The position numbers were made by a program, and so were the translations under genes. Below are positions 1 through 64,000 of a DNA stretch of 64,000 bases, in pieces. Each line of letters begins with the position of its first letter. Within the stretch, counting starts at the first letter, position 1. The notes beneath the pieces are model-generated. The model was not told the DNA's origin and ran no database searches. It saw only the letters and a list, made by a program, of their open reading frames with translations. The stretch covers positions 203,791-267,790 of the forward strand of contig CAVUJW010000013.1 in NCBI GenBank assembly GCA_963741915.1. Direction: 5' to 3'. The stretch comes from an uncultured Chloroflexia bacterium. Lineage in GTDB: Bacteria; Chloroflexota; Limnocylindria; Limnocylindrales; CSP1-4.

Positions 1-1219
1 GCTTCACGATCGAGCCCTCCGGCGCCAGGCTGCCCTTGAGGATCGCGTGGCCGCCGGTCTCCTTGATCGGTGACTCGATCGGGTGGACCACCTGCTGGCC
101 CGGTGTCTCCACCACGTCGGCCGCGATCCGGGCGATCGTCCGGCCGTCGACGGTTCGCTCGTCGCCGTGGAGCAGCCCCCGCTTGAGCAGCTCGCGCATG
201 ACCAGCGCCACGCCCCCGGCGTCGTGCATGTCGGCCGCGGCATAGCGGCCGCCCGGGCGCATGTCGGCGAGCAGCGGCGTCCGGTCGACGACCGCGGCGA
301 AGTCGTCCAGCGTCAGGGGGATGCCGAACTCGGCGGCGATCGCGGGCAGGTGGAGCGCGGCGTTGGTGCTGCCGCCGGTGGCCGACACCGACGCGATCGC
401 GTTCTCCAGCGAGCCCTGGGTCACCACCTGGCGCGGCCGGATGTCGTGATGGACGAGCGTCATTACCAGCTCGCCTGCCCGACGCGCCGCCTGCTCCTTG
501 GCGGGATCCTCGGCGGGGATGCCGTTGAGGCCGGCCGGCGACAGGCCCATGAACTCGAGCACAGTGGACATCGTGTTGGCCGTGAACTGGCCACCGCAGG
601 CCCCGGCGCCCGGACAGGCCCCGTTCTCGGCGTCGTACAGCTCCTCGAGCGTGATCTTGCCGGCGCGGTAGGCCCCGATGGCCTCGAACACCGTGACCAC
701 GTCGGCCGGCTTGCCCTTGTAGGTGCCCGGATAGATGGTGCCGTTGTAGAGGATGAGCCCCGGGATGTCGAGGCGGCCGAGCGCCATCGCCCCCGCCGGG
801 ATCGTCTTGTCGCAGCCCACCAGGCACACCAGGCCGTCGAACAGGTGGCCTCGGGCGACGAGCTCGATCGAGTCGGCGATGACCTCGCGGCTGACCAGCG
901 AGGCCTTCATGCCCTCGCTGCCCATCGAAACGCCGTCGGAGATCGCGATCGTGTTGAACTCCATGGGCGTGCCGCCGGCCGCCCGGATGCCCTCCTTGAC
1001 GAGCTCGGCCAGCCGTCGCTGGTTCAGGTTGCAGGGCATGGTCTCGATCCACGACGTGGCCACGCCGACGATCGGCTGGGCGAGGTCGTCGTCGGTGAAG
1101 CCGACCGCCTTGAGCATCGCCCGCGCGGCGGCTCGATCCGGGCCGTCGGTCAGGGCATGGCTGTGGCGCTTGCCGGGGTCGGTGGGACGACCGTAGGGAA
1201 GCTGGCGGTCGGCAGGCAT
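1..1219 (-). CDS. ilvD: dihydroxy-acid dehydratase, N-terminal ~406 aa (3' end lies beyond the window start)
   Basis: Own translation of the minus strand from ATG at 1219: MPADRQLPYGRPTDPGKRHSHALTDGPDRAAARAMLKAVGF...LVGCDKTIPAGAMALGRLDIPG...CPGAGACGGQFTANTM...SATGGSTNAALHLPAIA. Absent from the ORF track only because it has no stop in the window. The + ORFs 83..1594 and 753..1196 are its shadows. Confidence 0.92.
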   Translation of the reverse strand, partial: MPADRQLPYGRPTDPGKRHSHALTDGPDRAAARAMLKAVGFTDDDLAQPIVGVATSWIETMPCNLNQRRLAELVKEGIRAAGGTPMEFNTIAISDGVSMGSEGMKASLVSREVIADSIELVARGHLFDGLVCLVGCDKTIPAGAMALGRLDIPGLILYNGTIYPGTYKGKPADVVTVFEAIGAYRAGKITLEELYDAENGACPGAGACGGQFTANTMSTVLEFMGLSPAGLNGIPAEDPAKEQAARRAGELVMTLVHHDIRPRQVVTQGSLENAIASVSATGGSTNAALHLPAIAAEFGIPLTLDDFAAVVDRTPLLADMRPGGRYAAADMHDAGGVALVMRELLKRGLLHGDERTVDGRTIARIAADVVETPGQQVVHPIESPIKETGGHAILKGSLAPEGSIVK

Positions 1220-1338
1220 GAGGTCCTCGCGGGCGCGATGGGGCGTTGGTCAGGCTCCAAGTATGGCCCGCGCCGTCGGCATCCTGCCGTGCGTCGCGCC
1301 TCGTTGCCCGAGACCGCGGGCGGGCTCATCCCTCGGCC

Positions 1339-2988
1339 TCATCCCTCCGAGCGGAGCCGCGCCTCGACGATCGCCTCGGCCGCGGCCGTGCTGGGGGAGT
1401 GGCCCGACACGGCGTCCACGAACGTCTCGCAGTCGACCGACCACGCGCGGACGGGCTCGAGCGCGGTCACGGTCGCGGTCCTCGGCATCTCGCGCAGCAG
1501 CGCGATCTCGCCGATCCCGTCGCCCGGACCCTGCCGGTGCCGGAACCGGCCGTCGATCTCGACCTCCACCGTTCCCGAGTCGATGACGAGGTAGGTGTCG
1601 CCCGGCTCGCCCTGCGTCATCAGCGCCTCGCCGGTCGCGAAGCCGACCTGATGCATCCCACCGGCCACCCGCTCGAGGGCCGTCAGCGGGAGGCTGGCGA
1701 ACAGGGGGATCCCGCGCAGCAGCGTCGCCTGGCGCTCCGGGACCACCCCCTCCGCGTCCAGCCGCCGGACCAGCGGCCAGCCGATCGCGGCCGCGAGCGG
1801 CAGCACGAGGCCGGCGAGGACGAGGGCAGCGTGGATTCCGAAGCCGGTGATCAGCGCCGAGCCGAGCAATCCGCCGATCGACGTCCCCAGGCTGGCGGCC
1901 ACCTCGAGCGTCGCGAACACGGCGGCACGCGCCCGGTTCGTCGTCCCGCGCTGGAGCAGGGTGAAGCCGGCCACGTCGATCAGGGCGTTCCCGACGCCCA
2001 CCACGGCCAGCGCCAGCAGCGCCGCGACGGTGCCCGGCACGACGCCCATGACGGCGATCGGGGCGCCCCAGGCGACCAGGGCGAACGCGAACAGCGGGGC
2101 GAGCCGGCGCCGCCGTCCGACGGCCAGCGCTCCCAGGGCTCCGGCGATCCCGCCCAGCCCCATCGCGGCACCCAGCAGCCCCACGCCGGCGTCGCCCAGC
2201 CCCAGCACCTCGATGGCGAGGATGGCGAGAAACGTCGTCAGCGCGCCCCGCACGATCGTCTGGACGATGAACGACACGAGGACGGCGCCCGCCGGCCGGT
2301 GGGCCGCGAGCTCCCGGATCCCGGCGACCAGCGGCAGCCCGCGCGGTTGGTCGGTGCGCCGCAAACGGGCCGCGTCCGGAACCCGGACCGCGAGCACGAT
2401 CGCCGCGGCGGCGAGGCAGGCCAGCGCCGCGAGGACCGCCGCGGGCGCGGCACCCGCACCGGCGACGACGAGCCCCGCGACCAGCGGCCCGACGGTGGTG
2501 CCGAGGCTTTCGCCGAGGGCCCCGGCGGTGTTGGCGCCCACGAGCTGGGCGGGCGTGACGGCGACCGCGGGCAGCAGGGCGAGGGTCGTCGGTCGCACCG
2601 GCGCCCAGGCCGCGGCGGCGATGCCCACGGCAACCAGCACCAGCGCAGGCTGGCCGACCAGCACGCCGGCCGCGATCGTGGCGGCCGCCGCGGCGCGCAC
2701 GAGGCTGACCGCGACCAGCGCCCGCTCGGGCCTCGCCAGGGCCCCCGTGTCGACGAGCACGTTGGTGGCCGTGGCCGGGATCATCCGGATCAGCGACACG
2801 AGCCCGACGGCCAGCGGGCCGCCGGCGGCGTAGGCGACGACCAGCGCGACGACCAGCAGCGCCCAGTCCGCGGCCACGCCCAGGGTCCAGGCCAGCTCGA
2901 GCGACCGGATGTCGCGATTGCCGAGCACGTCGAGCAGCGATTGCGCTGCCGCTCGCGCCGGCGATGGACGGGACGCAGCCGGCGTCAC
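1339..2988 (-). CDS. MFS-type transporter fused to a C-terminal cyclic-nucleotide-binding (cNMP/CAP-like) domain
   Basis: 549 aa ORF. The first ~410 aa are Ala/Gly/Leu/Val-rich multi-TM segments typical of MFS. The last ~125 aa (GIPLFASLPLTALERVAGGMHQVGFATGEALMTQGEPGDTYLVIDSGTVEV...GEIALLREMPRTATVTALEPV) match the cNMP-binding beta-roll pattern. Confidence 0.75.
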   Translation of the reverse strand: MTPAASRPSPARAAAQSLLDVLGNRDIRSLELAWTLGVAADWALLVVALVVAYAAGGPLAVGLVSLIRMIPATATNVLVDTGALARPERALVAVSLVRAAAAATIAAGVLVGQPALVLVAVGIAAAAWAPVRPTTLALLPAVAVTPAQLVGANTAGALGESLGTTVGPLVAGLVVAGAGAAPAAVLAALACLAAAAIVLAVRVPDAARLRRTDQPRGLPLVAGIRELAAHRPAGAVLVSFIVQTIVRGALTTFLAILAIEVLGLGDAGVGLLGAAMGLGGIAGALGALAVGRRRRLAPLFAFALVAWGAPIAVMGVVPGTVAALLALAVVGVGNALIDVAGFTLLQRGTTNRARAAVFATLEVAASLGTSIGGLLGSALITGFGIHAALVLAGLVLPLAAAIGWPLVRRLDAEGVVPERQATLLRGIPLFASLPLTALERVAGGMHQVGFATGEALMTQGEPGDTYLVIDSGTVEVEIDGRFRHRQGPGDGIGEIALLREMPRTATVTALEPVRAWSVDCETFVDAVSGHSPSTAAAEAIVEARLRSEG

Positions 2989-2989
2989 G

Positions 2990-4705
2990 CTAGCGGCCGG
3001 TCACGACGATCCATGCCTGGACCTCGTCCCGCAGCGCCGCCAGCGGGATGGCACCGTTGCCCAGGACCAGGTCATGGAAGGCCCGGATGTCGAACGCGCC
3101 GCCCAGCCGCGCCATGGCCTGGCCGCGCAGGCGCAGCAGCTCCAGCTGGCCCATCTTGTAGGCGAGCGCCTGGCCGGGCATGACGATGTAGCGGTCGATC
3201 TCGTTGGCGATGTTGTTGCCCGCCAGCGCGGTGTGCTCGTGCATGAACGCGAGCGCCCGGTCCCGCGACCACCCGAGGGCGTGCATGCCGGTGTCCACGA
3301 CCAGCCGCGCAGCGCGCCATGCGTCGAAGGACAGGACCCCGATGCGGTCGAGATCGCCGGTGTACAGCCCCATCTCGTCGGCCAGCCGCTCGGCGTAGAG
3401 GCCCCAGCCCTCGACGAAGGCCGTCGACCCGAGATGGCGCTGGAAGTCGGGCAGCTGCGGCAGCTCCTGGGCGATCGTGATCTGGAGGTGGTGGCCGGGC
3501 ACGGCCTCGTGGTAGGCGAGCGCCTCCGCCTCGTACCGCGGCCGAGTATGGGGCTCCGCCGTGTTGATGAAGTACTGCCCGGGTCGGGAGCCATCGACCG
3601 ACGGCTGGCGGTAGTAGGCGATGGTCGAGTGGGCCTCCTCGTGGGCACCCATGCGGACCACCACGCAGCCGGCCCGCGGCAGCCGCCCGAACCAGTCGGG
3701 GATTGCCGCGTTGGCCCGTTCGAGCGCGGTCGTCGCCTGCCGGAACACCTCGTCCCGGGTGGTGAACGACAGGGCCGGGTCGGCGCGCAGCCTCGTGAGC
3801 GCGTCGGGCAGGGAGGTCGTGCCGATCGTGCGGCGAGCCAGGGCGTCCAGCTCGCCGTCGATCCGGGCGATCTCGTCCAGGCCGATCCGGTGGAGCGCCC
3901 CCGGGTCCAGGTCGAGGGATGTATGCGCGCGGACCAGCGCGCCGTAGCCGTCGAGGCCACCCGGCACCTCGGCCATGCCCGGCCGGTCCGGTGCCCGGGC
4001 AAGGGGCAGGATCTCGCCTCCGAGAGCTGCGTGCAGCCGGAAGAACGCGGGCCGGACATCGTCGCGCACGGCGGCCCGGAGGGCATCGGCGAACCGCTCG
4101 CGATCGGCGGTGGACCAGCCCGCCGCGCGATCCAGGGTCGCGAGCGGTGCGAGCAACGGCCATGCCTCGTCGGGCAAGGCCAGCAGCCCCGCCAGCCCGG
4201 CGACCGCTCGCTCGACAGGCGCGCGGCACGCGACGCGTCCCGCGGACCGGCTGCGGCGCAGGTTCGCGATATGGGCATCGGTGAGCTCGGCCATCGCCCG
4301 CCAGCGCGCCACCATTCGTCGCCCGTCGCCCGGGGTCTCGAGGCGCTGGTAGTCGGGCACCAGGAGCAGTCCCGCGGGCACGCCCTCGACCGGATCGACG
4401 TTCCAGTCGCCGAGGCCGGTGTCGAGCGTCGCGAGGTCCGAGGCCAGGACCTCGCGCAGGGCGAGCCGCGTCATCCGATGGCGCTCGTCCAGCCCATCGG
4501 CAGGGAGCGCGTCCAGCCGTCGTGCCTGGCGGGTCAGCGTTCGGTGCCTGGCCTCAGTGCCCGAAGGAGACGGGTCGGGCAGGCGGTCGTCGAAGCGCCG
4601 GTCGCCGATCGAGGTGGCGAACAACGGCTCGGCCTCGAGGAACGACGCCCAGTAGTCGGCCGCCAGGCCGTCGATCGCGGCATTGCCGTCGATCTGCTGC
4701 TGCAT
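2990..4705 (-). CDS. DUF885 family protein (putative metallopeptidase-like)
   Basis: 571 aa ORF with high GC3. It has the characteristic C-terminal block ...EAEALAYHEAVPGHHLQITIAQEL...FVEGWGLYAERLADEMG...RAARLVVDTGMH... seen in DUF885 proteins. Confidence 0.8.
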   Translation of the reverse strand: MQQQIDGNAAIDGLAADYWASFLEAEPLFATSIGDRRFDDRLPDPSPSGTEARHRTLTRQARRLDALPADGLDERHRMTRLALREVLASDLATLDTGLGDWNVDPVEGVPAGLLLVPDYQRLETPGDGRRMVARWRAMAELTDAHIANLRRSRSAGRVACRAPVERAVAGLAGLLALPDEAWPLLAPLATLDRAAGWSTADRERFADALRAAVRDDVRPAFFRLHAALGGEILPLARAPDRPGMAEVPGGLDGYGALVRAHTSLDLDPGALHRIGLDEIARIDGELDALARRTIGTTSLPDALTRLRADPALSFTTRDEVFRQATTALERANAAIPDWFGRLPRAGCVVVRMGAHEEAHSTIAYYRQPSVDGSRPGQYFINTAEPHTRPRYEAEALAYHEAVPGHHLQITIAQELPQLPDFQRHLGSTAFVEGWGLYAERLADEMGLYTGDLDRIGVLSFDAWRAARLVVDTGMHALGWSRDRALAFMHEHTALAGNNIANEIDRYIVMPGQALAYKMGQLELLRLRGQAMARLGGAFDIRAFHDLVLGNGAIPLAALRDEVQAWIVVTGR

Positions 4706-4739
4706 CGGCCCATGCTATCGGCGCCCGCCAGCGGTGACC

Positions 4740-5915
4740 TCAGCGGATGCAGCCGCCTACGTCCACCGCACGGGTGCGCCCGATCGCGTGCCCGATCCGC
4801 GCCTCGACCGCCGTCGGGCTGATGGCGTAGCCGACGTTCGGGTCCGCGCGGGACTCGGCGAACACCAGGCCGCCGACGGTGCCGTCGGCGAGGATCAGCG
4901 GCCCGCCCAAATCGCCGGGTTCGATCGCCGCGCGCAGCTCGAGGATCTGGCGGGTCACCAGCGCGTGGTCGTAGATGTCCCGCCCCGTGGCCTGGTAGGA
5001 GCCGGCGACCGCGGCCGGCAGTACCACCAGCGGACCGCCTCCCGCGTAGCCGAGGGTGGCGCCGGTCGTGCCGCGGTCCGGCACCGTCGAGGCGAACGCG
5101 AGCGGCGTCCCGCGCAATGACGGCGCGTACAGGAGCGCGACATCGAGGTCCGGATCGAACAGCACGGGGACGCCGTCGGCCAGCCCCGAGCCGAGCGCCA
5201 CCCGTATGGTCGACGCGCCGGCGACGACGTGGGCGTTGGTGACGAGATAGCCGGGCGCGACGAGCACCGCTGTGCCGGTGACCTGGGTGGTGCAGGCACG
5301 GGTCGTCACCCGGCCCGTGCCCGCCAGCGCCGGAGCCGCGATCCGCTGGGCCTCGCGCCTGGTGGGCGTGTCGACCGCGGGCAGCGGCAGCGGGTCGAGG
5401 CCGACGAACACGTCCGGCAGGCCCGACGCATCGAGGACGCCGGCGATCTGGCCGATGACCTGGACCGGCGACGGCAGAAGCTGGTCCATTCCCCGCACGA
5501 CCACGGACTGGGTCGCCGCTCGACCGAGCGTCGGGAACGGGCCGGCCGCGAGCAGGCCGCCCGCCAGCCAGATGATCAGGATGGCCTGCGCCCCGCCCAG
5601 CACGCCCCCCGCGAGACGGTCCATGCCCGACAGCACGCCCTGGCGCAGCCGGCCGGCCGCGGCCCGTCCGGCGGTCGAGCCGATGGCCTCGCAGATCACG
5701 ACCGAGCCGAGCACCGCGCCCAGCACCACGAGCGCCCGCGGGATCGGCTCGAGGCCGCGGGTGACGTCGAGCATCCAGGGCGCGATGGCCAGGATCAGCC
5801 CGATGCCCGTCAGCGCGCCGGCGATGCCGCCCACCTGCGGCAGCGCGCCGGTCCTGATGCCGGCCAGGATCGCGGCCGCGAGCACGACCACGGCACCGAC
5901 GTCGAACAGGTTCAC
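4740..5915 (-). CDS. CvpA-family membrane domain fused to a trypsin-like (S1) serine protease, MarP-like
   Basis: 391 aa. The N-terminus (MNLFDVGAVVVLAAAILAGIRTGALPQVGG..., 4 TM) resembles colicin V production protein CvpA. The C-terminal half (GTAVLVAPGYLVTNAHVVAG...DVALLYAP...GDLGGPLI) carries a His/Asp/Ser-type chymotrypsin-fold pattern, but the residue in the GDxGGP position is L, not S. Confidence 0.72.
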   Translation of the reverse strand: MNLFDVGAVVVLAAAILAGIRTGALPQVGGIAGALTGIGLILAIAPWMLDVTRGLEPIPRALVVLGAVLGSVVICEAIGSTAGRAAAGRLRQGVLSGMDRLAGGVLGGAQAILIIWLAGGLLAAGPFPTLGRAATQSVVVRGMDQLLPSPVQVIGQIAGVLDASGLPDVFVGLDPLPLPAVDTPTRREAQRIAAPALAGTGRVTTRACTTQVTGTAVLVAPGYLVTNAHVVAGASTIRVALGSGLADGVPVLFDPDLDVALLYAPSLRGTPLAFASTVPDRGTTGATLGYAGGGPLVVLPAAVAGSYQATGRDIYDHALVTRQILELRAAIEPGDLGGPLILADGTVGGLVFAESRADPNVGYAISPTAVEARIGHAIGRTRAVDVGGCIR

Positions 5916-5955
5916 CGGGGGAGTATCGGGGAGGGCGACGATGCCTGCCGCCGGG

Positions 5956-6210
5956 TCAGCAGGGGATCGTGACCGTGACCGGCGCGGCCTCTTCGTATGC
6001 CGCCACCGTGTAGTCGCCCAGCGCCAGTGTGCCCAGGTCCACGATCGTTGCCTTGTACTGGGCGATGTCGCTGCACGCCACGTCGCGGGCGGCGCTGCCC
6101 TCGCGGACGGTCAGGTTGAACGTGGCCCCGTCGCGGACGACGTCGACGCCGGACGGCACGGTGCACGGTGCGACGCCGCTCCACCAGGCGACGCGGACCG
6201 CCAGCCGCAT
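5956..6210 (-). CDS. hypothetical small protein (84 aa)
   Basis: This is the last 84 codons of the artefactual 826-aa ORF 5956..8436. They run from ATG 6210 with high GC3: MRLAVRVAWWSGVAPCTVPSGVDVVRDGATFNLTVREG...DYTVAAYEEAAPVTVTIPC. It lies between leuD and the MarP-like gene. No family was recognised. Confidence 0.35.
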   Translation of the reverse strand: MRLAVRVAWWSGVAPCTVPSGVDVVRDGATFNLTVREGSAARDVACSDIAQYKATIVDLGTLALGDYTVAAYEEAAPVTVTIPC

Positions 6211-6244
6211 GCCTTCGACCGCCGGGTCGAGGGCCGTGGGGGCG

Positions 6245-6877
6245 TCAGCCGCCGGCTGGCGCGCCGAGCCGCGTGTCCACCCGCGGCGGATGGGCGGTCT
6301 CCCAGGCATCGATCGCCTCGCCGCGCGCCAGGACGTAGCCGATCTCGTCGGTGCCCGCGAGCAGCATCGCCTTGGCGAAGGGATCGATCTCGAAGTCGAT
6401 CGTCGAGCCGTCCGGCAGCAGGATGCCCTGCTCGGCCAGGTCGACCCGCAGCTGGGCGTCGGGGTCCACGGCGACGAGGTCGAACAGGCGGCGGTGCGTG
6501 TCCGGGTCCACGACGATCGGGAGCACGCTGTTCTTGAGCGCGTTGCTCCGGAAGATGTCCGCGAACGAGGTGGACAGGATCGCCTCGATGCCCCACGCGC
6601 GGAGCGCCCAGGGTGCGTGCTCGCGCGAGCTCCCGGTGCCGAAGTTGTCCCCCGCGAGCAGGATCCGGCGGCCCGCCATGCCCGGCCGGTCGAGCACGAA
6701 TGGCGGGTCCTTGGGGGAGCCGTCCTCCTCGAACCGCCAGTCGCGGAACAGCGCGTCGGCAAGCCCAGCCTTGTCGGTGACCTTGAGGTAGCGGGCCGGC
6801 ACGACCTGGTCCGTGTCCACGTTCTCGGCGGCGAGCGGCACGACCTTGGAGCTGAAGCTGCGGAACCCCTCGGCCAT
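6245..6877 (-). CDS. leuD: 3-isopropylmalate dehydratase small subunit
   Basis: 210 aa, MAEGFRSFSSKVVPLAAENVDTDQVVPARYLK...GDNFGTGSSREHAPWAL. It sits immediately downstream of leuC with a 1-nt gap. Confidence 0.95.
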   Translation of the reverse strand: MAEGFRSFSSKVVPLAAENVDTDQVVPARYLKVTDKAGLADALFRDWRFEEDGSPKDPPFVLDRPGMAGRRILLAGDNFGTGSSREHAPWALRAWGIEAILSTSFADIFRSNALKNSVLPIVVDPDTHRRLFDLVAVDPDAQLRVDLAEQGILLPDGSTIDFEIDPFAKAMLLAGTDEIGYVLARGEAIDAWETAHPPRVDTRLGAPAGG

Positions 6878-6878
6878 C

Positions 6879-8321
6879 TCAGTAGCCTCCGCCCACCGTG
6901 GCCGGCGCCTCGATGCCCTGGAGGGTCCGGGGATCGGTGACCACGCCCTTGACGGCCGTCGCCGCCGCGGTCAGGGGCGAGGCCAGGAACGTCCGGCCAC
7001 CCTTGCCCTGGCGACCCTCGAAGTTGCGGTTCGAGGTGCTCACCGCGTACTGGCCGGGCGCCAGCTGGTCGCCGTTCATGGCGATGCACATCGAGCACCC
7101 GGACTCCCGCCATTCGGCGCCCGCCGCACGGAAGATCTCGTGCAGGCCCTCGCGCTCGGCCTGCGCCTTCACCTGCTGCGAGCCCGGCACGACCATCAGC
7201 CTGACGCCGTCGGCGGCCCGCCGGCCCTTGAGCACGCTGGCCGCCAGGCGCAGGTCGCTGATCCGGCTGTTGGTGCACGACCCGATGAACACCACGTCCA
7301 CCGGCTGGCCGGCGATCGCCTGCCCCGGCTGGAGGCCCATGTACTCGAGCGCCCGCTCGGTCGCGCGCCGCGACGCCGGGTCCTCGACCTCGTCGGGGCG
7401 CGGGATGCGGCCGGAGACCGGGATGCCCATGCCGGGGTTGGTCCCCCAGGTGACCATCGGTTCCAGGGCGGCGGCGTCGAGCACGATCGAGCGGTCGAAG
7501 CGGGCGCCGTCGTCGGTCGGCAGGCTCCGCCAGCGGGCAACGGCGGCATCCCAGGCCGCACCCTGCGGCGCGTGCCGCCGGCCATGCAGGTAATCGAACG
7601 TCGTGTCGTCGGGCGCAACCAGCCCGGCCCGGGCACCACCCTCGATGCTCATGTTGCAGATCGTCATCCGCTGCTCCATCGACAGCGCGCGGATGGCGTC
7701 GCCGCGATACTCGAACACGTGACCGGTGCCGCCCCCGATGCCGATCCGCGCGATCAGGGCGAGGATCACGTCCTTGGCGCTCACGCCCGGCCGCAGCCGT
7801 CCATCGACGCGGACCTCGTACGTCCGCGGCTGGCGCTGGAGCAGGGTCTGGGTCGCGAGAACCATCTCGACCTCGCTGGTCCCGATGCCGAAGGCCAGCG
7901 CCCCGAACGCGCCATGCGTCGCGGTATGGGAGTCGCCGCACACGATCGTCATCCCCGGCTGAGTGAGGCCGAGCTCGGGGCCGATCACGTGCACGATCCC
8001 CTGGGTGTCGCTTCCGAACGCATGGATCGGGATCCCGAACTCCCGGCAGTTGGCCTCCAGCTGGGCGACCTGGGCGGCCGCCTGGAGGTCGATCATCGGC
8101 AGCCCGCGCGGCGTGGTGGGTGTCGAATGGTCGGCCGTCGCGACGGTCTTGTCCGGCCGGCGGACCGCCAGGCCCCGCTGGCGAAGGCCGGTGAAGGCCT
8201 GCGGGCTGGTCACCTCGTGGACGAGGTGGAGGTCGACCGCGAGGATGGCGGGCGCGCCCGGCGCCTCGGTGACGACGTGCTCGTCCCAGATCTTCTGGAC
8301 GAGGGTGCGGGGACTGCTCAT
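6879..8321 (-). CDS. leuC: 3-isopropylmalate dehydratase large subunit
   Basis: 480 aa, [17 protein letters not shown]...[23 protein letters not shown]...[12 protein letters not shown]...[10 protein letters not shown]. These are aconitase-family Fe-S ligand motifs. Confidence 0.95.
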
Positions 8322-8585
8322 GCGGCGGATCTGCCCTGCTCATGCGCTGCGCTGCGGTGCGGGCGACAAGGGTACCAGCGACCCCGACGCGCACGTCGCA
8401 GCCGATCCGGGGCGCGGGCCGTGCCCGGCGCTCCACGCGACCCCGGGTGAGCGGTTAGTACCTTTGGGGTGTGGTTGGCTGGGTACCGATGGGGTACAAC
8501 GCCCCTCGACGGGGTGCCCGCATCGTCGGGGCCCCTCCGGCGATCCCCTGGTCGTCGGTCGCTCGGAGACCTGGATGATCGAGGG

Positions 8586-11201
8586 ATGACCCCGCTCGAG
8601 ACCGTCGCGAATGCGCCCGACCAGCCGGACCATGCCCGGAGCGAGGCCGTGCTGCTCCGCCTCCGCCGTGTCCCGGCGGCGGCCCGGGTGGCGCTGTTCA
8701 GCGTGGCGCTCACGGCCCTGGCCTGGCTGCTGTTCGTCGGATACCTGGCGCACCAGCCTGCGCATCCCACCCCGGTCAGCGTCCCGTGGTACCTGATCGC
8801 GCTGGGCTTCCTCGTCGCGGAGCTCAAGGTGGTCGACGTGCAGTTCCGGCGCGAGAAGCACTCGTTCTCGCTGGGCGACGTGCCGGTCGTGCTCGGGTTC
8901 TTCCTGCTGACCCCGGGCGACTACTTCCTGGCCATGCTCTCGGGCACCGGCGCTGCGCTGCTGCTGGGCCGCCAGCCGTTGCTCAAGGTCGCCTTCAACC
9001 TGGCCGATTTCAGCTTCGTCTCGGCGGCGGCGATGACCGTGCTCTACGGCGTGCACGCCCCGCTCGGTGCGCCGGACGTCCCCGACTGGGCGGCCGCGTT
9101 CGCCGCCACGGGCGCGGCGGCGGTGCTCAGCGCGTTCTCGATCGCCGCCGTGATCTCCATGTCCGGCGGCGCGCCGCAGTTCCAGAAGCTGCCCGAGATG
9201 ATCCAGTTCGGCGGCCTGGTCGCCGTGGCCAACACCAGCTTCGCGCTGCTCGCGGTCTCGACGCTGTGGGTCGAGCCGAAGCTGCTGGCCCTGATGGTGG
9301 TGCCCCTGGTCGTGGTGTTCCTCGCCTACCGTGCCTACGCGTCCGAGCGCGAGAAGCACCAGCGCCTGGAGCTGCTCTACCAGTCGAGCCGGATCCTCCA
9401 GCACTCGCCCGAGCTGGATTCCGCCCTGGCGGCGCTGCTCGAGCACACGCGCGAGATGCTGCGTGCCGAGCGCGCGGAGGTCCTGCTGTGGCCGCGCGAC
9501 GGGGGTGAGGAGGGCCTGCTCACCTCGTCCCTGCCCGATGGGCCGTCGCTGACCATGGAGCCCGTCGCGATCGCCGGCGTGCACGAGCTGCACCGCAGGA
9601 TCGGCCGTGAGCGCCGCGCGTTCCAGTACGACGTGCCCCCGCGCGTCCACGACCCGATCCGGCACGCGATGGCCGTGCCGCTGCTCGGGGAGTCGGGCCT
9701 GATCGGCTCGATGATCGTCGCCAACCGGCTGACCGAGGGCACCACCTTTGGCCACGACGACCTGCGGCTGCTCGAGACGTTGGCCAACCAGGCGGCCGTC
9801 GCCCTCGAGAACGGGCAGCTGGAGCAGTCGCTCAGCGAGCTCTCGCGGCTCAAGGAGGAGCTCCGGTTCCAGGCGTACCACGATCCGCTCACGGGTCTCG
9901 CCAACCGGAGCCTGCTCACGGAGCGGGTCGATGCCGCGCTCGCGGTGGATCGGGGGCCGGAGCTCCCGGTGGTGCTGTTCATCGACCTCGACAACTTCAA
10001 GGACGTCAACGACACCCTCGGCCACGCGGCCGGCGACCGGTTGCTCACGGCGGTCGCGGAGCGGGTCCGGACCTGCATCCGCACCCAGGACCTGGCGGCC
10101 CGGCTGGGCGGCGACGAGTTCGCGATCCTGCTGCTCGACGATCCGCGCCTGGCCAGCGCGCTGTCGGTTGCCACGCGCGTGATCGAGGCCCTGGCCGTGA
10201 CGTTCCCGATCCAGGGCCACGAGCTCAAGGTCTCGGCCAGCATCGGGATCGCCGCCAGCCAGGGCGGGATCGAAGGCGCGGACGACCTGCTGCGCAACGC
10301 GGACGTGGCGATGTACACCGCGAAGCAGGCCGGCAAGAACCGGTTCTCCGTGTTCGAGCCGACCATGCACGCGGCGATCGTGGCGCGCCATGCGACCTCG
10401 ACCGAGCTGTCGCGCGGCATCTCGGGCGGCGAGATCGACGTCTTCTACCAGCCGCTGATCCGGCTGGCGTCCGGAGCCCCGTACGGCGCCGAGGCGCTCG
10501 CGCGCTGGCGTCATCCGGTCCGGGGGATCGTGGCGCCCGACGAGTTCATCCCGCTCGCGGAGGAGAGCGGGGCCATCCTGGAGCTCGGTCGCGCCGTCCT
10601 GTTCGAGGCATGCCGCGAGGCATCGACCTGGCGCTCGGCGGGCGGCCCGCTGGCGGTGACCGTCAACCTCTCGGCCGCCCAGCTCGGTCACGACGACTTC
10701 ATTCGCGACCTCGTCGACATCCTAAGGGCCACCGGGCTGCCACCGTCCCGGCTCGTGCTCGAGATGACCGAGACCGCGATGTTCCACGACACCCAGACGA
10801 CGATCGCGCGGCTGATCGCCCTGCGCGACCTGGGGGTGCGGGTCGCGATCGATGACTTCGGCACCGGCTACTCGTCGCTGGGCTACCTCCGACGGTTCCC
10901 GGTCGACATCCTCAAGATCGCCCGGGAGTTCGTGGCGGATGCCGACGCGGGGCAGGACGGCTGGGCGTTCGCGCACTCGATCATCGCCCTCGGCCGAACC
11001 CTCGGCCTGCAGATCGTGGCCGAAGGCATCGAGGCGCCGGGGCAGCTCGACCAGCTGCGCGAGATGGGCTGCGAGCTGGGACAGGGGTTCCTGTTCGCGC
11101 ATCCCATGCCCGGCGAGCAGATCGCGGCCCTGTTCGCGCCGCCGCCCCGCACTGCCGCCCGGGCCGCGCAGCGGTCGCTGCCCGCGGTGCGGCCGGGCTG
11201 A
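8586..11201 (+). CDS. membrane-anchored GAF-GGDEF-EAL protein (c-di-GMP synthase/phosphodiesterase)
   Basis: The ORF is open from 8469; the ATG at 8586 (MTPLETV...) is the likelier start. It has a multi-TM N-terminus and a GAF-like segment. The GGDEF domain has an intact GGDEF and an RxxD I-site (RTQD, 5 aa upstream). The EAL domain has EALARW, DDFGTGYSSL, EGIE and QGF. Confidence 0.85.
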   Translation: MTPLETVANAPDQPDHARSEAVLLRLRRVPAAARVALFSVALTALAWLLFVGYLAHQPAHPTPVSVPWYLIALGFLVAELKVVDVQFRREKHSFSLGDVPVVLGFFLLTPGDYFLAMLSGTGAALLLGRQPLLKVAFNLADFSFVSAAAMTVLYGVHAPLGAPDVPDWAAAFAATGAAAVLSAFSIAAVISMSGGAPQFQKLPEMIQFGGLVAVANTSFALLAVSTLWVEPKLLALMVVPLVVVFLAYRAYASEREKHQRLELLYQSSRILQHSPELDSALAALLEHTREMLRAERAEVLLWPRDGGEEGLLTSSLPDGPSLTMEPVAIAGVHELHRRIGRERRAFQYDVPPRVHDPIRHAMAVPLLGESGLIGSMIVANRLTEGTTFGHDDLRLLETLANQAAVALENGQLEQSLSELSRLKEELRFQAYHDPLTGLANRSLLTERVDAALAVDRGPELPVVLFIDLDNFKDVNDTLGHAAGDRLLTAVAERVRTCIRTQDLAARLGGDEFAILLLDDPRLASALSVATRVIEALAVTFPIQGHELKVSASIGIAASQGGIEGADDLLRNADVAMYTAKQAGKNRFSVFEPTMHAAIVARHATSTELSRGISGGEIDVFYQPLIRLASGAPYGAEALARWRHPVRGIVAPDEFIPLAEESGAILELGRAVLFEACREASTWRSAGGPLAVTVNLSAAQLGHDDFIRDLVDILRATGLPPSRLVLEMTETAMFHDTQTTIARLIALRDLGVRVAIDDFGTGYSSLGYLRRFPVDILKIAREFVADADAGQDGWAFAHSIIALGRTLGLQIVAEGIEAPGQLDQLREMGCELGQGFLFAHPMPGEQIAALFAPPPRTAARAAQRSLPAVRPG

Positions 11202-11746
11202 TGTTCATCCTGTACGCCGTCGCAGTCGGGCTGCTCGCCGGGTTCCTCGCGGGTGGCGGGATCAGCGGTCTGGCCAGGCTGCGCATCCGGTGGGCGCCGG
11301 TGATCGTCCTCGGGCTGGTCAGCCAGGTGATCCTGTTCAGCGGCCCGGTCGCCGAGCGGGTTGGATCCCTCGGCCCGCCGCTGTACGTCGGCTCCACCCT
11401 GCTGGTCCTCGCTGCGGTCATCCGCAACCGTGCCATTCCCGGCATCCCGGTGGTGATCGCCGGCGCCGTGTGCAATCTCGCCGCGGTCGTCGGCAACGGC
11501 GGGTACATGCCGGCGTCGGCGGCGGCGCTCGAGGCCTCGGGCAAGACCGCGCCGGTCGTCTACTCCAACAGCTTGCTGGCGAGCGATCCGGCGCTGTGGC
11601 CGCTGACCGACATCTTCGCGCTGCCGGCGTGGATGCCGCTCGCGAACGTGTTCAGCGTGGGCGACGTGCTGATCGGGATCGGGATCGCGCTGATCGCGGT
11701 GCTCGCGATGCGCGGGTCGGCCGCCGCCCCCGAGGTCGCCGGCTGA
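11201..11746 (+). CDS. DUF5317-like small membrane protein
   Basis: 181 aa with ~5 TM segments and the motif NLAAVVGNGGYMPAS, resembling the NGGxMP signature of DUF5317. Its ATG overlaps the stop of the GGDEF-EAL gene (TGATG), implying co-translation. Confidence 0.6.
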   Translation: MFILYAVAVGLLAGFLAGGGISGLARLRIRWAPVIVLGLVSQVILFSGPVAERVGSLGPPLYVGSTLLVLAAVIRNRAIPGIPVVIAGAVCNLAAVVGNGGYMPASAAALEASGKTAPVVYSNSLLASDPALWPLTDIFALPAWMPLANVFSVGDVLIGIGIALIAVLAMRGSAAAPEVAG

Positions 11747-11881
11747 TCGTCGCCAGCGACCGGTGCTGGCCCGCACTGGCCCGCACCGGCCCGAACCGGG
11801 ACGTCCGGGGCAGGACCTATGGGCCATTGGTAAGGGGGGGCGCGGCGATTAGGGTCTGGCTCGAGGGATCAACCCTCCACC

Positions 11882-11986
11882 GGGACAACCGTCCAGGGCA
11901 AACCCGTCGTGAGGCGGGGACGCAAAGCCAGGGATCTTCGTTGGAAGGCCGCCCGGCTGCCGGAGTCCAGGGGTATCGAGTTCCCA
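11882..11986 (+). promoter_or_regulatory. c-di-GMP-I (GEMM-I) riboswitch aptamer, copy 1
   Basis: CAGGGCAAACCCGUCGUGAGGCGGGGACGCAAAGCCAGGG...CCGGAGUCCAGGGGUAUCGAG aligns with the V. cholerae Vc2 core CAGGGCAAACCAUUCGAAAGAGUGGGACGCAAAGCCUCCGG...GGUAGCGGGGUUACCGA. P2 is CCCGUC/GGCGGG closed by a GNRA loop (GUGA). P1 is GGGA (11882-85) with UCCC (11982-85). Confidence 0.8.
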
Positions 11987-12003
11987 GCAAGGGAGTCAGC
12001 ATC

Positions 12004-12090
12004 GTGAAGGCGAACCTGGCGCGCTTCACCTGGGCCGTCGCGCTGCTCGCGTCGATGGCCCTCACCACCGGCGCATGGATGCGCTGGTAG
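12004..12090 (+). CDS. 28-aa hydrophobic micro-ORF downstream of riboswitch 1
   Basis: GTG at 12004, 8 nt after the SD-like GGGAG (11991-95): MKANLARFTWAVALLASMALTTGAWMRW*. It resembles a signal peptide or single TM segment. No convincing coding continues after the TAG in any frame. Confidence 0.35.
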   Translation: MKANLARFTWAVALLASMALTTGAWMRW

Positions 12091-12226
12091 CGCCCGTGTG
12101 CACCGCCGGCGTGGCCTCGGCCCGTCGCGGGCAGGCGGCCGCTGCATCGTCGGATGGGCCCGGTCCCGGCATCGAGTCCTGGCACCGCTGGTAGGTCCTG
12201 ACCGCTCGGGATCCCAAATGAGCGAC

Positions 12227-12252
12227 GAGACCGCCGGAGGCCCGGTGGTCTC
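12227..12252 (+). terminator. candidate stem-loop terminator after the micro-ORF
   Basis: GAGACCGCCGG-AGGC-CCGGUGGUCUC (11-bp stem with one G-U pair), followed by the moderately U-rich GUCGCGUUCGGUUGUCCGGUUCGUUCG. Confidence 0.3.
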
Positions 12253-12315
12253 GTCGCGTTCGGTTGTCCGGTTCGTTCGCGGCGGGCACCGGCCGGAACG
12301 ATGCGGTGGGGGTGG

Positions 12316-12345
12316 TTGCGCCCTCGCGGGATGTACGGCTAGACT
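12316..12345 (+). promoter_or_regulatory. candidate promoter for the ilvB leader (TTGCGC - 18 nt - TAGACT)
   Basis: TTGCGC at 12316-21 and TAGACT at 12340-45, 24 nt upstream of the ATG at 12370. This is pattern match only. Confidence 0.25.
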
Positions 12346-12369
12346 GCGCAAACCCGCCGCCGGCGGGGC

Positions 12370-12603
12370 ATGGGAGTCAGTCGCTTGGGCTTCTTCTCGG
12401 ATCGCCAGCGCAGCAAGGTCGCCGTCGTCGTGACGGCCGACGGTCGCCGCGTGAGCGTTCCGCTGCGCGACCTCCAGCCCCGTGACGGATCCCTGCTCGG
12501 CCTCCTTCACTCGCTGCTTGCCGGTCTCGAGGACCTTCTCGGGCTCCTCATTACCGGCTCCCGGCGGGAGAACCGAGGAACGCGGAGGGATGAGCGCCGC
12601 TGA
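12370..12603 (+). CDS. 77-aa Leu/Val-rich leader-type ORF upstream of ilvB
   Basis: MGVSRLGFFSDRQRSKVAVVVTADGRRVSVPLRDLQPRDGSLLGLLHSLLAGLEDLLGLLITGSRRENRGTRRDERR, GC3 ~80%. It has 11 Leu within 21 residues plus a VAVVV run. The stop lies 25 nt before a terminator-like hairpin. The antisense frame also has high GC3, so coding status is uncertain. Confidence 0.3.
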   Translation: MGVSRLGFFSDRQRSKVAVVVTADGRRVSVPLRDLQPRDGSLLGLLHSLLAGLEDLLGLLITGSRRENRGTRRDERR

Positions 12604-12628
12604 GGCGCCGGCCACCGAACACCGAAGG

Positions 12629-12656
12629 GACCCTCGCCGGGAGGCGGGGGTCTTTG
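12629..12656 (+). terminator. intrinsic-terminator-like hairpin (candidate ilvBNC attenuator)
   Basis: GACCCUCGCC-GGGA-GGCGGGGGUC followed by UUUG. It is a 10-bp GC stem with one G-U pair, and lies between the leader ORF stop (12603) and the ilvB start region. Confidence 0.45.
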
Positions 12657-12701
12657 CATGTCCGGGCGGTCGCGGGCTGTCGGGACGGAGGGACCACGCG
12701 A

Positions 12702-14633
12702 ATGACGATGACCAGGGGTGAGCCACCCGCCGGTCGGGCCACGCCGGCGCCCGGTACGCCCACCGGCGGCTCCGGCGGCACCGGCGGCACCGGCCGCGCC
12801 ACGCCGGCCGCGCCCGCCCGCCGCAGCCACGTGCCGGGCGAAGGGTCGGCGACCGCGGCCGCGGTCGAGCAGGCACGACGGGACATGCTCCACGAGGTGC
12901 GGCCGCGCAAGCGCACCCGGATCGGCGCCGACGCGCTGATGGAGGCGCTCATCCGCCAGGGCGCCGACACGCTGTTCAGCTACCCGGGCGGGGTCATCCT
13001 CCCGATCTACGACATCCTGGGCGACTACCCGGAGATCCGGCACGTGCTGGTCCGGCACGAGCAGGGCGGCGGTCACGCGGCCGACGGGTATGCCCGCGCC
13101 AGCGGCAAGGTCGGCGTGTGCATGGGCACCAGCGGGCCGGGTGCGACCAACCTGGTGACGGCGCTGGCGACCGCCCAGCTCGACTCGATCCCGGTCGTCG
13201 CGATCACGGGCAACGTGCCCACGGCGCTGCTCGGCAAGGACGCGTTCCAGGAGATCGACATCACCGGCATCACCCTGCCCATGACCAAGCACAACTATCT
13301 CGTCCGCGATGCCGACGACATCCCGCGGGTCGTCGCCGAGGCGTTCTACCTCGCCAGCCACGGTCGTCCCGGCCCGGTCCACATCGACATCACCAAGGAC
13401 GCCCTGCAGCAGGAGACCCGGGTCGAGCATCCCTCCCTCGACCAGATCGTCGCCGGCCTGCCGGGCTTCCGACCCACGCTGGCAGGGCATCCCCGGCAGC
13501 TGAAGCTCGCCGCCAGGGAGATCAGCGAGGCGAAGCGCCCCCTGATCCTGGCCGGCCACGGGATCCTGATCGCCGAGGCGTGGGACGAGCTTCGGGCGTT
13601 CGCCGAGAAGGCGCGGATCCCCGTGGCCTGGACGCTGCTGGGCATCGGCGCGATCGACGAGCAGCACCCGCTGGCCTACGGCTACATGGGGATGCACGGC
13701 TGGAAGCACGTGAACCGCGCGATCCAGTCGGCCGACCTGCTGATCGCGATCGGCATGCGCTTCGACGACCGGGTCACGGGCAGCGTTCGGACGTACGCTC
13801 CGTACGCCCGGATCATCCACGCCGACATCGACCCGGCGGAGATCGGCAAGAACGTCGCCGTCGAGGTGCCGATCGTGGGCGACGCGAAGCACGTGCTCGC
13901 CGGCCTGACCCGTCTGGTCCCCGCGGTGGAGCCGGCAGCCCGGGCGGAGTACCTCGAGCAGCTGGCCGAGTGGCGCGCGGAGTCCGAGGGCTCGTCGTGG
14001 CACGGGTCCGGCGCGTGGCGCGATGGCCTGCTGTCGGCCGACTTCGTGATCACCCGGATCGGCGAGCTCACCGACCACGTGGCGACCTACGTCGCGGACG
14101 TCGGCCAGAACCAGATGTGGCTCGCCCGGTACGCGCGGTTCCGGCGGCCGCACAGCCACATCAGCTCGGGCGGCCTGGGGACCATGGGCTTCGCGGTCCC
14201 GGCGGCCATGGGGGCAGCTCTCGGCAACCCCGACGCCGAGACATGGGCGATCTGCGGCGACGGCGGGTTCCAGATGACGAGCCAGGAGCTGATGACGCTC
14301 GCCGCAGACCGGATCCCGGTCAAGATCGCGCTGCTCGACAACAAGAAGCTGGGGATGATCCGCCAGTGGCAGGAGATCATCTACGCGGGCAACTACCATT
14401 CCTCGCACCTGCCGGGCCCGGACTTCGTCAAGCTGGCCGACGCCTACGGCATCCCGGCCTTCCGGGCAACCTCGACCGACGATGTCGACCGGACCATCCG
14501 CGCGGCCCAGGCGGTCGACGGCCCGGCGCTCATCTGGTTCGAGATCGCCGAGGACCAGAACGTGTTCCCGATGATGCCGGCGGGCAAGGGCCTGTCCGAC
14601 CTGATCGAGACCTGGGGGGCGCCGGAGGAATGA
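12702..14633 (+). CDS. ilvB: acetolactate synthase (acetohydroxyacid synthase) large subunit
   Basis: The ORF is open from TTG 12654. The ATG at 12702 has GGAGGGA about 8 nt upstream; an alternative ATG lies at 12885. The conserved core runs from ...GADALMEALIRQGADTLFSYPGG..., with the ThDP motif GLGTMGFAVPAAMGA...GDGGFQM. ilvN follows with an ATGA overlap. Confidence 0.9.
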   Translation: MTMTRGEPPAGRATPAPGTPTGGSGGTGGTGRATPAAPARRSHVPGEGSATAAAVEQARRDMLHEVRPRKRTRIGADALMEALIRQGADTLFSYPGGVILPIYDILGDYPEIRHVLVRHEQGGGHAADGYARASGKVGVCMGTSGPGATNLVTALATAQLDSIPVVAITGNVPTALLGKDAFQEIDITGITLPMTKHNYLVRDADDIPRVVAEAFYLASHGRPGPVHIDITKDALQQETRVEHPSLDQIVAGLPGFRPTLAGHPRQLKLAAREISEAKRPLILAGHGILIAEAWDELRAFAEKARIPVAWTLLGIGAIDEQHPLAYGYMGMHGWKHVNRAIQSADLLIAIGMRFDDRVTGSVRTYAPYARIIHADIDPAEIGKNVAVEVPIVGDAKHVLAGLTRLVPAVEPAARAEYLEQLAEWRAESEGSSWHGSGAWRDGLLSADFVITRIGELTDHVATYVADVGQNQMWLARYARFRRPHSHISSGGLGTMGFAVPAAMGAALGNPDAETWAICGDGGFQMTSQELMTLAADRIPVKIALLDNKKLGMIRQWQEIIYAGNYHSSHLPGPDFVKLADAYGIPAFRATSTDDVDRTIRAAQAVDGPALIWFEIAEDQNVFPMMPAGKGLSDLIETWGAPEE

Positions 14634-15304
14634 CGACGAGGCACGACCCGGGCGACCCGCACCCGCAGCCTGCCCATGCCAGCCCGCCCACCCGGGCGCT
14701 CCCGGGCTCGGGCGAGACCCGCCGGCACCTCCTGGTGGTCCTGGTCATGGACCGTCCGGGGGTCCTCAACCGGGTGGCGAGCCTGATGCGGGCGCGCAAC
14801 TTCAACATCGATTCCCTCGCGGTGTCCCGTACCGACAAGCCGCACATCAGCCGGATGACGCTGACGCTGCACGGTGACGACGTCGCCGTCGAGCAGGCGG
14901 CCAAGCAGCTGTACCGCCTCGTGGACGTGCTCAAGGTCCAGGACGTCACCGCCGACCAGGTCGTGGAGCACGAGCTGGCGTTCGTGAAGGTCCGGGTAAC
15001 CGACGCCAACCGGGCCGAGGTGATCAAGATCGTCGAGCTCTACAAGGGCCGGATCATGGATGTCGCCCCGGAGTCGGTGATCGTCGAGGCCACGGGCACC
15101 GAGGGCGAGATCGACGCGCTGGTCGCGCTCCTGCGCGGCTACGGCATCCGCGAGCTGGTCCGTACCGGCGCGGTCGTGATGCTCCGCGGGCCGGGCTCGA
15201 TCGAGACCTCCGGCCGGGGGATGGCCGGAGCGGCGCCGGGGCCGGAGGGCGAGCAGATGGGCGAGGCCGAGGGTGCCGGTTCGCCGGCCGAAGGAGAGGC
15301 ATAG
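14630..15304 (+). CDS. ilvN: acetolactate synthase small (regulatory) subunit
   Basis: The ATG at 14630 overlaps the ilvB stop. ACT-domain sequence: RHLLVVLVMDRPGVLNRVASLMRARNFNIDSLAVSRTDKPHISRMTLTL...VDVLKVQDV. Confidence 0.9.
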   Translation: MTTRHDPGDPHPQPAHASPPTRALPGSGETRRHLLVVLVMDRPGVLNRVASLMRARNFNIDSLAVSRTDKPHISRMTLTLHGDDVAVEQAAKQLYRLVDVLKVQDVTADQVVEHELAFVKVRVTDANRAEVIKIVELYKGRIMDVAPESVIVEATGTEGEIDALVALLRGYGIRELVRTGAVVMLRGPGSIETSGRGMAGAAPGPEGEQMGEAEGAGSPAEGEA

Positions 15305-16360
15305 ATGACGGCGAAGATGTACTACGACGCCGACGCGGACGCGTCGGCGCTGGACGGGCAGACCGTCGCCGTCATCGGCTACGGCAGCCAGGGCCACGCC
15401 CACGCGCTCAACCTGCGCGACAGCGGGGTGGACGTGGTGGTGGGCCTGGCCCCGGGCTCGAAGAGCCGGGCCCTGGCGGAAGCCGCCGGGTTCCGCGTCC
15501 TCGACGTGGCCGACGCCGTGCGCGCCGCCGACGTGGTCATGATCGCGGTGCCCGACACGATCCAGAAGTCGGTATACGACGCCGAGATCGCGCCCAACCT
15601 GCGGCCGGGGGTGCTGCTGATGTTCGCCCACGGCTTCAACATACGGTTCGGGCGCATCCAGCCGCCGCCCACCATCGACGTGGGCATGGTCGCGCCCAAG
15701 GGTCCCGGCCACCTGCTGCGCAGCGTGTACGAGCAGGGCGGTGGGGTGCCGTCGCTGTTCGCGGTCGAGCAGGATCCGTCGGGCACGGCCCGGGCGCGGG
15801 TGCTCGCCTACGCGCGGGGCATCGGGTCGACCCGCGCCGGCGTCCTCGAGACGACGTTCAAGGAGGAGACGGAAACCGACCTGTTCGGCGAGCAGGCGCT
15901 CCTGTGCGGCGGCGTGTCGGCGCTGGTCAAGGCGGCGTTCGAGACCCTGGTCGAGGCCGGCTACCAGCCGGAGCTCGCGTACTTCGAAACCATGCACGAG
16001 CTCAAGCTGATCGTGGACCTGATGTACCGGGGCGGCCTCAACTTCATGCGGTTCAGCGTCAGCGACACCGCGGAGTTCGGGGACTACGTGTCCGGCCCGC
16101 GGGTCACCGAGGGCGCGAAGGCGGCCATGAAGGACGTGCTGTCGGACATCCAGAGCGGCGCCTTCGCGACCCGCTGGATCGCGGTCCAGGAGGCTGGCGG
16201 CGAGGAGTTCCGGCGCTTGCGCGAGCAGGACCGCAACCACCAGATCGAGCAGGTGGGCGCCGACCTGCGCGCCAGGATGCCATTCCTCAAGCCGGTGGTC
16301 GTGGACGCCGGCCAGGCGCAGGCGGTCGCCAGCAGCCATCCCGGGGAGGGATCCCGATGA
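15305..16360 (+). CDS. ilvC: ketol-acid reductoisomerase
   Basis: 351 aa, [44 protein letters not shown]...[10 protein letters not shown]. Confidence 0.95.
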
Positions 16361-18000
16361 CGTTCGATGCCACGCACCCCCGGTTCGGCGGTGGCGTCGC
16401 CGCCGGGGCGGTCCGGATCTTCGACACCACCCTGCGCGACGGCGAGCAGGCACCCGGCGCCGGGCTGACGGCGGCCGAGAAGCTGGAGGTCGCACGCCAG
16501 CTCGCCCGCCTCCACGTCGACGTGATCGAGGCGGGCTTTCCGGCCGCTTCCCCCGGGGACTTCGAAGCCGTGCGCCGGATCGCGCAGGAGACCAAGGGCG
16601 GGATCGCGGTCGCCGCGCTGGCCCGATGCCGGGACGGCGATCCGCAGCGGGCGGTGGAGGCGATCGGGATCGCGGAGCGGCCGCACCTCCACCTGTTCAT
16701 CGCGACCAGCGACATCCACCTCAAGCACAAGCTCCGGATCTCGCGCGAGCAGGCGCTGGCCGACGCCCGCCACTGGGTGACGTGGGCCCGCGAGACGCTG
16801 GGCCGCGATGCCGAGATCGAGTTCTCGGCGGAGGACGCCTCGCGCACGGAGGAGTCGTTCCTGCTCGAGGTGTACCAGGCGGTCGTGGAGGCGGGCGCGT
16901 CCACGGTCAACATCCCGGATACCGTGGGCTACGCCATCCCGGCCGAGTTCGGGCGACTGGTCGCCTCGGTCGTCGACCTCGTCGGCCGCGACGCGACCGT
17001 CAGCGTCCACTGCCACAACGACCTGGGGTTGGCCACGGCCAACACGCTGGCTGCCGTGCAGGCCGGGGCTCGCCAGGTGGAGGTCACCATCAACGGGCTC
17101 GGCGAGCGCGCCGGCAACGCCTCCCTGGAGGAGGTCGTGATGGCGCTGCGGACGCGGCCGACGCAGTTCCCGGATCTCGCAGCGGGCGTCCAGACCGAGC
17201 AGATCACCCCGGCGTCGCGGCTGGTCTCGTACCTCACCGGGTTCGCGATCCAGCCCAACAAGGCGATCGTGGGCGCCAACGCGTTCGCCCACGAGTCGGG
17301 GATCCACCAGGACGGGTTCCTCAAGAACCCGCTCACGTACGAGATCATGACGCCCCAGTCCGTGGGCCTCGGCGGCAGCACCCTGTCGATCGGGAAGCTG
17401 TCCGGCCGACGCGGCCTCCAGGGCAAGCTGCGGGAGCTGGGGCACGAGGTCGACGGCGAGGCCCTCGACGCGGTCTACCGAGCGGCGATCGCGCTGGCCG
17501 ACGCCAAGAAGGACGTCACCGACGCCGACCTGCTGGCCCTGCTCGAGCAGCGCGCGGCCGACGTGCCGCGCTCGATCGAGCTGCTGGGCTGGAACATCAG
17601 CTCCTCCAGCGGTGGTCACTCGGTGGGCAGCGTGTCGCTGGTGGTCGCCGGCGAGCCGAAGGCAGCCAACGCCACCGGCAATGGGCCCGTCAACGCGCTG
17701 TTCGCCGCGGTCGACGAGGCCGTCCGGCCCGTCCTTGGCTGGCACCCGGTGCTGTCCGAGTACGAGATCAAGGCGGTGTCCGCCGGGGAGGATGCGCAGG
17801 GCCAGGTGCTGGTCCGCTGCCGCCGCTCGTCGGACGAGGGCCCGGGAGCGCTCGTGGTCACCGGCCATGGCCTGTCGACCAACATCATCGAGGCGTCGCT
17901 CGAGGCCTACCTCGTGGCCGCCAACAAGCTGCACGGCGCCGAGATCAACGGGATCGAGGTGGCGTTCGTCGGGCGGCGCGCCGCGGAGGAGCTCCCGTGA
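16357..18000 (+). CDS. leuA: 2-isopropylmalate synthase
   Basis: The ATG at 16357 overlaps the ilvC stop (ATGA). Sequence: [46 protein letters not shown]...[17 protein letters not shown], plus a C-terminal LeuA_dimer domain ([13 protein letters not shown]...[13 protein letters not shown]). Confidence 0.9.
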
Positions 18001-19152
18001 GCCGCGACGGGAGGGCATCGGGGACCAGCTACCGGATCGCGCTGATCCCCGGCGACGGCGTGGGGCGCGAGGTCGTCGCGGGAGCCGTGGACGTCCTCGA
18101 GACGACCGGCCGGGTGTTCGGGTTCGGGTTCGACTGGTCGGAGCTGACCGTGGGCGGCGCGGGCATCGATGCCTATGGCGTGGCCATCCGGCCCGAGGAC
18201 ATCGAGGCGTGCCGGGCCGCGGACGCCGTGCTGCTGGGCGCCGTCGGCGGGCCCAGGTGGGACGATCCCGATGCGCCGGTCCGGCCCGAGCAGGCGCTGT
18301 TCGCCCTCCGGGGCGGCCTTGGGCTGTTCGCCAACCTGCGGCCGATCACCGTGCACCCGGCCCTGATCTCGGCCTCGCCCCTCAGGCCGGAGCTGCTCGA
18401 GGGCGTGGACTGCCTGATCGTCCGGGAGCTGACCTCAGGGCTCTACTTCGGCAGGCCCTCCGAGCCGCGAGAGACGCCCGAGGGCCGCGCCGCGATCGAC
18501 ACCCTGTGGTACACGGAGGGCGAGATCCGGCGGATCGTCACCCTCGCGTTCGAGCTCGCCCGGGGCCGGCGTCGCCAGCTGACCCAGGTCGACAAGGCCA
18601 ACGTGCTGGCCACCTCGCGGCTGTGGCGCAAGGTCACCGAGGAGGTCCACGCGGACTTCCCCGACGTCAGCCTCGAGCACCGGCTGGTGGACTCCGCGGC
18701 CATGGCCCTGGCCAGGTGGCCGGCGAGCTTCGACGTGATCGTGACCGAGAACCTGTTCGGCGACATCCTGTCCGACGAGGCCGCGGTGATCGCCGGCTCG
18801 CTGGGCATGTTGCCCTCGGCCTCGCTGGGCACGCGGTCCACGGCCCACGGCCGCCACGGCCTGTATGAGCCCATCCACGGGTCCGCGCCCGACATCGCCG
18901 GCCGGGACGTGGCCAACCCGCTGGGCACGATCCTGTCCTCGGCGATGATGCTCCGCTGGTCGCTGGGCCAGGAGGCCGCCGCGAGTGCCGTGGAGGCGGC
19001 GGTGGCCGATGCGCTCGCCGGGGGGCTGCGGACCGCGGACCTCGTGCCGGTGGATCCCGCGGCCGCCGCGACCTGCACCGTCGTCGGCACCCGGGACATG
19101 GCCCGCGAGGTCGGGGGAGCGGATCGCGATTCGCCGGCCGGTGCCCGCCTGA
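17997..19152 (+). CDS. leuB: 3-isopropylmalate dehydrogenase (3' end uncertain: apparent frameshift at G5 run 19113-19117)
   Basis: The GTG at 17997 overlaps the leuA stop. Sequence: [16 protein letters not shown]...[27 protein letters not shown]. As written, the frame has no stop until 19802 and overlaps cimA by ~590 nt. Removing one G gives ...[17 protein letters not shown] ending at 19152. Confidence 0.8.
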
Positions 19153-19209
19153 GGCGGGGCATCGGCCGAACCGAGTCGACCCTCCCGCAGCCGCACTGGA
19201 CCCCGACCC

Positions 19210-20893
19210 ATGAGCACCCCCGCCGACCACCCGGTCATCCTCTACGACACGACCCTCCGCGACGGCACCCAGGGCGAGAACATCACCCTCTCGCTGGCCG
19301 ACAAGCTGCGCATCGCGCGGATGCTCGACGAATACGGGTTCCCGTTCATCGAGGGCGGCTGGCCCGGCTCCAACCCCAAGGACGTCGAGTTCTTCGCCGC
19401 TGCCCGCCGGCAGCGCTGGGAGCGGGCGCGCCTGGCCGCCTTCGGGTCCACGCGCCACCGGTCCAACGCGGCGGCGGACGACCCCAACCTCCGGGAGCTG
19501 GTGGCCGCCGAGACTCCGGTGGTGACGATCTTCGGCAAGAGCTGGCTGCTCCACGTGACCGAGGTCCTGGGCGCCACCCCGGCCGAGAACCTGGACATGA
19601 TCGCCGACTCCATCGGCTTCATCGTCGACCACGGGCGGGAGGCCGTATACGACGCGGAGCACTTCTTCGACGGCTACCGGGCCGACCGCGAATACGCGCT
19701 CGCCACGCTGCGGGCGGCCCGCGACGCCGGCTCGCGCACGCTCGTGCTGTGCGACACCAACGGGGGCACCCTGACCGACGACCTGGTGGCCATCCTGGGT
19801 GACGTGCTCGGGACGCTCGAGGCCGATGCCGCTGCCCCCGCCGTCACGTGGGGCATCCACACCCACAACGACGCCGAGCTTGCCGTGGCGAACTCGATCG
19901 CGGCGGTCCGGGCGGGCGTCCGCCACGTCCAGGCGACGATCAACGGCTACGGCGAGCGGTGCGGCAACGCGAACATGGTCGTCGGTCCTCGCCAACCTCG
20001 CGCTCAAGACCCCCAACGAGCTGTCGCCGGCCGGCGGCGGCGACCTGGGTGCCCTGACCCAGCTGTCACGGTCGGTGGCCGAGATCGCCAACGTCAGCCC
20101 CGACGACTACCAGCCCTACGTCGGGCGATCGGCGTTCGCCCACAAGGGCGGCGTCCACGGTGCGGCGGTGGCCAAGGTGGAGCGCAGCTACCAGCACGTG
20201 GACCCCGTGGTCGTGGGCAACGCGGGACGGCTGGTGGTGTCCGAGCTGGGCGGCCGCGCCAACACGGCCATCCGCGCCCGGCAGCTGGGCCACCAGCTCG
20301 AGGGGGTCGACCCGCGCGAGCTGTCCAACGTCATCAAGCGGCTGGAGCACGAAGGCCTCGCGTTCGAGGGCGCCGAGGCCTCGTTCGAGCTCCTGATTCG
20401 GCGCCATTCGCCCCACTACGTCGCCCCGTTCCGGATCGTGGACTACACGGTCCTGGTCGAGCAGCGGTCGGGCCGCGAGCTGCTGGCGGAGGCGACCGTC
20501 AAGGTGGAGGTGGCGGGCGAGATCCTGCACACGGCCGCCGACGGCAACGGCCCGGTCAACGCGCTCGACGGCGCGCTGCGCAAGGCGCTGGCCGCGTTCT
20601 ACCCGGTCCTCGACGCGGTCCATCTCGTGGACTACAAGGTGCGCATCCTGGACGGGGCGACCGCGACGGCGGCGCGCACTCGCGTCATCATCGACTCGCA
20701 GGACGGATCCCGCACCTGGTCCACCATGGGCAGTGACACCAACATCATCGCGGCCTCCGCGCAGGCGCTTGCCGACTCGCTGGAGTACGCGATCTGGAAG
20801 TCCGGCGCCGAGCTCCGGCGGCGCGACGAACGCCAGTTCACGACGACCAACGGCGCCGGCACGGCCGGGGCCACTCCGGGAGGCCCAGCATGA
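19210..20893 (+). pseudogene. cimA: citramalate synthase / 2-isopropylmalate synthase family, interrupted by a +1 frameshift near 19978-19985
   Basis: The first frame (19210..) reads [23 protein letters not shown]...HTHNDAELAVANSIAAV...NGYGERCGNANMV, then degenerates. The frame of ORF 19799..20893 continues ...SVLANLALKTP...AFAHKGGVHG...[14 protein letters not shown]...DTNIIAASAQAL. One extra nucleotide in gtcgtcggtcc restores a ~560-aa protein. Confidence 0.8.
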
Positions 20894-21444
20894 GCGATGA
20901 CGCCGTCCGCTCCGACACCCGACCCGAGCCCGCCCGGCTCGCCCGCTGGACGGTGACCTCGGGAAGCAGCGTCAACAGCCGGGCCGCCGTCGTGATCCGG
21001 GCCGGCGACCACGACTGGAAGGCCTCCGCCGAAGGCAACGGCGCCGTCGACGCGCTGTACAAGGCCGTGGACCGTGCCCTCGCCGACGTCCTGGGCGGAC
21101 ACCCGCTGCTGCTCGCCTATGACGTCCACGCGCTCGCCGAGGGTCCCGATGCCGAGGGCCGGGTGACGGTGCGCATCGCCCCCCCGATGTCCGCGGAGGG
21201 CGCCCGGGGCGACGGGCGGTTCACGGGCGAGGTCACCAGCACCAACATCGTGGCCGCGTCCGTGGAAGCGTACGTGTACGCCATCAACGCGATGCTGGGC
21301 GACGAGTCGTGGGCGGGGGCCACCGAGGAAGCCGGCACCCGCGGCCGCGGCCGGTCGCGGAGCGCAGAGGCGGCGGCCGAGACGCAGGCCGAGTTCGACG
21401 ACCAGGCCCGCCCGATCGACACGACCGAGTGGTTCAACCGCTAG
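20890..21444 (+). CDS. stand-alone LeuA_dimer (allosteric/regulatory) domain protein
   Basis: 184 aa; the ATG overlaps the cimA stop (ATGA). AEGNGAVDALYKAVDRAL...DAEGRVTVRI...STNIVAASVEAYVYAINAML matches the C-terminal regulatory domain of LeuA/CimA. There is no catalytic TIM-barrel part. Confidence 0.6.
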   Translation: MSDDAVRSDTRPEPARLARWTVTSGSSVNSRAAVVIRAGDHDWKASAEGNGAVDALYKAVDRALADVLGGHPLLLAYDVHALAEGPDAEGRVTVRIAPPMSAEGARGDGRFTGEVTSTNIVAASVEAYVYAINAMLGDESWAGATEEAGTRGRGRSRSAEAAAETQAEFDDQARPIDTTEWFNR

Positions 21445-21574
21445 TGGCCCGCGACCGGGGTCGGAGTAGTGCGGAACGGGGACGGATCCGGCTGGGCCGG
21501 CCCGCGCGAACGTCCCGGCACCGGTGCCGGCGCCGTCCGACGCCCGCGGGTCGCGCGCGGGGCGCGCGTGGACG

Positions 21575-22453
21575 ATGACGGCGCCCGGGCACCCGCCGAT
21601 CGTCGCCGCGTACACCGGCGAGCCGGGCGCCTTCGCCGAGGAGGCCGTGCTCGCCTTCTTCGCCATGCCGGAAGCCCGACCCCTGCCATCGTTCCGTGCC
21701 GTGTTCGAGGCCGTGCGCGACGGCGCGGCGGCGGCCGGGGTGGTCCCGGTCGAGAGCTCCCTGCTGGGGACCATCCGCGAGAACCTTGACCTGCTGTACG
21801 AGTTCGGGCTGCCCATCGCCGGCGAGGTCACCGTCCCGGTGCGGCTTGCCCTCCTCGCCCTGCCCGGCGAGCGCCTGGAGACGGTGCGCCTGGTCTACTC
21901 GATCGCCGCCGCGCTTGCCCAGGCCGACGAGTTCCTGCGCTCGCACCCGTGGACGGTGCAGACGACCTACAACACGGCCGGTGCCGCGAAGCAGATCGCC
22001 GACCGGCGCGAGCGGGGCGCCGCAGCGGTCGCGTCGGCGCGGGTCGCACCCATCTACGGCCTCGAGGTCCTGGCGGATGGGATCCAGACCGGGAGCGACA
22101 ACCGGACTCGGTTCGCGGTGATCACGCGGGCGGGCCGGGAGGCGGCTGTCGTCGAGGCGGCCCGGCCCGAGGCGATCTCCGGGCACCCGAAGACGACCTT
22201 CGTGTTCGCGGTGCGCAACGTGCCGGGATCCCTCCACCGGTCCCTGGGAGCGTTCGCCGCCCGCGGGCTCAACCTGTCACGGCTCGAATTGCGGCCGTGG
22301 ACCGAGCGCGGATCGCGCTGGGAGTACCTGTTCTGGGTCGACCTGGACGCCGACCCGGCAGACCCGGCCTGCGCGGACGCGCTCGATGAGCTGCGAGGCG
22401 AGACCGAGCTGGTCCGGATCCTGGGCACGTACCCGCGAACTGCCGAGGACTGA
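21575..22453 (+). CDS. pheA: prephenate dehydratase
   Basis: The ORF is open from 21524; the ATG at 21575 (MTAPGHPPIVAAYTGEPGAFAEEA...) is the likelier start. It has a PDT domain plus a C-terminal ACT domain (KTTFVFAVRNVPGSLHRSLGAFAARGLNLSRLELRP). Confidence 0.85.
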   Translation: MTAPGHPPIVAAYTGEPGAFAEEAVLAFFAMPEARPLPSFRAVFEAVRDGAAAAGVVPVESSLLGTIRENLDLLYEFGLPIAGEVTVPVRLALLALPGERLETVRLVYSIAAALAQADEFLRSHPWTVQTTYNTAGAAKQIADRRERGAAAVASARVAPIYGLEVLADGIQTGSDNRTRFAVITRAGREAAVVEAARPEAISGHPKTTFVFAVRNVPGSLHRSLGAFAARGLNLSRLELRPWTERGSRWEYLFWVDLDADPADPACADALDELRGETELVRILGTYPRTAED

Positions 22454-22507
22454 CCGGCGGCCCGCGGCGCGGGACCGCTCTCCGCACGTGAGCAGACCGG
22501 CGCCCAA

Positions 22508-24229
22508 GTGCGAGAATGGATCCCGTGTCGTGAGCCGTGCGAGGTGGTCGTGGACGAGGCGTTTCGGTCGGAGATGGTGGCGGGCTACTCGCTGGACGAG
22601 CCGGCCGTTGTCCTCGGCGCGCCACTCCTGGGCGACGAGATCCTGCCCGAGGTTCGGGTCCAGGTCGCCCTGTCGCGCGTCAACCGTCACGGGCTGATCG
22701 CCGGCGCCACCGGCACCGGCAAGACCAAGACCCTCCAGATCCTCGCCGGCCAGCTGTCGTCCCTGGGCGTGCCCGTGTTCGCCGTTGACGTCAAGGGGGA
22801 CCTCTCGGGCGTCGGCGCGCCGGGGGACGCGGCCAACTCCAAGATCCAGGAGCGCGCCGCCTCCATGGGCTGGCCGTTCCAGCCGGCCGCCCACCCGCTG
22901 GAGCTGATGTCGCTTTCGGGCAAGGTGGGCGCGCACGTCCGGGCCAGCATCTCGTCCTTCGGACCCCTGCTGCTGGGCAAGGTCCTCGACCTCAACGACA
23001 CCCAGACCTCGATCCTGTCGCTGGTGTTCCGCTACTGCGACGACCAGCACCTGCCGCTGCTCGACCTGGCCGACCTGCGGACCACCCTCAAGTTCCTCGC
23101 CTCGGACGACGGCAAGCCCGCGCTCGAGGACCTGGGCGGCATCAGCCCCGCGTCGCTGGGCGTGATCCTGCGCGCGATCGTGACCCTGGAGCAGGAGGGG
23201 GCGGGCGAGTTCTTCGGCGAGCCGGAGTTCGACGTCGACGACCTGCTGCGAACGACCTCCGACGGCCGGGGCGTGATCACGCTGCTCGAGGTGGCGGACG
23301 TCATGGACCGGCCCCGGCTGTACTCGACGTTCGTGCTGTGGATCCTCGCCCGCCTGTACGAGAGCCTGCCCGAGGTGGGTGACCTGCCCAGGCCCAAGCT
23401 CGCGTTCTTCTTCGACGAGGCCCACCTGCTGTTCAAGGACGCCTCGGACGCGCTGATGGAGCAGATCGAGCGCACGGCGCGGCTCATCCGCTCCAAGGGC
23501 GTCGGCGTGTACTTCGCGACCCAGGCACCGACCGACGTCCCGTCATCGGTCCTGTCGCAGCTGGGCAACCGGGTGCAGCACGCGCTGCGCGCGTTCACGC
23601 CCGAGGATGCCGACGCCCTCCACAAGGCGGCGCGCACCTTCCCCATGACCGACCACTATGACGTCGAGCGGACGATCACCTCGCTGGGCATCGGCGAGGC
23701 GCTGGTCACCGTGCTCTCGCCCAAGGGAGTCCCGACGCCGCTGGCCGCGACCCGGCTCGTGCCGCCCGACTCGCGGATGGCCCCGCTGACGGATGCCGAG
23801 ATCGCCCAGGTCGTGGCTGCCTCGCCGCTGACTGCCCGCTACGGGCAGGCCATCGACCGCGAGAGCGCCCACGAGATGATCACGGCGAGGCTGGCGGCGG
23901 CGCACGCGGCGGCCGCCGCCGCGGCCGGCGTGCCGGCCGAGGGGGCCGCTCCGGCGGCAGACCGGGGATCCGGTGCCATGGCCGGGACGCTGACGCCGGC
24001 CCAGCAGGAGCGCGAGATCCGGCGCCGGGCGGCGGAGCTCGAGAAGGAGCGCCGGGCTGCGGAGCGCGAGGCGAAGGCCGCGGATCGCGAGCGCAAGGCC
24101 GAGGAGCGGCAGCGACAGCGGATGCTCGAGACGTCCATCCGCACCGCGGGCCGGGTAGCCACCTCGCGCGCGGGCCAGTCGATCCTGCGGGGCGTGTTCT
24201 CGACCATCTTCGGCAGCGGCAAGCGCTGA
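22508..24229 (+). CDS. HerA-like / DUF853 (YjgR-like) P-loop ATPase
   Basis: 573 aa with Walker A NRHGLIAGATGTGKTKTLQ and Walker B-like LAFFFDEAHLLF. The Lys/Arg/Glu-rich C-terminal tail is typical of DUF853. The exact start (22508 versus GTG near 22544-22550) is uncertain. Confidence 0.8.
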   Translation: MREWIPCREPCEVVVDEAFRSEMVAGYSLDEPAVVLGAPLLGDEILPEVRVQVALSRVNRHGLIAGATGTGKTKTLQILAGQLSSLGVPVFAVDVKGDLSGVGAPGDAANSKIQERAASMGWPFQPAAHPLELMSLSGKVGAHVRASISSFGPLLLGKVLDLNDTQTSILSLVFRYCDDQHLPLLDLADLRTTLKFLASDDGKPALEDLGGISPASLGVILRAIVTLEQEGAGEFFGEPEFDVDDLLRTTSDGRGVITLLEVADVMDRPRLYSTFVLWILARLYESLPEVGDLPRPKLAFFFDEAHLLFKDASDALMEQIERTARLIRSKGVGVYFATQAPTDVPSSVLSQLGNRVQHALRAFTPEDADALHKAARTFPMTDHYDVERTITSLGIGEALVTVLSPKGVPTPLAATRLVPPDSRMAPLTDAEIAQVVAASPLTARYGQAIDRESAHEMITARLAAAHAAAAAAAGVPAEGAAPAADRGSGAMAGTLTPAQQEREIRRRAAELEKERRAAEREAKAADRERKAEERQRQRMLETSIRTAGRVATSRAGQSILRGVFSTIFGSGKR

Positions 24230-24248
24230 CGGTGCAGGCCCGTCGCGG

Positions 24249-24899
24249 TCAGGCAGGGTCCGGCTCGGCCACGCGCTCGGCATCGAGGAGCGCGGCCGGG
24301 ATCCCCGGGATAACCTCGAAGTGCTCCGCCGTCCAGTCCTCGAGCAGCGCCTCGTGGCGGGTCCGGTCCGCCCGCTCGAGATCGGAGCCGGTGGCGCCGG
24401 CGACGTCCGACCAGCCCGTCCACAGCGACAGGGTCACGAACCGGACCGGGGGCTCGGTGGCGAGGTACAGGCGCTGCGGTCCCCGTCCGGCCGCCCGGTC
24501 GGCGAGCGTCCCGTCGCGGGCCTGGGTGACGTAGTCGGCCAGTCGGCTCGCCCGCGCCCGCCCGGTCACCAGCCGTGCGATGCCGACGTCGGGCTGCCGG
24601 TCGGACCCGATCTCGACGGCGACCTCGAGCACGTCGAGGCGATGGTCGGTCGACTGGCCGAGGAGCTCCGGATGGAACCGGGCCGGTTCGAAGTCGGTGC
24701 CGACGGCACTGGCCATCGCCTCGTACGACACCCACACCGACGCCACCAGGCGTTCCCCGATGTTGTCGGGCCCGATCCGGCCGGCGACCACGGCGCGGAT
24801 CCCCGGCTGCTGCAGCAGGTCCGGGACGAGGATGGTGCGAAGCGTCGCGTCGAACTCGGTGCGTGCGGGACGGAACCGGAACAGGCGGAGCACTGACAT
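24249..24899 (-). CDS. hypothetical protein (216 aa)
   Basis: The ORF is open to 25043; the ATG at 24899 (MSVLRLFRFRPARTEFDATL...) is the likelier start. It has high GC3 and two similar halves (possibly ferredoxin-like/ABM folds). No family was confidently recognised. Confidence 0.5.
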   Translation of the reverse strand: MSVLRLFRFRPARTEFDATLRTILVPDLLQQPGIRAVVAGRIGPDNIGERLVASVWVSYEAMASAVGTDFEPARFHPELLGQSTDHRLDVLEVAVEIGSDRQPDVGIARLVTGRARASRLADYVTQARDGTLADRAAGRGPQRLYLATEPPVRFVTLSLWTGWSDVAGATGSDLERADRTRHEALLEDWTAEHFEVIPGIPAALLDAERVAEPDPA

Positions 24900-25042
24900 C
24901 GCCAACCCCGACCTCATCGTGGTGCCAGCGTGCGACGGGCGTAGTGTGGGGGGTCCCCGGGCGGGCCGCAAGCGGTGTTTGCCGGCTCGATCCGGCATGA
25001 TGCCACGGGACAGCACGATCCGAGCCGCCAGGAGCCACGCCA

Positions 25043-26488
25043 ATGGCCACGACCACCGCCGCGACCCCGCACCCGATCTATCTTGCCGGACGGTGGGTTG
25101 ACTCGCCCGAGCCGCTGGTCATCGAGAACCCGGCTCGTCCGGGGGAGCCCGCAGGCGCCACCTACCAGGCCACGCCCGAGCAGTACGAGCAGGCGGTGCA
25201 GGCTGCCGTCCGCGCGTTCGAGGTCACCCGGACGCTGCCCGCCTACGAGCGCGGCCGGATCCTGCGCGAGATCAGTGCCGGGGTCAAGGCTCGCCGCGAG
25301 GAGCTCGGCGCGCTGATCGCGGCCGAGGCCGGCAAGCCGATCCGGGATGCGCTGGTGGAGGTCGATCGGGCGGTGCTCACGTTCCGGCTGGGTGCCGAGG
25401 AGGCGGAGCGCATGGTGGGCGAGATGATCCCGCTCGACCTGATGCCGTCATCGAGGGACCGCGTGGGCATCACCCGGCGCTTCCCGATCGGTCCGATCGC
25501 CGGCATCAGCCCGTTCAACTTCCCGCTCAACCTGGCCGCCCACAAGGTCAGCCCGGCCATTGCCTCGGGCAACCCGATCGTGCTCAAGCCGCCGTCCAAG
25601 GACCCGCTGGTCATGCTCACCGTGGGCGAGATCATCGATGCCGCCGGGGTGCCCGAGGGCATGGTAAGCATCCTGCCCATGAGCCGCGAGCTCGGCGACC
25701 GCATGGTGTCGGACGAGCGGTTCAAGCTGCTGACGTTCACCGGCAGCCCATCGGTCGGCTGGCGGATGAAGGCGCGGGCTGGCAAGAAGAAGGTGGTGCT
25801 CGAGCTGGGCGGCAATGCCGGCGTGATCGTCGATCGCAGCGCCGACATCGACTGGGCGGTCAAGCGCACCGTCACCGGCGCCTTCGCCTACTCGGGCCAG
25901 GTGTGCATCAGCGTCCAGCGGATGTTCGTCCACGAGGACGTGTGGGACGAGTTCATGGGCAAGTTCGTCGCGGCCGTGGCGGCGCTCAAGGTGGGTGACC
26001 CTGCGGACCAGACGACCGACGTGGGCCCGATGGTCGACGAGAAGAACGCCCTGCGGACCCAGGCCTGGGTCGACGAGGCCGTGGCGCTCGGGGGCAAGGT
26101 GCTCACGGGCGGCAAGGCGGACGGCACGTTCTTCCCGCCGACCGTCCTCACCGAAACCCCGTTCCATGCCCAGGTGTGCTCCAACGAGGCGTTCGCGCCG
26201 CTCGTCGTCGCGTTCAGGTTTCGCGAGATGGACGAGGCCATCCGGGCGGTCAACGACAGCTTCTTCGGGCTCCAGACCGGCGTGTTCACCAACGACCTCG
26301 ACCACGCCTGGGCCGCCTTCGGTGGACTCGAGGTCGGCGGCGTGATCGTGAACGACATCCCCACCTACCGGATCGACCACATGCCCTACGGCGGTGTCAA
26401 GGATTCCGGGCTGGGGCGCGAGGGACTGCGCTGGGCGATCGAGGACATGACCGAGATCCGGATCATGGTCCTCGCCTGGCCCCAGTAG
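25043..26488 (+). CDS. NAD(P)-dependent aldehyde dehydrogenase family protein
   Basis: 481 aa. Sequence ...FTGSPSVGWRM...VVLELGGNAGVIVD...FAYSGQVCISVQR...PYGGVKDSGLGREG shows the catalytic Cys and Glu motifs of the ALDH superfamily. Confidence 0.9.
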   Translation: MATTTAATPHPIYLAGRWVDSPEPLVIENPARPGEPAGATYQATPEQYEQAVQAAVRAFEVTRTLPAYERGRILREISAGVKARREELGALIAAEAGKPIRDALVEVDRAVLTFRLGAEEAERMVGEMIPLDLMPSSRDRVGITRRFPIGPIAGISPFNFPLNLAAHKVSPAIASGNPIVLKPPSKDPLVMLTVGEIIDAAGVPEGMVSILPMSRELGDRMVSDERFKLLTFTGSPSVGWRMKARAGKKKVVLELGGNAGVIVDRSADIDWAVKRTVTGAFAYSGQVCISVQRMFVHEDVWDEFMGKFVAAVAALKVGDPADQTTDVGPMVDEKNALRTQAWVDEAVALGGKVLTGGKADGTFFPPTVLTETPFHAQVCSNEAFAPLVVAFRFREMDEAIRAVNDSFFGLQTGVFTNDLDHAWAAFGGLEVGGVIVNDIPTYRIDHMPYGGVKDSGLGREGLRWAIEDMTEIRIMVLAWPQ

Positions 26489-26616
26489 CCCGGAGCTCCG
26501 CATCGCCCAGGCACGCTCACGGCCGCGAGGCGCGGGCTCCCGGGAGGCAGGACACCGGCCGAACCGCGCGCGGATTGAACGAACGGGGTCCCACGCGGGC
26601 GCGTCGCGTCGGCGGG

Positions 26617-26622
26617 TAGACT
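26617..26622 (+). promoter_or_regulatory. TAGACT -10-like hexamer 6 nt upstream of the GTG start (possible leaderless transcript)
   Basis: gggTAGACTccgggcGTG. The spacing fits a transcription start at or next to the start codon at 26629. No convincing -35 was found. Confidence 0.25.
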
Positions 26623-26628
26623 CCGGGC

Positions 26629-28329
26629 GTGGGTACGCCGTCTCCGCGAACTGCCGCCGATCTGCTCGTCGAATGCCTCGAGGCCGAGGGCTGCGAGTGG
26701 GTGTTCTCGGTTCCCGGCGAGGAGACGATGGACATCCTCGAGGCGCTCGCCGATCATCCGCGGGTCCGCCACGTCACCACGCGCCACGAGCAGGGCGCCG
26801 CGTTCATGGCCGACGTCCACGGAAGGATCACTGGCCGGTGCGCGGTCGCGATGGCCACGCTCGGGCCCGGCGCGACCAACCTCGTCACCGGGATCGCCGA
26901 CGCGTATCTCGATCGCGCGCCCATGGTGGCGCTCACCGGCCAGACCGGGATCGACAAGATCCACAAGGAGGCGCACCAGTACGTCGACATCCCGCGCATG
27001 CTCGAGCCGGTGACCAAGGTCACGACGCGCATCGAACGGGCAGGGGCGATTCCCGAGATCGTGGCCAAGGCGTTCCGCGTCGCGCGCCTGGAGAAGCCCG
27101 GGCCGACGCACATCGAGCTGCCCGAGGACGTGGCGGCCACGCCCGTGGACGCAGGCCTCGTGCCGCTCGTCGAGTCCCGTGCCTACTTCCCAGAGCCGAC
27201 CGACGAGGCCATCGGCCACGCCGCCGAGCTCATCGCGGGATCCACCCGACCCATCGTGCTCGCCGGGAACGGGGTGCTCCGTCGGCGCGCGTCGGCGGAG
27301 CTCCGGGCCTTCGCGCGCGGGCTGCACGTACCGGTCGCCGTCACGTTCATGGGCAAGGGCGCGGTCGACGACCGGTCCCATCTGTCGCTGATGGCCGTCG
27401 GCCTCCAGGCGCGGGACCATGTGCTGTCGGGCTTCGATCGCGCGGACCTGGTCATCTCGGTGGGCTACGACCCGGTCGAGTACGCTCCCGCGCGCTGGAA
27501 CCCGGACGGCCGCAAGCCGATCGTCCACATCGACACCACGCCTGCGGAGGTGGATGCCGCCTACCGGCCGGCGGTGGAGCTGATCGGCGACATCGAGGGC
27601 ACGCTGCCGCGGCTGCTCGACGCCGTGCTGCCACTCGGGATCAACGGCCGCGACGCCTCGGCGCGCCATGCATCGCGCGAGCTGCTGGTGCACGCGGACC
27701 TGCGCGCGCGCCTGCTCGAGGACCTGGGGGCGTTCGCCCACGATGACGGCTGGCCGATCCGGCCCCAGAAGGCGATCGCGGACCTGCGGGATGCGCTCGC
27801 GCCCGAGGACATCGTGGTGTCGGACGTGGGTGCCCATAAGATCTGGGTGGCGCGCCTGTACCAGGCGTACGAGCCGAACACCGTGATCATCTCCAACGGC
27901 TTCGCCTCGATGGGCATCGCGCTGCCCGGCGCGATCGCGGCGGCCCTCGTCCATCCCGAGCGGCACGTGGTCGCGCTGTGCGGCGACGGTGGCCTGCTGA
28001 TGAACGTCCAGGAGCTGGAGACGGCGGTCAGGCTCGGCGTGCGGGTGACGGTCGTCGTGTGGCGCGACGACGCGTATGGCCTGATCGACTGGAAGCAGCG
28101 CAACGCATTCGGCCGGCCGTTCGGGGTCTCGTTCGGCAACCCGGACTTCGTGGCGCTCGCGGAGTCGTTCGGGATGCCCGCCTTCCGGCCCTCGTCATCG
28201 GCCGAGCTGGCGCCGGTGCTGGGGCGGGCCCTCGACGTCGACGGACCCTCGCTGGTCGAGGTGCCGATCGACTACCGCGAGAACCTGCGCCTGACCGAGC
28301 GGCTGGGGGCGCTCGACCCGGGCGCCTGA
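26629..28329 (+). CDS. thiamine-diphosphate enzyme, acetolactate synthase (AlsS-like) family
   Basis: 566 aa, TAADLLVECLEAEGCEWVFSVPGEE...TRHEQGAAFMAD...GPGATNLVTG...ALCGDGGLLMNVQELET. There is no adjacent small regulatory subunit. Confidence 0.85.
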   Translation: MGTPSPRTAADLLVECLEAEGCEWVFSVPGEETMDILEALADHPRVRHVTTRHEQGAAFMADVHGRITGRCAVAMATLGPGATNLVTGIADAYLDRAPMVALTGQTGIDKIHKEAHQYVDIPRMLEPVTKVTTRIERAGAIPEIVAKAFRVARLEKPGPTHIELPEDVAATPVDAGLVPLVESRAYFPEPTDEAIGHAAELIAGSTRPIVLAGNGVLRRRASAELRAFARGLHVPVAVTFMGKGAVDDRSHLSLMAVGLQARDHVLSGFDRADLVISVGYDPVEYAPARWNPDGRKPIVHIDTTPAEVDAAYRPAVELIGDIEGTLPRLLDAVLPLGINGRDASARHASRELLVHADLRARLLEDLGAFAHDDGWPIRPQKAIADLRDALAPEDIVVSDVGAHKIWVARLYQAYEPNTVIISNGFASMGIALPGAIAAALVHPERHVVALCGDGGLLMNVQELETAVRLGVRVTVVVWRDDAYGLIDWKQRNAFGRPFGVSFGNPDFVALAESFGMPAFRPSSSAELAPVLGRALDVDGPSLVEVPIDYRENLRLTERLGALDPGA

Positions 28330-28383
28330 GGCGTCGTTCGATGGGCCCGATCGGCCGCATTCGGCCGGAATGCCAGGTCAGGA

Positions 28384-28389
28384 TAGACT
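28384..28389 (+). promoter_or_regulatory. TAGACT -10-like hexamer 7 nt upstream of ATG 28397 (possible leaderless start of the polysaccharide operon)
   Basis: aggaTAGACTctcggccATG. This has the same hexamer and spacing as at 26617. Pattern match only. Confidence 0.25.
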
Positions 28390-28396
28390 CTCGGCC

Positions 28397-28582
28397 ATGG
28401 CCATCGAGGCCGGCCGGGCGCGCCGCGTGGCGGTCGTGACCGGGCGGACACGAGGTGCGATGAGCACGGGCGCACGATCGAACGCCGCATGGCCGGGATC
28501 GACGGTCCATGGCCGTTGCCGAACAGACTCGGTTGTCCGGTCACCGCCCGGCAGCTCCCAAGGATCGAGCAACCTCGAGTGA
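28397..28582 (+). CDS. 61-aa ORF, possibly a remnant of an SDR N-terminus
   Basis: MAIEAGRARRVAVVTGRTRGAMSTGARS... The stretch RVAVVTGxTRG resembles the SDR Rossmann start, but the rest is not SDR-like. Its stop overlaps the GTG of the next gene (GTGA). GC3 is ~75%. Confidence 0.25.
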   Translation: MAIEAGRARRVAVVTGRTRGAMSTGARSNAAWPGSTVHGRCRTDSVVRSPPGSSQGSSNLE

Positions 28583-29775
28583 GAACCGAGCTTCTGCGTC
28601 CTCAGGATCCCGCCTGGCCGACCTGGCTGCGCGAGGGCGCGCACGACATCTACCAGACGGCCGGCTTCCACGCCTACGCGGAGGGGTCGGGCGAGGGCCG
28701 AGCGTTCCTTGCCGTCCTGGGTGATCGTCACCGGGGACTGGCCTGGCCGTACCTGCTCCGCGATGTCGCCGGCGTCCCGGGTCTGGCCGGATCCGACGCC
28801 ACCGACGTCACCTCGGTCTATGGCTACCCCGGGCCCGTCGCGTGGGGATGCGATCCCGGTGACCGGTTCCTCGGGCTCGCGTGGACGGAGCTCCTGGCCC
28901 TGTGGCGCGACCAGCGCGTGGTCGCCGCCTTCACCAGGTTTCATCCGTTGATCGAGAACGTCTCGCTGGTCGCGGGCTTCCGGGGCGAGGAGGGCCTCCG
29001 GATCGGGATCCAGCCCGTCATCCGGCTCGGCGAGACGGTCTCCATCGACTGCGCCATCGACGATGAGGCGGCGCGGGGTGCGTATCACTCCAGCGAGCGG
29101 CGCAACATCGAGCGGGCCCGCGACGACGGGCTGATCACGGTCGAGGACGAAGGCTGGGCATCCCTGGGCGAGTTCGCCCGGCTCTATCGCGCGACGATGG
29201 CGCTCAACAGGGCGTCCCCGTACTACTACTTCTCCGACGCGGACCTCGTGCGTCTCCGCGATGCGCTCGCGGATCACGCCCATCTGCTGGTGACCCGCCG
29301 CGGGGACGACATGGTCGCCGCCGGGATCCTGATCGAGTACGCGGGGATCGTCCACACGTACCTGTCGGCTTCGGATCGTGGGGTCCGCCCATCACCCAAG
29401 CCGCTGTTCTACGACGATGCGCGGCGGTGGGCGCGCGCCCGCCGCAACCGCCTGCTGCACCTGGGAGGCGGTCGCGGCTCGACCGACGACTCGCTGCTCG
29501 CGTTCAAGCGCCGCTTCTCCGCGCTACGGCACGCCTTCCACGTTGGCAGGTGGGTGCTGGATGCACGGGCTTACCGCGACCTGGTGGTGATGCGCAAGGC
29601 CGTCAACGGACCCCATCCGAGCCTGGATCCCGCCTACTTTCCCGCGTATCGCGCCGAGCGGCCAGCCCGCTCGGCAGGGGTCGGGGCGGCCGACACCGCC
29701 GCGCCGGCCATGAACGGAGGGCCGATGACCGGCCGCGATCCCGGCGATCGCCCGCCCCAACGCGACGCCCGGTGA
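28579..29775 (+). CDS. FemAB/BioF2-like (Acetyltransf_6, GNAT-fold) acyltransferase, paralog 1
   Basis: The ORF is open from 28489. The GTG at 28579 aligns with the paralog N-termini (VRTELLRPQDPAWPTWLREGAHDIYQTAGFHAY). Shared blocks: VYGYPGP, FTRFHPL, RRNIERA, IVHTYLSAS, RLLHLGGGRG...LLAFKRRFS. Confidence 0.7.
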   Translation: MRTELLRPQDPAWPTWLREGAHDIYQTAGFHAYAEGSGEGRAFLAVLGDRHRGLAWPYLLRDVAGVPGLAGSDATDVTSVYGYPGPVAWGCDPGDRFLGLAWTELLALWRDQRVVAAFTRFHPLIENVSLVAGFRGEEGLRIGIQPVIRLGETVSIDCAIDDEAARGAYHSSERRNIERARDDGLITVEDEGWASLGEFARLYRATMALNRASPYYYFSDADLVRLRDALADHAHLLVTRRGDDMVAAGILIEYAGIVHTYLSASDRGVRPSPKPLFYDDARRWARARRNRLLHLGGGRGSTDDSLLAFKRRFSALRHAFHVGRWVLDARAYRDLVVMRKAVNGPHPSLDPAYFPAYRAERPARSAGVGAADTAAPAMNGGPMTGRDPGDRPPQRDAR

Positions 29776-30461
29776 TCGTCCAGCGGCGCCTCAAGCGTGC
29801 CGGCGACGTCCTGGGTGCCGCCGTCGGCCTGGTCGCGCTCGGTCCGCTCATCGCCGGGACGGCGCTCCTGGTCCTCGCGATCGACGGCCGCCCCGTGCTG
29901 TTCCGTCACCAGCGACCCGGGCTGGGCGGTCGGCCGTTCACGATGCTCAAGTTCCGCACGATGCGCGACCCTGCCCCGGGTGAGGGCTGGCGGATGGGCG
30001 ACGGCCGGCGCGTCACGAGGCTGGGCCGCATCCTGCGCTCGACCAGCCTCGATGAGCTGCCCGAGCTGTGGTGCGTCCTGCGCGGCGAGATGAGCCTGGT
30101 CGGGCCACGCCCCTTGCTCGTCGAGCATCTCGCCGCCTACACGGCGCAGGAGCGACGCCGTCATGACGTGCTTCCGGGGATCACCGGCTGGGCGGTCGTC
30201 CACGGTCGCCACACGAGCAGCTTCCAGGAACGGCTCGCCCTCGACGTGTGGTACGTCGACCACTGGAGCCTGCTGCTCGACCTCCGGATCCTCGTGCTGA
30301 CGATCGTCCAGCTCCTTCGACGGTCCGACGTCGTCTCGGTCCAGGACCCCGCGCTCGTGAATCTCCCGACGCGGTTTGCCGCTGCGGAGGAGGGGCTGCG
30401 CTTCGGGATCCCGAGCGGCGGCCGGTCTGATCCGGGCGAGCCACGAGCGGACGCCGGCTGA
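29772..30461 (+). CDS. small monotopic phosphoglycosyl transferase (bacterial sugar transferase, PglC/WbaP-C-like), copy 1
   Basis: The GTG at 29772 overlaps the upstream stop. Sequence: [25 protein letters not shown]...[27 protein letters not shown]...[21 protein letters not shown]...[12 protein letters not shown]. Confidence 0.85.
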
Positions 30462-30462
30462 T

Positions 30463-31883
30463 TCAGGCCCGGACACCGCCGCGGGGCGGCACGCCGATCC
30501 CGAGAACGCGGACCCGGCCGGGCCAGGCGAGGTCGCGGAACCCGTTGCGTCCGTCGAGCACGACCTCGAGGTCCGGGAACCACGCGGAATCCAGGTTGCG
30601 AAAGGCCGGGTCCGCCGGTCTGGAACACGATCGCCCGGGCGCCGGACGGCGACGCCCAGGTCCACGGCTCCGCGCCGCAACCCCTCACCTCGTCGGTCGA
30701 GAGCAGCGGATCCCAGGCCGCGACGTACGCACCCCGGGCGGCCAGCGCACCGATGAGCGGGATCGCCCTCGAGTAGGCCAGCTCATGGACGCCCTCGCGG
30801 TAGGTCAGGCCGAACACCAGCACCGGCACGCCATCCAGACGCCCGATCGCATCCTCGAGCGCTCCCACGGCGACCTCGACCTGGCCGTCATTGACCCGTC
30901 GGGCCCGCTCGACCAGGCCCATCTCGGGCGCCCGCGACAGGAGGAAGTGCGGGTACACCGGGATGCAGTGGCCACCGACCCCCAGCCCGGGCTGGTGGAT
31001 ATGGCTGTACGGCTGGCTGTTCGCGGCGCGGATGACCTCCAGCACGTCGATCCCCACCCGGTCCGCGTACCGGGCGAGCTCGTTGGCAAAGGCGATGTTG
31101 AGGTCGCGATAGGTGGTGTCGGCGAGCTTGCTCAGCTCGGCCGCCTCGGCGCTGCTCATCGCCACCACCTCCGCATCGAGCACGGAGGCGTAGAACCTCG
31201 CCGCCCGGTCCGTGGAGGCGCGGCCCGATCCCGCCGACGAGCTTGGGATACGTCGCGAGGTTCCGGAACACTGCGCCGGTGAACAGCCGCTCGGGCGAGA
31301 ACGCGAGGTGGAAGTCGCGTTCGACGACCAGCCCGCTGGCCCCCTCGAGCAGCGGGCCGTAGCGACGGCGGGTGTCGCCGACCGGCAGCGTGGTCTCGAA
31401 GATCACGGTCGCGCCCGCGCGGACCCCTGGGGCGATCGCGCTGGCCGCGGCGTCCATGTGCCGGTAGTCGGGTTGGTGATCGCCGTCGAGCATGACCGGC
31501 ACGATGAGCACGATGACGTCCGACTGGCGGGCCGCCGCCGCGCCGTCGAGCGTTGCCCGCAGCCTGCCCGCCGCGTGGGCCCCCGCGACGCGCTCTGCGA
31601 GGCCCGGCTCTTCCGCGACGTGCGCCCGGCCCCCGTTGACCGCCTCGACCACGGCCGGGTTCACGTCGACCGCGATGACGTTCCACCCGTGGGATGCGAA
31701 CTGGGCGGCGAGCGGCAGCCCCATCTTGCCGGCGCCGACAACGGTGACCGTGCCGGCCGTGCCCGGCTCGCCCGACCATGGCGTCACCGACCGCACCGGT
31801 CCGTGATCGCACGGCTGCGCGGGCAGCTGGATCGTGCCCCCGATCACGCTCGCGGAGGTCGACGGTCGGTCGGTGATGGTCAT
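30463..31883 (-). pseudogene. UDP-N-acetyl-D-glucosamine/nucleotide-sugar 6-dehydrogenase (WbpA-like) with two apparent 1-nt frameshifts (~31220 and ~30616)
   Basis: There are three colinear pieces. The first is VTVVGAGKMGLPLAAQF...YPKLVGGIGP (frame of ORF 30888..32369). The second is ASTDRAARFYASVLDAEVVAMSSAEAAELSKL...GLGVGGHCIPVYP...AIVFQT (frame of ORF 30161..31183). The third is ADPAFRNLD...VVLDGRNGF...GVRA* (third frame, stop 30463). Confidence 0.8.
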
Positions 31884-32905
31884 CGCGCGGGGATCCTCGC
31901 CGCGAGCTCGGTCAGGTCGGTCGGCCGGCCCTCGGCGGCTGCCTGCAGCAGGCCGGCAGCGATGGCCAGCGCCCACAGCCCGTCCTCGCCGTCCACGACC
32001 GGGCGACCGCCCGACCGCGCGACCTCGAGGAACGCGTCGAGCTCGGCCGCGAGCGGCTCGTGGCTGGCCACCTCCATCGGCACCACGTTGCCCTCGAACG
32101 TCGTTGCGTAGCCGTCGATGATCGTCGGGCTGCTGATGTCCGCGCTGGTGAACGTCAGCCGCTGGGTGAGGTAGTCGAGCTCGAACATCCCCGCCTCGCC
32201 CACGACCGTCAGCTGGCGCCGCTTGGCGGGCGTCAGCCAGTTGACGTCGAGCATGCCGGTCGCGCCCGAGGGGAAGTGGAGCAGGCCGAACAGCAGGTCC
32301 TCGTTGGTGGCGTGGAGCCGCTGGGCGGTCTCCGCGTAGACCCGGGTCGGCCGCTCGCCCGCGACCCACGACAGGATGTCCGCGTCGTGGGTGGCGAGGT
32401 CGATGGTCACCCCGACGTCGCGGATCCGGGCCGGGAACGGTCCCGCCCGCCGGCTGGTGATCGAGTACAGCGTCCCGACCCAGCCCTTGGCCAGCCGACG
32501 CCCGAGCTCCAGGACGGCGGGGTTGAACCGCTCCACGTGGCCGACCTGGAGGGGGACGCCTCGCCGCTCGACGGCCGCCACCAGCTCGATCCCCTCGTCG
32601 ACGGTCGCCGCGAGCGGCTTCTCGACGAGGACCGGCAGGCCACGCTCGATCGCCGCCAGCGCCAGCGCCCGGTGGGTGGTCGTGGGCGAGGCGACGACCA
32701 TCGCGTCCAGCCGCGCCTCGTCGATCATCGCTCGCGCATCGCTGAAGGGCGCGGCGCCGGTCTTGGCCACGGCGTCGGCCACCAGCGCCCGATCGGGGTC
32801 GGCCACCGCGGCCAGCGTGCAGTCATCCCGTGCGGACAGGTGGCGCAGGTGGTTGCGGCCCATCGAGCCCAGGCCGGCGAGCCCGACCCTGAGGGGCGCC
32901 GGCAT
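31880..32905 (-). CDS. Gfo/Idh/MocA family oxidoreductase (WbpB-like)
   Basis: 341 aa from ATG 32905: MPAPLRVGLAGLGSMGRNHLRHL...VLVEKPLA...GHVERFNP. It overlaps both neighbours by 1-4 nt. Confidence 0.8.
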   Translation of the reverse strand: MPAPLRVGLAGLGSMGRNHLRHLSARDDCTLAAVADPDRALVADAVAKTGAAPFSDARAMIDEARLDAMVVASPTTTHRALALAAIERGLPVLVEKPLAATVDEGIELVAAVERRGVPLQVGHVERFNPAVLELGRRLAKGWVGTLYSITSRRAGPFPARIRDVGVTIDLATHDADILSWVAGERPTRVYAETAQRLHATNEDLLFGLLHFPSGATGMLDVNWLTPAKRRQLTVVGEAGMFELDYLTQRLTFTSADISSPTIIDGYATTFEGNVVPMEVASHEPLAAELDAFLEVARSGGRPVVDGEDGLWALAIAAGLLQAAAEGRPTDLTELAARIPAR

Positions 32906-34020
32906 CAGGCCGCCCCTCCGGCCGCCGGGGCGGCCCCGACCGGCGTCGCGACCTCGCGGATGGCGGTGATCACGGCTTCCAGCTCGTCCAGCGCGAGGTT
33001 GGGTCGCACCGGGATCGAGACGACCTCGTCGGCGAGGCGATTGGTCACCGGCAGGTCCTGCTCGGCGGCCCGGGGAAGGTAGGCCTGGAGGTACCCCTGG
33101 CGATGGACGGGCACGGGGTAGTAGACGAGCGTCCCGATGCCACGCTCGGTAAGGCCGTCGATCACCGCCTGCCGCTGGCCAGGGAAGCGCATCGTGTACT
33201 GGTGCCACACGTGCTCGCGCCCCTCGGGGATACCGGGGACCAGGTAGCCTCGCAGGCCCTCGGTGAGGCGGGCCGCATGGTGACGGCGGCGCTCGGTGCG
33301 CTCGTCGAGCCGCGCCAGCTGCGCGAGCCCCAGCGCCGCCGCAAGATCCGTGGGCTTGAGGTTGGTCCCCAGCGACTCGTGGTGGTAGCGGACCCGCATG
33401 CCGTGGTTGCGGAACAGGCGCAGGCGATCCGCGACCGCGTCGTCATCGGTCGTCGCGAGGCCGCCCTCGCCGGTCATCAGGTTCTTGGTCGCGTACAGGC
33501 TGAACATCGCCGGCCCGAACTGGCCGGCCCGGCGGCCCCGGTAGGTGGCGCCGTGGGCCTGGGCCGCGTCCTCCACGAGCCGGATCCTGCGGCGTCGCGC
33601 GATGTCGACGAGGGGATCCATGTCCGCCATCAGGCCGTACAGGTGCACCGGCATGATCGCCCGCGTGCGGGGCGTGATCGCCGCCTCCACGAGGTCCGGA
33701 TCGAGGCAGAAGTCATCCGCCCGGATATCCACGAAGACCGGGCGAGCGCCGACTCGCAGGATCGCGCTGACGGTCGCGTTGAAGGTGAAGCTGGTCGTGA
33801 TCACCTCGTCGCCGGGGCCGATCCCGAGCGCCTCGAGGATCGCCTCGAGGGCGACGGTCCCGTTGGCCATGAACACCGCGTGCCGGACGCCGCAGTAGGC
33901 GGCCCACGCCTCCTCGAACTCGACGCTGCGGCGGCCCATCGCAAGCATGCCCGAGCGGAGCACGTCGATCACGGCCTGCTCCTCGGCCGGGCCCAGGTCT
34001 GGCTTCGAGATCGGGATCAC
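32905..34020 (-). CDS. DegT/DnrJ/EryC1/StrS family aminotransferase (WbpE-like)
   Basis: The GTG at 34020 is preceded by GAAGGAG 8 nt upstream. Sequence: VIPISKPDLGPAEEQAVIDVLRSGMLAMG...EDAAQAHGA...SLYATKNLMTGEGG (PLP-Lys motif). Confidence 0.85.
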   Translation of the reverse strand: MIPISKPDLGPAEEQAVIDVLRSGMLAMGRRSVEFEEAWAAYCGVRHAVFMANGTVALEAILEALGIGPGDEVITTSFTFNATVSAILRVGARPVFVDIRADDFCLDPDLVEAAITPRTRAIMPVHLYGLMADMDPLVDIARRRRIRLVEDAAQAHGATYRGRRAGQFGPAMFSLYATKNLMTGEGGLATTDDDAVADRLRLFRNHGMRVRYHHESLGTNLKPTDLAAALGLAQLARLDERTERRRHHAARLTEGLRGYLVPGIPEGREHVWHQYTMRFPGQRQAVIDGLTERGIGTLVYYPVPVHRQGYLQAYLPRAAEQDLPVTNRLADEVVSIPVRPNLALDELEAVITAIREVATPVGAAPAAGGAA

Positions 34021-34658
34021 GTTGCTGACTCCTTCGTGCGCTCGAGGCACCGGTCGCCATCGATGGCATAGCGGTCGCCGCACGCCGGGCACCTCGCCTC
34101 GCCCGACGCATCGCCGGGCAGGGGCAGCCCGTCTCGGCCGACCAGCCGCCTCCCGCAGGCACACACCCAGCCGAGCCGGCGGGCGGGGTTGCCCGCCACC
34201 AGCGCGTGGTCGGGCACGTCGCGGGTGACCACCGCGCCGGCGCCCACCGTGGCGAACCGCCCCACGTCCCGGCCGGCGACGACGACGGCACCCGCGCCGA
34301 TCGAGCAGCCGGTGCGGAGGCGGATCGGGCTCACCACCCAGTCGTCGGCGCGGGCGAGGTCCCCGGCTGCGGTGATCGCCCGGGGGAACCGGTCGTTGGT
34401 GAGGATCGCGTTGGGCCCGATGAACACCCCGTCCTCGACCGTCACGCCGTGGTAGACGAGGGCCGCGTTCTGAATCTTGACCCGGTCGCCGATCTCGACG
34501 CCCTCGTCGATGAACGCGTCGCGGCCGACGATGCAGTCGGCACCGATCCGGGCCCCGGTCCGAACCTGCGCTCGGTGCCAGATGCTCGTTCGCGGCCCGA
34601 CCGACACGTCGGGCTCGAGATCGGCGCTGGCGTGGATGCGGGCGGAGGGATCGATCAC
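34017..34658 (-). CDS. left-handed beta-helix (hexapeptide) N-acetyltransferase (WbpD/WlbB-like)
   Basis: 213 aa, MIDPSARIHASADLEPDVSVGPRTSIWHRAQV...NDRFPRA...VAGNPARRLGWVCACG. It has hexapeptide repeats and a C-terminal Cys-rich tail. Confidence 0.8.
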   Translation of the reverse strand: MIDPSARIHASADLEPDVSVGPRTSIWHRAQVRTGARIGADCIVGRDAFIDEGVEIGDRVKIQNAALVYHGVTVEDGVFIGPNAILTNDRFPRAITAAGDLARADDWVVSPIRLRTGCSIGAGAVVVAGRDVGRFATVGAGAVVTRDVPDHALVAGNPARRLGWVCACGRRLVGRDGLPLPGDASGEARCPACGDRYAIDGDRCLERTKESAT

Positions 34659-34969
34659 GGACGGGAAGGGCTCCTACGGCGGGCAGGGCACGGTCCGCCC
34701 GCACGCAGGACCATAGCAGGGGCTCCGCGGACTCGGCGGCGGTCCTCGATCCGAGGGCGCGTCCGCGGGATCTATTCGTTGCTCGCCGGCACCGAATTGC
34801 ATGCCGCCTGGGATTGGGCCAGTCGGGGGTGCGCTACCTTGGAGGCGCGCCGCTGCAACCGCCGGGCGCCCCGAAGAGGTAGGTCTTTGGAGTTCCGGAT
34901 CTTCGTGCTGCGTTCATGCGCCACCGTCCGCGTCCGGCGCCCGTACGAACCACGCTATCGCGGCGAGGA

Positions 34970-36133
34970 ATGGGTGAGCTCATCATGAAGGTCGCACTAC
35001 GGCGGGAACTTGCTCGCCTGGATGCAGCCGACGGCGTGACGCTCATCCGCCTGGGTGGCTCGGCCTGGGACGACGCGCTACAAGCCGTCCCGGCGAGCGT
35101 GTTCCATGGCGCCGGGTACCACCGCTACAGCCGTGGATACGGGGAGGGCGAGCCCTACCTGGCGGTCGTGGGGGATCGGGTCAGGGGCCTGGCATGGCCG
35201 TACATCCTTCGGCCGATCACGGACCTCCCCTGGCTGGCCGGCAGCGGCGCCACGGACGTGCATTCCGTGTACGGATATCCTGGGCCGCTGGCCTGGGGTC
35301 ATGCTCCCGGTGACGGCTTCGTCGCGTGGGCCCTGGGCCAGGTCGGCGAGACCTGGAGAAGGCAGGGGGCGGTGAGCGCCTTCACTCGCTTCAATCCCGT
35401 GCTCGACAACGCCGGGCTCGTCCGGGACCTTGCGAGCGACGACGGCTGGATCACCCCCGCGGGCGTGAAGGCAGCAGGAGCGACGGTGTCCGTGGATCTC
35501 ACGCTCGACCAGGACCTGGTTCGCGCGCAGTACGGGCGCGACCTGGCTCGATCGATCGCGGCGCTCCGGCGACACGGGCTGGTGACCGTGCACGACGAGT
35601 GGTGGGATCACCTGTCGACGTTCGCCGATCTCTATCGCAACACGATGACGCGGATCGGCGCGGCAGATTTCTACTGGTTCCAGGAGCGCGACTTCGAGCG
35701 GCTGAGGGCCGACGTGGGAGACCACCTGCACCTGCTGGTCACGACGCTCGACGACGTCGTGGTAGCCGCCGGCCTGTTCCTCGAGCACGATGGTGTCGTC
35801 GAGTGGCACCTCGTCGGATCGAACGACCGGTTTCGCGACCTCTCGCCGTCCAAGCTGCTCGTCGACGACGCGATCCAGTGGTCGAGGGAGCGTGGCAACC
35901 GCGTGCTGCACCTCGGAGGCGGCCGCGGTGGTCGCGAGGACTCCCTGTACTGGTTCAAGAGCCGCTTCTCGCCCCAGCGCCACCAGTTCAGCACGGGTCG
36001 CTGGATCCTGGAGCCCGACCGGTATGCAGCATTCACGGCGGCTCGGCAGGCCGCGCTGCCTTCGGGGGCCTCGAGCGATCCGGACTTCTTCCCAGCCTAC
36101 CGGGCGCCGGTGCGCCCGGACGGCGCCTCCTGA
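34970..36133 (+). CDS. FemAB/BioF2-like acyltransferase, paralog 2
   Basis: The ORF is open from 34916; the start is ATG 34970 or 34985. Shared blocks: VYGYPGP, FTRFNPVL, VVEWHLVGS, RVLHLGGGRGGREDSLYWFKSRFS. Confidence 0.7.
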   Translation: MGELIMKVALRRELARLDAADGVTLIRLGGSAWDDALQAVPASVFHGAGYHRYSRGYGEGEPYLAVVGDRVRGLAWPYILRPITDLPWLAGSGATDVHSVYGYPGPLAWGHAPGDGFVAWALGQVGETWRRQGAVSAFTRFNPVLDNAGLVRDLASDDGWITPAGVKAAGATVSVDLTLDQDLVRAQYGRDLARSIAALRRHGLVTVHDEWWDHLSTFADLYRNTMTRIGAADFYWFQERDFERLRADVGDHLHLLVTTLDDVVVAAGLFLEHDGVVEWHLVGSNDRFRDLSPSKLLVDDAIQWSRERGNRVLHLGGGRGGREDSLYWFKSRFSPQRHQFSTGRWILEPDRYAAFTAARQAALPSGASSDPDFFPAYRAPVRPDGAS

Positions 36134-36153
36134 CCGGAGGCGCGGCAGTCATC

Positions 36154-36856
36154 CTAAGGGCTGCCGGACGTCGAGACTGATGCCTCCGGGTCCGCTGCCG
36201 ACAGGGCGCTCGCAGATGATCCGCCGTTGGGCAGGACGAGGCCCGCATCGATCGAGGCGAGGAAGCGCGGGGGCATGATGATGTCATCGAGCGTCTGTGT
36301 GACGCGCACGCCCCGCCGGCCCAGGACCTGCCCGACGGTGCGGCCGATGATCTGGACGTCGAGCCACAGGCTCCAGTGATCGATGTACCAGATGTCCATC
36401 TCGAGCCGTTCTTCGAACGGCACCATGTGGCGGCCGGAGATCGCTGCCCAGCCGGTGATCCCAGGCCTCATCTCGTGGCGCCTGGCCTCGCGCGGCGTGT
36501 AGCAGGCCGAGATACTCCTCGAGCAGCGGTCGCGGGCCGACCAGGCTCATGTCGCCGCGCAGCACGTTCCACAGCTCGGGCAGCTCATCGAGGCTGGAGG
36601 CCCGCAGGAACCGACCGAGCCTGGTGACCCGGATCTCATCGGTACGAAACCAGGTATCGCCGGGCGGGACTGGTCGCATCGTCCGGAACTTGACGATCGT
36701 GAACGGCCGCCCGTCCCGACCCGGCCGGCGCTGGCGGAACAGGATCGGCCGGCCCATCGTCGCCGCGATGGCGACGGCCGTCCAGGCGAGGATCGGCGAC
36801 AGGACCAGAATGCCCAGGATGGCCCCGACGATATCCATCGCGCGCTTCAAGGCCAT
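36154..36856 (-). pseudogene. small phosphoglycosyl transferase, copy 2, with an apparent 1-nt frameshift near 36502
   Basis: MALKRAMDIVGAILGILVLSPILAW...GRPILFRQRRPGRDGRPFTIVKFRTMR...[29 protein letters not shown] is in the frame of ORF 36284..37885. It continues as YTPREARRHEMRPGITGWAAISGRH...DHWSLWLD in the frame of ORF 36154..36471. Confidence 0.8.
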
Positions 36857-37885
36857 TGACGCAGGCCTGGAGGCTGGAACGCCGCCCCCGCCGGCGGCGC
36901 CCGTGCGGCCCATCCGCCCCGATCTCCCGCGCAGAACCCGCTCGCGGAGCCGATGCACGGCGCCGCCGGGGACCCGTCGCAGGCAGCCCAGCACGTAGGT
37001 GTACCACTGGTCGCCGTACGGCACGTAGCAGCGCACCCGGAACCCCTCGCGCACCAGCCGGCGCTGGAGGTCTGGGCGGACCCCCATGAGCATCTGGAGC
37101 TCGAACGAGGACCGGTCCCGGCCGGCGACGTCCGCCGCACGGCGGACGGTCTCGATCGCGGCTGGATCGTGGGTTGCGATCGCCGGGTCGGTCGCTCCCG
37201 CCATGAGCGTCTCGATGTCGGCCAGGAACGCCCGATCGACCTCGTCCTTCGCGTGGAACACGATCTCGGGGGACTCCCAGTAGCCGCCCTTGACCAGCCG
37301 GATCCGACTCCCGTCCGCCATCAACCGCGGCAAGTCCTCGCGATGACCGAGGAGATAGGACTGCAGCACGATGCCGACGCGCTCGGATCCGAACGCCGCA
37401 CGCGCCTGCTCGAACAGGCCGATCGTGGCCTCGACGTAGCGCGACTCCTCCATGTCGATCCGCACGAAGATGCCGTGGTCGCGGGCGCGCTCGAGGATCC
37501 GCCACAGCTGGGTCCGGCACAGCCCGCCGTCGATGTCCAGGCCGATCTGGGTGAGCTTCAGCGACAGGTGCAAATCGACCCCTGACGCCAGGATCCCGTC
37601 GAGCGCCCCGATGACCTCATCCACGGCGGCCACCGCCTCGGACTCAACCGTCACGTGCGTGCCGACGTGGTTGAGCGTGGCCGCGATCCCCTGCGCGTTG
37701 AGCGCCCGGACCTTGTCCAGCGCGGCGGGTAGGTCCTCCCCGGCAACGAACCGCCAGGCGACGTCGCGCACGAACGGCGTGCTCATCGCGAACCTACGCA
37801 CCGTCGACTTGCCGGCGACCCAGCCCAGCACCCGGCGCGCGGCCGATCGGCGCGGCTCGGCGGCCTCGGGCGTAGCCGTCAACAC
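36857..37885 (-). CDS. proline dehydrogenase family domain, reading without a stop into the sugar transferase
   Basis: FVAGEDLPAALDKVRALNAQGIAATLNHVG...SLKLTQIGLD...FVRIDMEESRY...VGIVLQSYL...IRLVKGGYWE...ATHDP...FELQMLMGV...RCYVPYGDQWYTYVLG follows the Pro_dh domain pattern. There is no in-frame stop before ATG 36856. Confidence 0.75.
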
Positions 37886-39016
37886 TCGATCGCCTCGCGC
37901 AGGGCCGCGGCCACCCGCCCGACCTCCTCGTCGCTCAGCCGGCTGGAGAAGGGGAGAGCGAGCGTGGACGCGGCGACCCGCTCCGTGACCGGGAAGTCAC
38001 CCGGCGCGAAACCGAAGGTCGAGCGATAGAACGGTTGGAGGTGGAGCGGCGCGAAGTACGGACGGGCCGGGACGCCGAGCTCGGCCAGGGACCCGATCAC
38101 ACGGTCGCGGTCGATCGCCGGGTCGAGCCGGACGACGTAGACGAACCAGTCCACGAGCTCGCCCGCACCGGCACGTGGGAGACGGACCCAGGCTTCCTCG
38201 CCCAGCGCGTCCTCGTAGGCCGCGGCGACCCGGGCGCGGCCGGCGCGCAGCTCGGCCAGACGCTCGACCTGGGCCACGCCGAGCGCGGCCGAGAGCTCGT
38301 CGAGTCGGTAGTTGTATCCGAGCCGCACGTGACGCAGCCACGTCCCGTCCTGGTCGCGTCCCTGGTTGCGCAGGCTGCGCATGGTGTCGGCGAGCGTGCT
38401 GTCGTCGGTCACCACCATCCCGCCCTCGCCGGTGGTGATCTGCTTGTTGGGGTAGAAGGCGAACACCGCGACGTCGCCGAAGTTGCCGAGCGGGCGCCCG
38501 CCGACCGTGGAGCCGAGACCCTCGCACGAATCCTCGACGATCATCCAGCCGTGGCTCCTGGCGATGCGCTCGATTTCGACGATGCGGCACGGCCGGCCGA
38601 ACACGTGGACGGGGAGCACCGCGCGAGTTCGGTCGGACGGCGGCCGCCTCGACCAGATCGGGATCGAGCCCGAGGCTGTCCTCCTCGATGTCCACGAACC
38701 GGGGGATGGCACGCTCGTAGAGCAGGCAGTTGGCCGATGCGACGAAGCTGAACGGGGTGGTGATGACCTCGTCGCCCTCGCCGATTCCGAGCGCTCGCAC
38801 GCTCATGTGGAGGCCGGCCGTTCCGCTCGAGCAGGCGACCCCGTCTCGCCGACCGGCGAGCGCCGCGATCGCGGCCTCGAACCTCGGCGCGAACGGGCCA
38901 AGCGCGAGCACGTCGCTCTGGAGGACCTGCGTCACGAGTTCGACCTCGCGTGGCCCGATGTCGGCCCGCGCGAGGGGGATCGACCGGCGCGTGGCAGGGT
39001 TCGGCGAGGAAGGCAT
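37879..39016 (-). pseudogene. DegT/DnrJ/EryC1/StrS family aminotransferase, copy 2 (PglE-like), apparent 1-nt frameshift near 38638
   Basis: N-terminal part (frame of ORF 37997..39076): IPLARADIGPREVELVTQVLQSDVLALGP...CSSGTAGLHM...DPDLVEAAA. C-terminal part (frame of ORF 37879..38712): SDRTRAVLPVHVFGRPC...EDSCEGLGS...FAFYPNKQITTGEGG. Confidence 0.8.
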
Positions 39017-39227
39017 CGCATCTCCGGAACTGGACGGCAACTTCCCCGCGAGATGCCGCACGCGGGCCGCTCGCACCCTATCACGCGAGCGGCTGGCATT
39101 GGGCCGAGCGCATTGGACGACTCGTTGCCGGTTGGCAACGCAAGCGTCTGCGCCGAGGATGCACTGGCGTCAGGTCGGCTACATTCTTGCCGGACTCCAA
39201 TCCCAGGTTTCGTCCAACGAGGTTCGT

Positions 39228-39532
39228 GTGGGCTTCCGTCTCGTTGGCCCGGGCGACGGGCCGCTGCTGGCCAACCTCTTCGACCACCTCGACACCACGT
39301 CTTCGTCCGCACCCGTCGGGGCCGCCGGGCGCACGGCGGGTCGCCATCCGCAAGGGGCGCCACGACCTCATCCTGGTCGAGCGCAGGAGGGCCATCGCCA
39401 CGGCATGCTCCGAGGCTGGAGGAGGGCGAGTCGATCGGCCCTTGCTACGCGAGGAGGGAGCTGGGCGAGCTCGTGATGGAGGTGGAGCTGACGGACGACG
39501 CCGACGGCGCCGCGCAGGTGGCGCCCGGATGA
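39228..39532 (+). pseudogene. possible degraded small GNAT-type acetyltransferase remnant
   Basis: GNAT-like pieces are scattered over three frames: VGFRLVGPGDGPLLANLFDHLDTT, then LRPHPSGPPGARRVAIRKGRHDLILVERRRAIA, then HGMLRGW, then EEGESIGP...ELGELVMEVELTD...APG*. The last frame's stop overlaps the next ATG (ATGA). Interpretation is tentative. Confidence 0.25.
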
Positions 39533-40551
39533 CCGCGCGGCTGCTCACGCCGGAGTCGGACGAGTGGACGGCGTTCCTCGGCCGGGTCCGCCACGACTTC
39601 TATCACCTGCCCGCGTACGCCGCGGTGGGCGCTACGCACGAGCCCGGCGAGCCGCTGGCGCTGCTCGTCCAGCGTGGCGGCGGCAGCCTGTTGCTGCCGC
39701 TCATCGCGCGGGACACCGGGTCGGGTGGCCGCGATGCCGTCTCCCCGTACGGGTATCCGGGTCCGCTGCTGGACGGCGCGATTGGGCCCGACCTCGAGCG
39801 GGAGGCCCTCGCCGAGGGCATCAGCGCGCTCCACGACGCCGGCTTCGTGTCGCTGTTCGTGCGCTACCACCCGCTGCTGAACGGCCAACCGCCGGCCGGG
39901 CTGGGGACCGCAGTCCGCCATGGTGACACCGTGGTGGTCGATCTGGCCCTGTCCGAGCCCACGATGTGGCACCAGACGCGGGAGAACCATCGCCGCAACA
40001 TCACCCGGGCCCAGAGCCTCGGCTATGCGCCGCGGATGGACACGACCTGGGCGCGCTTCGAGGGGTTCAAGCGCCTGTACGCGGTCACCATGGATCGCAT
40101 CGCGGCGTCGCCCTTTTACCGGTTCGATGACGCCTACTTCGACGGGCTCCGCGACGCGCTCGGCGGGTCCGTCCATCTGGCGGTCCTGGAGAAGGGAGAC
40201 GACCTCGCGGCGGCGGCGCTGTACGTGGAGACCGACGGCATCGTCGAGTACCACCTGTCGGGGTACGCGGACGAGCACGCGGACGTCCAGCCGACCAAGC
40301 TGCTGATGGACTTCGCGCGCCGCTGGGCGAAGGCGCGCGGGAACCGGTACCTGCACCTCGGTGGTGGTGTCGGTGCGCAGCGGGACTTCCTGTTCTCGTT
40401 CAAGCGCGGCTTCTCGCCGCTCCTTCGGACCTACTGGACCCTGCGGGTCGTCATCGACGAGCCGCGCTACCGGGAGCTGGTCGCGGCTCGGGGCTTCGCG
40501 CTCGTGGAAGATGCGGACGGGTACTTCCCGCTCTACCGGGCCCCGGCGTGA
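39529..40551 (+). CDS. FemAB/BioF2-like acyltransferase, paralog 3
   Basis: 340 aa from ATG 39529: MTARLLTPESDEWTAFLGRVRHDFYHLPAYAAV...SPYGYPGP...FVRYHPLL...HRRNITRA...IVEYHLSGY...RYLHLGGGVG...FSFKRGFS. Confidence 0.75.
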   Translation: MTARLLTPESDEWTAFLGRVRHDFYHLPAYAAVGATHEPGEPLALLVQRGGGSLLLPLIARDTGSGGRDAVSPYGYPGPLLDGAIGPDLEREALAEGISALHDAGFVSLFVRYHPLLNGQPPAGLGTAVRHGDTVVVDLALSEPTMWHQTRENHRRNITRAQSLGYAPRMDTTWARFEGFKRLYAVTMDRIAASPFYRFDDAYFDGLRDALGGSVHLAVLEKGDDLAAAALYVETDGIVEYHLSGYADEHADVQPTKLLMDFARRWAKARGNRYLHLGGGVGAQRDFLFSFKRGFSPLLRTYWTLRVVIDEPRYRELVAARGFALVEDADGYFPLYRAPA

Positions 40552-42016
40552 GCTTCCTGGGCGTCACGCCATCCGCTGCCGTCGCCGTGGTGGCCCCGGC
40601 CTCGGGGGAGCAGCTCACCTACGCGGAGCTCGTCCGGCGTGGGACAGCCATCGCCGCCGAGCTTGGCGGGGGAAGCAACTCCTGTTCGTCGTGGCCCGGA
40701 ACGCCGTGGCGAGCGCGGCGACCTACTGGGGCGCATTGGACGCCGGGCATGCGGTGGCGCTCCTCGACGGGCACGCCGCGGACGCGGTGACGGCCGCGCT
40801 GGTCGACACCTACCGACCGACGTGGCTGGCCGGCCCGGCGGACCTGCCCGACCGCCTTGCGGCGTCCGGCGTCGACATCGCCGCGACCCGTGTGGTCGCC
40901 GGCCTGACGCTGATCCGCACGGGTGCGGATAGAGCCGGCAACATCCACCCTGACCTCGGTCTGCTGCTCACCACGTCGGGCACGACGGGAAGCCGGAAGC
41001 TGGTCCGCCTGCGGGTAGGAAGCGTCGAGGCGAACGCGCGATCGATCGCCACGTGCCTCTCGCTGGCGGATGACGAGCGCCCGCTCGCCGCCCTGCCGAT
41101 CCACTACTCGTTCGGCCTGTCGGTGGTCAACAGCCACTGGCTGGTCGGGGCGACCGTCGTCCTCTCGGACCACAGCGTGCTGCAGCGCGAGCTGTGGGAC
41201 ACGTTCGACGACGCGGCGTGCACCTCCCTGGCTGGCGTCCCGTACACGTACCAGTTGCTGGAGCGGGTGGGGTTCCGCGAGATGCGGCTGCCGAGCCTCC
41301 GCTCGCTCCAGCAGGCCGGCGGCGCGCTCGATCTCAAGCTGGCGGCCATCTACCGCGACCATATGGCCGCTCGCGGTGGCCGGTTCTTCGTGATGTACGG
41401 CCAGACGGAGGCGACGGCCCGGATCGCGGTTGTTCCGCCGCACCGACTCGTCGACAAGCTTGGCTCAGCCGGCCTGCCCATCCCGGGAGGCCGGCTGCGG
41501 ATCGAGCTCGACGCCGCGGAGGACGACTCGCGTCGGCCCACCCCGGCTGACTCGCGAGCGGTCGGCGGCGTCGGTGTGTCACCCGTCGGTGAGCTCGTCT
41601 ACGAGGGGCCCAACGTCATGCTCGGCTATGCCTCCACCGCCGCCGACCTGGCCCTTGGCGATGAGCTCGGGGGCGTCCTCCGAACCGGTGATCTGGGCTA
41701 CCTTGACGACGAGGGCTTCGCCTTCCTGGTCGGTCGCAGCAAGCGGATTGCCAAGGTGTTCGGCCACCGCGTCAACCTCGATGAGGTCGAGGCGCTGGTC
41801 CGCGAAGCGGGCCCGGCGGCCGTCGTGGGCGGCCTAGACGCGATCTGGGGCTTCTGTGCGTTCGGCACGCAGGCGGAGCTCGACGCGCTTGGGCGGCAGC
41901 TTGCCCAGCGGCTCCGCCTTCACCATTCCGCGTTCCACTTCCGGCGTATCGAAGCCATCCCCACCACCGGGTCGGGGAAGATCGACTACCGGGCGGTCCA
42001 GGCATGGGTGGACTGA
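40548..42016 (+). pseudogene. AMP-dependent synthetase/ligase (adenylate-forming, DltA/acyl-carrier-loading type) with an indel in G5 run 40668-40672
   Basis: The GTG at 40548 overlaps the upstream stop: VSFLGVTPSAAVAVVAPASGEQLTYAELVRRGTAIAAELGGG. The frame then switches to that of ORF 40361..42016: KQLLFVVARNAVASAATYWGALDAGHAV...LLLTTSGTTGSRKLV...FFVMYGQTEAT...RTGDLGYLDDEGFAFLVGRSKR...GSGKIDY. Confidence 0.8.
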
Positions 42017-42102
42017 CAAACCCCGGCTCCGCGGGCGCTGGGTTTCGAGATGGTCAAGTTCCAGCCGGTGCGCGAGGATGAGCGTGTCGTGAGGGATGAA
42101 CG

Positions 42103-42765
42103 ATGAGCCGGGTCGTGCTGTTCGGAACGGGCGCGGTCGCCCGGGTGGCGCGCTTCCTGTTCGAACAGGAGTCGCCGCACGAGGTCGTCGCGCATGCCGT
42201 CGACCGCGACCACTGGGAGGGTGGACGGATCGACAGGGCCCCGATCGTCCCATTCGAGGACCTGCTGGCCGACTACCCGCCGGGCGAAGTGAAGCTGTTC
42301 GTCGCCGTCGGCTACAGCCGGATGAACGGGTTCCGGGCCGAGCGGTGTGCGCGTGCGAGGGCGATGGGCTACGAGCTCGTCACGCACGTCAGCCCGCGCG
42401 CCTCGACGTGGCCCGATCTCACCATCGGAGACAACTGCCTGGTGATGGACGAGGTGATCATCCACCCGTTTGCCAGGGTGGGCAGCGACGTGATCCTGTG
42501 GAGTGGCAGCCACATCGGCCACGATTCAGTGATCGGCGACCATTGCTTCGTATCGTCGCATGCTGTCGTCTCGGGCTACGCGACGGTCGAGGAGCGCTCC
42601 TTCCTGGGGTCCAACTGCACGATCCGCGATGGGATCACCATTGCCCGGGAGTGTGTGATCGGGGCCGGCGCCGTGGTGACCCGGTCCACCACGCCGCGCT
42701 CCGTCCACGCGGCGGCAGCCGCAATCCGGCTGCCGGCGACCAGCGACCGCCTCCCGAATCTGTGA
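42103..42765 (+). CDS. NeuD/PglD/VioB-family sugar N-acetyltransferase (hexapeptide fold)
   Basis: 220 aa. It has an N-terminal Rossmann-like part (MSRVVLFGTGAVARVARFLF...) followed by hexapeptide repeats (IGDNCLVMDEVIIHPFARVGSDVILWSGSHIGHDSVIGDHCFV...). Confidence 0.8.
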   Translation: MSRVVLFGTGAVARVARFLFEQESPHEVVAHAVDRDHWEGGRIDRAPIVPFEDLLADYPPGEVKLFVAVGYSRMNGFRAERCARARAMGYELVTHVSPRASTWPDLTIGDNCLVMDEVIIHPFARVGSDVILWSGSHIGHDSVIGDHCFVSSHAVVSGYATVEERSFLGSNCTIRDGITIARECVIGAGAVVTRSTTPRSVHAAAAAIRLPATSDRLPNL

Positions 42766-42837
42766 TCCGGGGCGCTCCAGCGGGGACCTCGCGGATGGAC
42801 CTGACCGGGCGGCCGACGTCGGCGTTCTCGCGGAGGG

Positions 42838-43686
42838 TCATTCCGCTGCCGGCTTCCGGGGCGCCGCGTGACGTGTCACCAGGTAGGCCTGCGAGTCGCG
42901 TCCATAACCCAGATCGGGTCGGGGCGTCGCCTCCATCTCGGGGTGATCGGCCAGCCAGAGCTCGAACGCGCGCGCCTCGCCCAGGCCCCGCTCGTCGAGG
43001 TGGGCCGCCGACCAGTCATCGAAGAAGATGACCGACCGATCCGCGATCAGCGGGGTGCAGAACTCGAGCGCCGTCCGCGTCGACGACTCGAGCACGCAGT
43101 CCATCATGATCAGTGGCGCTCGTTCCACTCCCAGCCGCGCGCGGGTGTCGGCGGTCAGCGTCTCCTCGTACCAGCCGGGCACGAACTCGATGCGGCCCTT
43201 GGGCACGCCCAGCCGGCGAAGGTTCGCGTTGGTCAGCCGCAGGTCCGAGTACAGCTGACCGGGCTGCAGGGTCCAGATGCCGTCGTGACCTTGATCCTCG
43301 GGCATGCCCTGGAAGGAGTCGAACCCGATCAGTCGCAGGCGATCGGCGCCGACGATCATGGTCGCGCGATACATGCACGCCATCGACGTGCCGACATAGA
43401 CGCCGAATTCGAGGTACGCGGAACCCGGGCCCAGGCCGTCGGGCTCCAGCAGCCTCAGGCTGGCCGTCAGGCGATCCACGAGATCGGCCTCGGGAACCTT
43501 GATCAGGCCCTCCATCAGCCCGAGCCGGACCTGGAGCAGCCCGAGGCGCGCGCGAACGGGCCTGGGCAGGCGCTTGAAGATCCAGCGCAGCAGGGGGCGC
43601 AGGTGGAGGCGGTCGACCATGCGGAGTCCGGCGACCGCAACGGTCCGAGCGATAGGTTCGGACATGTGTGGCGGGAACCATAGCAT
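42838..43686 (-). CDS. TylF/MycF-like class I SAM-dependent (O-)methyltransferase
   Basis: 282 aa (alternative start 43665). Sequence: AYLEFGVYVGTSMACM...IGFDSFQGMPE...FVPGWYEETL...IMMDCVLESSTRTALEF resembles macrocin-O-methyltransferase-family proteins. Confidence 0.7.
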   Translation of the reverse strand: MLWFPPHMSEPIARTVAVAGLRMVDRLHLRPLLRWIFKRLPRPVRARLGLLQVRLGLMEGLIKVPEADLVDRLTASLRLLEPDGLGPGSAYLEFGVYVGTSMACMYRATMIVGADRLRLIGFDSFQGMPEDQGHDGIWTLQPGQLYSDLRLTNANLRRLGVPKGRIEFVPGWYEETLTADTRARLGVERAPLIMMDCVLESSTRTALEFCTPLIADRSVIFFDDWSAAHLDERGLGEARAFELWLADHPEMEATPRPDLGYGRDSQAYLVTRHAAPRKPAAE

Positions 43687-43963
43687 CGCCCCGTTGGCGA
43701 CGCGATGCGGAAGATGCCACCTGTTGCCGGAGCCCGGTGGAACCCGGGTTTGCCCGGTGCGTGCCTATACTGGCGCGGCGTCCACCCCTGCGGGCGGACC
43801 AGCCCTCATTCGGCTCGTCGGAGGCGCTCGGGCATGTGGCCCAACCAACCCGCGTCCAGTCGTCGTTGGCGACGGTCCCGCGATCGGTTTCGAGTGCCTG
43901 CGTGGCGCCGGAGGTCATTCCAGGAGCGGCCGTCACGAGCGAGGGCCGAGTCGGGTTGCCGAG

Positions 43964-44848
43964 GTGCGTGAGGCGCCGGCAGCGACGCCCCGGCCGGCCG
44001 GGAATGGCAATGCATCGGTCTCGATCCCGGAGCTCGAGGAGCTCGCCCGCCAGGTCCGGGTCGAGGTCGTCCGCGCCGTGGCCAGGGCAGGAGGCGGCCA
44101 CCTGGGTGCCTCGCTGTCCGCCGCGGAGGTGCTGGTGGCGCTGTACTTCTCTGAGCTCGCCGTCCGTCCGGACGATCCATTGTGGGACGGTCGCGATCGG
44201 TTCGTCCTTTCGAAGGGACACGCGGCCCTGGCCCTGTACGCAACGCAGGCGCTGCGTGGCTACTTCCCGCTCGACGAGCTGGCCACGTTCGGCCGCATTG
44301 ACTCCCGGCTCCAGGGCCACCCGGACATGACTCGCCTACCGTCGGTGGACATGTCGTCGGGCGCGCTCGGGGTCGGCTTTTCGGCGGCGGTCGGGATCGC
44401 CCTGGGCAATCGTCTCCGGGGCAGCACGGCTCGCACCTGGACGATGCTCGGCGATGGCGAGTGCCAGGAGGGCGAGGTCTGGGAGGCCGCCTTCATCGCG
44501 GCTCGCTACGGGCTGGACAACCTGGTCGCGATCGTCGACCTCAACGGCTTCCAGGTCATCGGCTGGCCGGGAACCCGACCCGGAACGCGGCTGCCACCGT
44601 GGCCCGCCGGTCCGCTCGGGCGACAGTGGGCGGCCTCGGGCTGGCGCGTGATCACCATGGACGGTCACGACATGGCGGCCGTCGTGCAGACCCTGGAGGG
44701 TGCCCGTCGGCTGCGGGGCAAGCCCACCGTCATCATCTCCAAGACCCTGAAGGGACAAGGCGTCTCGTTCCTGCGTGGCGTCCACTCTCGCCCGCTCACC
44801 GACGCCGAGCTGGCCCTCGCCCTGGAGGAGCTCGGTGAAGCGGGCTGA
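43964..44848 (+). CDS. transketolase, N-terminal (ThDP-binding) subunit
   Basis: Lies in the frame of ORF 43499..44848: LARQVRVEVVRAVARAGGGHLGASLSAAEVLVALYF...DRFVLSKGHAALALYA...GHPD...SSGALGVGFSAAVGIAL...MLGDGECQEGEVWEAA. The start is uncertain (GTG 43964 chosen; there is no in-frame ATG). Confidence 0.8.
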   Translation: MREAPAATPRPAGNGNASVSIPELEELARQVRVEVVRAVARAGGGHLGASLSAAEVLVALYFSELAVRPDDPLWDGRDRFVLSKGHAALALYATQALRGYFPLDELATFGRIDSRLQGHPDMTRLPSVDMSSGALGVGFSAAVGIALGNRLRGSTARTWTMLGDGECQEGEVWEAAFIAARYGLDNLVAIVDLNGFQVIGWPGTRPGTRLPPWPAGPLGRQWAASGWRVITMDGHDMAAVVQTLEGARRLRGKPTVIISKTLKGQGVSFLRGVHSRPLTDAELALALEELGEAG

Positions 44849-45817
44849 GGCCGCCGATCGCGGTCCGGGCCTCACCCTGCGCGAGGCGTTCAACCGCACA
44901 CTGGTCGAATTGGCCCGCGATCACCCCGAGATCGTGATGCTCGACGCGGACAATGCGACCGCGACCGACCGAAGGGATCTTCGCCGAGGCGCACCCGTCG
45001 AAGTTCCTCCAGATGGGGGCTGCCGAGCAGAACATGGTCGGCGTGGCGGCCGGCCTTGCCGCCACAGGGTTCATCCCGTTCGTCTCATCGTACGCTTGCT
45101 TCCAGGTATTCCGGGCTCACGATCAGGTTCGCGTCCTGCTGGCGCAGACAGGGTTGCCCGTCCGGCTCGTCGGTCAGTCAGCCGGGATCCTCACCGGACT
45201 GACCGGCAAGACGCACCAGAGCATCGACGACGTTGCGGCAATGCGCGCGATGCCGGGCATGACCGTGGTCGTGCCAGGTGACGAACACGAGACGCGCGAG
45301 GTCCTGCGCTGGTCGCTCGGCCACCGTGGTCCTGTTTACATCCGGTTGGCGCGCGGAACCGCTCCGCTCATGTTCGACGATCAGTACCGGTTCGAGATCC
45401 CCGAGCGCGATCCTGGTCCGCGAGGGCGAGCAGCTCGCGATCATGAGCACCGGGCTGCAGACCTCAAGGGTGCTGGCTGCCCTGCCAGCCCTCGAAGCCG
45501 CCGGCATCCGACCATCGGTCCTGCACCTGCCGACGATCAAGCCGCTCGACGAGGAGGCGGTCGTTGAGGTCGCTGGCCTGGCCCGACGGGTCGTCACGGT
45601 CGAGGACCACGTGATCATCGGCGGGCTCGGCGGCGCCGTGTGCGAGGTGCTCGGCGCCCGATGCCCGGTGCCGGTCCTGCGGCTCGGCATCGACGACAGG
45701 TACGCCGAATCCGCCCCGCACGACGAGCTCGTCGAGCGCTACGGCATCTCCCCCGGTGTCGTAGCGCGAAAGATCATCGCGTGGGCATCGGGCGTGGCGG
45801 GCGACCGCGGTGCCTGA
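44835..45817 (+). pseudogene. transketolase, C-terminal (pyrimidine-binding) subunit with two apparent frameshifts (~44956-44972 and C4 run 45399-45402)
   Basis: There are three colinear pieces. The first is LTLREAFNRTLVELARDHPEIVMLDADNATAT. The second is EGIFAEAHPSKFLQMGAAEQNMVGVAAGLAATGFIPFVSSYACF...MTVVVPGDEHE...YIRLARG...YRFEI. The third is AILVREGEQLAIMSTG...LHLPTIKPLDEEAV...VTVEDHVIIGGLG. Confidence 0.8.
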
Positions 45818-46967
45818 GCCGGCCGATCGTGGGCCAGCGCAGCGCGTGGACGCGACCCGGCTTCATGCCTGGACGGCGGCGATCGCGCGCCGGGTGGGCA
45901 CGCCGGGCGACATTGCCACGGACGTGGCCGACGTGCTCATCGCCGCCGACCTGCGGGGCGTGGAGTCGCACGGCACGTTCCGGCTCCCCGTTTACGCTCG
46001 GCTTGCGGAGGCGTCCGTGATCATGACCGACGCCCGGCCCGTGGCCGACGGCGGGACGCCGGTGCTCCGTCGCTGGAACGCCGGCGACGGTTGGGGTCCG
46101 CACGCCGGACGGGTGCTCATGGATGACGCGATCGAACGGGCCCGGGAGCTCGGCATGGCGGGCTCGATCGCCTACCGCGCGAGCCATTTCGGGATCGCCG
46201 GCTGGTATGCGATGCGCGCCGCGGCGCAGGGCATGATCGGGCTGACCCTCACCAACGCATCGCCGCTGGTCGCCCCCACGCGGTCGCATCAGCGGCTGCT
46301 GGGCACCAACCCCATCGCCGTCGCCGCCCCAGCCGGCCGGTTCGGGATGTTCGTGCTCGACATGGCGACGTCGGCGATCACGTGGGGTCGGGTGCTCGTC
46401 GCCGACCGCCGCGGGCGGGAGCTTCCCGCCGGGGTGGCGATGGACGCCGATGGCGGTCCGTCGGTCCTTCCGGCCGATGTCCTCCGCTCCGGGGCTCTCC
46501 TGCCGCTCGGGGGAACTGAGGCAACGGCCGGCTACAAGGGCTACGGCCTCGCCATGATGGTCGACGTCCTGACCGGGGTCCTGGCGGGCGCCAACTTCGG
46601 ATCGGGTGTAATCCCGTTCTCGACGACCCGGGGCCCCTCCAACCTGGGCCAACTGTTCCTGGTCGTGAACCCGGCGGCGCTCGGCGACGATGGGTTCGTG
46701 GCGCGAATGGAGGCGCTGTGCGGCGAGCTCGTCGCTGCCCCTGCGCTGTCCGATGCGCCCGGCCCGGTGCTTATCCCCGGCCAGCCCGAGGCAGTGATGG
46801 AGGACGAGCAACGGCGGGACGGGATCCGGCTCGAGGCGGGACACCTTGAAGCGCTGGTTCAGCTCGGCGAGCGGCTCGGGGTCGCGTTTCCGCGCACAAC
46901 ACGATCGGATCGCTCCAGCTCGGCCGCCGCGGCGCCTTATCCGATCAGGGATGGGGCAACCCGATGA
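45810..46967 (+). CDS. Ldh_2 family (malate/L-lactate/sulfolactate/pyrroline-2-carboxylate type) NAD(P)H oxidoreductase
   Basis: 385 aa, ...VADVLIAADLRGVESHGTFRLPVYARL...SHFGIAGWYAMRAA...TNPIAVAAPAG...DMATSAITWGRV...GYKGYGLAMMVDVL. Confidence 0.8.
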   Translation: MPEPADRGPAQRVDATRLHAWTAAIARRVGTPGDIATDVADVLIAADLRGVESHGTFRLPVYARLAEASVIMTDARPVADGGTPVLRRWNAGDGWGPHAGRVLMDDAIERARELGMAGSIAYRASHFGIAGWYAMRAAAQGMIGLTLTNASPLVAPTRSHQRLLGTNPIAVAAPAGRFGMFVLDMATSAITWGRVLVADRRGRELPAGVAMDADGGPSVLPADVLRSGALLPLGGTEATAGYKGYGLAMMVDVLTGVLAGANFGSGVIPFSTTRGPSNLGQLFLVVNPAALGDDGFVARMEALCGELVAAPALSDAPGPVLIPGQPEAVMEDEQRRDGIRLEAGHLEALVQLGERLGVAFPRTTRSDRSSSAAAAPYPIRDGATR

Positions 46968-47215
46968 CCGCCATCGACGTCCTCGGCAAGACTTTCCGGG
47001 AGGCGCTCGGTCTGCCCTACGATGCCGCTCTCGACGGGGCTGCGTACGGCCGGACCGAGGGCTGGGACTCCGTGGGGCACCTGCAGCTGATGGTCGGGCT
47101 CGAGACCACGTTCCGGATCTCCGTGGCGGCGGACGACGTGTTCGAGATGAGCACCTTCGAGGCAGTCCGCCAGGTCCTCCGGGATCGCTACGCCATCGAT
47201 CTGCCGGACCGATGA
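46964..47215 (+). CDS. acyl/peptidyl carrier protein
   Basis: 83 aa; the ATG overlaps the upstream stop. The motif EGWDSVGHLQLM contains the phosphopantetheine-attachment Ser in a DS context. Size and helix pattern fit a carrier protein. Confidence 0.75.
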   Translation: MTAIDVLGKTFREALGLPYDAALDGAAYGRTEGWDSVGHLQLMVGLETTFRISVAADDVFEMSTFEAVRQVLRDRYAIDLPDR

Positions 47216-47301
47216 TCAAGGCCCTGACCACCTCGCACCCGAGTGGCTCCGACGTTACCGCGCCAGCAAGCGACTCAATCGCCCCCTGGCGCGGTGGCTG
47301 A
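47212..47301 (+). CDS. 29-aa coupled micro-ORF between the carrier protein and FemAB paralog 4
   Basis: The ATG overlaps the carrier-protein stop (ATGA): MIKALTTSHPSGSDVTAPASDSIAPWRGG*. GC3 is ~79%. The stop lies 3 nt before GTG 47305. Confidence 0.2.
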   Translation: MIKALTTSHPSGSDVTAPASDSIAPWRGG

Positions 47302-47304
47302 TCC

Positions 47305-48408
47305 GTGCTCGCAGCACTGCTCGAACCCGGCGATCCCCGCTGGATCGACGTCCTCGAGCGGATCCCGCACGACATGTACCACCTCCCCGGGTATGCCACG
47401 TTCGCGACGCGCTGGCACGAGTCAGGCGAGGCCATGGCGTTCGTCGCCAGCGAGCGGGATTCGGACTTCCTGGTCCCGCTGATCGTGCGCGCGGTCCCGC
47501 CCCGGATCGCAGATCGCTCGGGGTCGTTCGATGCCACCGGCCCACGCGGCTACCCGGGCCCCATCGTGCGTTCGGGTCCGGATGGACCGGACCTGCCATT
47601 CCTCGAGAGTGCCATCGAAGCGCTCGTTGGCGAGCTGCACCAACGGCAGATCGTGACGGCGTTCGTGCGCTGCCACCCGCTGCTCTCGCCGCCACTCGAC
47701 GTGCTGCGCACGTTCGGCGACGTAGTCGACCACGGCGAATCGGTGTCGATCGATCTCGCCCGCTCGGCGGAACAGGCCTGGGCCGACACCCGCGAGAACC
47801 ACCGGCGGGCGGTCAATCGGGCACGGCGCAGCGGGTATGCCGTACGGATCGACACGGCGTGGACGCGGCTCGATGAGTTCCTCGCGATCCATGCGGCCGC
47901 CATGGACCGGCTTGGCGCCGCGCCGAGCCAGCGCATTGTCCGCGGCCAGATCCTGGACCTCCGCTCGTCGACGGGGAGCGCGCTCCACCTGGCCCTCGTC
48001 GAGCATGCCGGCGATCTCGCCGCCGCAGCGCTCCTGAGCGAGGTCGACGGGATCGTCGAGTACCACCTCGCCGCCACGGCGCCCGACCACGTGGCGGCGA
48101 GCCCGACGAAGCTGCTGATCGCCGAGATCACCGGCTGGGCGCGCGATCGCGGCGATCGAGTGTTCCACCTGGCCGGGAGCCTGCGACACGACGACCCCCT
48201 CATCCATTTCAAGCGCGGCTTCTCGCCGCTGGTCCACCGAGTGGCATCCTGGCGGCTCGTGGCCGACCCGGACGCGTACGCACGACTGGTCGATCGCTGG
48301 GAGCGGCTCAGCGGCCGGCCCGCGGAAGCCGCCGATGGCGACGCGCCGTTCTTCCCGGCCTATCGCCGCGAGATCGGCAGGGTGAACGGGGAGGACGGCA
48401 CGCCCTGA
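47305..48408 (+). CDS. FemAB/BioF2-like acyltransferase, paralog 4
   Basis: 367 aa, MLAALLEPGDPRWIDVLERIPHDMYHLPGYATF...PRGYPGP...FVRCHPLL...HRRAVNRA...IVEYHLAAT...RVFHLAGSLR...HFKRGFS. Confidence 0.75.
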   Translation: MLAALLEPGDPRWIDVLERIPHDMYHLPGYATFATRWHESGEAMAFVASERDSDFLVPLIVRAVPPRIADRSGSFDATGPRGYPGPIVRSGPDGPDLPFLESAIEALVGELHQRQIVTAFVRCHPLLSPPLDVLRTFGDVVDHGESVSIDLARSAEQAWADTRENHRRAVNRARRSGYAVRIDTAWTRLDEFLAIHAAAMDRLGAAPSQRIVRGQILDLRSSTGSALHLALVEHAGDLAAAALLSEVDGIVEYHLAATAPDHVAASPTKLLIAEITGWARDRGDRVFHLAGSLRHDDPLIHFKRGFSPLVHRVASWRLVADPDAYARLVDRWERLSGRPAEAADGDAPFFPAYRREIGRVNGEDGTP

Positions 48409-48671
48409 CCGGCGCATCGATCGTCGTTGACCGCGCGGATTGGTGGTGCGCGGGCGCACAGGCCGAAGGGGACGGCGCCCCCTGCCACGTGGCCCGATGC
48501 CGGGTCGGTCCGGACGGGCGGAGATCGGTCCGGAGGGGTCGTCCCGGACGCGTTAAGGCATTGGGTCCCGTACCAAGGTTCCTCTAGGCCAGTGCATCGG
48601 GTCGCCAGTAGGCTCGGTGCGCGTCCCGGATACCCCCCAAGTTGGCTGACCGCGAGCATCATCCGGCCGGC

Positions 48672-48752
48672 CTCCTCGAAATAGCACACCCGTCGCGAGG
48701 CGGGGCCGCAAAGCCACGGGGCTCACCGAGCCAGCCGGGTTGCCGAAAGGAG
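48672..48752 (+). promoter_or_regulatory. GEMM-I-type cyclic-dinucleotide riboswitch, copy 2 (variant J1/2)
   Basis: AUAGCACACCCGUCGCGAGGCGGGGCCGCAAAGCCACGGGGCUCACCGAGCCAGCCGGGUUGCCGAAAGG. It shares the P2 CCCGUC-GNRA-GGCGGG, the GCAAAGCC core and the 3' GGGUUGCCGA with copy 1 and Vc2. The outer stem pairs CUCCU (48672-76) with AGGAG (48748-52), and AGGAG is the SD of the ATG at 48763. Confidence 0.68.
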
Positions 48753-48762
48753 CGCCCATCTC

Positions 48763-50598
48763 ATGTTCTGGGATGGCTCGCGTTGGATCGACGAGCGTGA
48801 ACACGCCGCCCAGTTGCAGTCCGCCAAGGCCCCGACCCACCATCCGCGTCGCTGGCTGACTGCCCTGGCCGTCATGGCCGGCCTGGCCATCCTGGTCATG
48901 CCGTCGCCCACTCCGGCGGCGGCCAGGTACGAGGCAGCCGCGCTGACCGCGGCGTGGGGCCCGGGCTACACGATGCGCCTGGCGCAGGAGTCCGACACGC
49001 GCGTCTCCGCCAACGGTGCCTGGCACCGCAGGGCGGCCCGCGGGTACCTCGGCGAGCGCGCGATCACGTCGTGGCAACGCGGGGCCCGGATCAGCTACAC
49101 GTTTTCGGGAACCGGGATCGCGATCATCGGTCCCACCAGCGCCCGGAGCGGCAAGGCCCGGATCTACGTGAACGGGAAGCTCGTCAAGACCGTCAACGCC
49201 CGGTCGGCGCGCTACCGGCGCCAGGTGCCCCTGTTCGTGACGAGCTGGACGACGGAGCAGACCCGGACGGTCACGATCGAGGTGGTCGGCACCACCCGCT
49301 CGGCCAAGTTCACGGTCGACGCGTTCGCCGTCAAGCGCGGCAAGCGCAAGGCTGCGCTGCTGCCGGCTCCGACGCCTGCGCCGACCTCGACGCCCGCGCC
49401 GACGCTCGCGGTCGATCCGCAGCCGACACCCCAGCCGACACCCCAGCCGACGCCGGACCCCGCCGTCGCGCCGGATCCGACCGCCGCGCCGACATCGATG
49501 CCGACGGCGACACCCGTGCCCACGGCCACCCCGTCGCCCACCGCGACGGTGACGCCCGCCCCAACGGCGACACCCGTGCCCACGGCCACCCCGACCCCCA
49601 CCCCGCGGCCGACGCCAACGCCGACGCCCCGACCCACGCCCACGCCGGTTTCGCTGACGGGCGAATTCCCCGTTCCCAGCAGCATTGACGCGACCGGCAG
49701 CACTGACGTGACCGCCGCACTTAACAACTGGATCGCCACCGTCCCTGACGGCTCGACGATCCTGTTCAAGGCGGGAGGGACGTATCGCCTCTCGCAGGGC
49801 ATCCAGATCGCGAATCGCCACGGCCTGACGTTTGCGGGCAACGGGGCGACCCTGCGCTCCACGGGGTCTGGCAGCGACCAGCTCGCCAGCCTGTTCGTGA
49901 TGGGGCACCAGTACGGCAGCTATTGGCGGTTCGGCAACACGGACATCACCGTCCGCGACTTCACGCTGCTCGGCAATGACCCGACTCCCGGCTCCTACGG
50001 TGGCGGCGAGAACCAGGCGGGCATGGAGATCGAGGGCGTGGCCGGGCTCGACGTAGCAAACGTGACCGTGCGCGCCGTCTACGGCGACGCGTTTAAGGTG
50101 GGCGTGGCATCGTCCGATGTGGTGATCCACGACTCGCACGTCGAGACGGCCGGGCGCAACGGGCTCACCGTCACGTCCGGGACCAACGTGCTCATGGAGC
50201 GGGTGAGTGTCACGCGCGCGGGCTACTGCGTGTTCGACATCGAGCCGAACCAGGCATCCGAGTCGGCGACCTCGATCACCATTCGGAACAACACGGCGGG
50301 CACCTGGGGCAACGCCTTCTTCGCCACCGAGGGGAGTCACACGGGCGCGACCATCAACGGGATCACGGTCACCGGGAACACGATCAGTGGCGCCTCGCTG
50401 CTGACGGTCGTCGACAACGGCGGCACGAGCCGGATGCGCAGCATCACGTTCAGCAACAACACGTCGACCGTGAAGGCCGCCGGACCCGTCCTGCGCTTTG
50501 CGCACATCGACGGCCTCACGGTCACCGGCAACGTCCAGCCGCTCTCGTCGGGACCCCTCGCGAGCATCACCGACAGCACCTCGGTCACCTATCCATAG
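48763..50598 (+). CDS. secreted/anchored right-handed beta-helix protein, paralog 1 (TM anchor, jelly-roll/CBM-like domain, Pro/Thr linker, pectate-lyase-fold domain)
   Basis: 611 aa. It has an N-terminal TM segment (WLTALAVMAGLAILVM), a ~140-aa beta-rich domain and a PT linker (aa 201-296). The beta-helix part begins VPSSIDATGSTDVTAALNNWIATVPDGSTILFKAGGTY with repeated xNVxVxxV/GxNG turns. Confidence 0.8.
   Translation: MFWDGSRWIDEREHAAQLQSAKAPTHHPRRWLTALAVMAGLAILVMPSPTPAAARYEAAALTAAWGPGYTMRLAQESDTRVSANGAWHRRAARGYLGERAITSWQRGARISYTFSGTGIAIIGPTSARSGKARIYVNGKLVKTVNARSARYRRQVPLFVTSWTTEQTRTVTIEVVGTTRSAKFTVDAFAVKRGKRKAALLPAPTPAPTSTPAPTLAVDPQPTPQPTPQPTPDPAVAPDPTAAPTSMPTATPVPTATPSPTATVTPAPTATPVPTATPTPTPRPTPTPTPRPTPTPVSLTGEFPVPSSIDATGSTDVTAALNNWIATVPDGSTILFKAGGTYRLSQGIQIANRHGLTFAGNGATLRSTGSGSDQLASLFVMGHQYGSYWRFGNTDITVRDFTLLGNDPTPGSYGGGENQAGMEIEGVAGLDVANVTVRAVYGDAFKVGVASSDVVIHDSHVETAGRNGLTVTSGTNVLMERVSVTRAGYCVFDIEPNQASESATSITIRNNTAGTWGNAFFATEGSHTGATINGITVTGNTISGASLLTVVDNGGTSRMRSITFSNNTSTVKAAGPVLRFAHIDGLTVTGNVQPLSSGPLASITDSTSVTYP
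49363..49650 (+). repeat. Pro/Thr-rich linker-coding low-complexity repeat
   Basis: It encodes PAPTPAPTSTPAPT...PQPTPQPTPQPTP...TATPVPTATP...PRPTPTPTPRPTPTP. It contains a perfect 30-bp direct repeat, acggcgacacccgtgcccacggccaccccg, at 49504-49533 and 49564-49593. Confidence 0.7.
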
Positions 50599-50745
50599 TG
50601 GCGGGCGAGGTCGCCGGCGCGACTTGCACCCCGTTGGCATACTGACTGGTGCCCCCCGTCACCGGGTGCTCGCCTGCCATCCAGCCGCGGCGCAAGCCTG
50701 CGTGAACCACGCCCATCGCCACAGACGAGGCCTTGACGATAGCCT

Positions 50746-52527
50746 GTGATCTCTGAAGCCCGCGCCCTGCCGTGCCCTTCGCGATCCTGGCGGCTCGTCC
50801 CCCTGGTCGCCCTGGCGGTGCTCGTCGCCTTGCTGGCGACATCGTCGTTCGCGCCTCCGGTGGCCGCAGCCTCGGGCTCCAAGGTGGCCATCATCGTGGG
50901 CCCATCCGGCTCCCGGACGGCGGCGAACCGGGATCAGGGCCTTGCCGCCGCCGCCGAGGCGGCCCGCCACACGTCGAACGTGGTCACGGTGTTCAGCCCC
51001 AACGCGACGTGGACACGCGTGAAGCGGGCGATCACGGGCGCCTCGCTGGTCGTGTACATCGGTCGGGGACGCGGCTACCCCTCGCGCTACAGCTCGTCGC
51101 TGCGGACCACGGACGAGGACGGGTTCGGGCTGAACCCGGTCGCCGGGGTGAACAACCGTCGGACGAGGTTCTACGGGGAGCGCTACATCCGCAGCACGGC
51201 GCTGGCACCGAACGCCCTCGTGGTCCTGTCGCGGGCCGCCTATGCCTCGGGCTCCGGCGACCCGGGCATGGCCCAGCCCACCCTGCGGGTCGCTCGCCGG
51301 CGAGTCGACAACTACGGGGCAGGCTTCCTCGCCGCCGGCGCCTCCGTCGTGATCGCGGATTCCTCGGCGGCCCCCAGGTACTACGTCCGAGCGCTGTTCG
51401 GCGCGACGCGGACGCTCGACGCGGTGTGGCGGTCCGCGCCGTCACGCCATGGTCACGTCACCTCCTTCTCCTCGACCCGGACGCCCGGCGCGACCGGCCG
51501 TACCGACCCGGTCCACCCCCATGCCGGGTTCACGCGATCGATCGTCGGGTGGCTGTCCACGACGACCTCGATGATCCTTTCACGCGGCGTGGTCTCGTTG
51601 CCGCCCGGGAGCGGTCCGGTGGTCGCGGTCCCGTCGTCGATCGACGCGACCGGCTCGGCCGATGCGAGCGCGGCCCTCAACGCGTTCATCGGCACGGTGC
51701 CCGACGGGGCCACGATCGTGTTCAAGGCCGGGGGCGTCTACCGGATGGCCGGGGCGCTCAAGTTCGCCCATCGCCGCAACCTCACGTTCGAGGGCAACGG
51801 GTCGACCCTCAAGGGAGCCGGCGGAACCACCGAGTCCGGCTCCCTGATCTGGCTCGGCTCCTACGGCGGTGCCAACGCGGGGATCGCGATCCGCAACTTC
51901 CGGCTCACGGGCAACAGCTCCACGCCGGGCACCTACCAGGCCGGCCGCGAGGGCGCCCACGGCATCATGCTCGACGGGGGCAACGGGATCGAGATCACGA
52001 ACGTGACGATCAGCGCCGTGTGGGGCGACTGCCTCAAGCTCACCACCTGGGCGGACGGGGTCTCGTTCCATGACTCGACCTGTGCCTCCAGCGGGCGCAA
52101 CGGCATCACGATCCTGGCCGCGAGGAACGTCGCCGTGCAGCGAGTCGGATTCACCAGGACGGGCTACTGCACGTTCGACATCGAGCCGATGAGCTCCAGC
52201 CAGGGCGCAAGCAACATCCGCTTCCTGGACAACACCGCCGGCACCTGGAGCAACTCGTTCCTGTCGGCGGACGGCGCGGCCGGCTCGGTCGTCAACGGCC
52301 TGACGGTGAGCGGCAACACCGTTACCGGCAAGTCGCTGCTCACGGTCATCGACCTCGCCCGCCGCCAGAACGTCGTGTTCACCAACAACACCTCGATGGT
52401 CAAGGCCCCGGGCCCGGTCCTGCGCTTCGCGCACATCGACGGCCTGACGGTCACCGGCAACGTCCAGCCGCTCTCGTCGGGACCCCTCGCGAGCATCACC
52501 GACAGCACCTCGGTCACCTATCCCTGA
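50746..52527 (+). CDS. secreted right-handed beta-helix protein, paralog 2 (signal peptide, ~270-aa unknown N-domain, beta-helix)
   Basis: 593 aa with signal-like WRLVPLVALAVLVALLATSSFAPPVAAASG. The beta-helix part (VPSSIDATGSADASAALNAFIGTVPDGATIVFKAGGVY...) is homologous to paralogs 1 and 3. The last ~110 codons are identical to paralog 3. Confidence 0.8.
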   Translation: MISEARALPCPSRSWRLVPLVALAVLVALLATSSFAPPVAAASGSKVAIIVGPSGSRTAANRDQGLAAAAEAARHTSNVVTVFSPNATWTRVKRAITGASLVVYIGRGRGYPSRYSSSLRTTDEDGFGLNPVAGVNNRRTRFYGERYIRSTALAPNALVVLSRAAYASGSGDPGMAQPTLRVARRRVDNYGAGFLAAGASVVIADSSAAPRYYVRALFGATRTLDAVWRSAPSRHGHVTSFSSTRTPGATGRTDPVHPHAGFTRSIVGWLSTTTSMILSRGVVSLPPGSGPVVAVPSSIDATGSADASAALNAFIGTVPDGATIVFKAGGVYRMAGALKFAHRRNLTFEGNGSTLKGAGGTTESGSLIWLGSYGGANAGIAIRNFRLTGNSSTPGTYQAGREGAHGIMLDGGNGIEITNVTISAVWGDCLKLTTWADGVSFHDSTCASSGRNGITILAARNVAVQRVGFTRTGYCTFDIEPMSSSQGASNIRFLDNTAGTWSNSFLSADGAAGSVVNGLTVSGNTVTGKSLLTVIDLARRQNVVFTNNTSMVKAPGPVLRFAHIDGLTVTGNVQPLSSGPLASITDSTSVTYP

Positions 52528-52582
52528 GGCCGGACCACCGGTGCCGGGCACCCCGGGCCGGCGGCCGCCCCGCGGGACGGGC
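52198..52582 (+). repeat. 385-bp near-identical duplicate, copy A (3' end of paralog 2 plus 55 nt past the stop)
   Basis: Identical to 53498..53882 apart from two substitutions (52215 C/T, 52574 G/T), at a constant offset of 1300 nt. Confidence 0.9.
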
Positions 52583-52708
52583 AGAATGGCCGCGGCGGCG
52601 GGCTCGCGTCTCGGCTGATCTCGCTCGGATCGGCGGCGGTGTCCCAGCTGGCTTTCGCGGCGTGCAGATGGGCGTTCCGGCCCGGTCTATTGGAGGAGGT
52701 GGGCCGAT

Positions 52709-53827
52709 TTGTCCGGGCCGGGTGACGAGCCGGAGGTGATGCGCAGGCCGACGCGCCGCCACGACGCGGCGCTCGTGGCCGTCGGTGCCGCCGTCATGCT
52801 GGGCGCGGTCCTCGTGGCCGGCCGCGTGCTCGATGTCGGCTCCGGCCAGCCGCCGGTGACATCCCCGTCGGGCCCCGTGGCGACCCCGTCCCGCGTCCCG
52901 GTCACCGACGGCATCGCCGTCCCGAGCTCGATCGATGCCACGGGAGCCCGCGATGCATCCGCGGACCTGGCTTCCTGGCTGGCGACCGTGCCCGACGAAT
53001 CCACGATCCTGTTCAAGCCGGGTGGCCTCTACCGGCTCGACCACGGCCTGGAGCTCAAGGATCGGCGCGGCCTAACGTTCGAGGGCAACGGATCGACATT
53101 CCAGGGGAGCGGCGGCGCCACCTGCGGGCGCGAATGCTCGCTGTTCTACCTGAACGGCGGGAACCACGGCATCATCATCCGCGGCTTCACCCTCGCGGGG
53201 AACAGCCCGACGCCGGGGGTCTTCGACCCGGACCGAGAGCACCAGGCGGCCGTCGCCATCGTCGGCGGCAGCCAGGTCGAGATTGCGGACGTCACGATCA
53301 GCGGCGTCGGCGGGGATGGCCTGACGCTGAGCGGGGACGCGCCCGATTGGGCATCCGACGTCTGGTTCCACGACGCCCGCGTCGCGTCCAGCGGGCGCAA
53401 CGGCATCGCGGTCGTGGCCGGGCGCGACGTCATCGTGGAGCGGGTCGCCATCGACGCCAGCGGATACAGCACGTTCGACGTCGAGCCCAACACGAGCAGC
53501 CAGGGCGCAAGCAATATCCGCTTCCTGGACAACACCGCCGGCACCTGGAGCAACTCGTTCCTGTCGGCGGACGGCGCGGCCGGCTCGGTCGTCAACGGCC
53601 TGACGGTGAGCGGCAACACCGTTACCGGCAAGTCGCTGCTCACGGTCATCGACCTCGCCCGCCGCCAGAACGTCGTGTTCACCAACAACACCTCGATGGT
53701 CAAGGCCCCGGGCCCGGTCCTGCGCTTCGCGCACATCGACGGCCTGACGGTCACCGGCAACGTCCAGCCGCTCTCGTCGGGACCCCTCGCGAGCATCACC
53801 GACAGCACCTCGGTCACCTATCCCTGA
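52709..53827 (+). CDS. membrane-anchored right-handed beta-helix protein, paralog 3 (TM anchor directly followed by the beta-helix)
   Basis: 372 aa. The TTG at 52709 has GGAGGAGG 8 nt upstream. TM segment: AALVAVGAAVMLGAVLVAG. Then VPSSIDATGARDASADLASWLATVPDESTILFKPGGLY... Confidence 0.8.
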   Translation: MSGPGDEPEVMRRPTRRHDAALVAVGAAVMLGAVLVAGRVLDVGSGQPPVTSPSGPVATPSRVPVTDGIAVPSSIDATGARDASADLASWLATVPDESTILFKPGGLYRLDHGLELKDRRGLTFEGNGSTFQGSGGATCGRECSLFYLNGGNHGIIIRGFTLAGNSPTPGVFDPDREHQAAVAIVGGSQVEIADVTISGVGGDGLTLSGDAPDWASDVWFHDARVASSGRNGIAVVAGRDVIVERVAIDASGYSTFDVEPNTSSQGASNIRFLDNTAGTWSNSFLSADGAAGSVVNGLTVSGNTVTGKSLLTVIDLARRQNVVFTNNTSMVKAPGPVLRFAHIDGLTVTGNVQPLSSGPLASITDSTSVTYP

Positions 53828-53882
53828 GGCCGGACCACCGGTGCCGGGCACCCCGGGCCGGCGGCCGCCCCGCTGGACGGGC
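53498..53882 (+). repeat. 385-bp near-identical duplicate, copy B (3' end of paralog 3 plus 55 nt past the stop)
   Basis: See copy A. A shorter 95-nt version with 1 mismatch ends paralog 1 (50500..50594 versus 52429..52523). Confidence 0.9.
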
Positions 53883-53977
53883 TATCCTCAGGCAACCTTA
53901 CCCGTCCGGATGCGAGGGCCGGAACGTCCCGGCAGAGCGCCATTCACCGGCACCCTCGCGCCGGCGGGGTATGCCAT

Positions 53978-55210
53978 TTGATGACGGACCAGACGATCAC
54001 GAATCTAGACGAGGCGCCCAGCGACCGCTCGGTCCCGGTCGTCTCGGTCCTGATGATCACGACGGTCTGGACCACCCTGCGGTTCGTCGTCCCGTATGCG
54101 GAGCATCTCCGCTCGCGCGGCTGGCGGGTCGATGCCGCGGGGAACGGGGCTACCGGGGACCCGATCCTGGCTGCCGCGTTCGACGGCGTCCACGAGCTGC
54201 CCCTGTCGCGTTCGCTGCGCGACGTGGCGAGCCTGCGGCGAGGCCAGCGCGTCCTGCACGAGCTGCTCGAGACGGGTCCCGACATCGTCCACGTCCACAC
54301 CCCCATCGCCGGCTTCCTGACCCGGCTCGCCATCCGGCAGATGCCGGCACGGCTCCGGCCGGCGGTCGCCTACACTGCCCACGGCTTCCACTTCCACCAG
54401 GGCGGCCACCCCATCGCCAACGCCGCGTACCTGCTGGCGGAGCGCATCGCCGGGCGCTGGACCGACCGCCTGATCGTGATCAACGAGGAGGACGAGGCCG
54501 CCGCGCTGCGGTACCGGATCGTGCCCCGGCGCCGGCTGGTCCACATGCCCGGGATCGGCGTGGACACGGCCCGGTACGCGCCGGCGACGGTCGCCCCCGA
54601 CGCGCCGTCGCACCTCCGCGATCAGCTGGGGATCCCCGCCGGAGCGCCGGTGTTCGTGGTCGTCGGGGAGCTCAGCCGGCGGAAGCGGCAGCGGGATGCC
54701 GTCGCGGCGTTGCGGGCGATGCGCCACCAGGATGCTCATCTCGTGCTGGCCGGGGCGGGGCCGACCCGGGCGATGCTGGAGGCCCAGGCCCGCGACCTCG
54801 GCCTCGCCCATCGCGTCCACCTCCTGGGCAACGTCGCCGACATCCGGCCCGTCGTCCGGACCGCCACCGCGCTCATCCTGCCCAGCGAGCGGGAGGGCCT
54901 GGCGAGGTGCCTGATGGAGGCACTCTCGCTCGAGGTCCCCGTGATCGCGTCGACGGCGAGGGGTAACGACGAGGTGATCGGGCCCGACTGCGGGATCCTG
55001 TTCACGACCGGTGACGTCGACGCGCTGGCGGCGGCCATGGATCACTTCGTCGATCATCCCGACGAGGCGGTCGCCACGGGGATCCGGGGCCGGCAGCGGA
55101 TGATCGACCGCTTCGACGTGCCGATCCTCCGGCGGCACCATGACGCCCTCTACGCGGAGCTTCTCGCCGAGCGGGCCGAGCGGCTGGATCGGGCGCAGCG
55201 AACGGGCTGA
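53978..55210 (+). CDS. GT-B fold glycosyltransferase (GT4 family-like)
   Basis: 410 aa. Sequence: ...VVSVLMITTVWTTLRFVVPYAEHLRSRGWRV...HVHTPIAGF...LILPSEREGLARCLMEALSLEVPVIAS. This is the E(x7)E-type C-terminal motif. Confidence 0.85.
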   Translation: MMTDQTITNLDEAPSDRSVPVVSVLMITTVWTTLRFVVPYAEHLRSRGWRVDAAGNGATGDPILAAAFDGVHELPLSRSLRDVASLRRGQRVLHELLETGPDIVHVHTPIAGFLTRLAIRQMPARLRPAVAYTAHGFHFHQGGHPIANAAYLLAERIAGRWTDRLIVINEEDEAAALRYRIVPRRRLVHMPGIGVDTARYAPATVAPDAPSHLRDQLGIPAGAPVFVVVGELSRRKRQRDAVAALRAMRHQDAHLVLAGAGPTRAMLEAQARDLGLAHRVHLLGNVADIRPVVRTATALILPSEREGLARCLMEALSLEVPVIASTARGNDEVIGPDCGILFTTGDVDALAAAMDHFVDHPDEAVATGIRGRQRMIDRFDVPILRRHHDALYAELLAERAERLDRAQRTG

Positions 55211-55248
55211 GCGGGCCCTGCGCGGCCGGCCCTAGCCCTGGCCCGGCC

Positions 55249-56412
55249 CTATCCGGCCGGTCCCACGTGCTCGCGGGCTCGCCGCTCGGCGGCCAGGTCG
55301 TCCAGGAGCGCGGCCGTCTGGACGGCACGCACATCCCATGAGTACCGCTCGACGGCGGCCTGACGGCCGCGCGTGCCCATCGCGGCCGCTTCCGCCGGGT
55401 CGGCGACCAGCTGCGCCACGGCACGGGCGAGCGCGTCGGCGTCTCCCGCCGGAAACGTCAGCCCACAGGCGTGCTCCCGCACGATGTCGCCCAGGCCCGG
55501 CAGGGCCGAGGCCACGACGGGAACCCCCGAGGCCATGCCCTCGAACAGCTTGAGGGGCGACAGGCCGAACTGCGAGCGGGGCACGTCGGTCATCGGCACG
55601 AGGGCCGCGAGGCTGCCGGCAACCAGCGACGGGATCTGGTCGTAGGGGACCGTCCCCAGCCACCGGATGTCGGGCCGCCGACGCACCGCCGCCTCGACGA
55701 CCCCGCGCTCGTTGCCGTCGCCGGCGATGATCAGCTCGACCCCACCGGGCCACGACGCCGAGCCGACCGCCTCGACGATCGTGTCGACACCCTGCCACGG
55801 TGCGAGCGCCCCGACGAACACCACGTATCGATCGGGCGAGGCGGGGTCCTCGCCGCGGCGCCCCGGCGCCCGGGTGGTGGTGGTGGCCCGCGGGGTGAAC
55901 CGATCGACATCGGCGCCGTTGCCGATGACGCGATAGCCGTCGAGCCGCCCGGAGTGCTCCTGCATGTATCCGACCAGGCCCGGGGTCACGACCACGATGG
56001 CATCGGCGGTGCGGACCTGGATCCGCGACACCAGCGACAGCAGCCCTCGCGCGAACCGCAGCAGCGGCCACGCGTCGTAGGTGTCCGAGGCCGGCCCGTT
56101 GATCTCCTGGACCACGATCGACCCTGCCATGCGGGCCACGATCGCGATCGGCAGGGCCAGGAAGTGCGCCCTGATGTAGACGAACCCGGCGGGCCGGAAC
56201 CGGCAGCTCACGAGATAGGCAAGCTGGCTACTGGCCGCGACCAGCGCCCGCCGCAAGCCGTCGGCCCGACCGGGTCGCGGGTGCGCGGGCTCGACCAGCC
56301 TCACCTCCCAACCGTGGCGCCGCAACCCGGCCACGATCTCGTTGACGTGCGCGTAGCTGGCCTGGCCCTGGCGGGTCGGCTGCATGCAGATGTAGTCGAC
56401 GGTCCTGCGCAT
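55249..56412 (-). CDS. GT-B fold glycosyltransferase (GT4 family-like)
   Basis: 387 aa from ATG 56412 (the ORF is open to 56832): MRRTVDYICMQPTRQGQASYAHVNEIVAGLRRHGWEV...FGLSPLKLFEGMASGVPVVAS. Confidence 0.85.
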   Translation of the reverse strand: MRRTVDYICMQPTRQGQASYAHVNEIVAGLRRHGWEVRLVEPAHPRPGRADGLRRALVAASSQLAYLVSCRFRPAGFVYIRAHFLALPIAIVARMAGSIVVQEINGPASDTYDAWPLLRFARGLLSLVSRIQVRTADAIVVVTPGLVGYMQEHSGRLDGYRVIGNGADVDRFTPRATTTTRAPGRRGEDPASPDRYVVFVGALAPWQGVDTIVEAVGSASWPGGVELIIAGDGNERGVVEAAVRRRPDIRWLGTVPYDQIPSLVAGSLAALVPMTDVPRSQFGLSPLKLFEGMASGVPVVASALPGLGDIVREHACGLTFPAGDADALARAVAQLVADPAEAAAMGTRGRQAAVERYSWDVRAVQTAALLDDLAAERRAREHVGPAG

Positions 56413-57878
56413 CAGCGGTCGCCCCGTGCCCCGCCGCCTCGCGGTCCGCCGGCGGGTCCCGGCCGGCGCTTCGCCCGAGGGACGGCGACCGCCGCGCGCG
56501 CGCCCCGCCGCCATCCGGGCGGGCCGACGGATGCCGGCGGGCGACGCACGGCCCGGTCCGCGACGGACGACTGGAGCGCCGCGCCGAGCAGCGCCCAGTA
56601 CAGGAAGATGATCGGGTAGTCGAGGGGCGTCTGGGTGAGGCCGGCGACCGCGATCAGGATCGTGATCGGGACGAGCGCATCGCCGAACCTCGCTTTGAGC
56701 AGGGCGAACGGGGCGACCAGGAGCAGGATCAGGGCGCCGACGAGCGGTACCGAGCCCTGCGCGAAGGCCCGGAACCACGTGCTGTCCACCGCGGTCCCCA
56801 GCAGCAGCTCGGGTGAGCCCCAGGTCCCCCACGGGTAGACGGCGTTCAGGTCGATCACGGACCGCCAGTAGTCGAGCCGGCCGGCGAGGTTCGCATCGGC
56901 CTGGGGTCCTTGGGTCCAGACCGCGATCAGGGCGCTGAACCGGTCCACCAGGCCCTGCGAAGGCTCAACCGCGACGACCACGGTGATCGCCACCAGCGCG
57001 GCCACGCCGACGGAGATCGCCGTCCGGGCCGCTCCCGGCGCGCTCGTTCGGCCACGCAGGAACGCCAGAACCACGCCCACGCACGCCGCCGCGACGAGGG
57101 CGACCGAGGCTCCTCGCGACTGGCTGAGGCCCAAGGTCAGCACGGCCAGCAGCACGCCCGCCACCCGGAGGCGGGTCGTCAGGATCGTCCAGGCGAGGAT
57201 CGTGGCCACGCCGGCCCACAGGCCGAGCTCGTTGGGATTGAAGTAGAGGCCGGTTGGCCGGGCCTGGACGAAGCTGCCGTACAGCGCCTGCAGCGACAGG
57301 TCCCACGCATGGAACGGGGCGAACAGCTCCCACGCCGGCCCACGGCCGAGGTACGCGATCTGCCCCAGCGCGTAGGCGAGCTGCAGCCCGATCGCCATGG
57401 CCAGCCACGGCCGCCAGCGCCGCATCGGTGCGGCGGACGCTGCCGCTCCGAGGACCATGAACGACAGGGCCGACGTCGACCCGGTGATCGAGATCAGGGT
57501 CCGGTACGGATACCGGTTGAACATGACCCCCAGCACCGGCAGGACCAGCTCGAGCACGAGGTAGGGGGCCACGGCGATGATGAACACCGGGCTCCGCAGG
57601 AAGCGAAGCGTCGATCCGGTGCCGTAGCGGATGACTGCTACCGCGGCCGCCGCAGGCGCCCCGAAGCTCAACAGCTCCAACGCGCCCCGGCCTCCGGTCG
57701 AGACCCCCACCACGAGCCGATCGCCGAGAAGCGCGCAGAGCACGACGAACCCGATGATCAGGGCCATGCCGAGGTCGGCCTCATGGGCGGCCTCGCTCGC
57801 GATGGCGGCCTCGCTCCCGGTCGCCGTCCGGGCGCCCGGGCGCGGCCACGTCCCGCGACGAGCGACCCCCCCGCTCAC
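56412..57878 (-). CDS. O-antigen ligase/polymerase family (Wzy_C) membrane protein
   Basis: 488 aa with ~10-12 TM segments. The loop ...TGLYFNPNELGLWAGV...LGLSQSRGASVAL is typical of the Wzy_C domain. The GTG at 57878 overlaps the upstream stop (GTGA); an alternative start is at 57767. Confidence 0.8.
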   Translation of the reverse strand: MSGGVARRGTWPRPGARTATGSEAAIASEAAHEADLGMALIIGFVVLCALLGDRLVVGVSTGGRGALELLSFGAPAAAAVAVIRYGTGSTLRFLRSPVFIIAVAPYLVLELVLPVLGVMFNRYPYRTLISITGSTSALSFMVLGAAASAAPMRRWRPWLAMAIGLQLAYALGQIAYLGRGPAWELFAPFHAWDLSLQALYGSFVQARPTGLYFNPNELGLWAGVATILAWTILTTRLRVAGVLLAVLTLGLSQSRGASVALVAAACVGVVLAFLRGRTSAPGAARTAISVGVAALVAITVVVAVEPSQGLVDRFSALIAVWTQGPQADANLAGRLDYWRSVIDLNAVYPWGTWGSPELLLGTAVDSTWFRAFAQGSVPLVGALILLLVAPFALLKARFGDALVPITILIAVAGLTQTPLDYPIIFLYWALLGAALQSSVADRAVRRPPASVGPPGWRRGARAAVAVPRAKRRPGPAGGPRGGGARGDR

Positions 57879-58822
57879 GCGCGGCCCCCGATGAGGGCCG
57901 CCAGGCGCGCTACGAGCCGATCCGGGTCGTAGGCTTCGAGCGCGTAGGCCCGGCCCTCGAGGTTCAGTTCGAGCGACCCGGCCCGGTGGGCGTCGTGGAG
58001 CGCGGCCAGCTCCGCGACGAGCCCGTCAGCGGTCACGGGCTCGAGCGTCCGGACGAACGGGAGCCGGTAGGAGTAGATGACCTGGCGTCCATGGAGCAGG
58101 GCCTCGACCACGGTGTGCCCGAGGCCGTCATGACGCGGGATGCGGACGACCGCCGCGGCGCGCGCGTACAGGTCGTTCATGCCCGCCACCCAGCCATGCC
58201 ACGTGACGTTGGGCTGGACGGGACGCTCGGCTGGCCCGGGCGGGCCGACTACGTCGAACGTTATGTCGGGAAGCCGCCGCGCGGCCTCGAGCACGACCTC
58301 GCCGCCATAGAAGGCGAACCGGTCGCCGGGCAGGTAGGTCAGCACCCGGAAGGTCTCCGGCATGGGCGACGGCACGGCGGGCGCCTCGTAGGGCTGCGGC
58401 ACGTGGACCACCTCGGCGTTGTACCCGAGCTCCTGGAGCTCGACGGCGAGCCACGGTGCGGTCGTGATGTGGAGATCGGCGCGGGCCATGTCGACGGCAC
58501 GTCGGCGGAGCGTCCCCGCGCGGGACTCGGCTAGCGTGTCCATCACATCCGTGCCCAGCCAGTAGTGGCAGCCGCGCGCGTGCGGCATCCGCCGTCGCAG
58601 CATTGACCAGTACGCGTCGAACAGCCGACCGCGGAGCGTCGTCGCCCCGACGCGATACCCGGCCCGGACGAGGACGAGGTCGCGTGCTCGCGGCGGGCGA
58701 GCCAGCACCTGGGGGTATGCCCCCTGGTGGATGAACCGCGCCTCGATGTCGCTCCGGCCGTCGAGCGCGCTGGCAATCCTCGACCCCCAGTACGGCTGCC
58801 CGAGCACGAGGACCTCAATCAT
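57875..58822 (-). CDS. putative glycosyltransferase (GT-B-like C-terminal half)
   Basis: 315 aa. Sequence ...VRIPRHDGLGHTVVEALLHGRQVIYS... resembles the nucleotide-sugar-binding half of GT4 enzymes. The N-terminal half is not recognisable. Confidence 0.6.
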   Translation of the reverse strand: MIEVLVLGQPYWGSRIASALDGRSDIEARFIHQGAYPQVLARPPRARDLVLVRAGYRVGATTLRGRLFDAYWSMLRRRMPHARGCHYWLGTDVMDTLAESRAGTLRRRAVDMARADLHITTAPWLAVELQELGYNAEVVHVPQPYEAPAVPSPMPETFRVLTYLPGDRFAFYGGEVVLEAARRLPDITFDVVGPPGPAERPVQPNVTWHGWVAGMNDLYARAAAVVRIPRHDGLGHTVVEALLHGRQVIYSYRLPFVRTLEPVTADGLVAELAALHDAHRAGSLELNLEGRAYALEAYDPDRLVARLAALIGGRA

Positions 58823-60368
58823 CGGAGCCAGAGACTAGCGCCCGGATCTGGGGCGTGACGCGGGAGGCTGAGGCGACCGAGCCTGCCCAGCCGACGCCCG
58901 CGATCGCGACGACGGCGATCGGTGCCCAGCCCAGTGCCGAAGCCAGGACGACGAGCGCGGCGGACGGCAGCGTGACCGCCAGGATCCGAAGACCGGGCGG
59001 GACGAGATCGAGGACGCTGGCGCCGGCGACTCGCAGGATCCTCCACAGTGCCCCGATGTTGATCAGGATCGTCGCCAGCGACAGGGCGACGATGCCGACG
59101 ATGAGGGACCCGGTCACCGCGCCCAGCAGGAGCGATGCCGCCTTGAGCAGCAGCTCCGCGAGCGTGAACGCGAGGCTCTCGGCTTCGCGACGCCCGACCA
59201 GGAGCAGGGTGGAGATCGGGCTGGCGACGCTCCACAGGATCAGCGAGGGGGCCATGATCTGCGCATAGGTCCCGGCCGTCGCCCATCGGCTGCCGAACAG
59301 GAGCTCGATCATGTCCGGGCCGCCCACCATGACGATCGTGTAGGTGGGGATCGAGAACACGAGCAGCGACACGGCGACGTTGAGCGCGATGTCATGAAGT
59401 CGCTTGCGGTCGTCGCGGCGGTGCGACGCCTCGCCGAAGAAGACCTGGCTCACGCCCGCGCCGACGATTGACGCCGGGAGCACGAGCATCCGGTACGCCA
59501 GGAAGTACTCGCCCGACGAGTCGAGGTCGAACAGGCCCGGGATCAGCAGGAACGGCACCTGGAGCGAGAGGGCATTGAGGAGGGACGCCACCGACATCAC
59601 GCGCGCGAAGCCCCACCTCGCCCGGGCCTGGCGGAGCATCAGTCGGATGTCGACCTGCGTGATCCGCAGGGTCGCAACCAGCGGCCTGATCAGCTGCTCC
59701 GTGCCGAGGACCCGCCCGACGACGTCGCCCACGATCAGGCCGCCTGGACCTGCCCGAACGACGCCAAGGCCGGACTGGAAGATCGCCTGCGCCAGCCCCT
59801 GGATCGCCCGCATCCGACCAAGGGCCGGGAACGTGCGGTGGTAGACGGCCCAGGAGGCGACGCCCTGGGAGATGCTCGCCACGAACAGCGCGATGGGCAA
59901 TAGCCACAGCAGCGGCGCCAGCTGCGACGCACCTGCGAACTGCGCGATCCGGGAGCCCCACAGGAGCAGGACGACACCCAGCACGATGCTGGTGATGAGC
60001 GCCACGAGCACCGAGAACAGGAGCAGGTGAACCGCCTCTCGCGCATCGTCCGCGATCGGCACCGCGAGATCGAAGCGGAGCGACGAGACCGCAAGCATCA
60101 CCGTCAGCGAGGCCGAGTAGATGGACAGCAGCCCGAAGGCCTGCGGGCTGTACAGCCGCGCGAGCACGGGGCTGGCGAGCACGAGCGCACCCTGGCCGAT
60201 GGCCGCGGCTGCGCCGACCAGAACGACGCTTCGCGCGACGCCACCGATCGCGATCCCAGGCCTTCGGAGGCCGAGGCCACGGAGCGTCATGCGCCGCGCC
60301 CTGCGTCGCGGACCGCGTTCCTGGCGTTCAGAGCGGTCGGCTATGGCAGGCGCTGCCGGCCGGTGCAC
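58815..60368 (-). CDS. polysaccharide flippase (Wzx/MOP superfamily)
   Basis: 517 aa (a likelier start is ATG 60290, MTLRGLG...). It has ~12-14 TM segments and the N-terminal pattern ...GQGALVLASPVLARLYSPQAFGLLSIY... typical of oligosaccharide flippases. Confidence 0.8.
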   Translation of the reverse strand: MHRPAAPAIADRSERQERGPRRRARRMTLRGLGLRRPGIAIGGVARSVVLVGAAAAIGQGALVLASPVLARLYSPQAFGLLSIYSASLTVMLAVSSLRFDLAVPIADDAREAVHLLLFSVLVALITSIVLGVVLLLWGSRIAQFAGASQLAPLLWLLPIALFVASISQGVASWAVYHRTFPALGRMRAIQGLAQAIFQSGLGVVRAGPGGLIVGDVVGRVLGTEQLIRPLVATLRITQVDIRLMLRQARARWGFARVMSVASLLNALSLQVPFLLIPGLFDLDSSGEYFLAYRMLVLPASIVGAGVSQVFFGEASHRRDDRKRLHDIALNVAVSLLVFSIPTYTIVMVGGPDMIELLFGSRWATAGTYAQIMAPSLILWSVASPISTLLLVGRREAESLAFTLAELLLKAASLLLGAVTGSLIVGIVALSLATILINIGALWRILRVAGASVLDLVPPGLRILAVTLPSAALVVLASALGWAPIAVVAIAGVGWAGSVASASRVTPQIRALVSGSDD

Positions 60369-60383
60369 ACCGCTGGGCGGGGG

Positions 60384-62003
60384 TCACGGCGTCGAGCTCG
60401 GCCGCGAGTCGCGCAGCTCGGGCGGCGTCGTCGCCGCGTCGGCGGCCGCATCGACCACCTCGGCGTAGCTCGGGTAGTACCCGCCGTCCGCCACGCGGGC
60501 TGGGTCCCGGATCAGGTTCAGGACGACCCCGATCACGCGGGCCCCCGCCCGCTCGAGGGACTCGCGCCCCATCTGCACCGTCGCGCGATGGCCCTTGCCG
60601 CCCCCGATCACGAGCACGGTCGCATCCATGAACGAGGACAGGATCGCCGCGTCGGCGACGCTCTGGATGGGCGGGCTGTCCAGGATGATGAGGTCGTACC
60701 CGGACTTCAACCCGTCCATGATGGCTCCCATGCGACGGGACCCCAGGAGCTCAGCCGGGTTGGGCGGCAGGGGCCCCGTGGTCAGGATCCACAGGTTCTC
60801 CTGCTCGGTCGCCTGTGCAAAGGCATGGTGGTCGTCCTCGCCCCGCAGGAGCGTGGTCAGCCCGTGCGTGTTGGGGCGGTCGAACAGGCGCTGGAGGCCC
60901 GGTCGCCGGAGGTCCGCATCCATGAGCAGCACCCGCCGCCCGGTCTGCGCGAACACGATCGCCAGGTTCGCGGCGGTGACCGACTTGCCCTCGCCCGGCA
61001 CCGAGCTGGTGACGAGCAGGGTCTTGATCGGATCGTCGACGGCGGCGAACTCGATGTTCGCGCGGAGCGTTCGATAGGACTCCGTTGCGGACGATCGCGG
61101 TTGGAGCAGGGCCACGAGGCGGTAGATCTCGTTCCGTCCGCGCTCGCCCGACATCTTCCGGATCACGCCCAGGGCCGGCAGGCCGACCGAGGTCTCGGCG
61201 TCTTCCGGCGTCTTGATCGTGTCGTCAAGCCGATCCTTGACCAGCGTCACCGCACCGCCGAACAGTAGGCCCAGCAGGCCGCCCAGGAGCACGTTGAGCA
61301 GGACCCTGGGCGAGATCGGCGCCTTCGGAACCTCTGCGGGCTCGATCAGGGTGAGCAGGTTCGAGGCATTGCCGGACGAGTACGCCAGCAGTGCGGCATA
61401 GGTCGAGCGGAGGGAGACCAGGCGGGATTCCAGCGTCTCCAGCCGGGTCTGCTGCGCCGCCGTGCGGTCGGTCAGCGCCGTCAGCGACTCCAGCTCAGTC
61501 TGGGTCGAGTCGATCTGGTCCTGGGTCGTCCGAAGATTCTCATCGATGGACTGCTGGATGTCGGTCTGTCGGCCCTCGATCGCCGGCGACACCGCGATCA
61601 GCTGGGTCGCCACGGCGTTGGCGATCGCGGCTGCCTGCTTTGGATCGGTGTCCTGGGCGGAGATCGTCACCAGCGTGCTGTCCAGCGGGGCGTCGGCCGT
61701 TACGCTCGCGGCAAGGTCGTCGGCCGTCTGGCTCAGCCCGAGCTTGTCGATCACGGCCTGGAGGTTGGGCCTCGTGGTCGCGACGGTGGCATAGGTGGCG
61801 GACAGCCGCTGCGACACGAGGATCTGGTTGTAGTCGGGGCTGACCCCGGACAGCGACTGGCCGACGATCAGCGTCGCCTTCGCTTCGTAGACCTTGGGCA
61901 GGCTGCTGCTGAGGAAGAACGCCAAGCCAGCGGCAACGACCACGCACATGGCGAGGAACAGGAGCCACGCTCGAACGATCGCGAGCAAGCGCCGGAGGTC
62001 CAC
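60384..62003 (-). CDS. polysaccharide co-polymerase (Wzz-like) fused to a BY-kinase ATPase domain
   Basis: 539 aa. It has an N-terminal TM segment, a chain-length-determinant part (PKVYEAKATLIVGQ), a coiled-coil region and a second TM segment. These are followed by Walker A SSVPGEGKSVTAANLA, LLMDADLRRP and ILDSPP, and a Tyr-containing tail (GGYYPSY). Confidence 0.9.
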   Translation of the reverse strand: MDLRRLLAIVRAWLLFLAMCVVVAAGLAFFLSSSLPKVYEAKATLIVGQSLSGVSPDYNQILVSQRLSATYATVATTRPNLQAVIDKLGLSQTADDLAASVTADAPLDSTLVTISAQDTDPKQAAAIANAVATQLIAVSPAIEGRQTDIQQSIDENLRTTQDQIDSTQTELESLTALTDRTAAQQTRLETLESRLVSLRSTYAALLAYSSGNASNLLTLIEPAEVPKAPISPRVLLNVLLGGLLGLLFGGAVTLVKDRLDDTIKTPEDAETSVGLPALGVIRKMSGERGRNEIYRLVALLQPRSSATESYRTLRANIEFAAVDDPIKTLLVTSSVPGEGKSVTAANLAIVFAQTGRRVLLMDADLRRPGLQRLFDRPNTHGLTTLLRGEDDHHAFAQATEQENLWILTTGPLPPNPAELLGSRRMGAIMDGLKSGYDLIILDSPPIQSVADAAILSSFMDATVLVIGGGKGHRATVQMGRESLERAGARVIGVVLNLIRDPARVADGGYYPSYAEVVDAAADAATTPPELRDSRPSSTP

Positions 62004-62366
62004 GAGGTCTCACTCTCCGCCCAGGAGCTCCATGGGCTGTCGGCGCGCAGAACTCAGGGGCGACGCGCGTCCTCGATGATCATCGGCCAGCCCCTTCGCC
62101 ACCGTCAACCGTGGCGCCGAGCCTCGGGGACCCGTCCGCCCACCGCTCGCGGGAGGCGCGGGCCAGCGACCGTTGCGCGTGCGCACCGAAAAGCCACCCG
62201 GATGCAATGCCGATACCCCTTTGGTACTAGGCACGCCACACCAATTGCCCTAGCCTGAACGGCCTTGGGGAGGCAAGGGGGTCCGACGCTCAGGACAGCG
62301 GGGATGCGCCCGTCGGCCCGTGCCATGCCCAGACGCCACGCGGCAGCCAAGGCCGCGCATGGCCAC

Positions 62367-64000
62367 ATGGGGAGTCTCCGTAGCGCCGAGGGTGCATTGG
62401 CAGTCCGCCGCTCTTTCCGTACATCGCCTCGTCCCTGGAGGGACACTGTCATCGGCCGACGCGGCGAGGCAGGCCAGGAACGACGGCTCAGCCTCTCGCA
62501 GCTGTCGCTTCGGCTCGCCCGGGGCGTCCGCGGTCGATACCTGCTCGCGATCGACCTTGTCGGCATCGTGTCGGCGGCCTACGTGGCGATGGCGATCCGC
62601 CTCGACGAGCTCACCGGCTTGCTCGCCGTCCCGGCATTCCCGCTGATCGTCATCCTGCTGCTGTCCGTTCGCACCGTCGTCAACATCCTGCTCGGGCTGT
62701 ACAGCCGGCGCTGGCGATACGCCAGCATCCCCGAGCTGGAGCGGATCGTCGGCGCGGCAACGCTGGGTTCCGTGGTCAGCATCGCGGTGTTCTACGGGAC
62801 GGCCATCATCTCGGACGGCGGCTGGACCAGCGGCTATCCCGCGGTCCTTCTGGCCCATCGAGCTGATGCTCAGCATCGCGATCCTGGGCGGCGTCCGGTT
62901 CGGCATCCGCGCAGCGGCCGAGGGCGTTCACCGCGATGGCGGGACGGCGCTCCAGCCCCAACCCACGCTGTTGTACGGCGCCGGTGACGCGGGCGTGCTG
63001 ATGGCCAGGAGCGCCGCGCGCTACCCGGGCTCCGGGGTGCGACCGGTGGGGTTCCTCGACGACGATCCGACCCTCGCCGGTGGGATCATCGCCGGCTACC
63101 GCGTCTTCGGTAGCCTGGACGCCCTTGGGCCCGCGGTCGTTTCGACGGGTGCCAAGGTCCTCCTGATCACGATGCCCAGCGCCTCCGGCGAAGCCGTCCG
63201 TCGCGTCGTCGAGGCTGCCCTCGCGCTTCATCTCGACGTGCGGACGGTGCCCTCCATCTCGGATCTCCTCGACGGCAGCATCGACGCCGGTCGCATCCGG
63301 CGCGTCCGGGTCGAGGATCTCCTCCGGCGCCCGATCGTCACCGATCATCACCCCGACGTCGAGCGGATCATCCGCGGTCGCACGGTCGTGATCACGGGCG
63401 GCGCTGGCTCGATCGGCTCCGAGCTGGCGCGCCAGGTGCTCGCCATCGGGCCCCGGCGGCTGGTGCTCGTGGACCGGGCCGAGAGCCCTTTGTACCTCGT
63501 CCAGCGGGAGCTCGAGACGCGACGCAACCGCGGGCGCGGGAGCGGCGAGCTGCGGATGCACCTCGCCAACGTCGCGAACCGCTCGGCGATGCAGCGGCTG
63601 ATCAGCGAGGAGGCGCCCGACGTCATCTTCCACGCCGCGGCCTACAAGCACGTGCCGCTCATGGAGGAGCATCCCTCGGACGCGGCCTACGTCAACATGG
63701 GTGGCACGCTCGCCCTGCTCGAAGCCGCGGAGGCCGGCGGTGTCGAACGGTTCGTGTTCGTGTCGACGGACAAGGCCGTCAAGCCGTCCAGCGTGATGGG
63801 GGCCAGCAAGCGGATCGGCGAGATGCTCGTCGCGAGCACCGCGGCCCGGACGGGTCGGCCGTACGTGTCGGTCCGGTTCGGCAACGTTCTGGGCTCGACG
63901 GGCAGCGTCGTGCCGATCTTCCAGGAGCAGCTCGAGAGCGGCGAGCCCCTCACCGATCACGGACGCGGAGATGACCCGGTTCTTCATGACCATCCCGGAG
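62367..64000 (+). pseudogene. membrane-bound nucleotide-sugar 4,6-dehydratase/epimerase (CapD/PglF/WbpM-like), 3'-partial, with two apparent 1-nt frameshifts (C3 run 62838-62840 and ~63955)
   Basis: The TM part is in the frame of ORF 62265..62987 (RYLLAIDLVGIVSAAYVAMAIRLD...YSRRWRYASIPEL). It continues in another frame: PRSFWPIELMLSIAILGG...LLYGAGDAGVLMAR...VGFLDDDP...VVITGGAGSIGSEL...FHAAAYKHVPLME...STDKAV.PSSVMGASKR...FGNVLGS.GSV.P.F. The final piece is ITDAEMTRFFMTIPE in a third frame. The start is uncertain. Confidence 0.8.

Follow-up and report, generated by a model that had tools for sequence, protein, structure and literature searches.

A riboswitch and two micropeptide genes in the window (the whole stretch of DNA analysed, 64,000 nucleotides) belong to a conserved module of Limnocylindria (Chloroflexota) that, judged from sequence comparison, is no gene remnant but a new output of c-di-GMP signalling in the form of small proteins. 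The module is predicted to be a small, self-contained transcription unit composed of a putative promoter, a 5' hairpin, the aptamer, two paralogous micro-ORFs and a terminator-like hairpin. About 100 such aptamer-plus-ORF units were found in 40 species-level Limnocylindria genomes and in soil metagenomes. The best overall explanation, which takes jointly the transcription unit, translational control, OFF polarity and a membrane partner function of the peptides, was assigned a probability of about 0.6. The window came from an uncultured soil Chloroflexota with a genome of 72% GC. The features of the locus were as follows.

8469-11201, + strand, gene for a multi-pass membrane GAF-GGDEF-EAL protein, the second neighbour (Pfam GAF, GGDEF and EAL matches)
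11201-11746, + strand, gene for a DUF5317 membrane protein, the upstream neighbour (Pfam PF17248, E 1e-24)
11827-11855, + strand, putative promoter of the unit, with -35 TTGGTA (11827-11832), a 17-nt spacer and -10 TAGGGT (11850-11855), read from the sequence
11863-11877, + strand, 5' leader hairpin of GAGGG, loop AUCAA and CCCUC (covariation)
11877-11973, + strand, c-di-GMP-I aptamer with an extended P1 (Rfam match, P1 covariation, constrained fold and invariant core)
11877-11891 and 11961-11973, + strand, the 5' and 3' strands of P1 (constrained fold)
11978-11997, + strand, SD-sequestering hairpin of GA-g-UUCCC, loop AGCAA and GGGAG-UC (folds and covariation)
12004-12029, + strand, start-codon hairpin GUGAAGGCG-AACCUGG-CGCgCUUCAC, in which the GUG start is buried (folds and covariation)
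12004-12090, + strand, micro-ORF1, 28 aa, MKANLARFTWAVALLASMALTTGAWMRW (GC3, conserved family and fixed motif end)
12096-12194, + strand, micro-ORF2, 32 aa, ending in GPGIESWHRW, with the start at GTG 12096 or alternatively ATG 12075 (conserved C-terminal motif and length)
12222-12257, + strand, terminator-like hairpin GCGACGAGACCGCCGG-AGGC-CCGGUGGUCUCGUCGC, followed by GUUCGGUUGU (fold and relatives)
48675-48748, aptamer copy 2 of the window, located before the gene for a secreted beta-helix protein of 611 aa (59.6 bits)

On the + strand, the aptamer at 11888-11965 matched the whole of RF03167 (positions 1-80 of 80) with 63.1 bits, above the gathering score of 59 (Rfam, E 1.5e-12), and a permissive Rfam scan of 11750-12720 returned the aptamer and no other match. 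All 18 of the related loci scanned exceeded the gathering threshold; there were 21 matches, since some loci had two, and these related copies scored 61-66.6 bits. The aptamer core was unchanged across 43 units. The P2 loop was GNRA in all 43 (GUGA, GCGA or GCAA, with GUGA in the window) and three bases were invariant, the G before the GC of P2, the first A after GACGC, and the C before the P1 3' strand, which we take to be the ligand-contacting bases G20, A47 and C92 of Vc2. The aptamer has the canonical ligand-contacting bases and is predicted to bind c-di-GMP.

RF03167, the c-di-GMP-I-GGC variant, was the top-scoring clan member for each copy examined, which raised the possibility that the unit senses a ligand other than c-di-GMP. 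However, the model consensus at the variant-defining position is GACGC-G-AAGCC, while all copies had A and read GACGCAAAGCC; the cmscan alignment of the window aptamer had a mismatch at the GGC-defining column, and no copy examined carried G at the A47-equivalent position. Because the defining G is absent, the unit is not to be filed as an RF03167 variant, despite the top score. The G before the P2 helix and the C before the P1 3' strand were canonical as well and, from its GGDEF and EAL Pfam matches, the product of the neighbouring gene makes and degrades c-di-GMP. A different ligand is considered quite improbable. The sequence-only reading had called this a canonical c-di-GMP riboswitch, which was right as to the c-di-GMP-I-type aptamer and its canonical bases, although the best-scoring model was that of the GGC variant.

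Four helices were backed by covariation: the leader hairpin, the long P1, the SD hairpin and the start-codon hairpin. Support was measured by duplex tests of cognate against non-cognate strands across related units. The leader hairpin had the strongest cognate-specific complementarity in an anchored window scan (A-24 x A-12, z=-12.4), and its stem letters varied from lineage to lineage. In the fold, the 5' pieces of P1 were CCG 11889-91, GGAC 11883-86, CC 11880-81 and CC 11877-78, and the 3' pieces were CGG 11961-63, GUCC 11965-68 and GGGG 11970-73. Cognate P1 strands gave -10.4 kcal/mol compared with -7.2 kcal/mol for non-cognate strands (permutation p<5e-5), and the anchored scan gave P1 z values of -8.1 and -7.0. 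It had been proposed that GGGA (11882-85) pairs with UUCCC to close P1, a pairing that was not borne out; P1 has its own covarying 3' strand adjoining the aptamer, and the P1 5' strand showed no affinity for the anti-SD (p=0.77, z=-0.15).

The SD, GGGAG at 11991-11995, was paired with UUCCC (11981-85) across the loop AGCAA, just as had been read from the sequence, and in the fold the stem was lengthened by GA 11978-79 with UC 11996-97. The hairpin covaried between lineages (GACUC/GAGUC, CCUUC/GAAGG, UCCC/GGGA, CACCCUG/CAGGGaGUG), with cognate-specific complementarity across relatives (permutation p=0.0001, z about -5). The start-codon hairpin had a predicted energy of -11.1 kcal/mol, and within its stem C12024 is paired with G12009. 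All synonymous sites in this region were invariant in 43 units, compensatory changes from G-C to A-U were found at both pair 1-26 and pair 6-21, 74% of cells were paired compared with 31-55% in slid controls, and the anchored window scan gave z=-6.9. Pairing of J1/2 GUCCAGG or P3 GCCAGG with the two CCUGG motifs early in ORF1 was considered and rejected, as CCUGG was kept by the J1/2 variants AUCAC, AUAAA and CUCAG; the J1/2-CCUGG pairing was also ruled out by the frequent replacement of W10 while J1/2 was unchanged.

Nearly every related unit had a TAnnnT hexamer 7-10 nt 5' of its leader hairpin, and the unit may have a promoter of its own with a conserved -10 box. The predicted transcript would run from about 11862 to about 12260. 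A promoter consensus scan of the window region gave no match at the putative promoter, because TAGGGT fits TATAAT at only three of six positions.

Micro-ORF1 extended from GTG 12004 to TAG 12088-12090, as the sequence-only reading had it, with a GC3 of 0.97, and it was conserved in relatives. The product is a predicted single-pass hydrophobic peptide ending in G-A-[G/W]-x-R-W. The aptamer was located upstream of 43/43 matches to the peptide pattern (40 species genomes), and of the 123 metagenomic aptamers that share its subtype, 61 were followed by an ORF1-like peptide. The G-x-[R/K]-W motif ended at codon 28 in 88/88 ORFs, with no indels. Ala24, Gly25 and Trp28 were invariant while the codons varied freely, A24 and G25 each being encoded by 3-4 synonymous codons, and codons 10-28 had a pN/pS of 0.40. 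Micro-ORF1 is a genuine coding gene and its translation is predicted. In exact look-ups, the family carried the annotation 'hypothetical protein' in every case in which a gene caller had called it. Pfam and NCBIfam scans of both micropeptides and of the ORF at 12370 gave no match. When the window was scanned by HMM for additional ORF1- or ORF2-like peptides, the sole match was a chance one at 57671-57757, inside other genes.

The ORF had been thought to be either a riboswitch-regulated membrane micropeptide or the stump, a truncated N-terminal signal peptide, of a lost secreted-protein gene. The ORF1 peptide does resemble a signal peptide, and other aptamers of the same subtype, copy 2 of the window included, precede secreted proteins with signal peptides. 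However, about 100 homologous units had conserved length and residues, and none continued into, or was the N-terminus of, a long protein. All had ORFs of 27-38 aa whose motif ended at codon 28 and whose stop came 0-10 codons further on, and the sole longer forms were ORF1-ORF2 fusions of 36 and 58 aa. Moreover, specific residues were under purifying selection with free synonymous change. The lost-gene explanation is effectively refuted by these comparisons, and the micropeptide is the preferred reading.

The micropeptide had also been described as the only obvious cargo of the riboswitch, which overlooked a paralogous second micro-ORF that comes next. The ORF2 family consists of peptides of about 32 aa ending in E-[A/S]-[G/W]-[H/Q]-R-W; it was found in 68 of 86 units (79%), beginning a few nucleotides past the ORF1 stop, and the ORF1 and ORF2 type I profiles were homologous (hhalign 95.5%, E 1.5e-8). 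The copy in the window was a divergent 'type II' member and was not detected by the type I HMM. Its C-terminal [IV]E[SA][GW]HRW and 32-aa length were common to the related loci L002, L006 and L010. It was non-hydrophobic, without a clear SD or ATG and with weak codon periodicity, and its start codon is uncertain. The earlier statement that there is no coding sequence until about 12370 was not borne out in full: a conserved second micro-ORF, with a weak coding signature in the window, ends at 12194.

The hairpin that had been placed at 12227-12252 was present and proved to be larger, a 16-bp terminator-like structure at 12222-12257. Equivalents occurred in L002, L006, L010 and L138, with a compensatory change of C-G to U-A in L002. 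The hairpin has no classical U-tract, and a generic hairpin-energy statistic applied after ORF2 gave no separation from the coding background of this 72% GC genome.

The possibility was weighed that the ORFs are not translated and that the conservation reflects RNA structure only or a leader region of ilvBNC. The first 26 nt of micro-ORF1 were kept at the RNA level beyond coding needs, and the window has ilvB 600 nt further downstream. Against this, 1) codons 10-28 kept their amino acids with free third positions and no indels, 2) ilvB was found within 1.5 kb downstream in only 1 of 46 tested units (the window's own subgroup excluded), 3) the terminator-like hairpin lies between the unit and the ilvB region and 4) ilvB has a leader with its own -10 box, a Val/Leu/Ile-rich leader ORF and an attenuator hairpin. 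The ORF at 12370 is part of this separate ilvB leader/attenuator. A leader or attenuator would have a fixed downstream gene and no terminator in between, while the genes downstream of the unit differed between units. Absence of translation is very improbable, and the unit is read as encoding two peptides.

Upstream, the neighbourhood was constant. In 72 of 84 units (86%) the next gene upstream, on the same strand, was that for DUF5317, most of the units without it being second tandem copies, and a GAF-GGDEF-EAL gene was upstream in 44 of the 55 units with enough flank. The order in relatives was that of the window: GAF-GGDEF-EAL, DUF5317, unit. At L003, an ORF2-like peptide came after a DUF5317 gene but had no riboswitch. 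DUF5317 genes are numerous, with 2843 homologs at E<=1e-10. An AlphaFold2 model of DUF5317 (pLDDT 78) had no relative among PDB folds, nor did the DUF5317 profile among PDB sequences, and the literature searches returned nothing on DUF5317 and nothing that combined Limnocylindria with c-di-GMP.

The SD and the GUG each lie in a conserved local hairpin, and control is most likely exerted at the initiation of ORF1 translation, and translation of ORF2 would probably follow by translational coupling. Binding of c-di-GMP would lock the long P1, the 3' end of which is about 30 nt upstream of the GUG. The locked P1 may remove single-stranded standby space or G-rich competitor strands, the SD and start hairpins would then stay closed, and translation would be OFF at high c-di-GMP. 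The polarity is a weak lean, in which OFF is slightly favored on three grounds: the SD opened in 37 units and closed in 10 when P1 was forbidden in silico; copy 2 has OFF logic; and the class I switches that precede small proteins in C. difficile are OFF switches (bioRxiv 10.64898/2026.06.10.731418). When the inner P1 alone was toggled in silico, the accessibility of the SD and the GUG was unchanged.

The cognate tests detected no mutually exclusive helix that links the aptamer to the SD or start hairpin. The complementarity of the P1 3' strand and the anti-SD was null across the family (p=0.59, z=-0.08), and the anti-SD showed no complementarity beyond chance to either strand of P1 or to the leader. 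A P1 3' strand acting as an SD mimic that competes for the anti-SD was visible in the window's clade (GGAGUC) and was rejected as not significant family-wide, and pairings of the leader with the anti-SD or with the SD, both null in the cognate test, were likewise rejected.

The opposite polarity, ON, was what the sequence-only reading had proposed. In such a switch c-di-GMP would free the SD or start codon, and the micropeptides would be made at high c-di-GMP. The sequence-only proposal depended on the alternation of GGGA (11882-85) with UUCCC, which the covarying true P1 contradicts; as the alternation is unsupported, the ON polarity built on it is unfounded, and the family-wide lean in silico is the reverse. 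An ON switch could arise in another way, for example if closure of P1 places the leader next to the linker/anti-SD region. In the bound minimum free energy fold, GGCUCG (11858-63) of the leader can pair with CGAGUU (11977-82), overlapping the anti-SD arm, only with P1 closed. A stronger simulation of the window sequence alone gave an SD unpaired probability of 0.45 with P1 enforced, the bound state, and 0.16 in the unbound state, contrary to OFF. Pairing of the leader with the full linker was better in cognate pairs (permutation p=0.004), and that of the leader with the anti-SD was marginally above shuffles (z=-0.28, p=0.048). However, the outer P1 extension supplies part of the p=0.004 signal, the leader and anti-SD failed the cognate test (p=0.86), GGCUCG may precede the start of transcription, and the SD opened more often without P1 across the family. 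The ON switch is judged unlikely, though with appreciable weight, and OFF at high c-di-GMP remains slightly favored.

Gene order alone connects the peptides with DUF5317 and the GGDEF-EAL enzyme. It suggests, tentatively, that both peptides are small membrane partners or regulators of DUF5317, of the GGDEF-EAL enzyme or of both, and provide a feedback output of c-di-GMP. A more specific scheme, which is speculative and rather unlikely as a whole, would make the two A-G-x-R-W peptides c-di-GMP-gated subunits of a hitherto unrecognized membrane signalling complex of DUF5317 and the GAF-GGDEF-EAL enzyme, with a riboswitch that occludes a standby region beside two constitutive hairpins. If true, control by standby occlusion would be an unconventional route compared with the usual alternative base-pairing, and through the micropeptide complex the level of c-di-GMP in Limnocylindria would feed back on itself.

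Alternatively, the peptides could damage membranes in the manner of type I toxins, silenced by the structured 5' UTR and released under the control of c-di-GMP. They are short and hydrophobic (28-33 aa), the SD and start codon are both buried in stable hairpins, as in the toxin mRNAs of hok and tisB, and tandem duplications of the unit occur among relatives. However, the DUF5317 and GGDEF-EAL neighbourhood is fixed across 40 species and is neither mobile nor scattered, the peptides are a paralog pair with a conserved polar C-terminal motif, and the window holds a single copy of the unit. A toxin-like function has only a slight chance of being correct, and partnership with the neighbouring membrane proteins remains the favored function. 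MgrB, AcrZ, MgtS and KdpF are single-pass peptides of about 30 aa encoded beside, or co-regulated with, the membrane protein that they modulate. The unit similarly has predicted single-pass peptides of about 30 aa beside a membrane-protein gene, with a partnership suggested by gene order, but there is no sequence similarity to these four (no Pfam or NCBIfam match), and riboswitch control and the conserved C-terminal A-G-x-R-W motif are features of the unit and not of these peptides.

With the c-di-GMP-I (GEMM-I) class, clan CL00126 (RF01051 and its variant RF03167), the unit shares a full-length match, the three-helix architecture, a covarying P1 and a P2 loop of GNRA sequence. It differs in its P1, which has two parts, is longer than usual and comes after a conserved 5' hairpin, in an expression platform made of two independent hairpins for which no alternative pairing with the aptamer could be detected, and in carrying two micropeptides as cargo. 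Copy 2 has the same aptamer subtype in the same genome, but there the SD, GGAG, is part of the P1 3' strand, a classical OFF design, whereas in the first copy the SD has a hairpin of its own and the cargo is a micropeptide.

The nearest precedent is the CD1980.2 family of C. difficile, small membrane-associated proteins of 58 aa under the control of OFF-type class I c-di-GMP riboswitches. Their genes are monocistronic and occur as 5-8 scattered copies, the switches act by premature termination of transcription, and the proteins are linked to sporulation and are reported to have no homologs outside C. difficile (bioRxiv 10.64898/2026.06.10.731418). In both, a c-di-GMP-I riboswitch precedes tiny, previously unannotated proteins that are membrane-associated (here by prediction), paralogous copies occur and some members lack a riboswitch, as at L003. 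By description, the Limnocylindria peptides differ in being a bicistronic pair of 28-33 aa, present in single copy or in tandem, with a fixed DUF5317/GGDEF-EAL neighbourhood in MAGs of non-sporulating-type Chloroflexota and with control that is probably translational.

To our knowledge, c-di-GMP effectors are essentially unknown in Chloroflexota. This locus is the basis of a new micropeptide family that is closely linked with an RNA sensor of c-di-GMP, with an enzyme acting on c-di-GMP and with an orphan membrane protein, and the family offers a concrete way in to the function of DUF5317. The unit is also a test case for a riboswitch with an expression platform that shows no alternative pairing. 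Together with the work on C. difficile, it points to tiny membrane proteins as an output of c-di-GMP riboswitches that recurs and has been overlooked (bioRxiv 10.64898/2026.06.10.731418).

The window has a GC content of 72%, and an Rfam scan identified two c-di-GMP-I-clan aptamers in it that exceeded the gathering score. Copy 1 precedes a 28-codon micro-ORF (ORF1) and, together with a putative promoter, a second micro-ORF (ORF2) and a hairpin, forms what is here called the unit.

Features of the unit and its surroundings (positions in the window)
8469-11201 (+), GAF-GGDEF-EAL gene
11201-11746 (+), DUF5317 gene
11850-11855, TAGGGT of the putative promoter, with TTGGTA 17 nt upstream
11877-11891 with 11961-11973, P1 of copy 1 (CCG/CGG, GGAC/GUCC, CC.CC/GGGG)
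11888-11965, aptamer copy 1 (Rfam, 63.1 bits, E 1.5e-12)
12004-12090, ORF1, GTG start, 28 codons
12096 (GTG; or ATG 12075) to 12194 (TAG), ORF2, type II, ending ...GPGIESWHRW
12222-12257, perfect 16 bp hairpin past ORF2
12339-12660, ilvB leader/attenuator, -10-like TAGACT at 12340-12345
12370-12603, ilvB leader ORF, conserved, Val run (VAVVVT) and LLIT
12627-12660, ilvB attenuator hairpin, GGGACCCUCGCC-GGGA-GGCGGGGGUC, then UUUGCAU, just before ilvB
48675-48748, aptamer copy 2 (Rfam, above the gathering score)

The best-scoring model for both copies was the "GGC" variant RF03167. However, the G that RF03167 has in one column (GACGC-G-AAGCC) occurs neither in the two copies nor in any relative, all of which read GACGCAAAGCC, and the G preceding P2 and the C preceding the P1 3' strand were also canonical. 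We take these three positions to be equivalent to G20, A47 and C92 of Vc2. The description "canonical c-di-GMP riboswitch", given in the sequence-only reading, was therefore fair for the aptamer. Judged from its bases, the copy 1 sensor belongs to the c-di-GMP-I class and lacks the base that defines the GGC variant, although RF03167 matches it best. All 18 related loci that were rescanned with Rfam scored 61-66.6 bits.

ORF1 was present as previously described and had a strong coding signature (GC3 0.97 versus GC2 0.57) that faded past 12090. Two syntenic contigs, L002 and L004, reached through homologs of the DUF5317 protein encoded upstream, also carried this aptamer and the 28-codon ORF, with differences that were mainly synonymous, the stop being TAA or TAG at an unchanged position. 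A degenerate DNA pattern for the peptide N-terminus found 40 loci in 185,579 species-representative genomes, all in MAGs of Limnocylindria or "uncultured Chloroflexia" except for a few bins labelled otherwise. All 43 non-redundant units had a GTG start, a peptide of 27-38 residues (mostly 29) and the aptamer directly upstream. Scanning metagenomes with the aptamer as anchor recovered 123 examples of this subtype, 61 of them followed by an ORF1-like peptide with a more divergent N-terminus (e.g. VKTNLGRFTW, VKGNLVRLTW, VKDKLTRLTW, MKTVLARFML); the remaining aptamers lay ahead of different ORFs or of genes for secreted proteins.

The G-x-[R/K]-W motif ended exactly at codon 28 in 88 of 88 ORFs. 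Among 86 distinct sequences K2, A24, G25 and W28 were invariant and L5, R7, A19 and L20 nearly so, while the codons varied (A24, GCC/GCA/GCG/GCT 38/23/18/7; G25, GGC/GGG/GGA/GGT 33/29/20/4). Fixed residues with varying codons can only have come from selection on the protein. The earlier alternative was a riboswitch-regulated micropeptide gene or the stump of a lost gene, in which case relatives might carry a long intact version. The relatives were inspected and ORF1 continued into a long protein in none of the units, the only longer forms being two ORF1-ORF2 fusions. On this comparative evidence, ORF1 is a real gene and not a stump. The fusions are a natural 58-aa ORF in L156 (about 204, + strand) and, in L114 (about 9226, - strand), a 36-aa ORF that joins the ORF1 N-terminus to the ORF2 C-terminus (VKANLAHFTRALSWRAVLALSALASFALVLEAGRRW).

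Nor is ORF1 the only obvious cargo, as had been thought. A second ORF, starting 1-7 nt past the ORF1 stop or overlapping it, was present in 68 of the 86 units with enough sequence and ended in [VI][IL][EQD][AS]G[HQ]RW. The common form, type I, is hydrophobic and 33 aa long (M..LKAQAFRV.LVLSALASSALVIEAGQRWK); type II keeps the length and C-terminus with non-hydrophobic, fast-evolving N-terminal halves. In a profile-profile comparison type I ORF2 proved homologous to ORF1 (95.5%, E 1.5e-8), which makes the two a tandem-duplicated pair. Where gene callers report the peptides they are labelled "hypothetical protein", and neither Pfam nor NCBIfam has a model for them. In a subgroup (window, L002, L006, L010, L138) the motif Gly is replaced by Trp in both ORFs. 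The hairpin noted earlier downstream does exist and is kept across this subgroup, where L002 has a compensatory change; many other units have similar GAGACCGCCGG...CCGGCGGUCUC hairpins, which a generic hairpin-energy statistic did not separate from the coding background at this GC content. In six loci (L015, L020, L042, L054, L086, L146) the whole unit, sometimes with ORF2, is tandem-duplicated behind a single DUF5317 gene.

Coding sequence had also been placed at about 12370. That ORF is present, as part of a separate, highly conserved ilvB leader (83% nucleotide identity among four loci) with its own -10 and attenuator hairpin, for which Rfam has no family.

In 72 of 84 units the DUF5317 gene came immediately before the unit, in the same orientation (the exceptions being mostly second tandem copies), and it was preceded by the GAF-GGDEF-EAL gene in 44 of 55; the downstream genes were variable. 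In the window, L002, L004 and L168 the DUF5317 start codon overlaps the GAF-GGDEF-EAL stop (at 11201 in the window), which suggests co-translation of the two. Nearly every unit keeps a TAnnnT hexamer 7-10 nt ahead of its 5' hairpin, a sign of a putative promoter belonging to the unit itself. The setting of the DUF5317 gene in L003 is not the usual one: the gene lies in a Tad/HerA neighbourhood and precedes a type I ORF2-like peptide of 33 aa (6678-6779, MKTILKNQAFRVLMALTTLASSALVLEAGQRWR) and a U-tailed terminator, with no riboswitch at this locus. This points to a functional tie between DUF5317 and the peptides. No literature on DUF5317 was found, and the PDB contained no fold or sequence relative.

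Comparison of duplex energies for cognate and non-cognate segment pairs in 25-49 non-redundant units supported four helices, 1) the 5' leader hairpin (z=-12.4), 2) P1, inner and outer parts (z=-8.1 and -7.0; p<5e-5), 3) the SD hairpin (p=0.0001, z about -5), whose arms change jointly (GACUC/GAGUC, CCUUC/GAAGG, UCCC/GGGA, CACCCUG/CAGGGaGUG), confirming the proposed pairing of UUCCC (11981-85) with GGGAG (11991-95), and 4) a start hairpin made up of the first 26 nt of ORF1, with the GUG buried in it (z=-6.9). Every synonymous site in codons 2-8 was invariant in the 43 genome-derived units (pS 0.21 versus 0.53 in codons 10-28), and distant members had compensatory pairs (AAG to AAA with CGC to CGU; GUG to AUG with C26 to U). 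The synonymous-site bases of the loop (12013-12019; C of AAC, G of CUG), unneeded for the stem, were likewise invariant in 43 of 43; pairing with CCAGG in the aptamer was tested as the reason and rejected.

In the copy 2 region (48675-50598) the SD, GGAG, is part of the P1 3' strand, and the gene that follows encodes a 611-aa secreted right-handed beta-helix/pectate-lyase-like protein; a paralog at 50746-52527 has the C-terminal half in common. Among metagenomic loci (such as L050, L095, L098, L121 and L052, L060, L085), some aptamers share the core but have J1/2 CUGAAACAG, and the recurrent frame behind them is another one, either about 35 aa long (MVQPQ...WIRPA..R) or running into a long protein (MLQVDRPDGG..RGWSLD...); others, with J1/2 CGCUCAG, precede secreted proteins beginning MPYIIRPRR.

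The family-wide tests found no alternative helix coupling the aptamer to the SD or start, whether the anti-SD was paired with P1-5' (p=0.77, z=-0.15), P1-3' (p=0.59, z=-0.08) or the leader (p=0.86 in the cognate test; z=-0.28 against shuffles), so the polarity does not follow from the sequence. When the whole P1 was forbidden in silico, the SD opened in 37 units, closed in 10 and was unchanged in 46. The P1 3' end is about 30 nt upstream of the GUG, a distance that 30S footprints would place in ribosome standby space; a closed P1 beside this region would hint toward OFF. The second aptamer of this genome, copy 2, follows a simple OFF design with the SD inside P1, and class I riboswitches ahead of small proteins in C. 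difficile are OFF (bioRxiv 10.64898/2026.06.10.731418). From these four hints the ORF1 riboswitch leans weakly toward OFF, at roughly 55%. The sequence-only reading favored ON, with P1 closed by GGGA (11882-85) and UUCCC. The window's own sequence, which responded to loss of P1 in the direction opposite to most of the units that changed, agrees with ON, but the hints point the other way and that pairing is displaced by the true P1; ON is considered rather unlikely, and other mechanisms, e.g. Rho or RNA decay, less likely still.

One precedent exists for small membrane proteins under riboswitch control, in C. difficile (preprint of June 2026, bioRxiv 10.64898/2026.06.10.731418); the proteins there have 58 aa, lie scattered, are regulated through transcription termination and have a link to sporulation. 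In contrast, the Limnocylindria module, from the phylum Chloroflexota, encodes a pair of paralogous peptides, 28-33 aa long and ending in A-G-x-R-W, and ORF1 and ORF2 are probably coupled in translation. Both its SD and its start codon are occluded, and its association with DUF5317 and a GGDEF-EAL enzyme is fixed. There is good support for the existence of the module and for its conservation, and we infer both the polarity of the switch and the function of the peptides.

Follow-up and report, generated by a model that had tools for sequence, protein, structure and literature searches.

Four FemX-like genes (A-D) dispersed through a single surface-polysaccharide locus of an uncultured bacterium, probably of the Chloroflexota, most likely encode cytoplasmic enzymes for the N-aminoacylation or N-acylation of amino-sugar precursors. 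The best overall explanation, with a probability of roughly 0.55, is that they are soluble enzymes of the FemX fold, a tandem of two fused GNAT domains, and that each is responsible for N-acylation within an amino-sugar module of a Wzx/Wzy-dependent heteropolysaccharide pathway. In the window, i.e. the whole 64,000-nucleotide stretch analysed here, a family-specific HMM searched in all six frames matches exactly four full-profile members, all on the plus strand (28387-29772, 34883-36130, 38767-40548 and 47302-48405; 387-528 bits), and the genes lie where the initial annotation of this DNA had placed four paralogs (Table 1).

Table 1. Genes of the polysaccharide locus, with window coordinates and the basis of each assignment
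Feature	Coordinates	Strand	Evidence
Paralog A, FemX-like tandem-GNAT transferase	28579..29775 (ORF from 28489)	+	PF13480 21.6 bits; family HMM 387 bits, full profile; 46% to B
Small phosphoglycosyl transferase PGT1 (Bac_transf)	29427..30461; true start probably ~29790	+	PF02397 200 bits, ORF residues 123-297; TIGR03025 EPS_sugtrans C-terminal domain; GC3 frame analysis
Nucleotide-sugar 6-dehydrogenase (WbpA/UDP-ManNAc dehydrogenase-like), in at least 2 frames	30161..32369	-	UDPG_MGDP_dh N, central and partial C domains over two overlapping ORFs; TIGR03026 131.6 + 163.3 bits
GFO/IDH/MocA oxidoreductase (WbpB-like; UDP-GlcNAc 3-dehydrogenase-like)	31880..33208	-	Pfam GFO_IDH_MocA; NF040723 267 bits (cut-off 450 missed); 84% identity to L008 ortholog
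DegT/DnrJ/EryC1 aminotransferase 1 (WbpE-like position)	32905..34704; coding ~32905-34000	-	PF01041 397 bits; GC3 frame analysis
Left-handed beta-helix (LbH) N-acetyltransferase (WbpD-like position), divergent from B	34017..34658	-	Hexapep 75 bits; NeuD/PglB/VioB subfamily 94 bits, below cut-off
Paralog B, FemX-like tandem-GNAT transferase	34970..36133 (ORF from 34916)	+	PF13480 43.4, PF02388 39.3, family HMM 400 bits
ProDH-like domain fused in frame to small PGT2 (Bac_transf)	36154..37885	-	Pro_dh 103 + Bac_transf 141 bits in one ORF; ProDh_Thermus 227 bits
DegT aminotransferase 2 (DegT2), closest to PseC/LegC-type 4-aminotransferases, two frames, divergent from C	37879..39076	-	PF01041 positions 3-111 + 111-360 on two ORFs; PseC model 99 + 191 bits
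Paralog C, FemX-like tandem-GNAT transferase	39529..40551	+	PF13480 45.8, PF02388 24.3, family HMM 431 bits
AMP-forming adenylating ligase (acyl/aminoacyl-CoA or -carrier-protein ligase)	~40562..42016	+	PF00501 115 bits
NeuD/PglD/VioB-family sugar N-acetyltransferase	42103..42765	+	TIGR03570 169.5 bits (cut-off 160.8 passed); Hexapep
TylF-like SAM-dependent O-methyltransferase	42838..43686	-	PF05711 35.5 bits; 85% identity to L008 ortholog
Split transketolase	43499..45817; N subunit ~43900-44848, pyr+C subunit 44953-45817 (frameshifted in window)	+	Transketolase_N, Transket_pyr, Transketolase_C
Ldh_2-family 2-oxo-acid/imino-acid reductase	45810..46967	+	PF02615 328 bits
83-aa acyl/peptidyl carrier protein	46964..47215	+	GWDSVGHL phosphopantetheine-Ser motif; weak AmcB ACP match, E 6e-5
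Paralog D, FemX-like tandem-GNAT transferase	47305..48408	+	PF13480 40.7 bits; AF2 pLDDT 92.4; Foldseek top = FemX 1ne9
Three paralogous right-handed beta-helix proteins, downstream of D	48763..53827	+	Beta_helix / Pect-lyase_RHGA_epim matches
GT4	53978-55210	+	Pfam
GT4	55249-56832	-	Pfam
Wzy	56412-57878	-	Pfam
GT	57875-58822	-	Pfam
Wzx flippase	58815-60368	-	Pfam
Wzz/BY-kinase	60384-62003	-	Pfam

All four open reading frames are uninterrupted, and the starts in Table 1 coincide with the onset of homology, upstream of which the longest ORFs of A and B begin. In BLASTP comparisons, A and B share 46% identity (E ~1e-93), C and D share 42% (E 1e-74) and the cross pairs 32-37% (E 1e-35 to 1e-53), a similarity far above chance at the sequence level. 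The colinear motif blocks by which the paralogs had been recognised are present and in order, but not without deviations. GYPGP occurs in all four (as RGYPGP rather than YGYPGP in D), as does FK(R/S)(R/G)FS, and the second block reads FTRFHPL, FTRFNPV, FVRYHPL or FVRCHPL; HRRN is whole in C only (HRRA in D, ERRN in A, lacking in B), IVEYHL of C and D is replaced by VVEWHL in B and IVHTYL in A, and HLGG of A, B and C by HLAG in D. Each paralog is closer to its orthologs in other genomes than to its fellow paralogs in the window, so that A-D are old subfamilies: the closest ortholog of A (L002, 60% identity) is likewise followed by a small PGT, B has orthologs in L008 (65%) and L003/L004, and the L008 ortholog of C is 82% identical. 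A protein identical to D is present on public contigs.

The Acetyltransf_6/FemAB fold that had been proposed is well supported, as is true paralogy within the FemABX tandem-GNAT group. The Pfam gathering cut-off of PF13480 (22 bits) is passed by B, C and D and missed by A by 0.4 bit, whereas PF02388 (FemAB) is matched by the C-terminal parts of B and C only. A four-paralog profile matches Weissella FemX across almost its full length (E 1e-9), although identity to FemX is just 16-18%. An invariant F-K of A-D aligns with F-K of FemX (residues 305/306 in 4ii9 numbering), the catalytic residue of which is Lys305 (PMC12945691), and the aligned Lys is invariant across 37 family members. When the AlphaFold2 model of D (pLDDT 92.4, pTM 0.89) was compared with the PDB by Foldseek, the best match was FemX 1ne9 (E 4e-15, TM 0.67/0.73), and ranks 1-27 were occupied solely by aminoacyl-tRNA-dependent aminoacyl transferases, namely FemX (TM 0.67-0.74), Sba18/Sbb17, solved with the amino sugar streptothrisamine bound (TMt 0.75-0.77), and, ranking below these, FemA and MprF. 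The first acyl-CoA tandem GNAT appeared at rank 29, with TM <=0.5. No transmembrane segment was found in A-D (maximum KD19 of 1.33-1.36 in A, C and D and 1.79 in B).

The surroundings are those of a polysaccharide locus rich in amino-sugar genes, as had been reported, with two DegT aminotransferases, a Wbp-like set and a carrier-protein block. The WbpA/B/E/D-like block spans 30161-34658 on the minus strand. In PGT2, a frameshift within the PGT domain places the C-terminus in a second frame in the window copy, while the ProDH-PGT2 fusion is unbroken in the relative L008/L081; DegT2 (377 aa) and both transketolase genes (289 aa + 327 aa) are whole in L081. The best NCBIfam match of the AMP-ligase is TIGR03098, an exosortase-A-associated ligase (120 bits, equivalog cut-off 592), followed through a 68-bit match by AmcH, a 2-oxoglutaryl-ACP ligase, and its PDB relatives are distant only. 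For the Ldh_2 gene, which shares four bases with the start of the carrier-protein gene, NCBIfam offers as nearest models those of L-sulfolactate and ureidoglycolate dehydrogenases, none of which reaches its cut-off. The genes at 53978..62003 are assigned by domain content as the assembly and export genes of this Wzx/Wzy-type locus. Multi-copy beta-helix sets comparable to the one downstream of D were seen in L004, L026, L030 and L083. Pfam domain searches found no sugar 4,6-dehydratase in the locus, which leaves the keto-sugar substrate of DegT2 without explanation.

The FemX-like family comprises ~2,900 clusters at 50% identity (E<=1e-30). Related loci, 79 in all, were taken from Chloroflexota, Acidobacteriota, Actinoplanes, cyanobacteria and other groups, each with ~10 kb of flank on either side; a small Bac_transf PGT and a DegT aminotransferase nearly always accompany the family gene there. 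One copy is found in 50 loci, two in 27 and three in 2, with none of the 79 reaching four. The view that four copies are unusual thus holds for the number itself, but multi-copy loci are common, a related MAG has B, C and D in matching layout, and single polypeptides with two FemX-like modules exist (P0121, P0122, P0124, P0175). Other fusions join an N-terminal PGT to a C-terminal FemX-like domain (P0051, P0089), or combine the latter with a PglD-type acetyltransferase (P0118, P0184), a GNAT acetyltransferase (P0112, P0128) or a PylC-like ATP-grasp ligase (P0224); amine-acetylating or amino-acid-ligating partners are in keeping with a product on which a free amine has been newly formed.

For the acceptor, donor and product we infer the following order of events. 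The WbpE-like DegT or the PseC/LegC-like DegT2 would install a free amine on a UDP-sugar, to which the FemX-like enzyme would add an aminoacyl group, most probably from aminoacyl-tRNA and by way of the invariant Lys equivalent to FemX Lys305. A nearby N-acetyltransferase may then cap the new alpha-amine, and the adjoining small phosphoglycosyl transferase, or a GT, would load the modified sugar on the lipid carrier. That the paralogs are four in number, old and diverged implies four different donor/acceptor combinations or several successive additions, and at least two kinds of N-aminoacyl or N-acyl substituent are predicted in the repeat unit; a glycan bearing several different aminoacyl or acyl groups is a reasonable inference. 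A dedicated tRNA gene is absent from the window and present in 2 of 60 related loci, which is regarded as neutral. Points that count against this explanation are the low sequence identity to FemX, the carrier-protein context of close D orthologs described below, the missing 4,6-dehydratase, the view of the HfsK authors that the catalytic role of that protein cannot be foreseen (PMC5362036), and the two or three conventional N-acetyltransferases of the locus, which could explain simple N-acetylation of amines.

The donor of D may putatively be either an aminoacyl-tRNA or a carrier-protein thioester. A possible, though clearly less probable, alternative is that the AMP-ligase activates a carboxylic or non-proteinogenic amino acid and loads it on the 83-aa carrier, from which D, and perhaps C, acylates the sugar amine; the acid would be made or reduced by the Ldh_2 enzyme and is possibly transketolase-derived, and A and B might use acyl-CoA. 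The close D orthologs for which gene context was retrieved, those of L081, L083 and L079 (58-67% identity), all directly follow an Ldh_2 gene and, in the equivalent place, an 83-aa carrier gene, with an AMP-ligase near, a context that points to a thioester at least for D. In the window, as in L081 and L083, the carrier gene precedes D by only 53-108 bases, the carrier has the DS phosphopantetheine motif, the ligase directly follows C in both the window and L008, and ligase and carrier weakly resemble AmcH/AmcB, a pair of 2-oxoacyl-ACP ligase and ACP. The nearest curated ligase model, TIGR03098, also shares the exosortase A/XrtA label with the FemAB model TIGR03019, and the use of acyl-ACP or acyl-CoA is known among GNAT-fold enzymes, e.g. 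LuxI-type synthases and N-myristoyltransferase. However, the close structural neighbours are all tRNA-dependent, CoA-dependent tandem GNATs being far poorer matches, and A-D retain both the Lys that is catalytic in FemX and the Phe before it. Moreover, a carrier or ligase is missing from the vicinity of more distant D-type relatives (L082, L084) and from most loci of types A, B and C, and the NeuD/PglD-like LbH acyltransferase of the module could itself consume the acyl carrier, as LpxA and LpxD do.

It appears somewhat less plausible still that the paralogs act one after another, extending one sugar amine into a short peptide branch in the manner of the FemX/FemA/FemB or MurM/MurN cross-bridges. 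Characterised Fem sets do act sequentially (PMC6428869, and a review), and the double FemX-like polypeptides, the Actinoplanes loci with two detected copies (the pair ~1.2 kb apart in all) and the fusion to a PylC-like amino-acid ligase would agree with such extension. The window copies, however, are dispersed, each lying in a module of its own that differs from the others in aminotransferase, PGT or carrier genes, and two PGTs with at least two aminotransferases fit several distinct amino sugars. It is improbable that A-D are ordinary peptidoglycan cross-bridge enzymes (FemX/MurM function) lying near the locus by chance: FemX is the top match in sequence and structure, yet PF02388 matches are partial and restricted to two of the four paralogs, the window has no mur, pbp or other cell-wall genes, and across many phyla members of the family occur together with PGT and DegT genes, with physical fusions to PGTs and sugar acetyltransferases. 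Decay of the locus with some copies as inactive relics is the least credible reading, as frameshifts break the neighbouring WbpA-like, DegT2, PGT2 and transketolase C-subunit genes but all four paralogs are whole over the profile with the catalytic Lys and family motifs, and the syntenic relative lacks these frameshifts (DegT2 and transketolase are whole there and the AMP-ligase is split instead), which, with the housekeeping leuA region appearing split too, is consistent with assembly indel errors.

Among known systems, FemX of Weissella viridescens (1ne9, 4ii9) has the tandem-GNAT fold in common with A-D, as well as similar size (335 aa versus 340-400 aa, both without a coiled-coil insertion) and the conserved motifs F-K, which contains the catalytic Lys, LGG and, on a strand, R-F-(D/H/N)-P. 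FemX is encoded with cell-wall functions and its acceptor is the Lys side chain of UDP-MurNAc-pentapeptide, whereas A-D belong to a Wzx/Wzy glycan locus that also encodes PGTs and sugar aminotransferases, a setting that suggests an amino sugar as acceptor. Such an acceptor, the amine on the amino-sugar moiety of streptothrisamine, is used by Orf11/Sba18/Sbb17 of the streptothricin-type (BD-12) pathways (PDB 9wqw-9wqy; Foldseek E ~5e-14 to D), and Orf11 was shown by experiment to aminoacylate it in a Gly-tRNA-dependent manner (PMC12945691). These enzymes are smaller (~285-310 aa), are only weakly similar to the four-paralog profile in sequence (E 4e-4) and act in secondary metabolism on a free small molecule rather than a nucleotide- or lipid-linked glycan precursor.

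The suggestion that this chemistry had not been described for such loci is not supported in that form, as FemAB-family genes are already recognised in EPS loci by TIGR03019 and by HfsK (PMC5362036); the family is common and annotated in polysaccharide clusters, so that what is out of the ordinary here is limited to the copy number and part of the partner genes. HfsK (CC3689) of Caulobacter crescentus and its paralogs CC2278 and CC1244 are GNAT-family proteins with Fem proteins as closest structural homologs, several per genome, which have been published as modifiers of EPS and are genetically tied to EPS systems; acylation of the holdfast polysaccharide or of its precursors has been proposed for them, and the catalytic role of HfsK was not considered predictable by the authors (PMC5362036). 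By its published description, HfsK differs from A-D in binding c-di-GMP and in lying outside any compact PGT and DegT locus. TIGR03019 ('FemAB family XrtA/PEP-CTERM system-associated protein') and TIGR03098 are the nearest NCBIfam models for the paralogs and the ligase; A-D score 21-26 bits against an equivalog cut-off of 260, and these scores far under the cut-offs, together with the lack of any exosortase or PEP-CTERM gene seen in the window, indicate a separate subfamily. The Neisseria PglB/PglB2 proteins, in which a PGT is fused to a domain by which a bacillosamine-type sugar is N-acylated at its 4-amine, belong to protein O-glycosylation, and their acylating domain is an LbH acetyltransferase or ATP-grasp and not of the FemX fold. 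Their logic is the same as here, with the enzyme that N-acylates the UDP-4-amino-sugar fused or adjacent to the small PGT that uses its product, and the fusions P0051 and P0089 share their layout.

Raw ORF lists for the window, which has a G+C content of about 72%, are full of spurious frames; genes were called by third-position G+C and frame profiles and then checked against Pfam and NCBIfam. A family-specific HMM run over all six frames of the window gave exactly four matches, each over the entire profile, at the coordinates listed in the table for the FemX-like paralogs A, B, C and D, which agree with those of the initial annotation. All four are intact, uninterrupted ORFs, and their BLASTP identities (C/D 42%, cross pairs 32-37%, and A/B 46% with E 1e-93; E 1e-35 to 1e-94 overall) likewise bear out the claim of four paralogs. 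The shared motifs listed in that annotation are present and colinear, with minor deviations. Its suggested hmmscan check had a mixed outcome, as B, C and D exceed the gathering cut-off of 22 bits for PF13480 (Acetyltransf_6) with 43.4, 45.8 and 40.7 bits, respectively, whereas A, which reaches 387 bits with the family-specific HMM, falls 0.4 bits short at 21.6. Matches to PF02388 (FemAB; cut-off 24) cover the C-terminal 75-100 residues only and were obtained for B (39.3 bits) and C (24.3 bits), with no match to this model in A or D. No membrane segment is predicted in the paralogs, and a protein identical to D is present in NCBI/ENA (P0001). Exact-sequence lookup matched D to a Logan contig and gave no entry for B.

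A profile of the four paralogs matched Weissella FemX over almost its full length (E 1e-9), and in the HMM alignment the invariant FK of the paralogs falls on the FK of FemX, in which the lysine is the catalytic Lys305 (PMC12945691). This lysine is invariant in 37 homologs and the preceding phenylalanine is conserved in at least 90% of them; the FK..FS pattern was found in A, B, C and D. An AlphaFold2 model was built for D alone (pLDDT 92.4, pTM 0.89), the fold of A-C being assigned by homology. The best 27 PDB matches of this model by Foldseek are all aminoacyl-tRNA-dependent aminoacyl transferases, including FemX 1ne9 (E 4e-15, TM 0.67/0.73; TM 0.67-0.74 over the FemX range), FemA 1lrz and FemX 6snr (TM 0.65), Sba18/Sbb17 (solved with the amino-sugar compound streptothrisamine), S. 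aureus FemX and the MprF/aa-PG synthase domain, whereas tandem GNATs that use acyl-CoA appear from rank 29 onward with TM ≤0.5. The paralogs are thus predicted to have a tandem-GNAT fold superposable on FemX/FemA, and their assignment to the Acetyltransf_6/FemAB fold proved correct by both Pfam and structural matches.

The four genes lie in a Wzx/Wzy-type polysaccharide locus that extends from about 28.5 kb to 62 kb. PGT1, a small phosphoglycosyl transferase (PGT; Bac_transf), comes directly after A and is followed on the minus strand by genes for a WbpA-like dehydrogenase, a WbpB-like 3-dehydrogenase, a DegT aminotransferase and an LbH acetyltransferase. B is divergent from the LbH acetyltransferase gene. 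Past it, the opposite strand encodes a fusion of a ProDH-like domain with another small PGT (PGT2) and then a second DegT aminotransferase (DegT2), the latter nearest to PseC/LegC 4-aminotransferases. C is in turn divergent from DegT2 and is followed by an AMP-forming ligase, a NeuD/PglD-family acetyltransferase, a TylF-like methyltransferase, a split transketolase, an Ldh_2 reductase and an 83-aa protein with a GWDSVGHL carrier-protein motif, 90 bases past which D begins. GT4 glycosyltransferases, Wzy, Wzx and a Wzz/tyrosine-kinase gene form the end of the locus. The Pfam/NCBIfam scan therefore agrees with the amino-sugar and carrier-protein neighbours described in the initial annotation. The family types of the WbpA/B/E/D pathway to UDP-2,3-diacetamido-2,3-dideoxy-hexuronic acid are all present and contiguous (6-dehydrogenase, GFO/MocA 3-dehydrogenase, aminotransferase and LbH N-acetyltransferase); in NCBIfam no equivalog-level model matched these genes at its cut-off, and the dehydrogenase is split across frames. 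No sugar 4,6-dehydratase that could serve DegT2 was found among the genes scanned in 2990-63993.

Coordinates of the features discussed (L-numbers, related loci fetched from other genomes; P-numbers, family proteins of the representative library)
Feature	Window (strand)	Other loci or proteins
GAF-GGDEF-EAL protein	8469-11201 (+)	
leuA region, apparently broken	19210-21444	
ORFs without Pfam match	24249-25043 (-); 62806-63993 (-)	
Aldehyde dehydrogenase and acetolactate-synthase-like TPP enzyme	25043-28329 (+)	
Paralog A	28579-29775 (+)	
WbpA/B/E/D-type block	30161-34658 (-)	
WbpA-like gene, broken	30161-32369 (-)	
Paralog B	34970-36133 (+)	
ProDH-like domain (PF01619) fused in frame to small monotopic PGT	36154-37885 (-)	L008 11000-13100 (-); L081 1-679
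PGT2, broken	36154-36900 (-)	
DegT2, broken	37879-39076 (-)	
Paralog C	39529-40551 (+)	
AMP-ligase, small PGT, NeuD-like LbH, Ldh_2 and 83-aa carrier before D-type gene	43499-47215 (+)	L083 3578-7948; L079 7379-11526
Transketolase C subunit, broken	44953-45817	
Paralog D	47305-48408 (+)	
Three paralogous right-handed beta-helix proteins	48763-50598, 50746-52527, 52709-53827 (+)	
Double FemX-like module, or FemX-like plus PylC-like ATP-grasp, in one chain		P0121, P0122, P0124, P0175, P0224

Outside the locus, the 12-28 kb region encodes general metabolism (ilvB-like, ilvC, leuA, pheA, HerA, aldehyde dehydrogenase, acetolactate-synthase-like TPP enzyme). The last two genes stand immediately upstream of A; the dehydrogenase is nearest to lactaldehyde/sulfoacetaldehyde dehydrogenases, below their cut-offs, and the TPP enzyme matches PRK08322 with 697 bits, above cut-off. 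The pair may provide the locus with an acyl precursor, or may instead go with the branched-chain amino-acid genes that lie further upstream. The GAF-GGDEF-EAL protein (c-di-GMP turnover), which precedes the polysaccharide locus by about 17 kb, is mentioned solely because HfsK, the Fem-like EPS protein of Caulobacter (CC3689 of C. crescentus), is a c-di-GMP effector. Of the two ORFs with no Pfam match, the first has a coding-like third-position G+C of 0.88. The three beta-helix proteins directly downstream of D are pectate-lyase/epimerase-like, and in the related loci L004, L026, L030 and L083 genes of this type likewise occur two to four at a time; they may be surface proteins of this system, or secreted enzymes that modify or degrade glycan.

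Several neighbours, marked as broken in the table, are interrupted into two or three frames. These breaks are not common to the syntenic relative CAWJDE010000009.1, in which these genes are intact and the AMP-ligase is split instead, and since the nearest relatives are MAG assemblies, this suggests indel errors rather than gene decay; a pseudogene reading was rejected on the absence of the frameshifts from that relative. The four paralogs are unaffected by the frameshift problem.

An exhaustive search showed the family to be large, with 12,822 representative clusters (50% identity) at E≤1e-3 and 2,927 at E≤1e-30, its members being labelled in their sources as 'CelD/BcsL family acetyltransferase', 'GNAT' or 'methicillin resistance' protein. 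When one genome per species was scanned (GTDB representatives), 396 relatives were found, chiefly in Chloroflexota MAGs, Bryobacterales (Acidobacteriota), Actinoplanes and cyanobacteria; the best match to A was 60%. Among 79 loci fetched with about 10 kb of flank on each side, one copy occurs in 50, two in 27 and three in 2, and in nearly all of them the family is accompanied by genes for a small PGT and for a DegT aminotransferase. With the family so widespread and multi-copy loci common, the earlier suggestion of a chemistry not described for this locus type is overstated. CAWJDE010000009.1 (L008 and L081) shows synteny with the window, with proteins 65-93% identical, and has orthologs of B, C and D with the same partners; the A/PGT1 pair is absent from it and was found in another MAG (L002). 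In a neighbour-joining tree each paralog clusters with orthologs from other genomes, and the four are therefore old subfamilies gathered in one locus rather than recent duplicates.

The amino sugars of many bacterial O-antigens and capsules are N-acylated, either with amino acids or with unusual acids, and most of the enzymes responsible are, to our knowledge, unassigned. The present family is a strong candidate for this role, as it is large, closely linked with small PGTs and sugar aminotransferases, and structurally nearest to tRNA-dependent aminoacyl transferases. In the best-supported reading, the neighbouring aminotransferase would in each case make an amino-sugar precursor in the cytoplasm, which the paralog would N-aminoacylate or N-acylate with the FemX-type lysine serving in transfer, and the adjacent PGT or a glycosyltransferase would then use the modified sugar. 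Fused family members fit aminoacylation of a sugar amine just before its commitment to the lipid carrier, since their partners initiate lipid-linked glycans, acetylate amines or ligate amino acids: a PGT may be N-terminal to the FemX-like domain, or the latter may be joined to a PglD-type acetyltransferase, a GNAT acetyltransferase, a PylC-like ATP-grasp ligase or a second FemX-like module. The functional idea of the initial annotation, namely amino sugars with several aminoacyl or acyl decorations, is thus reasonable and is somewhat strengthened by structure, context and fusions.

As to the donor, aminoacyl-tRNA is favoured by the predicted structure and by active-site conservation. tRNA genes do not bear on this question in either direction, as the family shows no association with them: the window has none, and they are present in 2 of 60 related loci. 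The conserved Ldh_2/carrier/AMP-ligase module speaks instead for a thioester as the donor of D, and possibly of C. D orthologs with 58-67% identity (L079, L081, L083) always lie behind an Ldh_2 gene and the putative 83-aa carrier, whose position is conserved, with the AMP-ligase, PGT and LbH transferase upstream; the split transketolase and TylF-like methyltransferase are inserted in the module only in the window and L081. More distant D-like genes (L082, L084) retain PGT adjacency only, with DegT/AsnB or ProDH nearby. The GWDSVGHL segment of the putative carrier resembles the phosphopantetheinylation motif (G)xDS(L/V); this protein has a weak match to the ACP AmcB (E 6e-5, under cut-off) and none to the Pfam PP-binding model, and together with the ligase it weakly resembles the 2-oxoglutaryl-ACP pair AmcH/AmcB. 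Among solved structures the AMP-ligase has distant matches only (MenE, acyl-CoA ligases, an NRPS A-domain and a Pro-PCP ligase; E 1e-23 to 1e-11), too remote to point to a substrate.

The four enzymes might also act in series on one amine rather than in parallel on different sugars. This alternative is kept alive by Fem precedent and by the double modules, which with the ATP-grasp fusions suggest that some lineages may assemble peptide-like side chains on their glycans, but the dispersed, module-wise arrangement in the window favours parallel action.

The ProDH-PGT fusion has a Gly/Pro/Ala-rich linker and a complete PGT, and is uninterrupted in the related MAG. In L003 and L004 (Limnocylindrales) ProDH and PGT are separate genes on either side of a FemX-like gene; L006, L030, L065 and L084 likewise have ProDH alongside the family. 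We know of no explanation for a flavoenzyme oxidising a cyclic secondary amine in a glycan-initiation cassette; the ProDH-like domain might act on an N-prolyl-type substituent. This fusion and the carrier-protein-coupled D subfamily are the more interesting side leads. A combined scenario, which we consider rather unlikely, is that D-type enzymes (possibly also C) switched from aminoacyl-tRNA to a carrier-protein thioester of a non-proteinogenic 2-hydroxy, 2-oxo or cyclic imino acid supplied by the Ldh_2/AMP-ligase module, with the transketolase possibly contributing, and that the PGT-fused ProDH-like domain oxidises an N-prolyl-type substituent from a neighbouring paralog. If true, it would imply a Chloroflexota heteropolysaccharide in which as many as four amino sugars differ in their N-acyl or aminoacyl chemistry, and a new donor class for the Fem fold. 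A peptidoglycan-precursor acceptor does not fit the context, namely the Wzx/Wzy locus, the lack of mur or pbp genes in the window, and the family fusions with PGTs and with sugar acetyltransferases.

At present the finding is a well-founded annotation with a hypothesis rather than a new principle. Were tRNA dependence of the paralogs confirmed, exported polysaccharides would join peptidoglycan, lipids and antibiotics as targets of tRNA-dependent aminoacylation. The four-copy locus also offers a convenient single system for studying determinants of donor and acceptor choice, because each copy lies in a recognisable module and one of them behind a carrier protein.

Among known systems, the FemABX superfamily is where the fold and catalytic residue place A-D. 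The peptidoglycan setting by which FemABX function is defined is missing here, and the D model (367 aa vs about 400-430 aa) lacks the long antiparallel coiled-coil insertion in domain 2 of S. aureus FemA/FemB. Membership of TIGR03019 (pepcterm_femAB), the FemAB equivalog of XrtA/PEP-CTERM systems, was rejected, with 21.8, 21.5 and 26.1 bits for A, C and D against a cut-off of 260.35 and no match for B. In a literature search covering PF13480, HfsK follow-ups, FemAB partners in the monoPGT survey and N-aminoacyl installation on O-antigen sugars, we found no paper that assigns a reaction to a polysaccharide-locus member, and none beyond HfsK and the natural-product enzymes. Among the latter, Orf11, Sba18 and Sbb17 show that the Fem fold can aminoacylate an amino-sugar amine from aminoacyl-tRNA (PMC12945691). 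HfsK and its paralogs, compared with A-D by their published description only, are Fem-like genes of EPS systems (PMC5362036), and together with the TIGR03019 group they show that such genes are already recognised in EPS systems.

Follow-up and report, generated by a model that had tools for sequence, protein, structure and literature searches.

A gene cassette in a polysaccharide locus of a soil Chloroflexota bacterium most likely makes an unusual acyl group and places it on an amino sugar by previously undescribed chemistry. The cassette combines an adenylate-forming ligase, a small carrier protein, an Ldh_2 2-hydroxyacid dehydrogenase, an atypical two-subunit transketolase-like (TK-like) enzyme, a methyltransferase and FemAB-like transferases, and the best reading of its product is a short hydroxy- or oxo-acyl substituent on a 4-amino sugar, installed in a carrier-protein-dependent manner. 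Judged from sequence, and with moderate confidence, the block may be regarded as a module for acyl decoration within a surface-polysaccharide locus of Wzx/Wzy type; the bacterium is a high-GC, Limnocylindria-like member of the Chloroflexota. The full acyl-to-4-amino-sugar model is put forward at that same strength. The window, that is, the whole stretch of 64,000 nucleotides analysed, contains the features below; all genes named by the original prediction were found in place, with significant domain matches.

36100..37882, minus strand: PglC-type phosphoglycosyl transferase carrying a fused proline-dehydrogenase (ProDH) domain; 1-bp insertion near position 36507
37885..39016, minus strand: DegT/PseC-type sugar aminotransferase (PglE-like); 1-bp insertion near position 38639
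39529..40551, plus strand: FemAB/Acetyltransf_6-like transferase, paralogue 3 (Acetyltransf_6, E=2e-11)
40548..42016, plus strand: ANL-superfamily adenylate-forming ligase, ~490 aa (PF00501, E=4e-33)
42103..42765, plus strand: PglD/PerB/NeuD-type left-handed beta-helix (hexapeptide) N-acyltransferase (TIGR03570 NeuD/PglB/VioB, 169.5 bits vs a cut-off of 160.8)
42838..43686, minus strand: TylF-family SAM-dependent O-methyltransferase (PF05711, 35.5 bits vs a cut-off of 23)
43979..44848, plus strand: TK-like ThDP-binding N subunit (TK-N), 289-294 aa, intact (PF00456, E=2e-47)
44835..45817, plus strand: TK-like pyrimidine-binding/C-terminal subunit (TK-C), 327 aa corrected (Transket_pyr, E=4e-29; Transketolase_C, E=4e-25)
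45810..46967, plus strand: Ldh_2-family NAD(P)-dependent 2-hydroxyacid/2-oxoacid oxidoreductase (PF02615, 328 bits, E=7e-98)
46964..47215, plus strand: free-standing 83-aa carrier with a predicted phosphopantetheine site at Ser36 (ACP matches, motif)
47305..48408, plus strand: FemAB/Acetyltransf_6-like transferase, paralogue 4, directly 3' of the carrier (Acetyltransf_6, E=3e-10)
62902..64000, plus strand: PglF-type membrane-associated UDP-HexNAc 4,6-dehydratase, cut by the window end (CoA_binding_3 and Polysacc_synt_2)

The locus also encodes Wzx, Wzy, Wzz, glycosyltransferases and a complete Pgl-type set. Through the PglF-like dehydratase (61% identical to its L003 homologue), the DegT aminotransferase, the PglD-like transferase and the PglC-like phosphoglycosyl transferase, it would produce a bacillosamine-type UDP-4-amino-4,6-dideoxy-HexNAc. 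The top PDB match of the hexapeptide transferase was the perosamine N-acetyltransferase PerB (4ea7), followed by PglD. The earlier statement that none of the genes in the block is needed for standard nucleotide-sugar synthesis was thus too strong, because bacillosamine-type synthesis normally includes a PglD-type acetyltransferase.

TK-N and TK-C overlap by 14 bases, TK-C and Ldh_2 by 8, and Ldh_2 and the carrier by 4, the carrier ATG overlapping the Ldh_2 stop; this indicates that the four genes form one tightly coupled operon. The order hexapeptide transferase, TylF (on the opposite strand), TK-N, TK-C, Ldh_2, carrier and FemAB-like gene was kept in at least eight other independent Chloroflexota loci (L001/L007, L005, L006, L009, L038, L039, L042 and one JGI contig), with identities down to 62% for TK-N and 67% for Ldh_2. 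In the synteny search these genes always lay amid DegT, Bac_transf and FemAB-like genes, which upholds the proposal that the block is a functional unit linked to amino-sugar glycan synthesis. Two further loci (L002/L008 and L003) keep the hexapeptide transferase, Ldh_2, carrier, ligase and FemAB-like genes and lack both TK and TylF, showing that the latter two are dispensable.

A metagenome scan anchored on the carrier protein extended this picture. The carrier family was present in 56 metagenome loci, and among the 24 with flanks of 5 kb or more, a search within 7 kb of the carrier found a ligase in 20, a split TK-like pair in 10 and DegT in 12. In nonulosonic-acid loci of other bacteria, the same carrier and ligase adjoin a distantly related split TK-like pair (L057 and L070: GNAT, carrier, SDR, TK-N, TK-C, ligase, LuxE and LuxC, in two gene orders), showing that the link between TK and carrier is real and recurrent. 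Identity between the two glycan-linked TK groups is only 33-37%, against about 40% between each of them and a genuine split transketolase, which suggests that they were recruited independently. Next to the TK pair there is always an oxidoreductase, which is Ldh_2 in the present locus and an SDR in the nonulosonic-acid ones. From Aeromonas pseudaminic-acid islands the latter cassette (ACP/reductase/ligase/LuxE/LuxC) has been described, and left uncharacterised, in a form that lacks TK (PMC7874193).

The 83-aa protein had been called a carrier with a DS motif. It falls below the Pfam PP-binding cut-off (17 bits vs 20.8), but three lines of evidence back the assignment: its 26 weak matches in the PDB are all ACPs and align in register, Asp35-Ser36 coincides with the ACP phosphopantetheine position, and a WDSV.H motif is invariant in six orthologues. 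A single-sequence AlphaFold model (pLDDT 54) was too poor in quality for fold confirmation. For the ligase, TIGR03098 (exosortase-A-associated acyl-CoA ligase) was the top NCBIfam match and AmcH, a 2-oxoglutaryl-ACP ligase, a weaker one, with every match to a characterised family far under the family cut-off. AmcH and AmcB are a precedent for a stand-alone ligase able to load a 2-oxo-dicarboxylate onto a stand-alone ACP (PMC10698177).

Another use of ligase and carrier would be Dlt-like aminoacylation, in which the carrier would receive an amino acid (e.g. D-Ala or Pro) from the ligase. The locus has four FemAB-like paralogues, and these would build a short peptide on an amino sugar or uronic acid from aminoacyl-carrier and/or aminoacyl-tRNA, with Ldh_2 and TK as unrelated supply. 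The number of paralogues fits this scheme, as do the ProDH domain fused to the phosphoglycosyl transferase and a weak match of one FemAB paralogue to the aminoacyl-tRNA-dependent MprF C-domain. DltA and prolyl-carrier ligases do appear among the PDB matches of the ligase (E about 1e-11), but its closest PDB relatives are aryl/acyl-CoA ligases and MenE, with acid-CoA ligases at E=1e-23, and by sequence it is nearer to acid:CoA/ACP ligases than to enzymes that adenylate amino acids. Furthermore, the only NCBIfam match of the carrier is the acyl carrier AmcB, and its most constant neighbour in the Chloroflexota loci, translationally coupled to it, is Ldh_2. We therefore consider aminoacylation improbable.

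The closest solved relatives of Ldh_2 are archaeal and Thermus type-2 malate dehydrogenases and L-sulfolactate dehydrogenase, and the carrier gene was adjacent in every case among orthologues at least 64% identical. Of the two substrate classes first suggested for Ldh_2, 2-oxo acids and cyclic imino acids, the hydroxy/oxo-acid side is favoured. The imino-acid option is the weaker one, because the enzyme is closer to archaeal malate/sulfolactate-type 2-hydroxyacid dehydrogenases than to the pyrroline/piperideine-2-carboxylate reductase DpkA.

TK-N matched, at E=2e-74, the N chain of 6YAK, a split transketolase of solved structure, and keeps His37, His77, His110 and His258 together with the GDG...N ThDP motif. 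The Transket_pyr and Transketolase_C domains of TK-C lie in different reading frames. DNA alignment to L001 placed 1-bp insertions at 44967 and at about 45397, which account for the three-frame reading, and deletion of both inserted bases gave an intact 327-aa ORF. In human numbering, TK-C retains Arg318, Arg474 and the ThDP catalytic residues including Glu366, and it has lost the phosphate-binding Ser345 and His416 (S345A, H416S) and the sugar-binding Asp424 (D424T). These replacements argue against ketose phosphate substrates. They also bear on the idea that the pair is simply the cell's pentose-phosphate transketolase, in the locus by chance: the N subunit is canonical and the whole protein matches a biochemically characterised split transketolase at E=1e-75, but the substrate-binding residues are replaced, the pair is operon-coupled to Ldh_2 and the carrier, and it comes and goes among otherwise syntenic glycan loci. 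Such a chance placement is highly improbable.

The original prediction had drawn on the naphthyridinomycin/quinocarcin pathways, in which a ketose phosphate supplies a TK pair with a C2 glycolaldehyde unit to be delivered as glycolyl-S-carrier (in the style of QncN/L/M, NapB/D and SclQ1-4); a FemAB-like enzyme would then N-glycolylate the amino sugar. The parts do correspond, since a split TK-like pair adjoining a small ACP is the set seen in SclQ1-3 (PMC6335953), the N subunit keeps the histidines by which the dihydroxyethyl-ThDP intermediate is held, and the carrier-TK linkage is recurrent. The quinocarcin-type system, however, requires a lipoyl-attachment and E2 acyltransferase component, the C-terminus of QncL or SclQ4 (PMC6335953), whereas the present block lacks one: no lipoyl/E2 component was found in the scanned window ORFs or in the Pfam tables of the syntenic loci L001, L005 and L006. 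Together with the altered phosphate- and sugar-binding residues of TK-C, the dispensability of TK and TylF in loci that keep the carrier, and the presence in nearly every locus of an adenylating ligase for which a glycolyl route has no need, this makes the proposed mechanism quite unlikely.

The TylF gene is transcribed divergently from TK-N, and the PDB relatives of its product include MycF and NovP. TylF was found in all seven Chloroflexota-type TK-containing loci with upstream DNA available and in neither of the two TK-less loci (7/7 vs 0/2), so that TK and TylF come and go together, at the site between the genes for the hexapeptide transferase and Ldh_2. The two may act on a nucleotide sugar instead of the acyl unit, which we counted against the main model. 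The ThDP enzyme would then give UDP-4-keto-6-deoxy-HexNAc a two-carbon ketol branch, or extend its chain, and TylF would O-methylate the product, with carrier, ligase and Ldh_2 forming a separate acylation route. Enzymes of the YerE and E1 types are known to attach two-carbon branches to keto sugars with the help of ThDP, characterised members of the TylF family methylate hydroxyl groups of sugars, and the two arginines retained in TK-C could bind a nucleotide diphosphate. Against this, translational coupling joins TK-C to Ldh_2 and the carrier in the window, and in nonulosonic-acid loci the TK pair accompanies carrier, ligase, SDR and LuxCE without a TylF homologue. A nucleotide-sugar substrate thus appears doubtful.

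For the preferred acyl-decoration model, we infer the acyl substrate, the order of steps and the acting transferase as follows. The ANL ligase would adenylate a small carboxylic acid, most likely a 2-oxo/2-hydroxy (di)carboxylic or sugar acid, and place it as a thioester on the Ser36-phosphopantetheine of the carrier. Ldh_2 would interconvert the 2-oxo and 2-hydroxy forms of this unit or of its free-acid precursor. Only in loci having both, the TK-like ThDP enzyme and the TylF O-methyltransferase would elaborate the unit further: acting on a non-phosphorylated, possibly carboxylate-bearing substrate, the TK-like enzyme would make or break a C-C bond beside a carbonyl, by C2 ketol transfer or decarboxylative addition, with reduction and O-methylation to follow. 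Finally, once the acyl group is complete, a FemAB/GNAT-fold or, alternatively, the beta-helix transferase would pass it from the carrier to the sugar, at the free 4-amino group.

Two FemAB-like genes flank the block. The stop of paralogue 3 overlaps the ligase start; its product is 83% identical to the 341-aa L001 orthologue and scores marginally below the cut-off of the FemAB profile (22.3 bits). Paralogue 4 matched LPG_synthase_C (E=0.002) and FemX in the PDB (E=0.017), and a FemAB-like gene occupies its position also in L001, L002, L005, L006, L037 and L038. To our knowledge, all characterised FemAB-family enzymes use aminoacyl-tRNA, not acyl-carrier proteins, as donor.

Three 1-base frameshifts fall within the cassette, two in TK-C and one in the ligase (a 1-bp deletion after 40669; compared with the L001 orthologue, intact at 496 aa, the frame changes at 40670/40673), and the orthologues are intact. 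If the indels are real, the pathway is dead in this copy and the locus could be a decaying pseudogene cluster. Indeed, seven 1-bp indels cluster within 30.6-45.4 kb of the glycan locus vs one in the remaining ~45 kb of the window, and the insertion at 44967 lies outside any homopolymer. However, the broken genes carry neither in-frame stops nor larger deletions, and their dN/dS relative to L001 (0.08-0.24) is as low as that of intact genes (0.13-0.32). This purifying selection, together with the intact orthologues, makes assembly error or very recent inactivation likely. We consider decay unlikely; most probably the frameshifts arose as consensus errors when the metagenome was assembled from long reads, or otherwise as very recent lesions. 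Consensus errors would be favoured in strain-variable glycan loci, and the related loci come from Nanopore-only soil MAGs (PMC12313526). For one relative there are two assemblies, 99.7% identical, that disagree at 1-bp indels. At least three of these indels fall within coding sequence, one in the gene for the ligase and two, which compensate each other, in that for the ProDH-transferase.

The block under study (40548-48408) lies in a Wzx/Wzy-type polysaccharide locus that spans from ~28.4 kb to the right-hand end of the window, the left 28 kb of which hold ilv/leu and other housekeeping genes. Genes were called from third-position GC and homology (window G+C ~71%). Third-position GC in the locus was 0.80-0.88, lower than in the housekeeping genes (0.90-0.96). 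Apart from the block, the locus was found to encode the following features, with the fourth FemAB-like paralogue closing the block:

28489-29775, 34916-36133, 39529-40551 and 47305-48408: four FemAB/Acetyltransf_6 paralogues, numbered 1-4 in this order
30493-34673 (-): WbpA/B/E/D-like set of UDP-sugar dehydrogenase, GFO/IDH/MocA oxidoreductase, DegT and hexapeptide transferase
48763-50598, 50746-52527 and 52619-53827 (+): three tandem paralogous right-handed beta-helix proteins, directly 3' of the block
polysaccharide locus: two Bac_transf phosphoglycosyl transferases
polysaccharide locus: GT4 glycosyltransferases and Wzy-, Wzx- and Wzz/kinase-like genes
right-hand edge, continuing past the window end: PglF-type 4,6-dehydratase

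All genes that the original prediction placed in the block were found, each with significant family matches: an adenylate-forming ligase, a hexapeptide transferase, a TylF-like methyltransferase, the N and C subunits of a split transketolase-like enzyme dependent on thiamine diphosphate (ThDP; TK-N and TK-C), an Ldh_2 oxidoreductase, an 83-aa carrier protein and a FemAB-like gene. The TylF-like gene runs divergently from TK-N on the opposite strand and scored above the PF05711 gathering threshold (35.5 vs 23 bits; profile positions 94-232 of 264). Ldh_2 gave a full-length PF02615 match (328 bits, profile positions 1-332 of 333). It reached no equivalog cut-off in NCBIfam, and its nearest relatives were type-2 malate dehydrogenases and L-sulfolactate dehydrogenase, with ureidoglycolate dehydrogenase and DpkA further off. 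The earlier view that none of these genes is needed for nucleotide-sugar synthesis has to be narrowed, as the hexapeptide transferase is an ordinary PglD/PerB-type member of the bacillosamine pathway that scored above the TIGR03570 (NeuD/PglB/VioB) cut-off (169.5 vs 160.8 bits). TK-N/TK-C, TK-C/Ldh_2 and Ldh_2/carrier overlap by 14, 8 and 4 bases, respectively, and by this layout the four genes are predicted to form a single tightly coupled operon.

The neighbourhoods of the closest homologues of the window Ldh_2 protein were recovered for comparison. In L001, Ldh_2 was 83% identical and lies on a 2.6-Mb contig with the same gene order and every gene intact. The core order of hexapeptide transferase, TylF (-), TK-N, TK-C, Ldh_2 and carrier, ending with a FemAB-like gene or DegT, was also present in loci L005, L006, L009, L038, L039 and L042 and in one JGI contig, with TK-N identity down to 62%. 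The synteny of TK-N, TK-C, Ldh_2 and carrier, which the original prediction had proposed as a check, recurs in all of these and in L001; the cassette is real and conserved. It is also modular. Loci L002/L008 and L003 lack TK and TylF and keep the hexapeptide transferase, Ldh_2, carrier, ligase, FemAB-like gene and DegT, and TK and TylF are therefore an accessory sub-module; the two occurred together in 7/7 judgeable loci, and TylF in neither of the two TK-less loci. In L033, a transketolase beside Ldh_2 proved to be a canonical fused 666-aa enzyme next to pyruvate kinase, so this adjacency is due to chance. Ldh_2 homologues of ≤59% identity (L004, L010-L027) were likewise set aside, being in unrelated contexts, for example beside a DAO oxidase.

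In the window itself, two genes of the block are interrupted relative to intact orthologues. The ligase carries a 1-bp deletion after 40669, and TK-C (44835-45817) has 1-bp insertions at 44967 and ~45397, so that its coding sequence runs through three frames. When both inserted bases were deleted in silico, an uninterrupted 327-aa protein was obtained that was 90% identical to its orthologue. Against intact orthologues, seven 1-bp indels were found between 30.6 and 45.4 kb (~30615, 31220, 36507, 38639, 40669, 44967 and 45397): two in the UDP-sugar dehydrogenase, two in TK-C and one each in DegT, the ligase and a gene fusing a ProDH domain to a glycan transferase. Elsewhere in the window only one frameshift was found, in a cimA/leuA-like gene; in this MAG-type sequence, frameshifts are concentrated in the glycan locus. 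Such a cluster could reflect genuine pseudogenisation, with recent decay of the glycan-locus genes, which we consider unlikely. The dN/dS values against L001 orthologues were 0.08-0.24 for the broken and 0.13-0.32 for the intact genes, and no in-frame stops were present in the broken genes; the lesions are therefore artefactual or very recent. The relatives are 'uncultured Chloroflexia' and Limnocylindrales MAGs from the Microflora Danica Nanopore project (PMC12313526). Two assemblies of one relative, L001 and L007, were 99.7% identical and differed in 1-bp indels, of which at least three fall within coding sequence, one of these in the ligase gene. Consensus error in a strain-variable region is the probable explanation, ahead of real lesions. 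The frameshifted cimA/leuA-like gene is the second of its kind (within 19210-21444, +); it is broken near 20000, with HMGL-like in one frame and HCS_D2 plus LeuA_dimer in another, and is followed by a separate 184-aa ORF (20890-21444) containing a LeuA_dimer domain only.

The TK-like pair retains the catalytic apparatus of a transketolase. TK-N matched PF00456 (E=2e-47), carries the ThDP/metal motif GDGECQEG...DLNG and has equivalents of His37, His77, His110 and His258, features that were conserved in all TK groups compared; judged by these residues, the N subunit is canonical. In transketolase, the four N-subunit donor-site histidines surround the cofactor-bound intermediate. TK-C, the pyrimidine-binding and C-terminal component, keeps the cofactor-activating Glu366 (AEQN; residues numbered as in human transketolase and checked against the alignment). 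In transketolase structures, Arg318, Ser345, His416, Arg474 and Asp424 bind the substrate phosphate or a sugar hydroxyl. This sugar-phosphate site, which marks EC 2.2.1.1 enzymes, was incomplete: Arg318 and Arg474 were kept, and Ser345 was replaced by Ala, His416 by Ser and Asp424 by Thr in the window, L001, L005, L009, L039 and L042. In L006, the Ser position was kept, with His to Ser and Asp to Ala replacements. Since the catalytic residues are kept and the phosphate- and hydroxyl-binding residues replaced, the enzymes very probably still work as ThDP catalysts, but on substrates other than ordinary sugar phosphates.

The pair was compared with the split transketolase of Carboxydothermus hydrogenoformans (PDB 6YAJ/6YAK). 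The two-subunit architecture is the same (E=2e-74 for N, 1e-75 for C), and the ThDP motif, catalytic Glu and N-subunit histidines are common to both. In contrast, the window C subunit reads NATAT for LSKST, QSAG for THAG and GLTG for GEDG, and the window pair is located in a glycan operon. That it serves as a housekeeping transketolase, as the shared architecture and catalytic residues might suggest, is hardly credible with this pocket and setting. A split TK adjoining a transaldolase-family gene in L036 was considered as a housekeeping control; it also lacks the GEDG motif and is therefore not a clean canonical control. This Limnocylindria-type split TK (L036, 8001-9844) lacks the canonical His as well and reads SYAGLFTGMTG, so atypical TK-like enzymes may be common in the lineage outside glycan loci too.

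The original prediction had likened the block to the quinocarcin and naphthyridinomycin systems, in which a C2 unit is placed on a carrier. In the Qnc (quinocarcin), Nap (naphthyridinomycin) and Scl (scleric acid) pathways, a glycolicacyl-S-ACP unit is formed (PMC6335953). In QncN/QncL/QncM, NapB/NapD and SclQ1-4, a split ThDP TK-like enzyme adjoins a small free-standing ACP, and the unit is bound for an amide or ester linkage (PMC6335953). The subunit sizes are as here (N ~300 aa, Pyr+C ~330 aa), and counterparts of the N component (QncN/SclQ2), the Pyr+C component (QncL N-half/SclQ3) and the adjacent free-standing ACP were all present in the block. However, the lipoyl-attachment domain and E2 acyltransferase (QncL C-half/SclQ4) required in those systems are absent here: Biotin_lipoyl and 2-oxoacid_dh had no match in the scanned window ORFs or in the Pfam tables of L001, L005 and L006. 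Conversely, an adenylating ligase, Ldh_2 and FemAB-like enzymes do not occur in the known systems, which feed an NRPS, whereas the window block is in a glycan locus and the phosphate-binding Ser and His, as well as the Asp, are missing from its TK pocket. Because the lipoyl/E2 acyltransferase is missing, we did not assign the block to the Qnc/Nap/Scl systems, and a Qnc-type glycolyl route is improbable despite the shared TK-N, TK-C and ACP.

The ligase, which has an AMP-binding domain (115 bits) and an intact ORF of 478-496 aa in L001, L002, L003, L005 and L006, was nearer to acid:CoA/ACP ligases, namely feruloyl- and fatty-acyl-CoA synthetases and MenE (E~1e-23), than to DltA (E~1e-11). The carrier (83 aa, two genes 3' of TK-C) scored 17.0 bits against Pfam PP-binding (cut-off 20.8), and its single-sequence AlphaFold model had four helices but was not good enough to search for related folds (mean pLDDT 54). 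The D35-S36 pair of the carrier lines up with D35-S36 of E. coli ACP and was invariant among orthologues, which marks Ser36 as the predicted phosphopantetheine site, conserved at the start of helix II as in ~80-aa carrier proteins. A 66-aa ORF 5' of FemAB paralogue 3 in L001 was rejected as a second carrier; rich in Arg and lacking a DS motif, it is probably spurious. In NCBIfam, the carrier matched AmcB alone, and a weaker match of the ligase was to AmcH, a 2-oxoglutaryl-ACP ligase. Cispentacin biosynthesis, with AmcH and AmcB, provides a precedent for a stand-alone ligase that charges a stand-alone ACP with a 2-oxo-dicarboxylate (PMC10698177). The block shares this pairing of a stand-alone ANL ligase, there loading a small oxo-acid, with a stand-alone ACP; it lacks KS/CLF partners, and the scores were far under the family cut-offs (23 vs 80 bits and 68 vs 370 bits). 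The resemblance is taken as a lead, not as membership.

The FemAB family comprises aminoacyl-tRNA-dependent transferases. Paralogue 2 exceeded the PF02388 cut-off of 24 bits (39.3), paralogue 3 fell just under it (22.3) and paralogue 4 gave no match; all matched the related Acetyltransf_6, with weak matches to FemX (E=0.017) and the MprF C-domain. A ligase, a carrier and such transferases could also suggest a Dlt-like aminoacyl system, which is improbable given the distance of the ligase from DltA. The best NCBIfam match of the ligase was the exosortase-A-associated TIGR03098, and the only match of paralogue 3 was the FemAB-family TIGR03019. The names of the two families in NCBIfam connect them with exopolysaccharide-associated systems. 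Both matches were under the cut-offs, and no exosortase or PEP-CTERM genes were found within the 64-kb window.

The surrounding sugar genes suggest a recipient for the acyl unit. A bacillosamine-type pathway is complete, with hexapeptide transferase, DegT, PglF-like and PglC-like genes. As in the PglF/PglE/PglD/PglC route to di-N-acetylbacillosamine, the locus has a PglF-like dehydratase, a DegT, a NeuD/PglB/VioB-family transferase and a Bac_transf protein; it differs in having the carrier-dependent module, four FemAB-like genes and the ProDH-transferase fusion. The final N-4 substituent is probably not acetyl, or not acetyl alone. The WbpA/WbpB/WbpE/WbpD-like set, also present in L003, suggests that a 2,3-diamino uronic acid occurs in the same polysaccharide. 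Gene identities, coupling, modular synteny, recurrent linkage, active-site features and selection are backed by the data, and the substrates, order of steps and transferase of the module are inferred. On balance, we slightly favour a carrier-dependent module in which a short hydroxy- or oxo-acyl substituent is made and then placed on the 4-amino position of a bacillosamine-type sugar. The ligase would load the carrier and Ldh_2 would set the C2 oxidation state. TK and TylF, where present, would elaborate and methylate the acyl unit, and a FemAB/GNAT-fold transferase, or possibly the beta-helix (hexapeptide) transferase, would transfer it. Alternatively, TK and TylF, which come and go together, might act in making a branched or extended sugar; this is quite unlikely, as the TK pair is predicted to share an operon with the carrier.

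A metagenome scan anchored on the carrier placed the N-acyl module in a wider setting. Among 24 loci with at least 5 kb of flank, a related ligase lay within 7 kb of the carrier in 20, a split TK-like pair was present in 10 and DegT in 12; Ldh_2 was found in only two and a FemAB-like gene in only one. The TK-bearing loci outside Chloroflexota were nonulosonic-acid loci (L049, L054, L057, L060, L065, L070 and L073, among others). Two of these, L057 and L070, encode PseB/PseC/NeuB/cytidylyltransferase-type enzymes and a cassette of GNAT, carrier, SDR, TK-N, TK-C, ligase, LuxE and LuxC whose gene order differs between the two loci. A TK-less version of this cassette has been reported, uncharacterised, from Aeromonas pseudaminic-acid flagellin glycosylation islands (PMC7874193). 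Its ACP, 3-oxoacyl-ACP reductase, AMP-ligase, LuxE and LuxC place a carrier, a ligase and an oxidoreductase in an amino-sugar glycan locus, as here, and both cassettes are presumed to build an N-acyl substituent (PMC7874193). The window, by contrast, has Ldh_2 in place of SDR, no LuxE/LuxC, FemAB-like proteins in place of small GNAT transferases, and a bacillosamine-type sugar rather than a nonulosonic acid. The block belongs to a broader, poorly characterised set of carrier and ligase cassettes for acyl decoration that occur in amino-sugar glycan loci. The Aeromonas cassette has a similar counterpart in the RfbK-O tetronate cassette of the Vibrio cholerae O1 O-antigen; to our knowledge, no biochemical characterisation exists for any of the Aeromonas-type carrier-ligase cassettes. 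When the nonulosonic-type TK-C was used as query, the homologues retrieved were metagenome proteins only, and they linked the cassette to no cultured organism of known glycan structure.

The two glycan-linked TK groups were 33-37% identical to each other and each ~40% to the C. hydrogenoformans enzyme, and TK-C of the nonulosonic-acid group has lost both arginines in addition; independent recruitment is plausible from these identities. The TK pair was always flanked by an oxidoreductase, Ldh_2 in the Chloroflexota loci and SDR in the nonulosonic-acid loci, which would fit ketol or oxo-acid chemistry followed by reduction. A remodelled-pocket, transketolase-fold ThDP enzyme is thus a recurrent partner of carrier and ligase in glycan loci of unrelated bacteria. 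Tentatively, such pairs may form a separate ThDP class that works with a carrier and a ligase, without lipoyl/E2, on non-phosphorylated substrates, and yields a ketol-derived or C2-extended hydroxyacyl group on amino sugars. It would have been recruited at least twice, with Ldh_2 and FemAB-like genes in Chloroflexota bacillosamine-type loci and with SDR and LuxCE in nonulosonic-acid loci. Literature searches on split transketolase, and on transketolase together with ACP, O-antigen, nonulosonic acid and flagellin glycosylation, turned up no such cassette. The way in which Ldh_2, FemAB-like enzymes and a remodelled TK-like pair are combined with carrier and ligase appears to be undescribed, as does the recurrence of the pair across phyla. 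Unusual N-acyl groups on amino sugars affect the antigenicity, phage recognition and surface chemistry of bacterial glycans, and we know of no enzymes for building most of them. The modular cassette is now defined and its parts testable. If the chemistry is confirmed, the uses of transketolase-like enzymes would widen beyond sugar phosphates and the lipoyl-dependent glycolyl route, and annotation rules would follow for thousands of metagenome genes labelled 'transketolase'.

Two further features of the locus were observed. One is a PglC-type phosphoglycosyl transferase (window 36100-37882, -) to which a ProDH domain (PF01619; 232 bits vs a Thermus-type ProDH model) is fused N-terminally. No function for such a domain on an enzyme that initiates glycan assembly is known to us. 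L001 (296-2194, 632 aa) and L005 (1884-3569, 561 aa) carry the fusion in intact form, and the phosphoglycosyl transferases of L006 and L002 have no ProDH domain. The three window beta-helix genes have long spurious high-GC3 ORFs on the opposite strand, and the C-terminal parts of their proteins were 41-45% identical to the beta-helix protein at the same position in L002. There, the beta-helix region downstream of the cassette contains a 1.2-kb direct repeat of 99% identity (15712-16886 vs 18130-19304).
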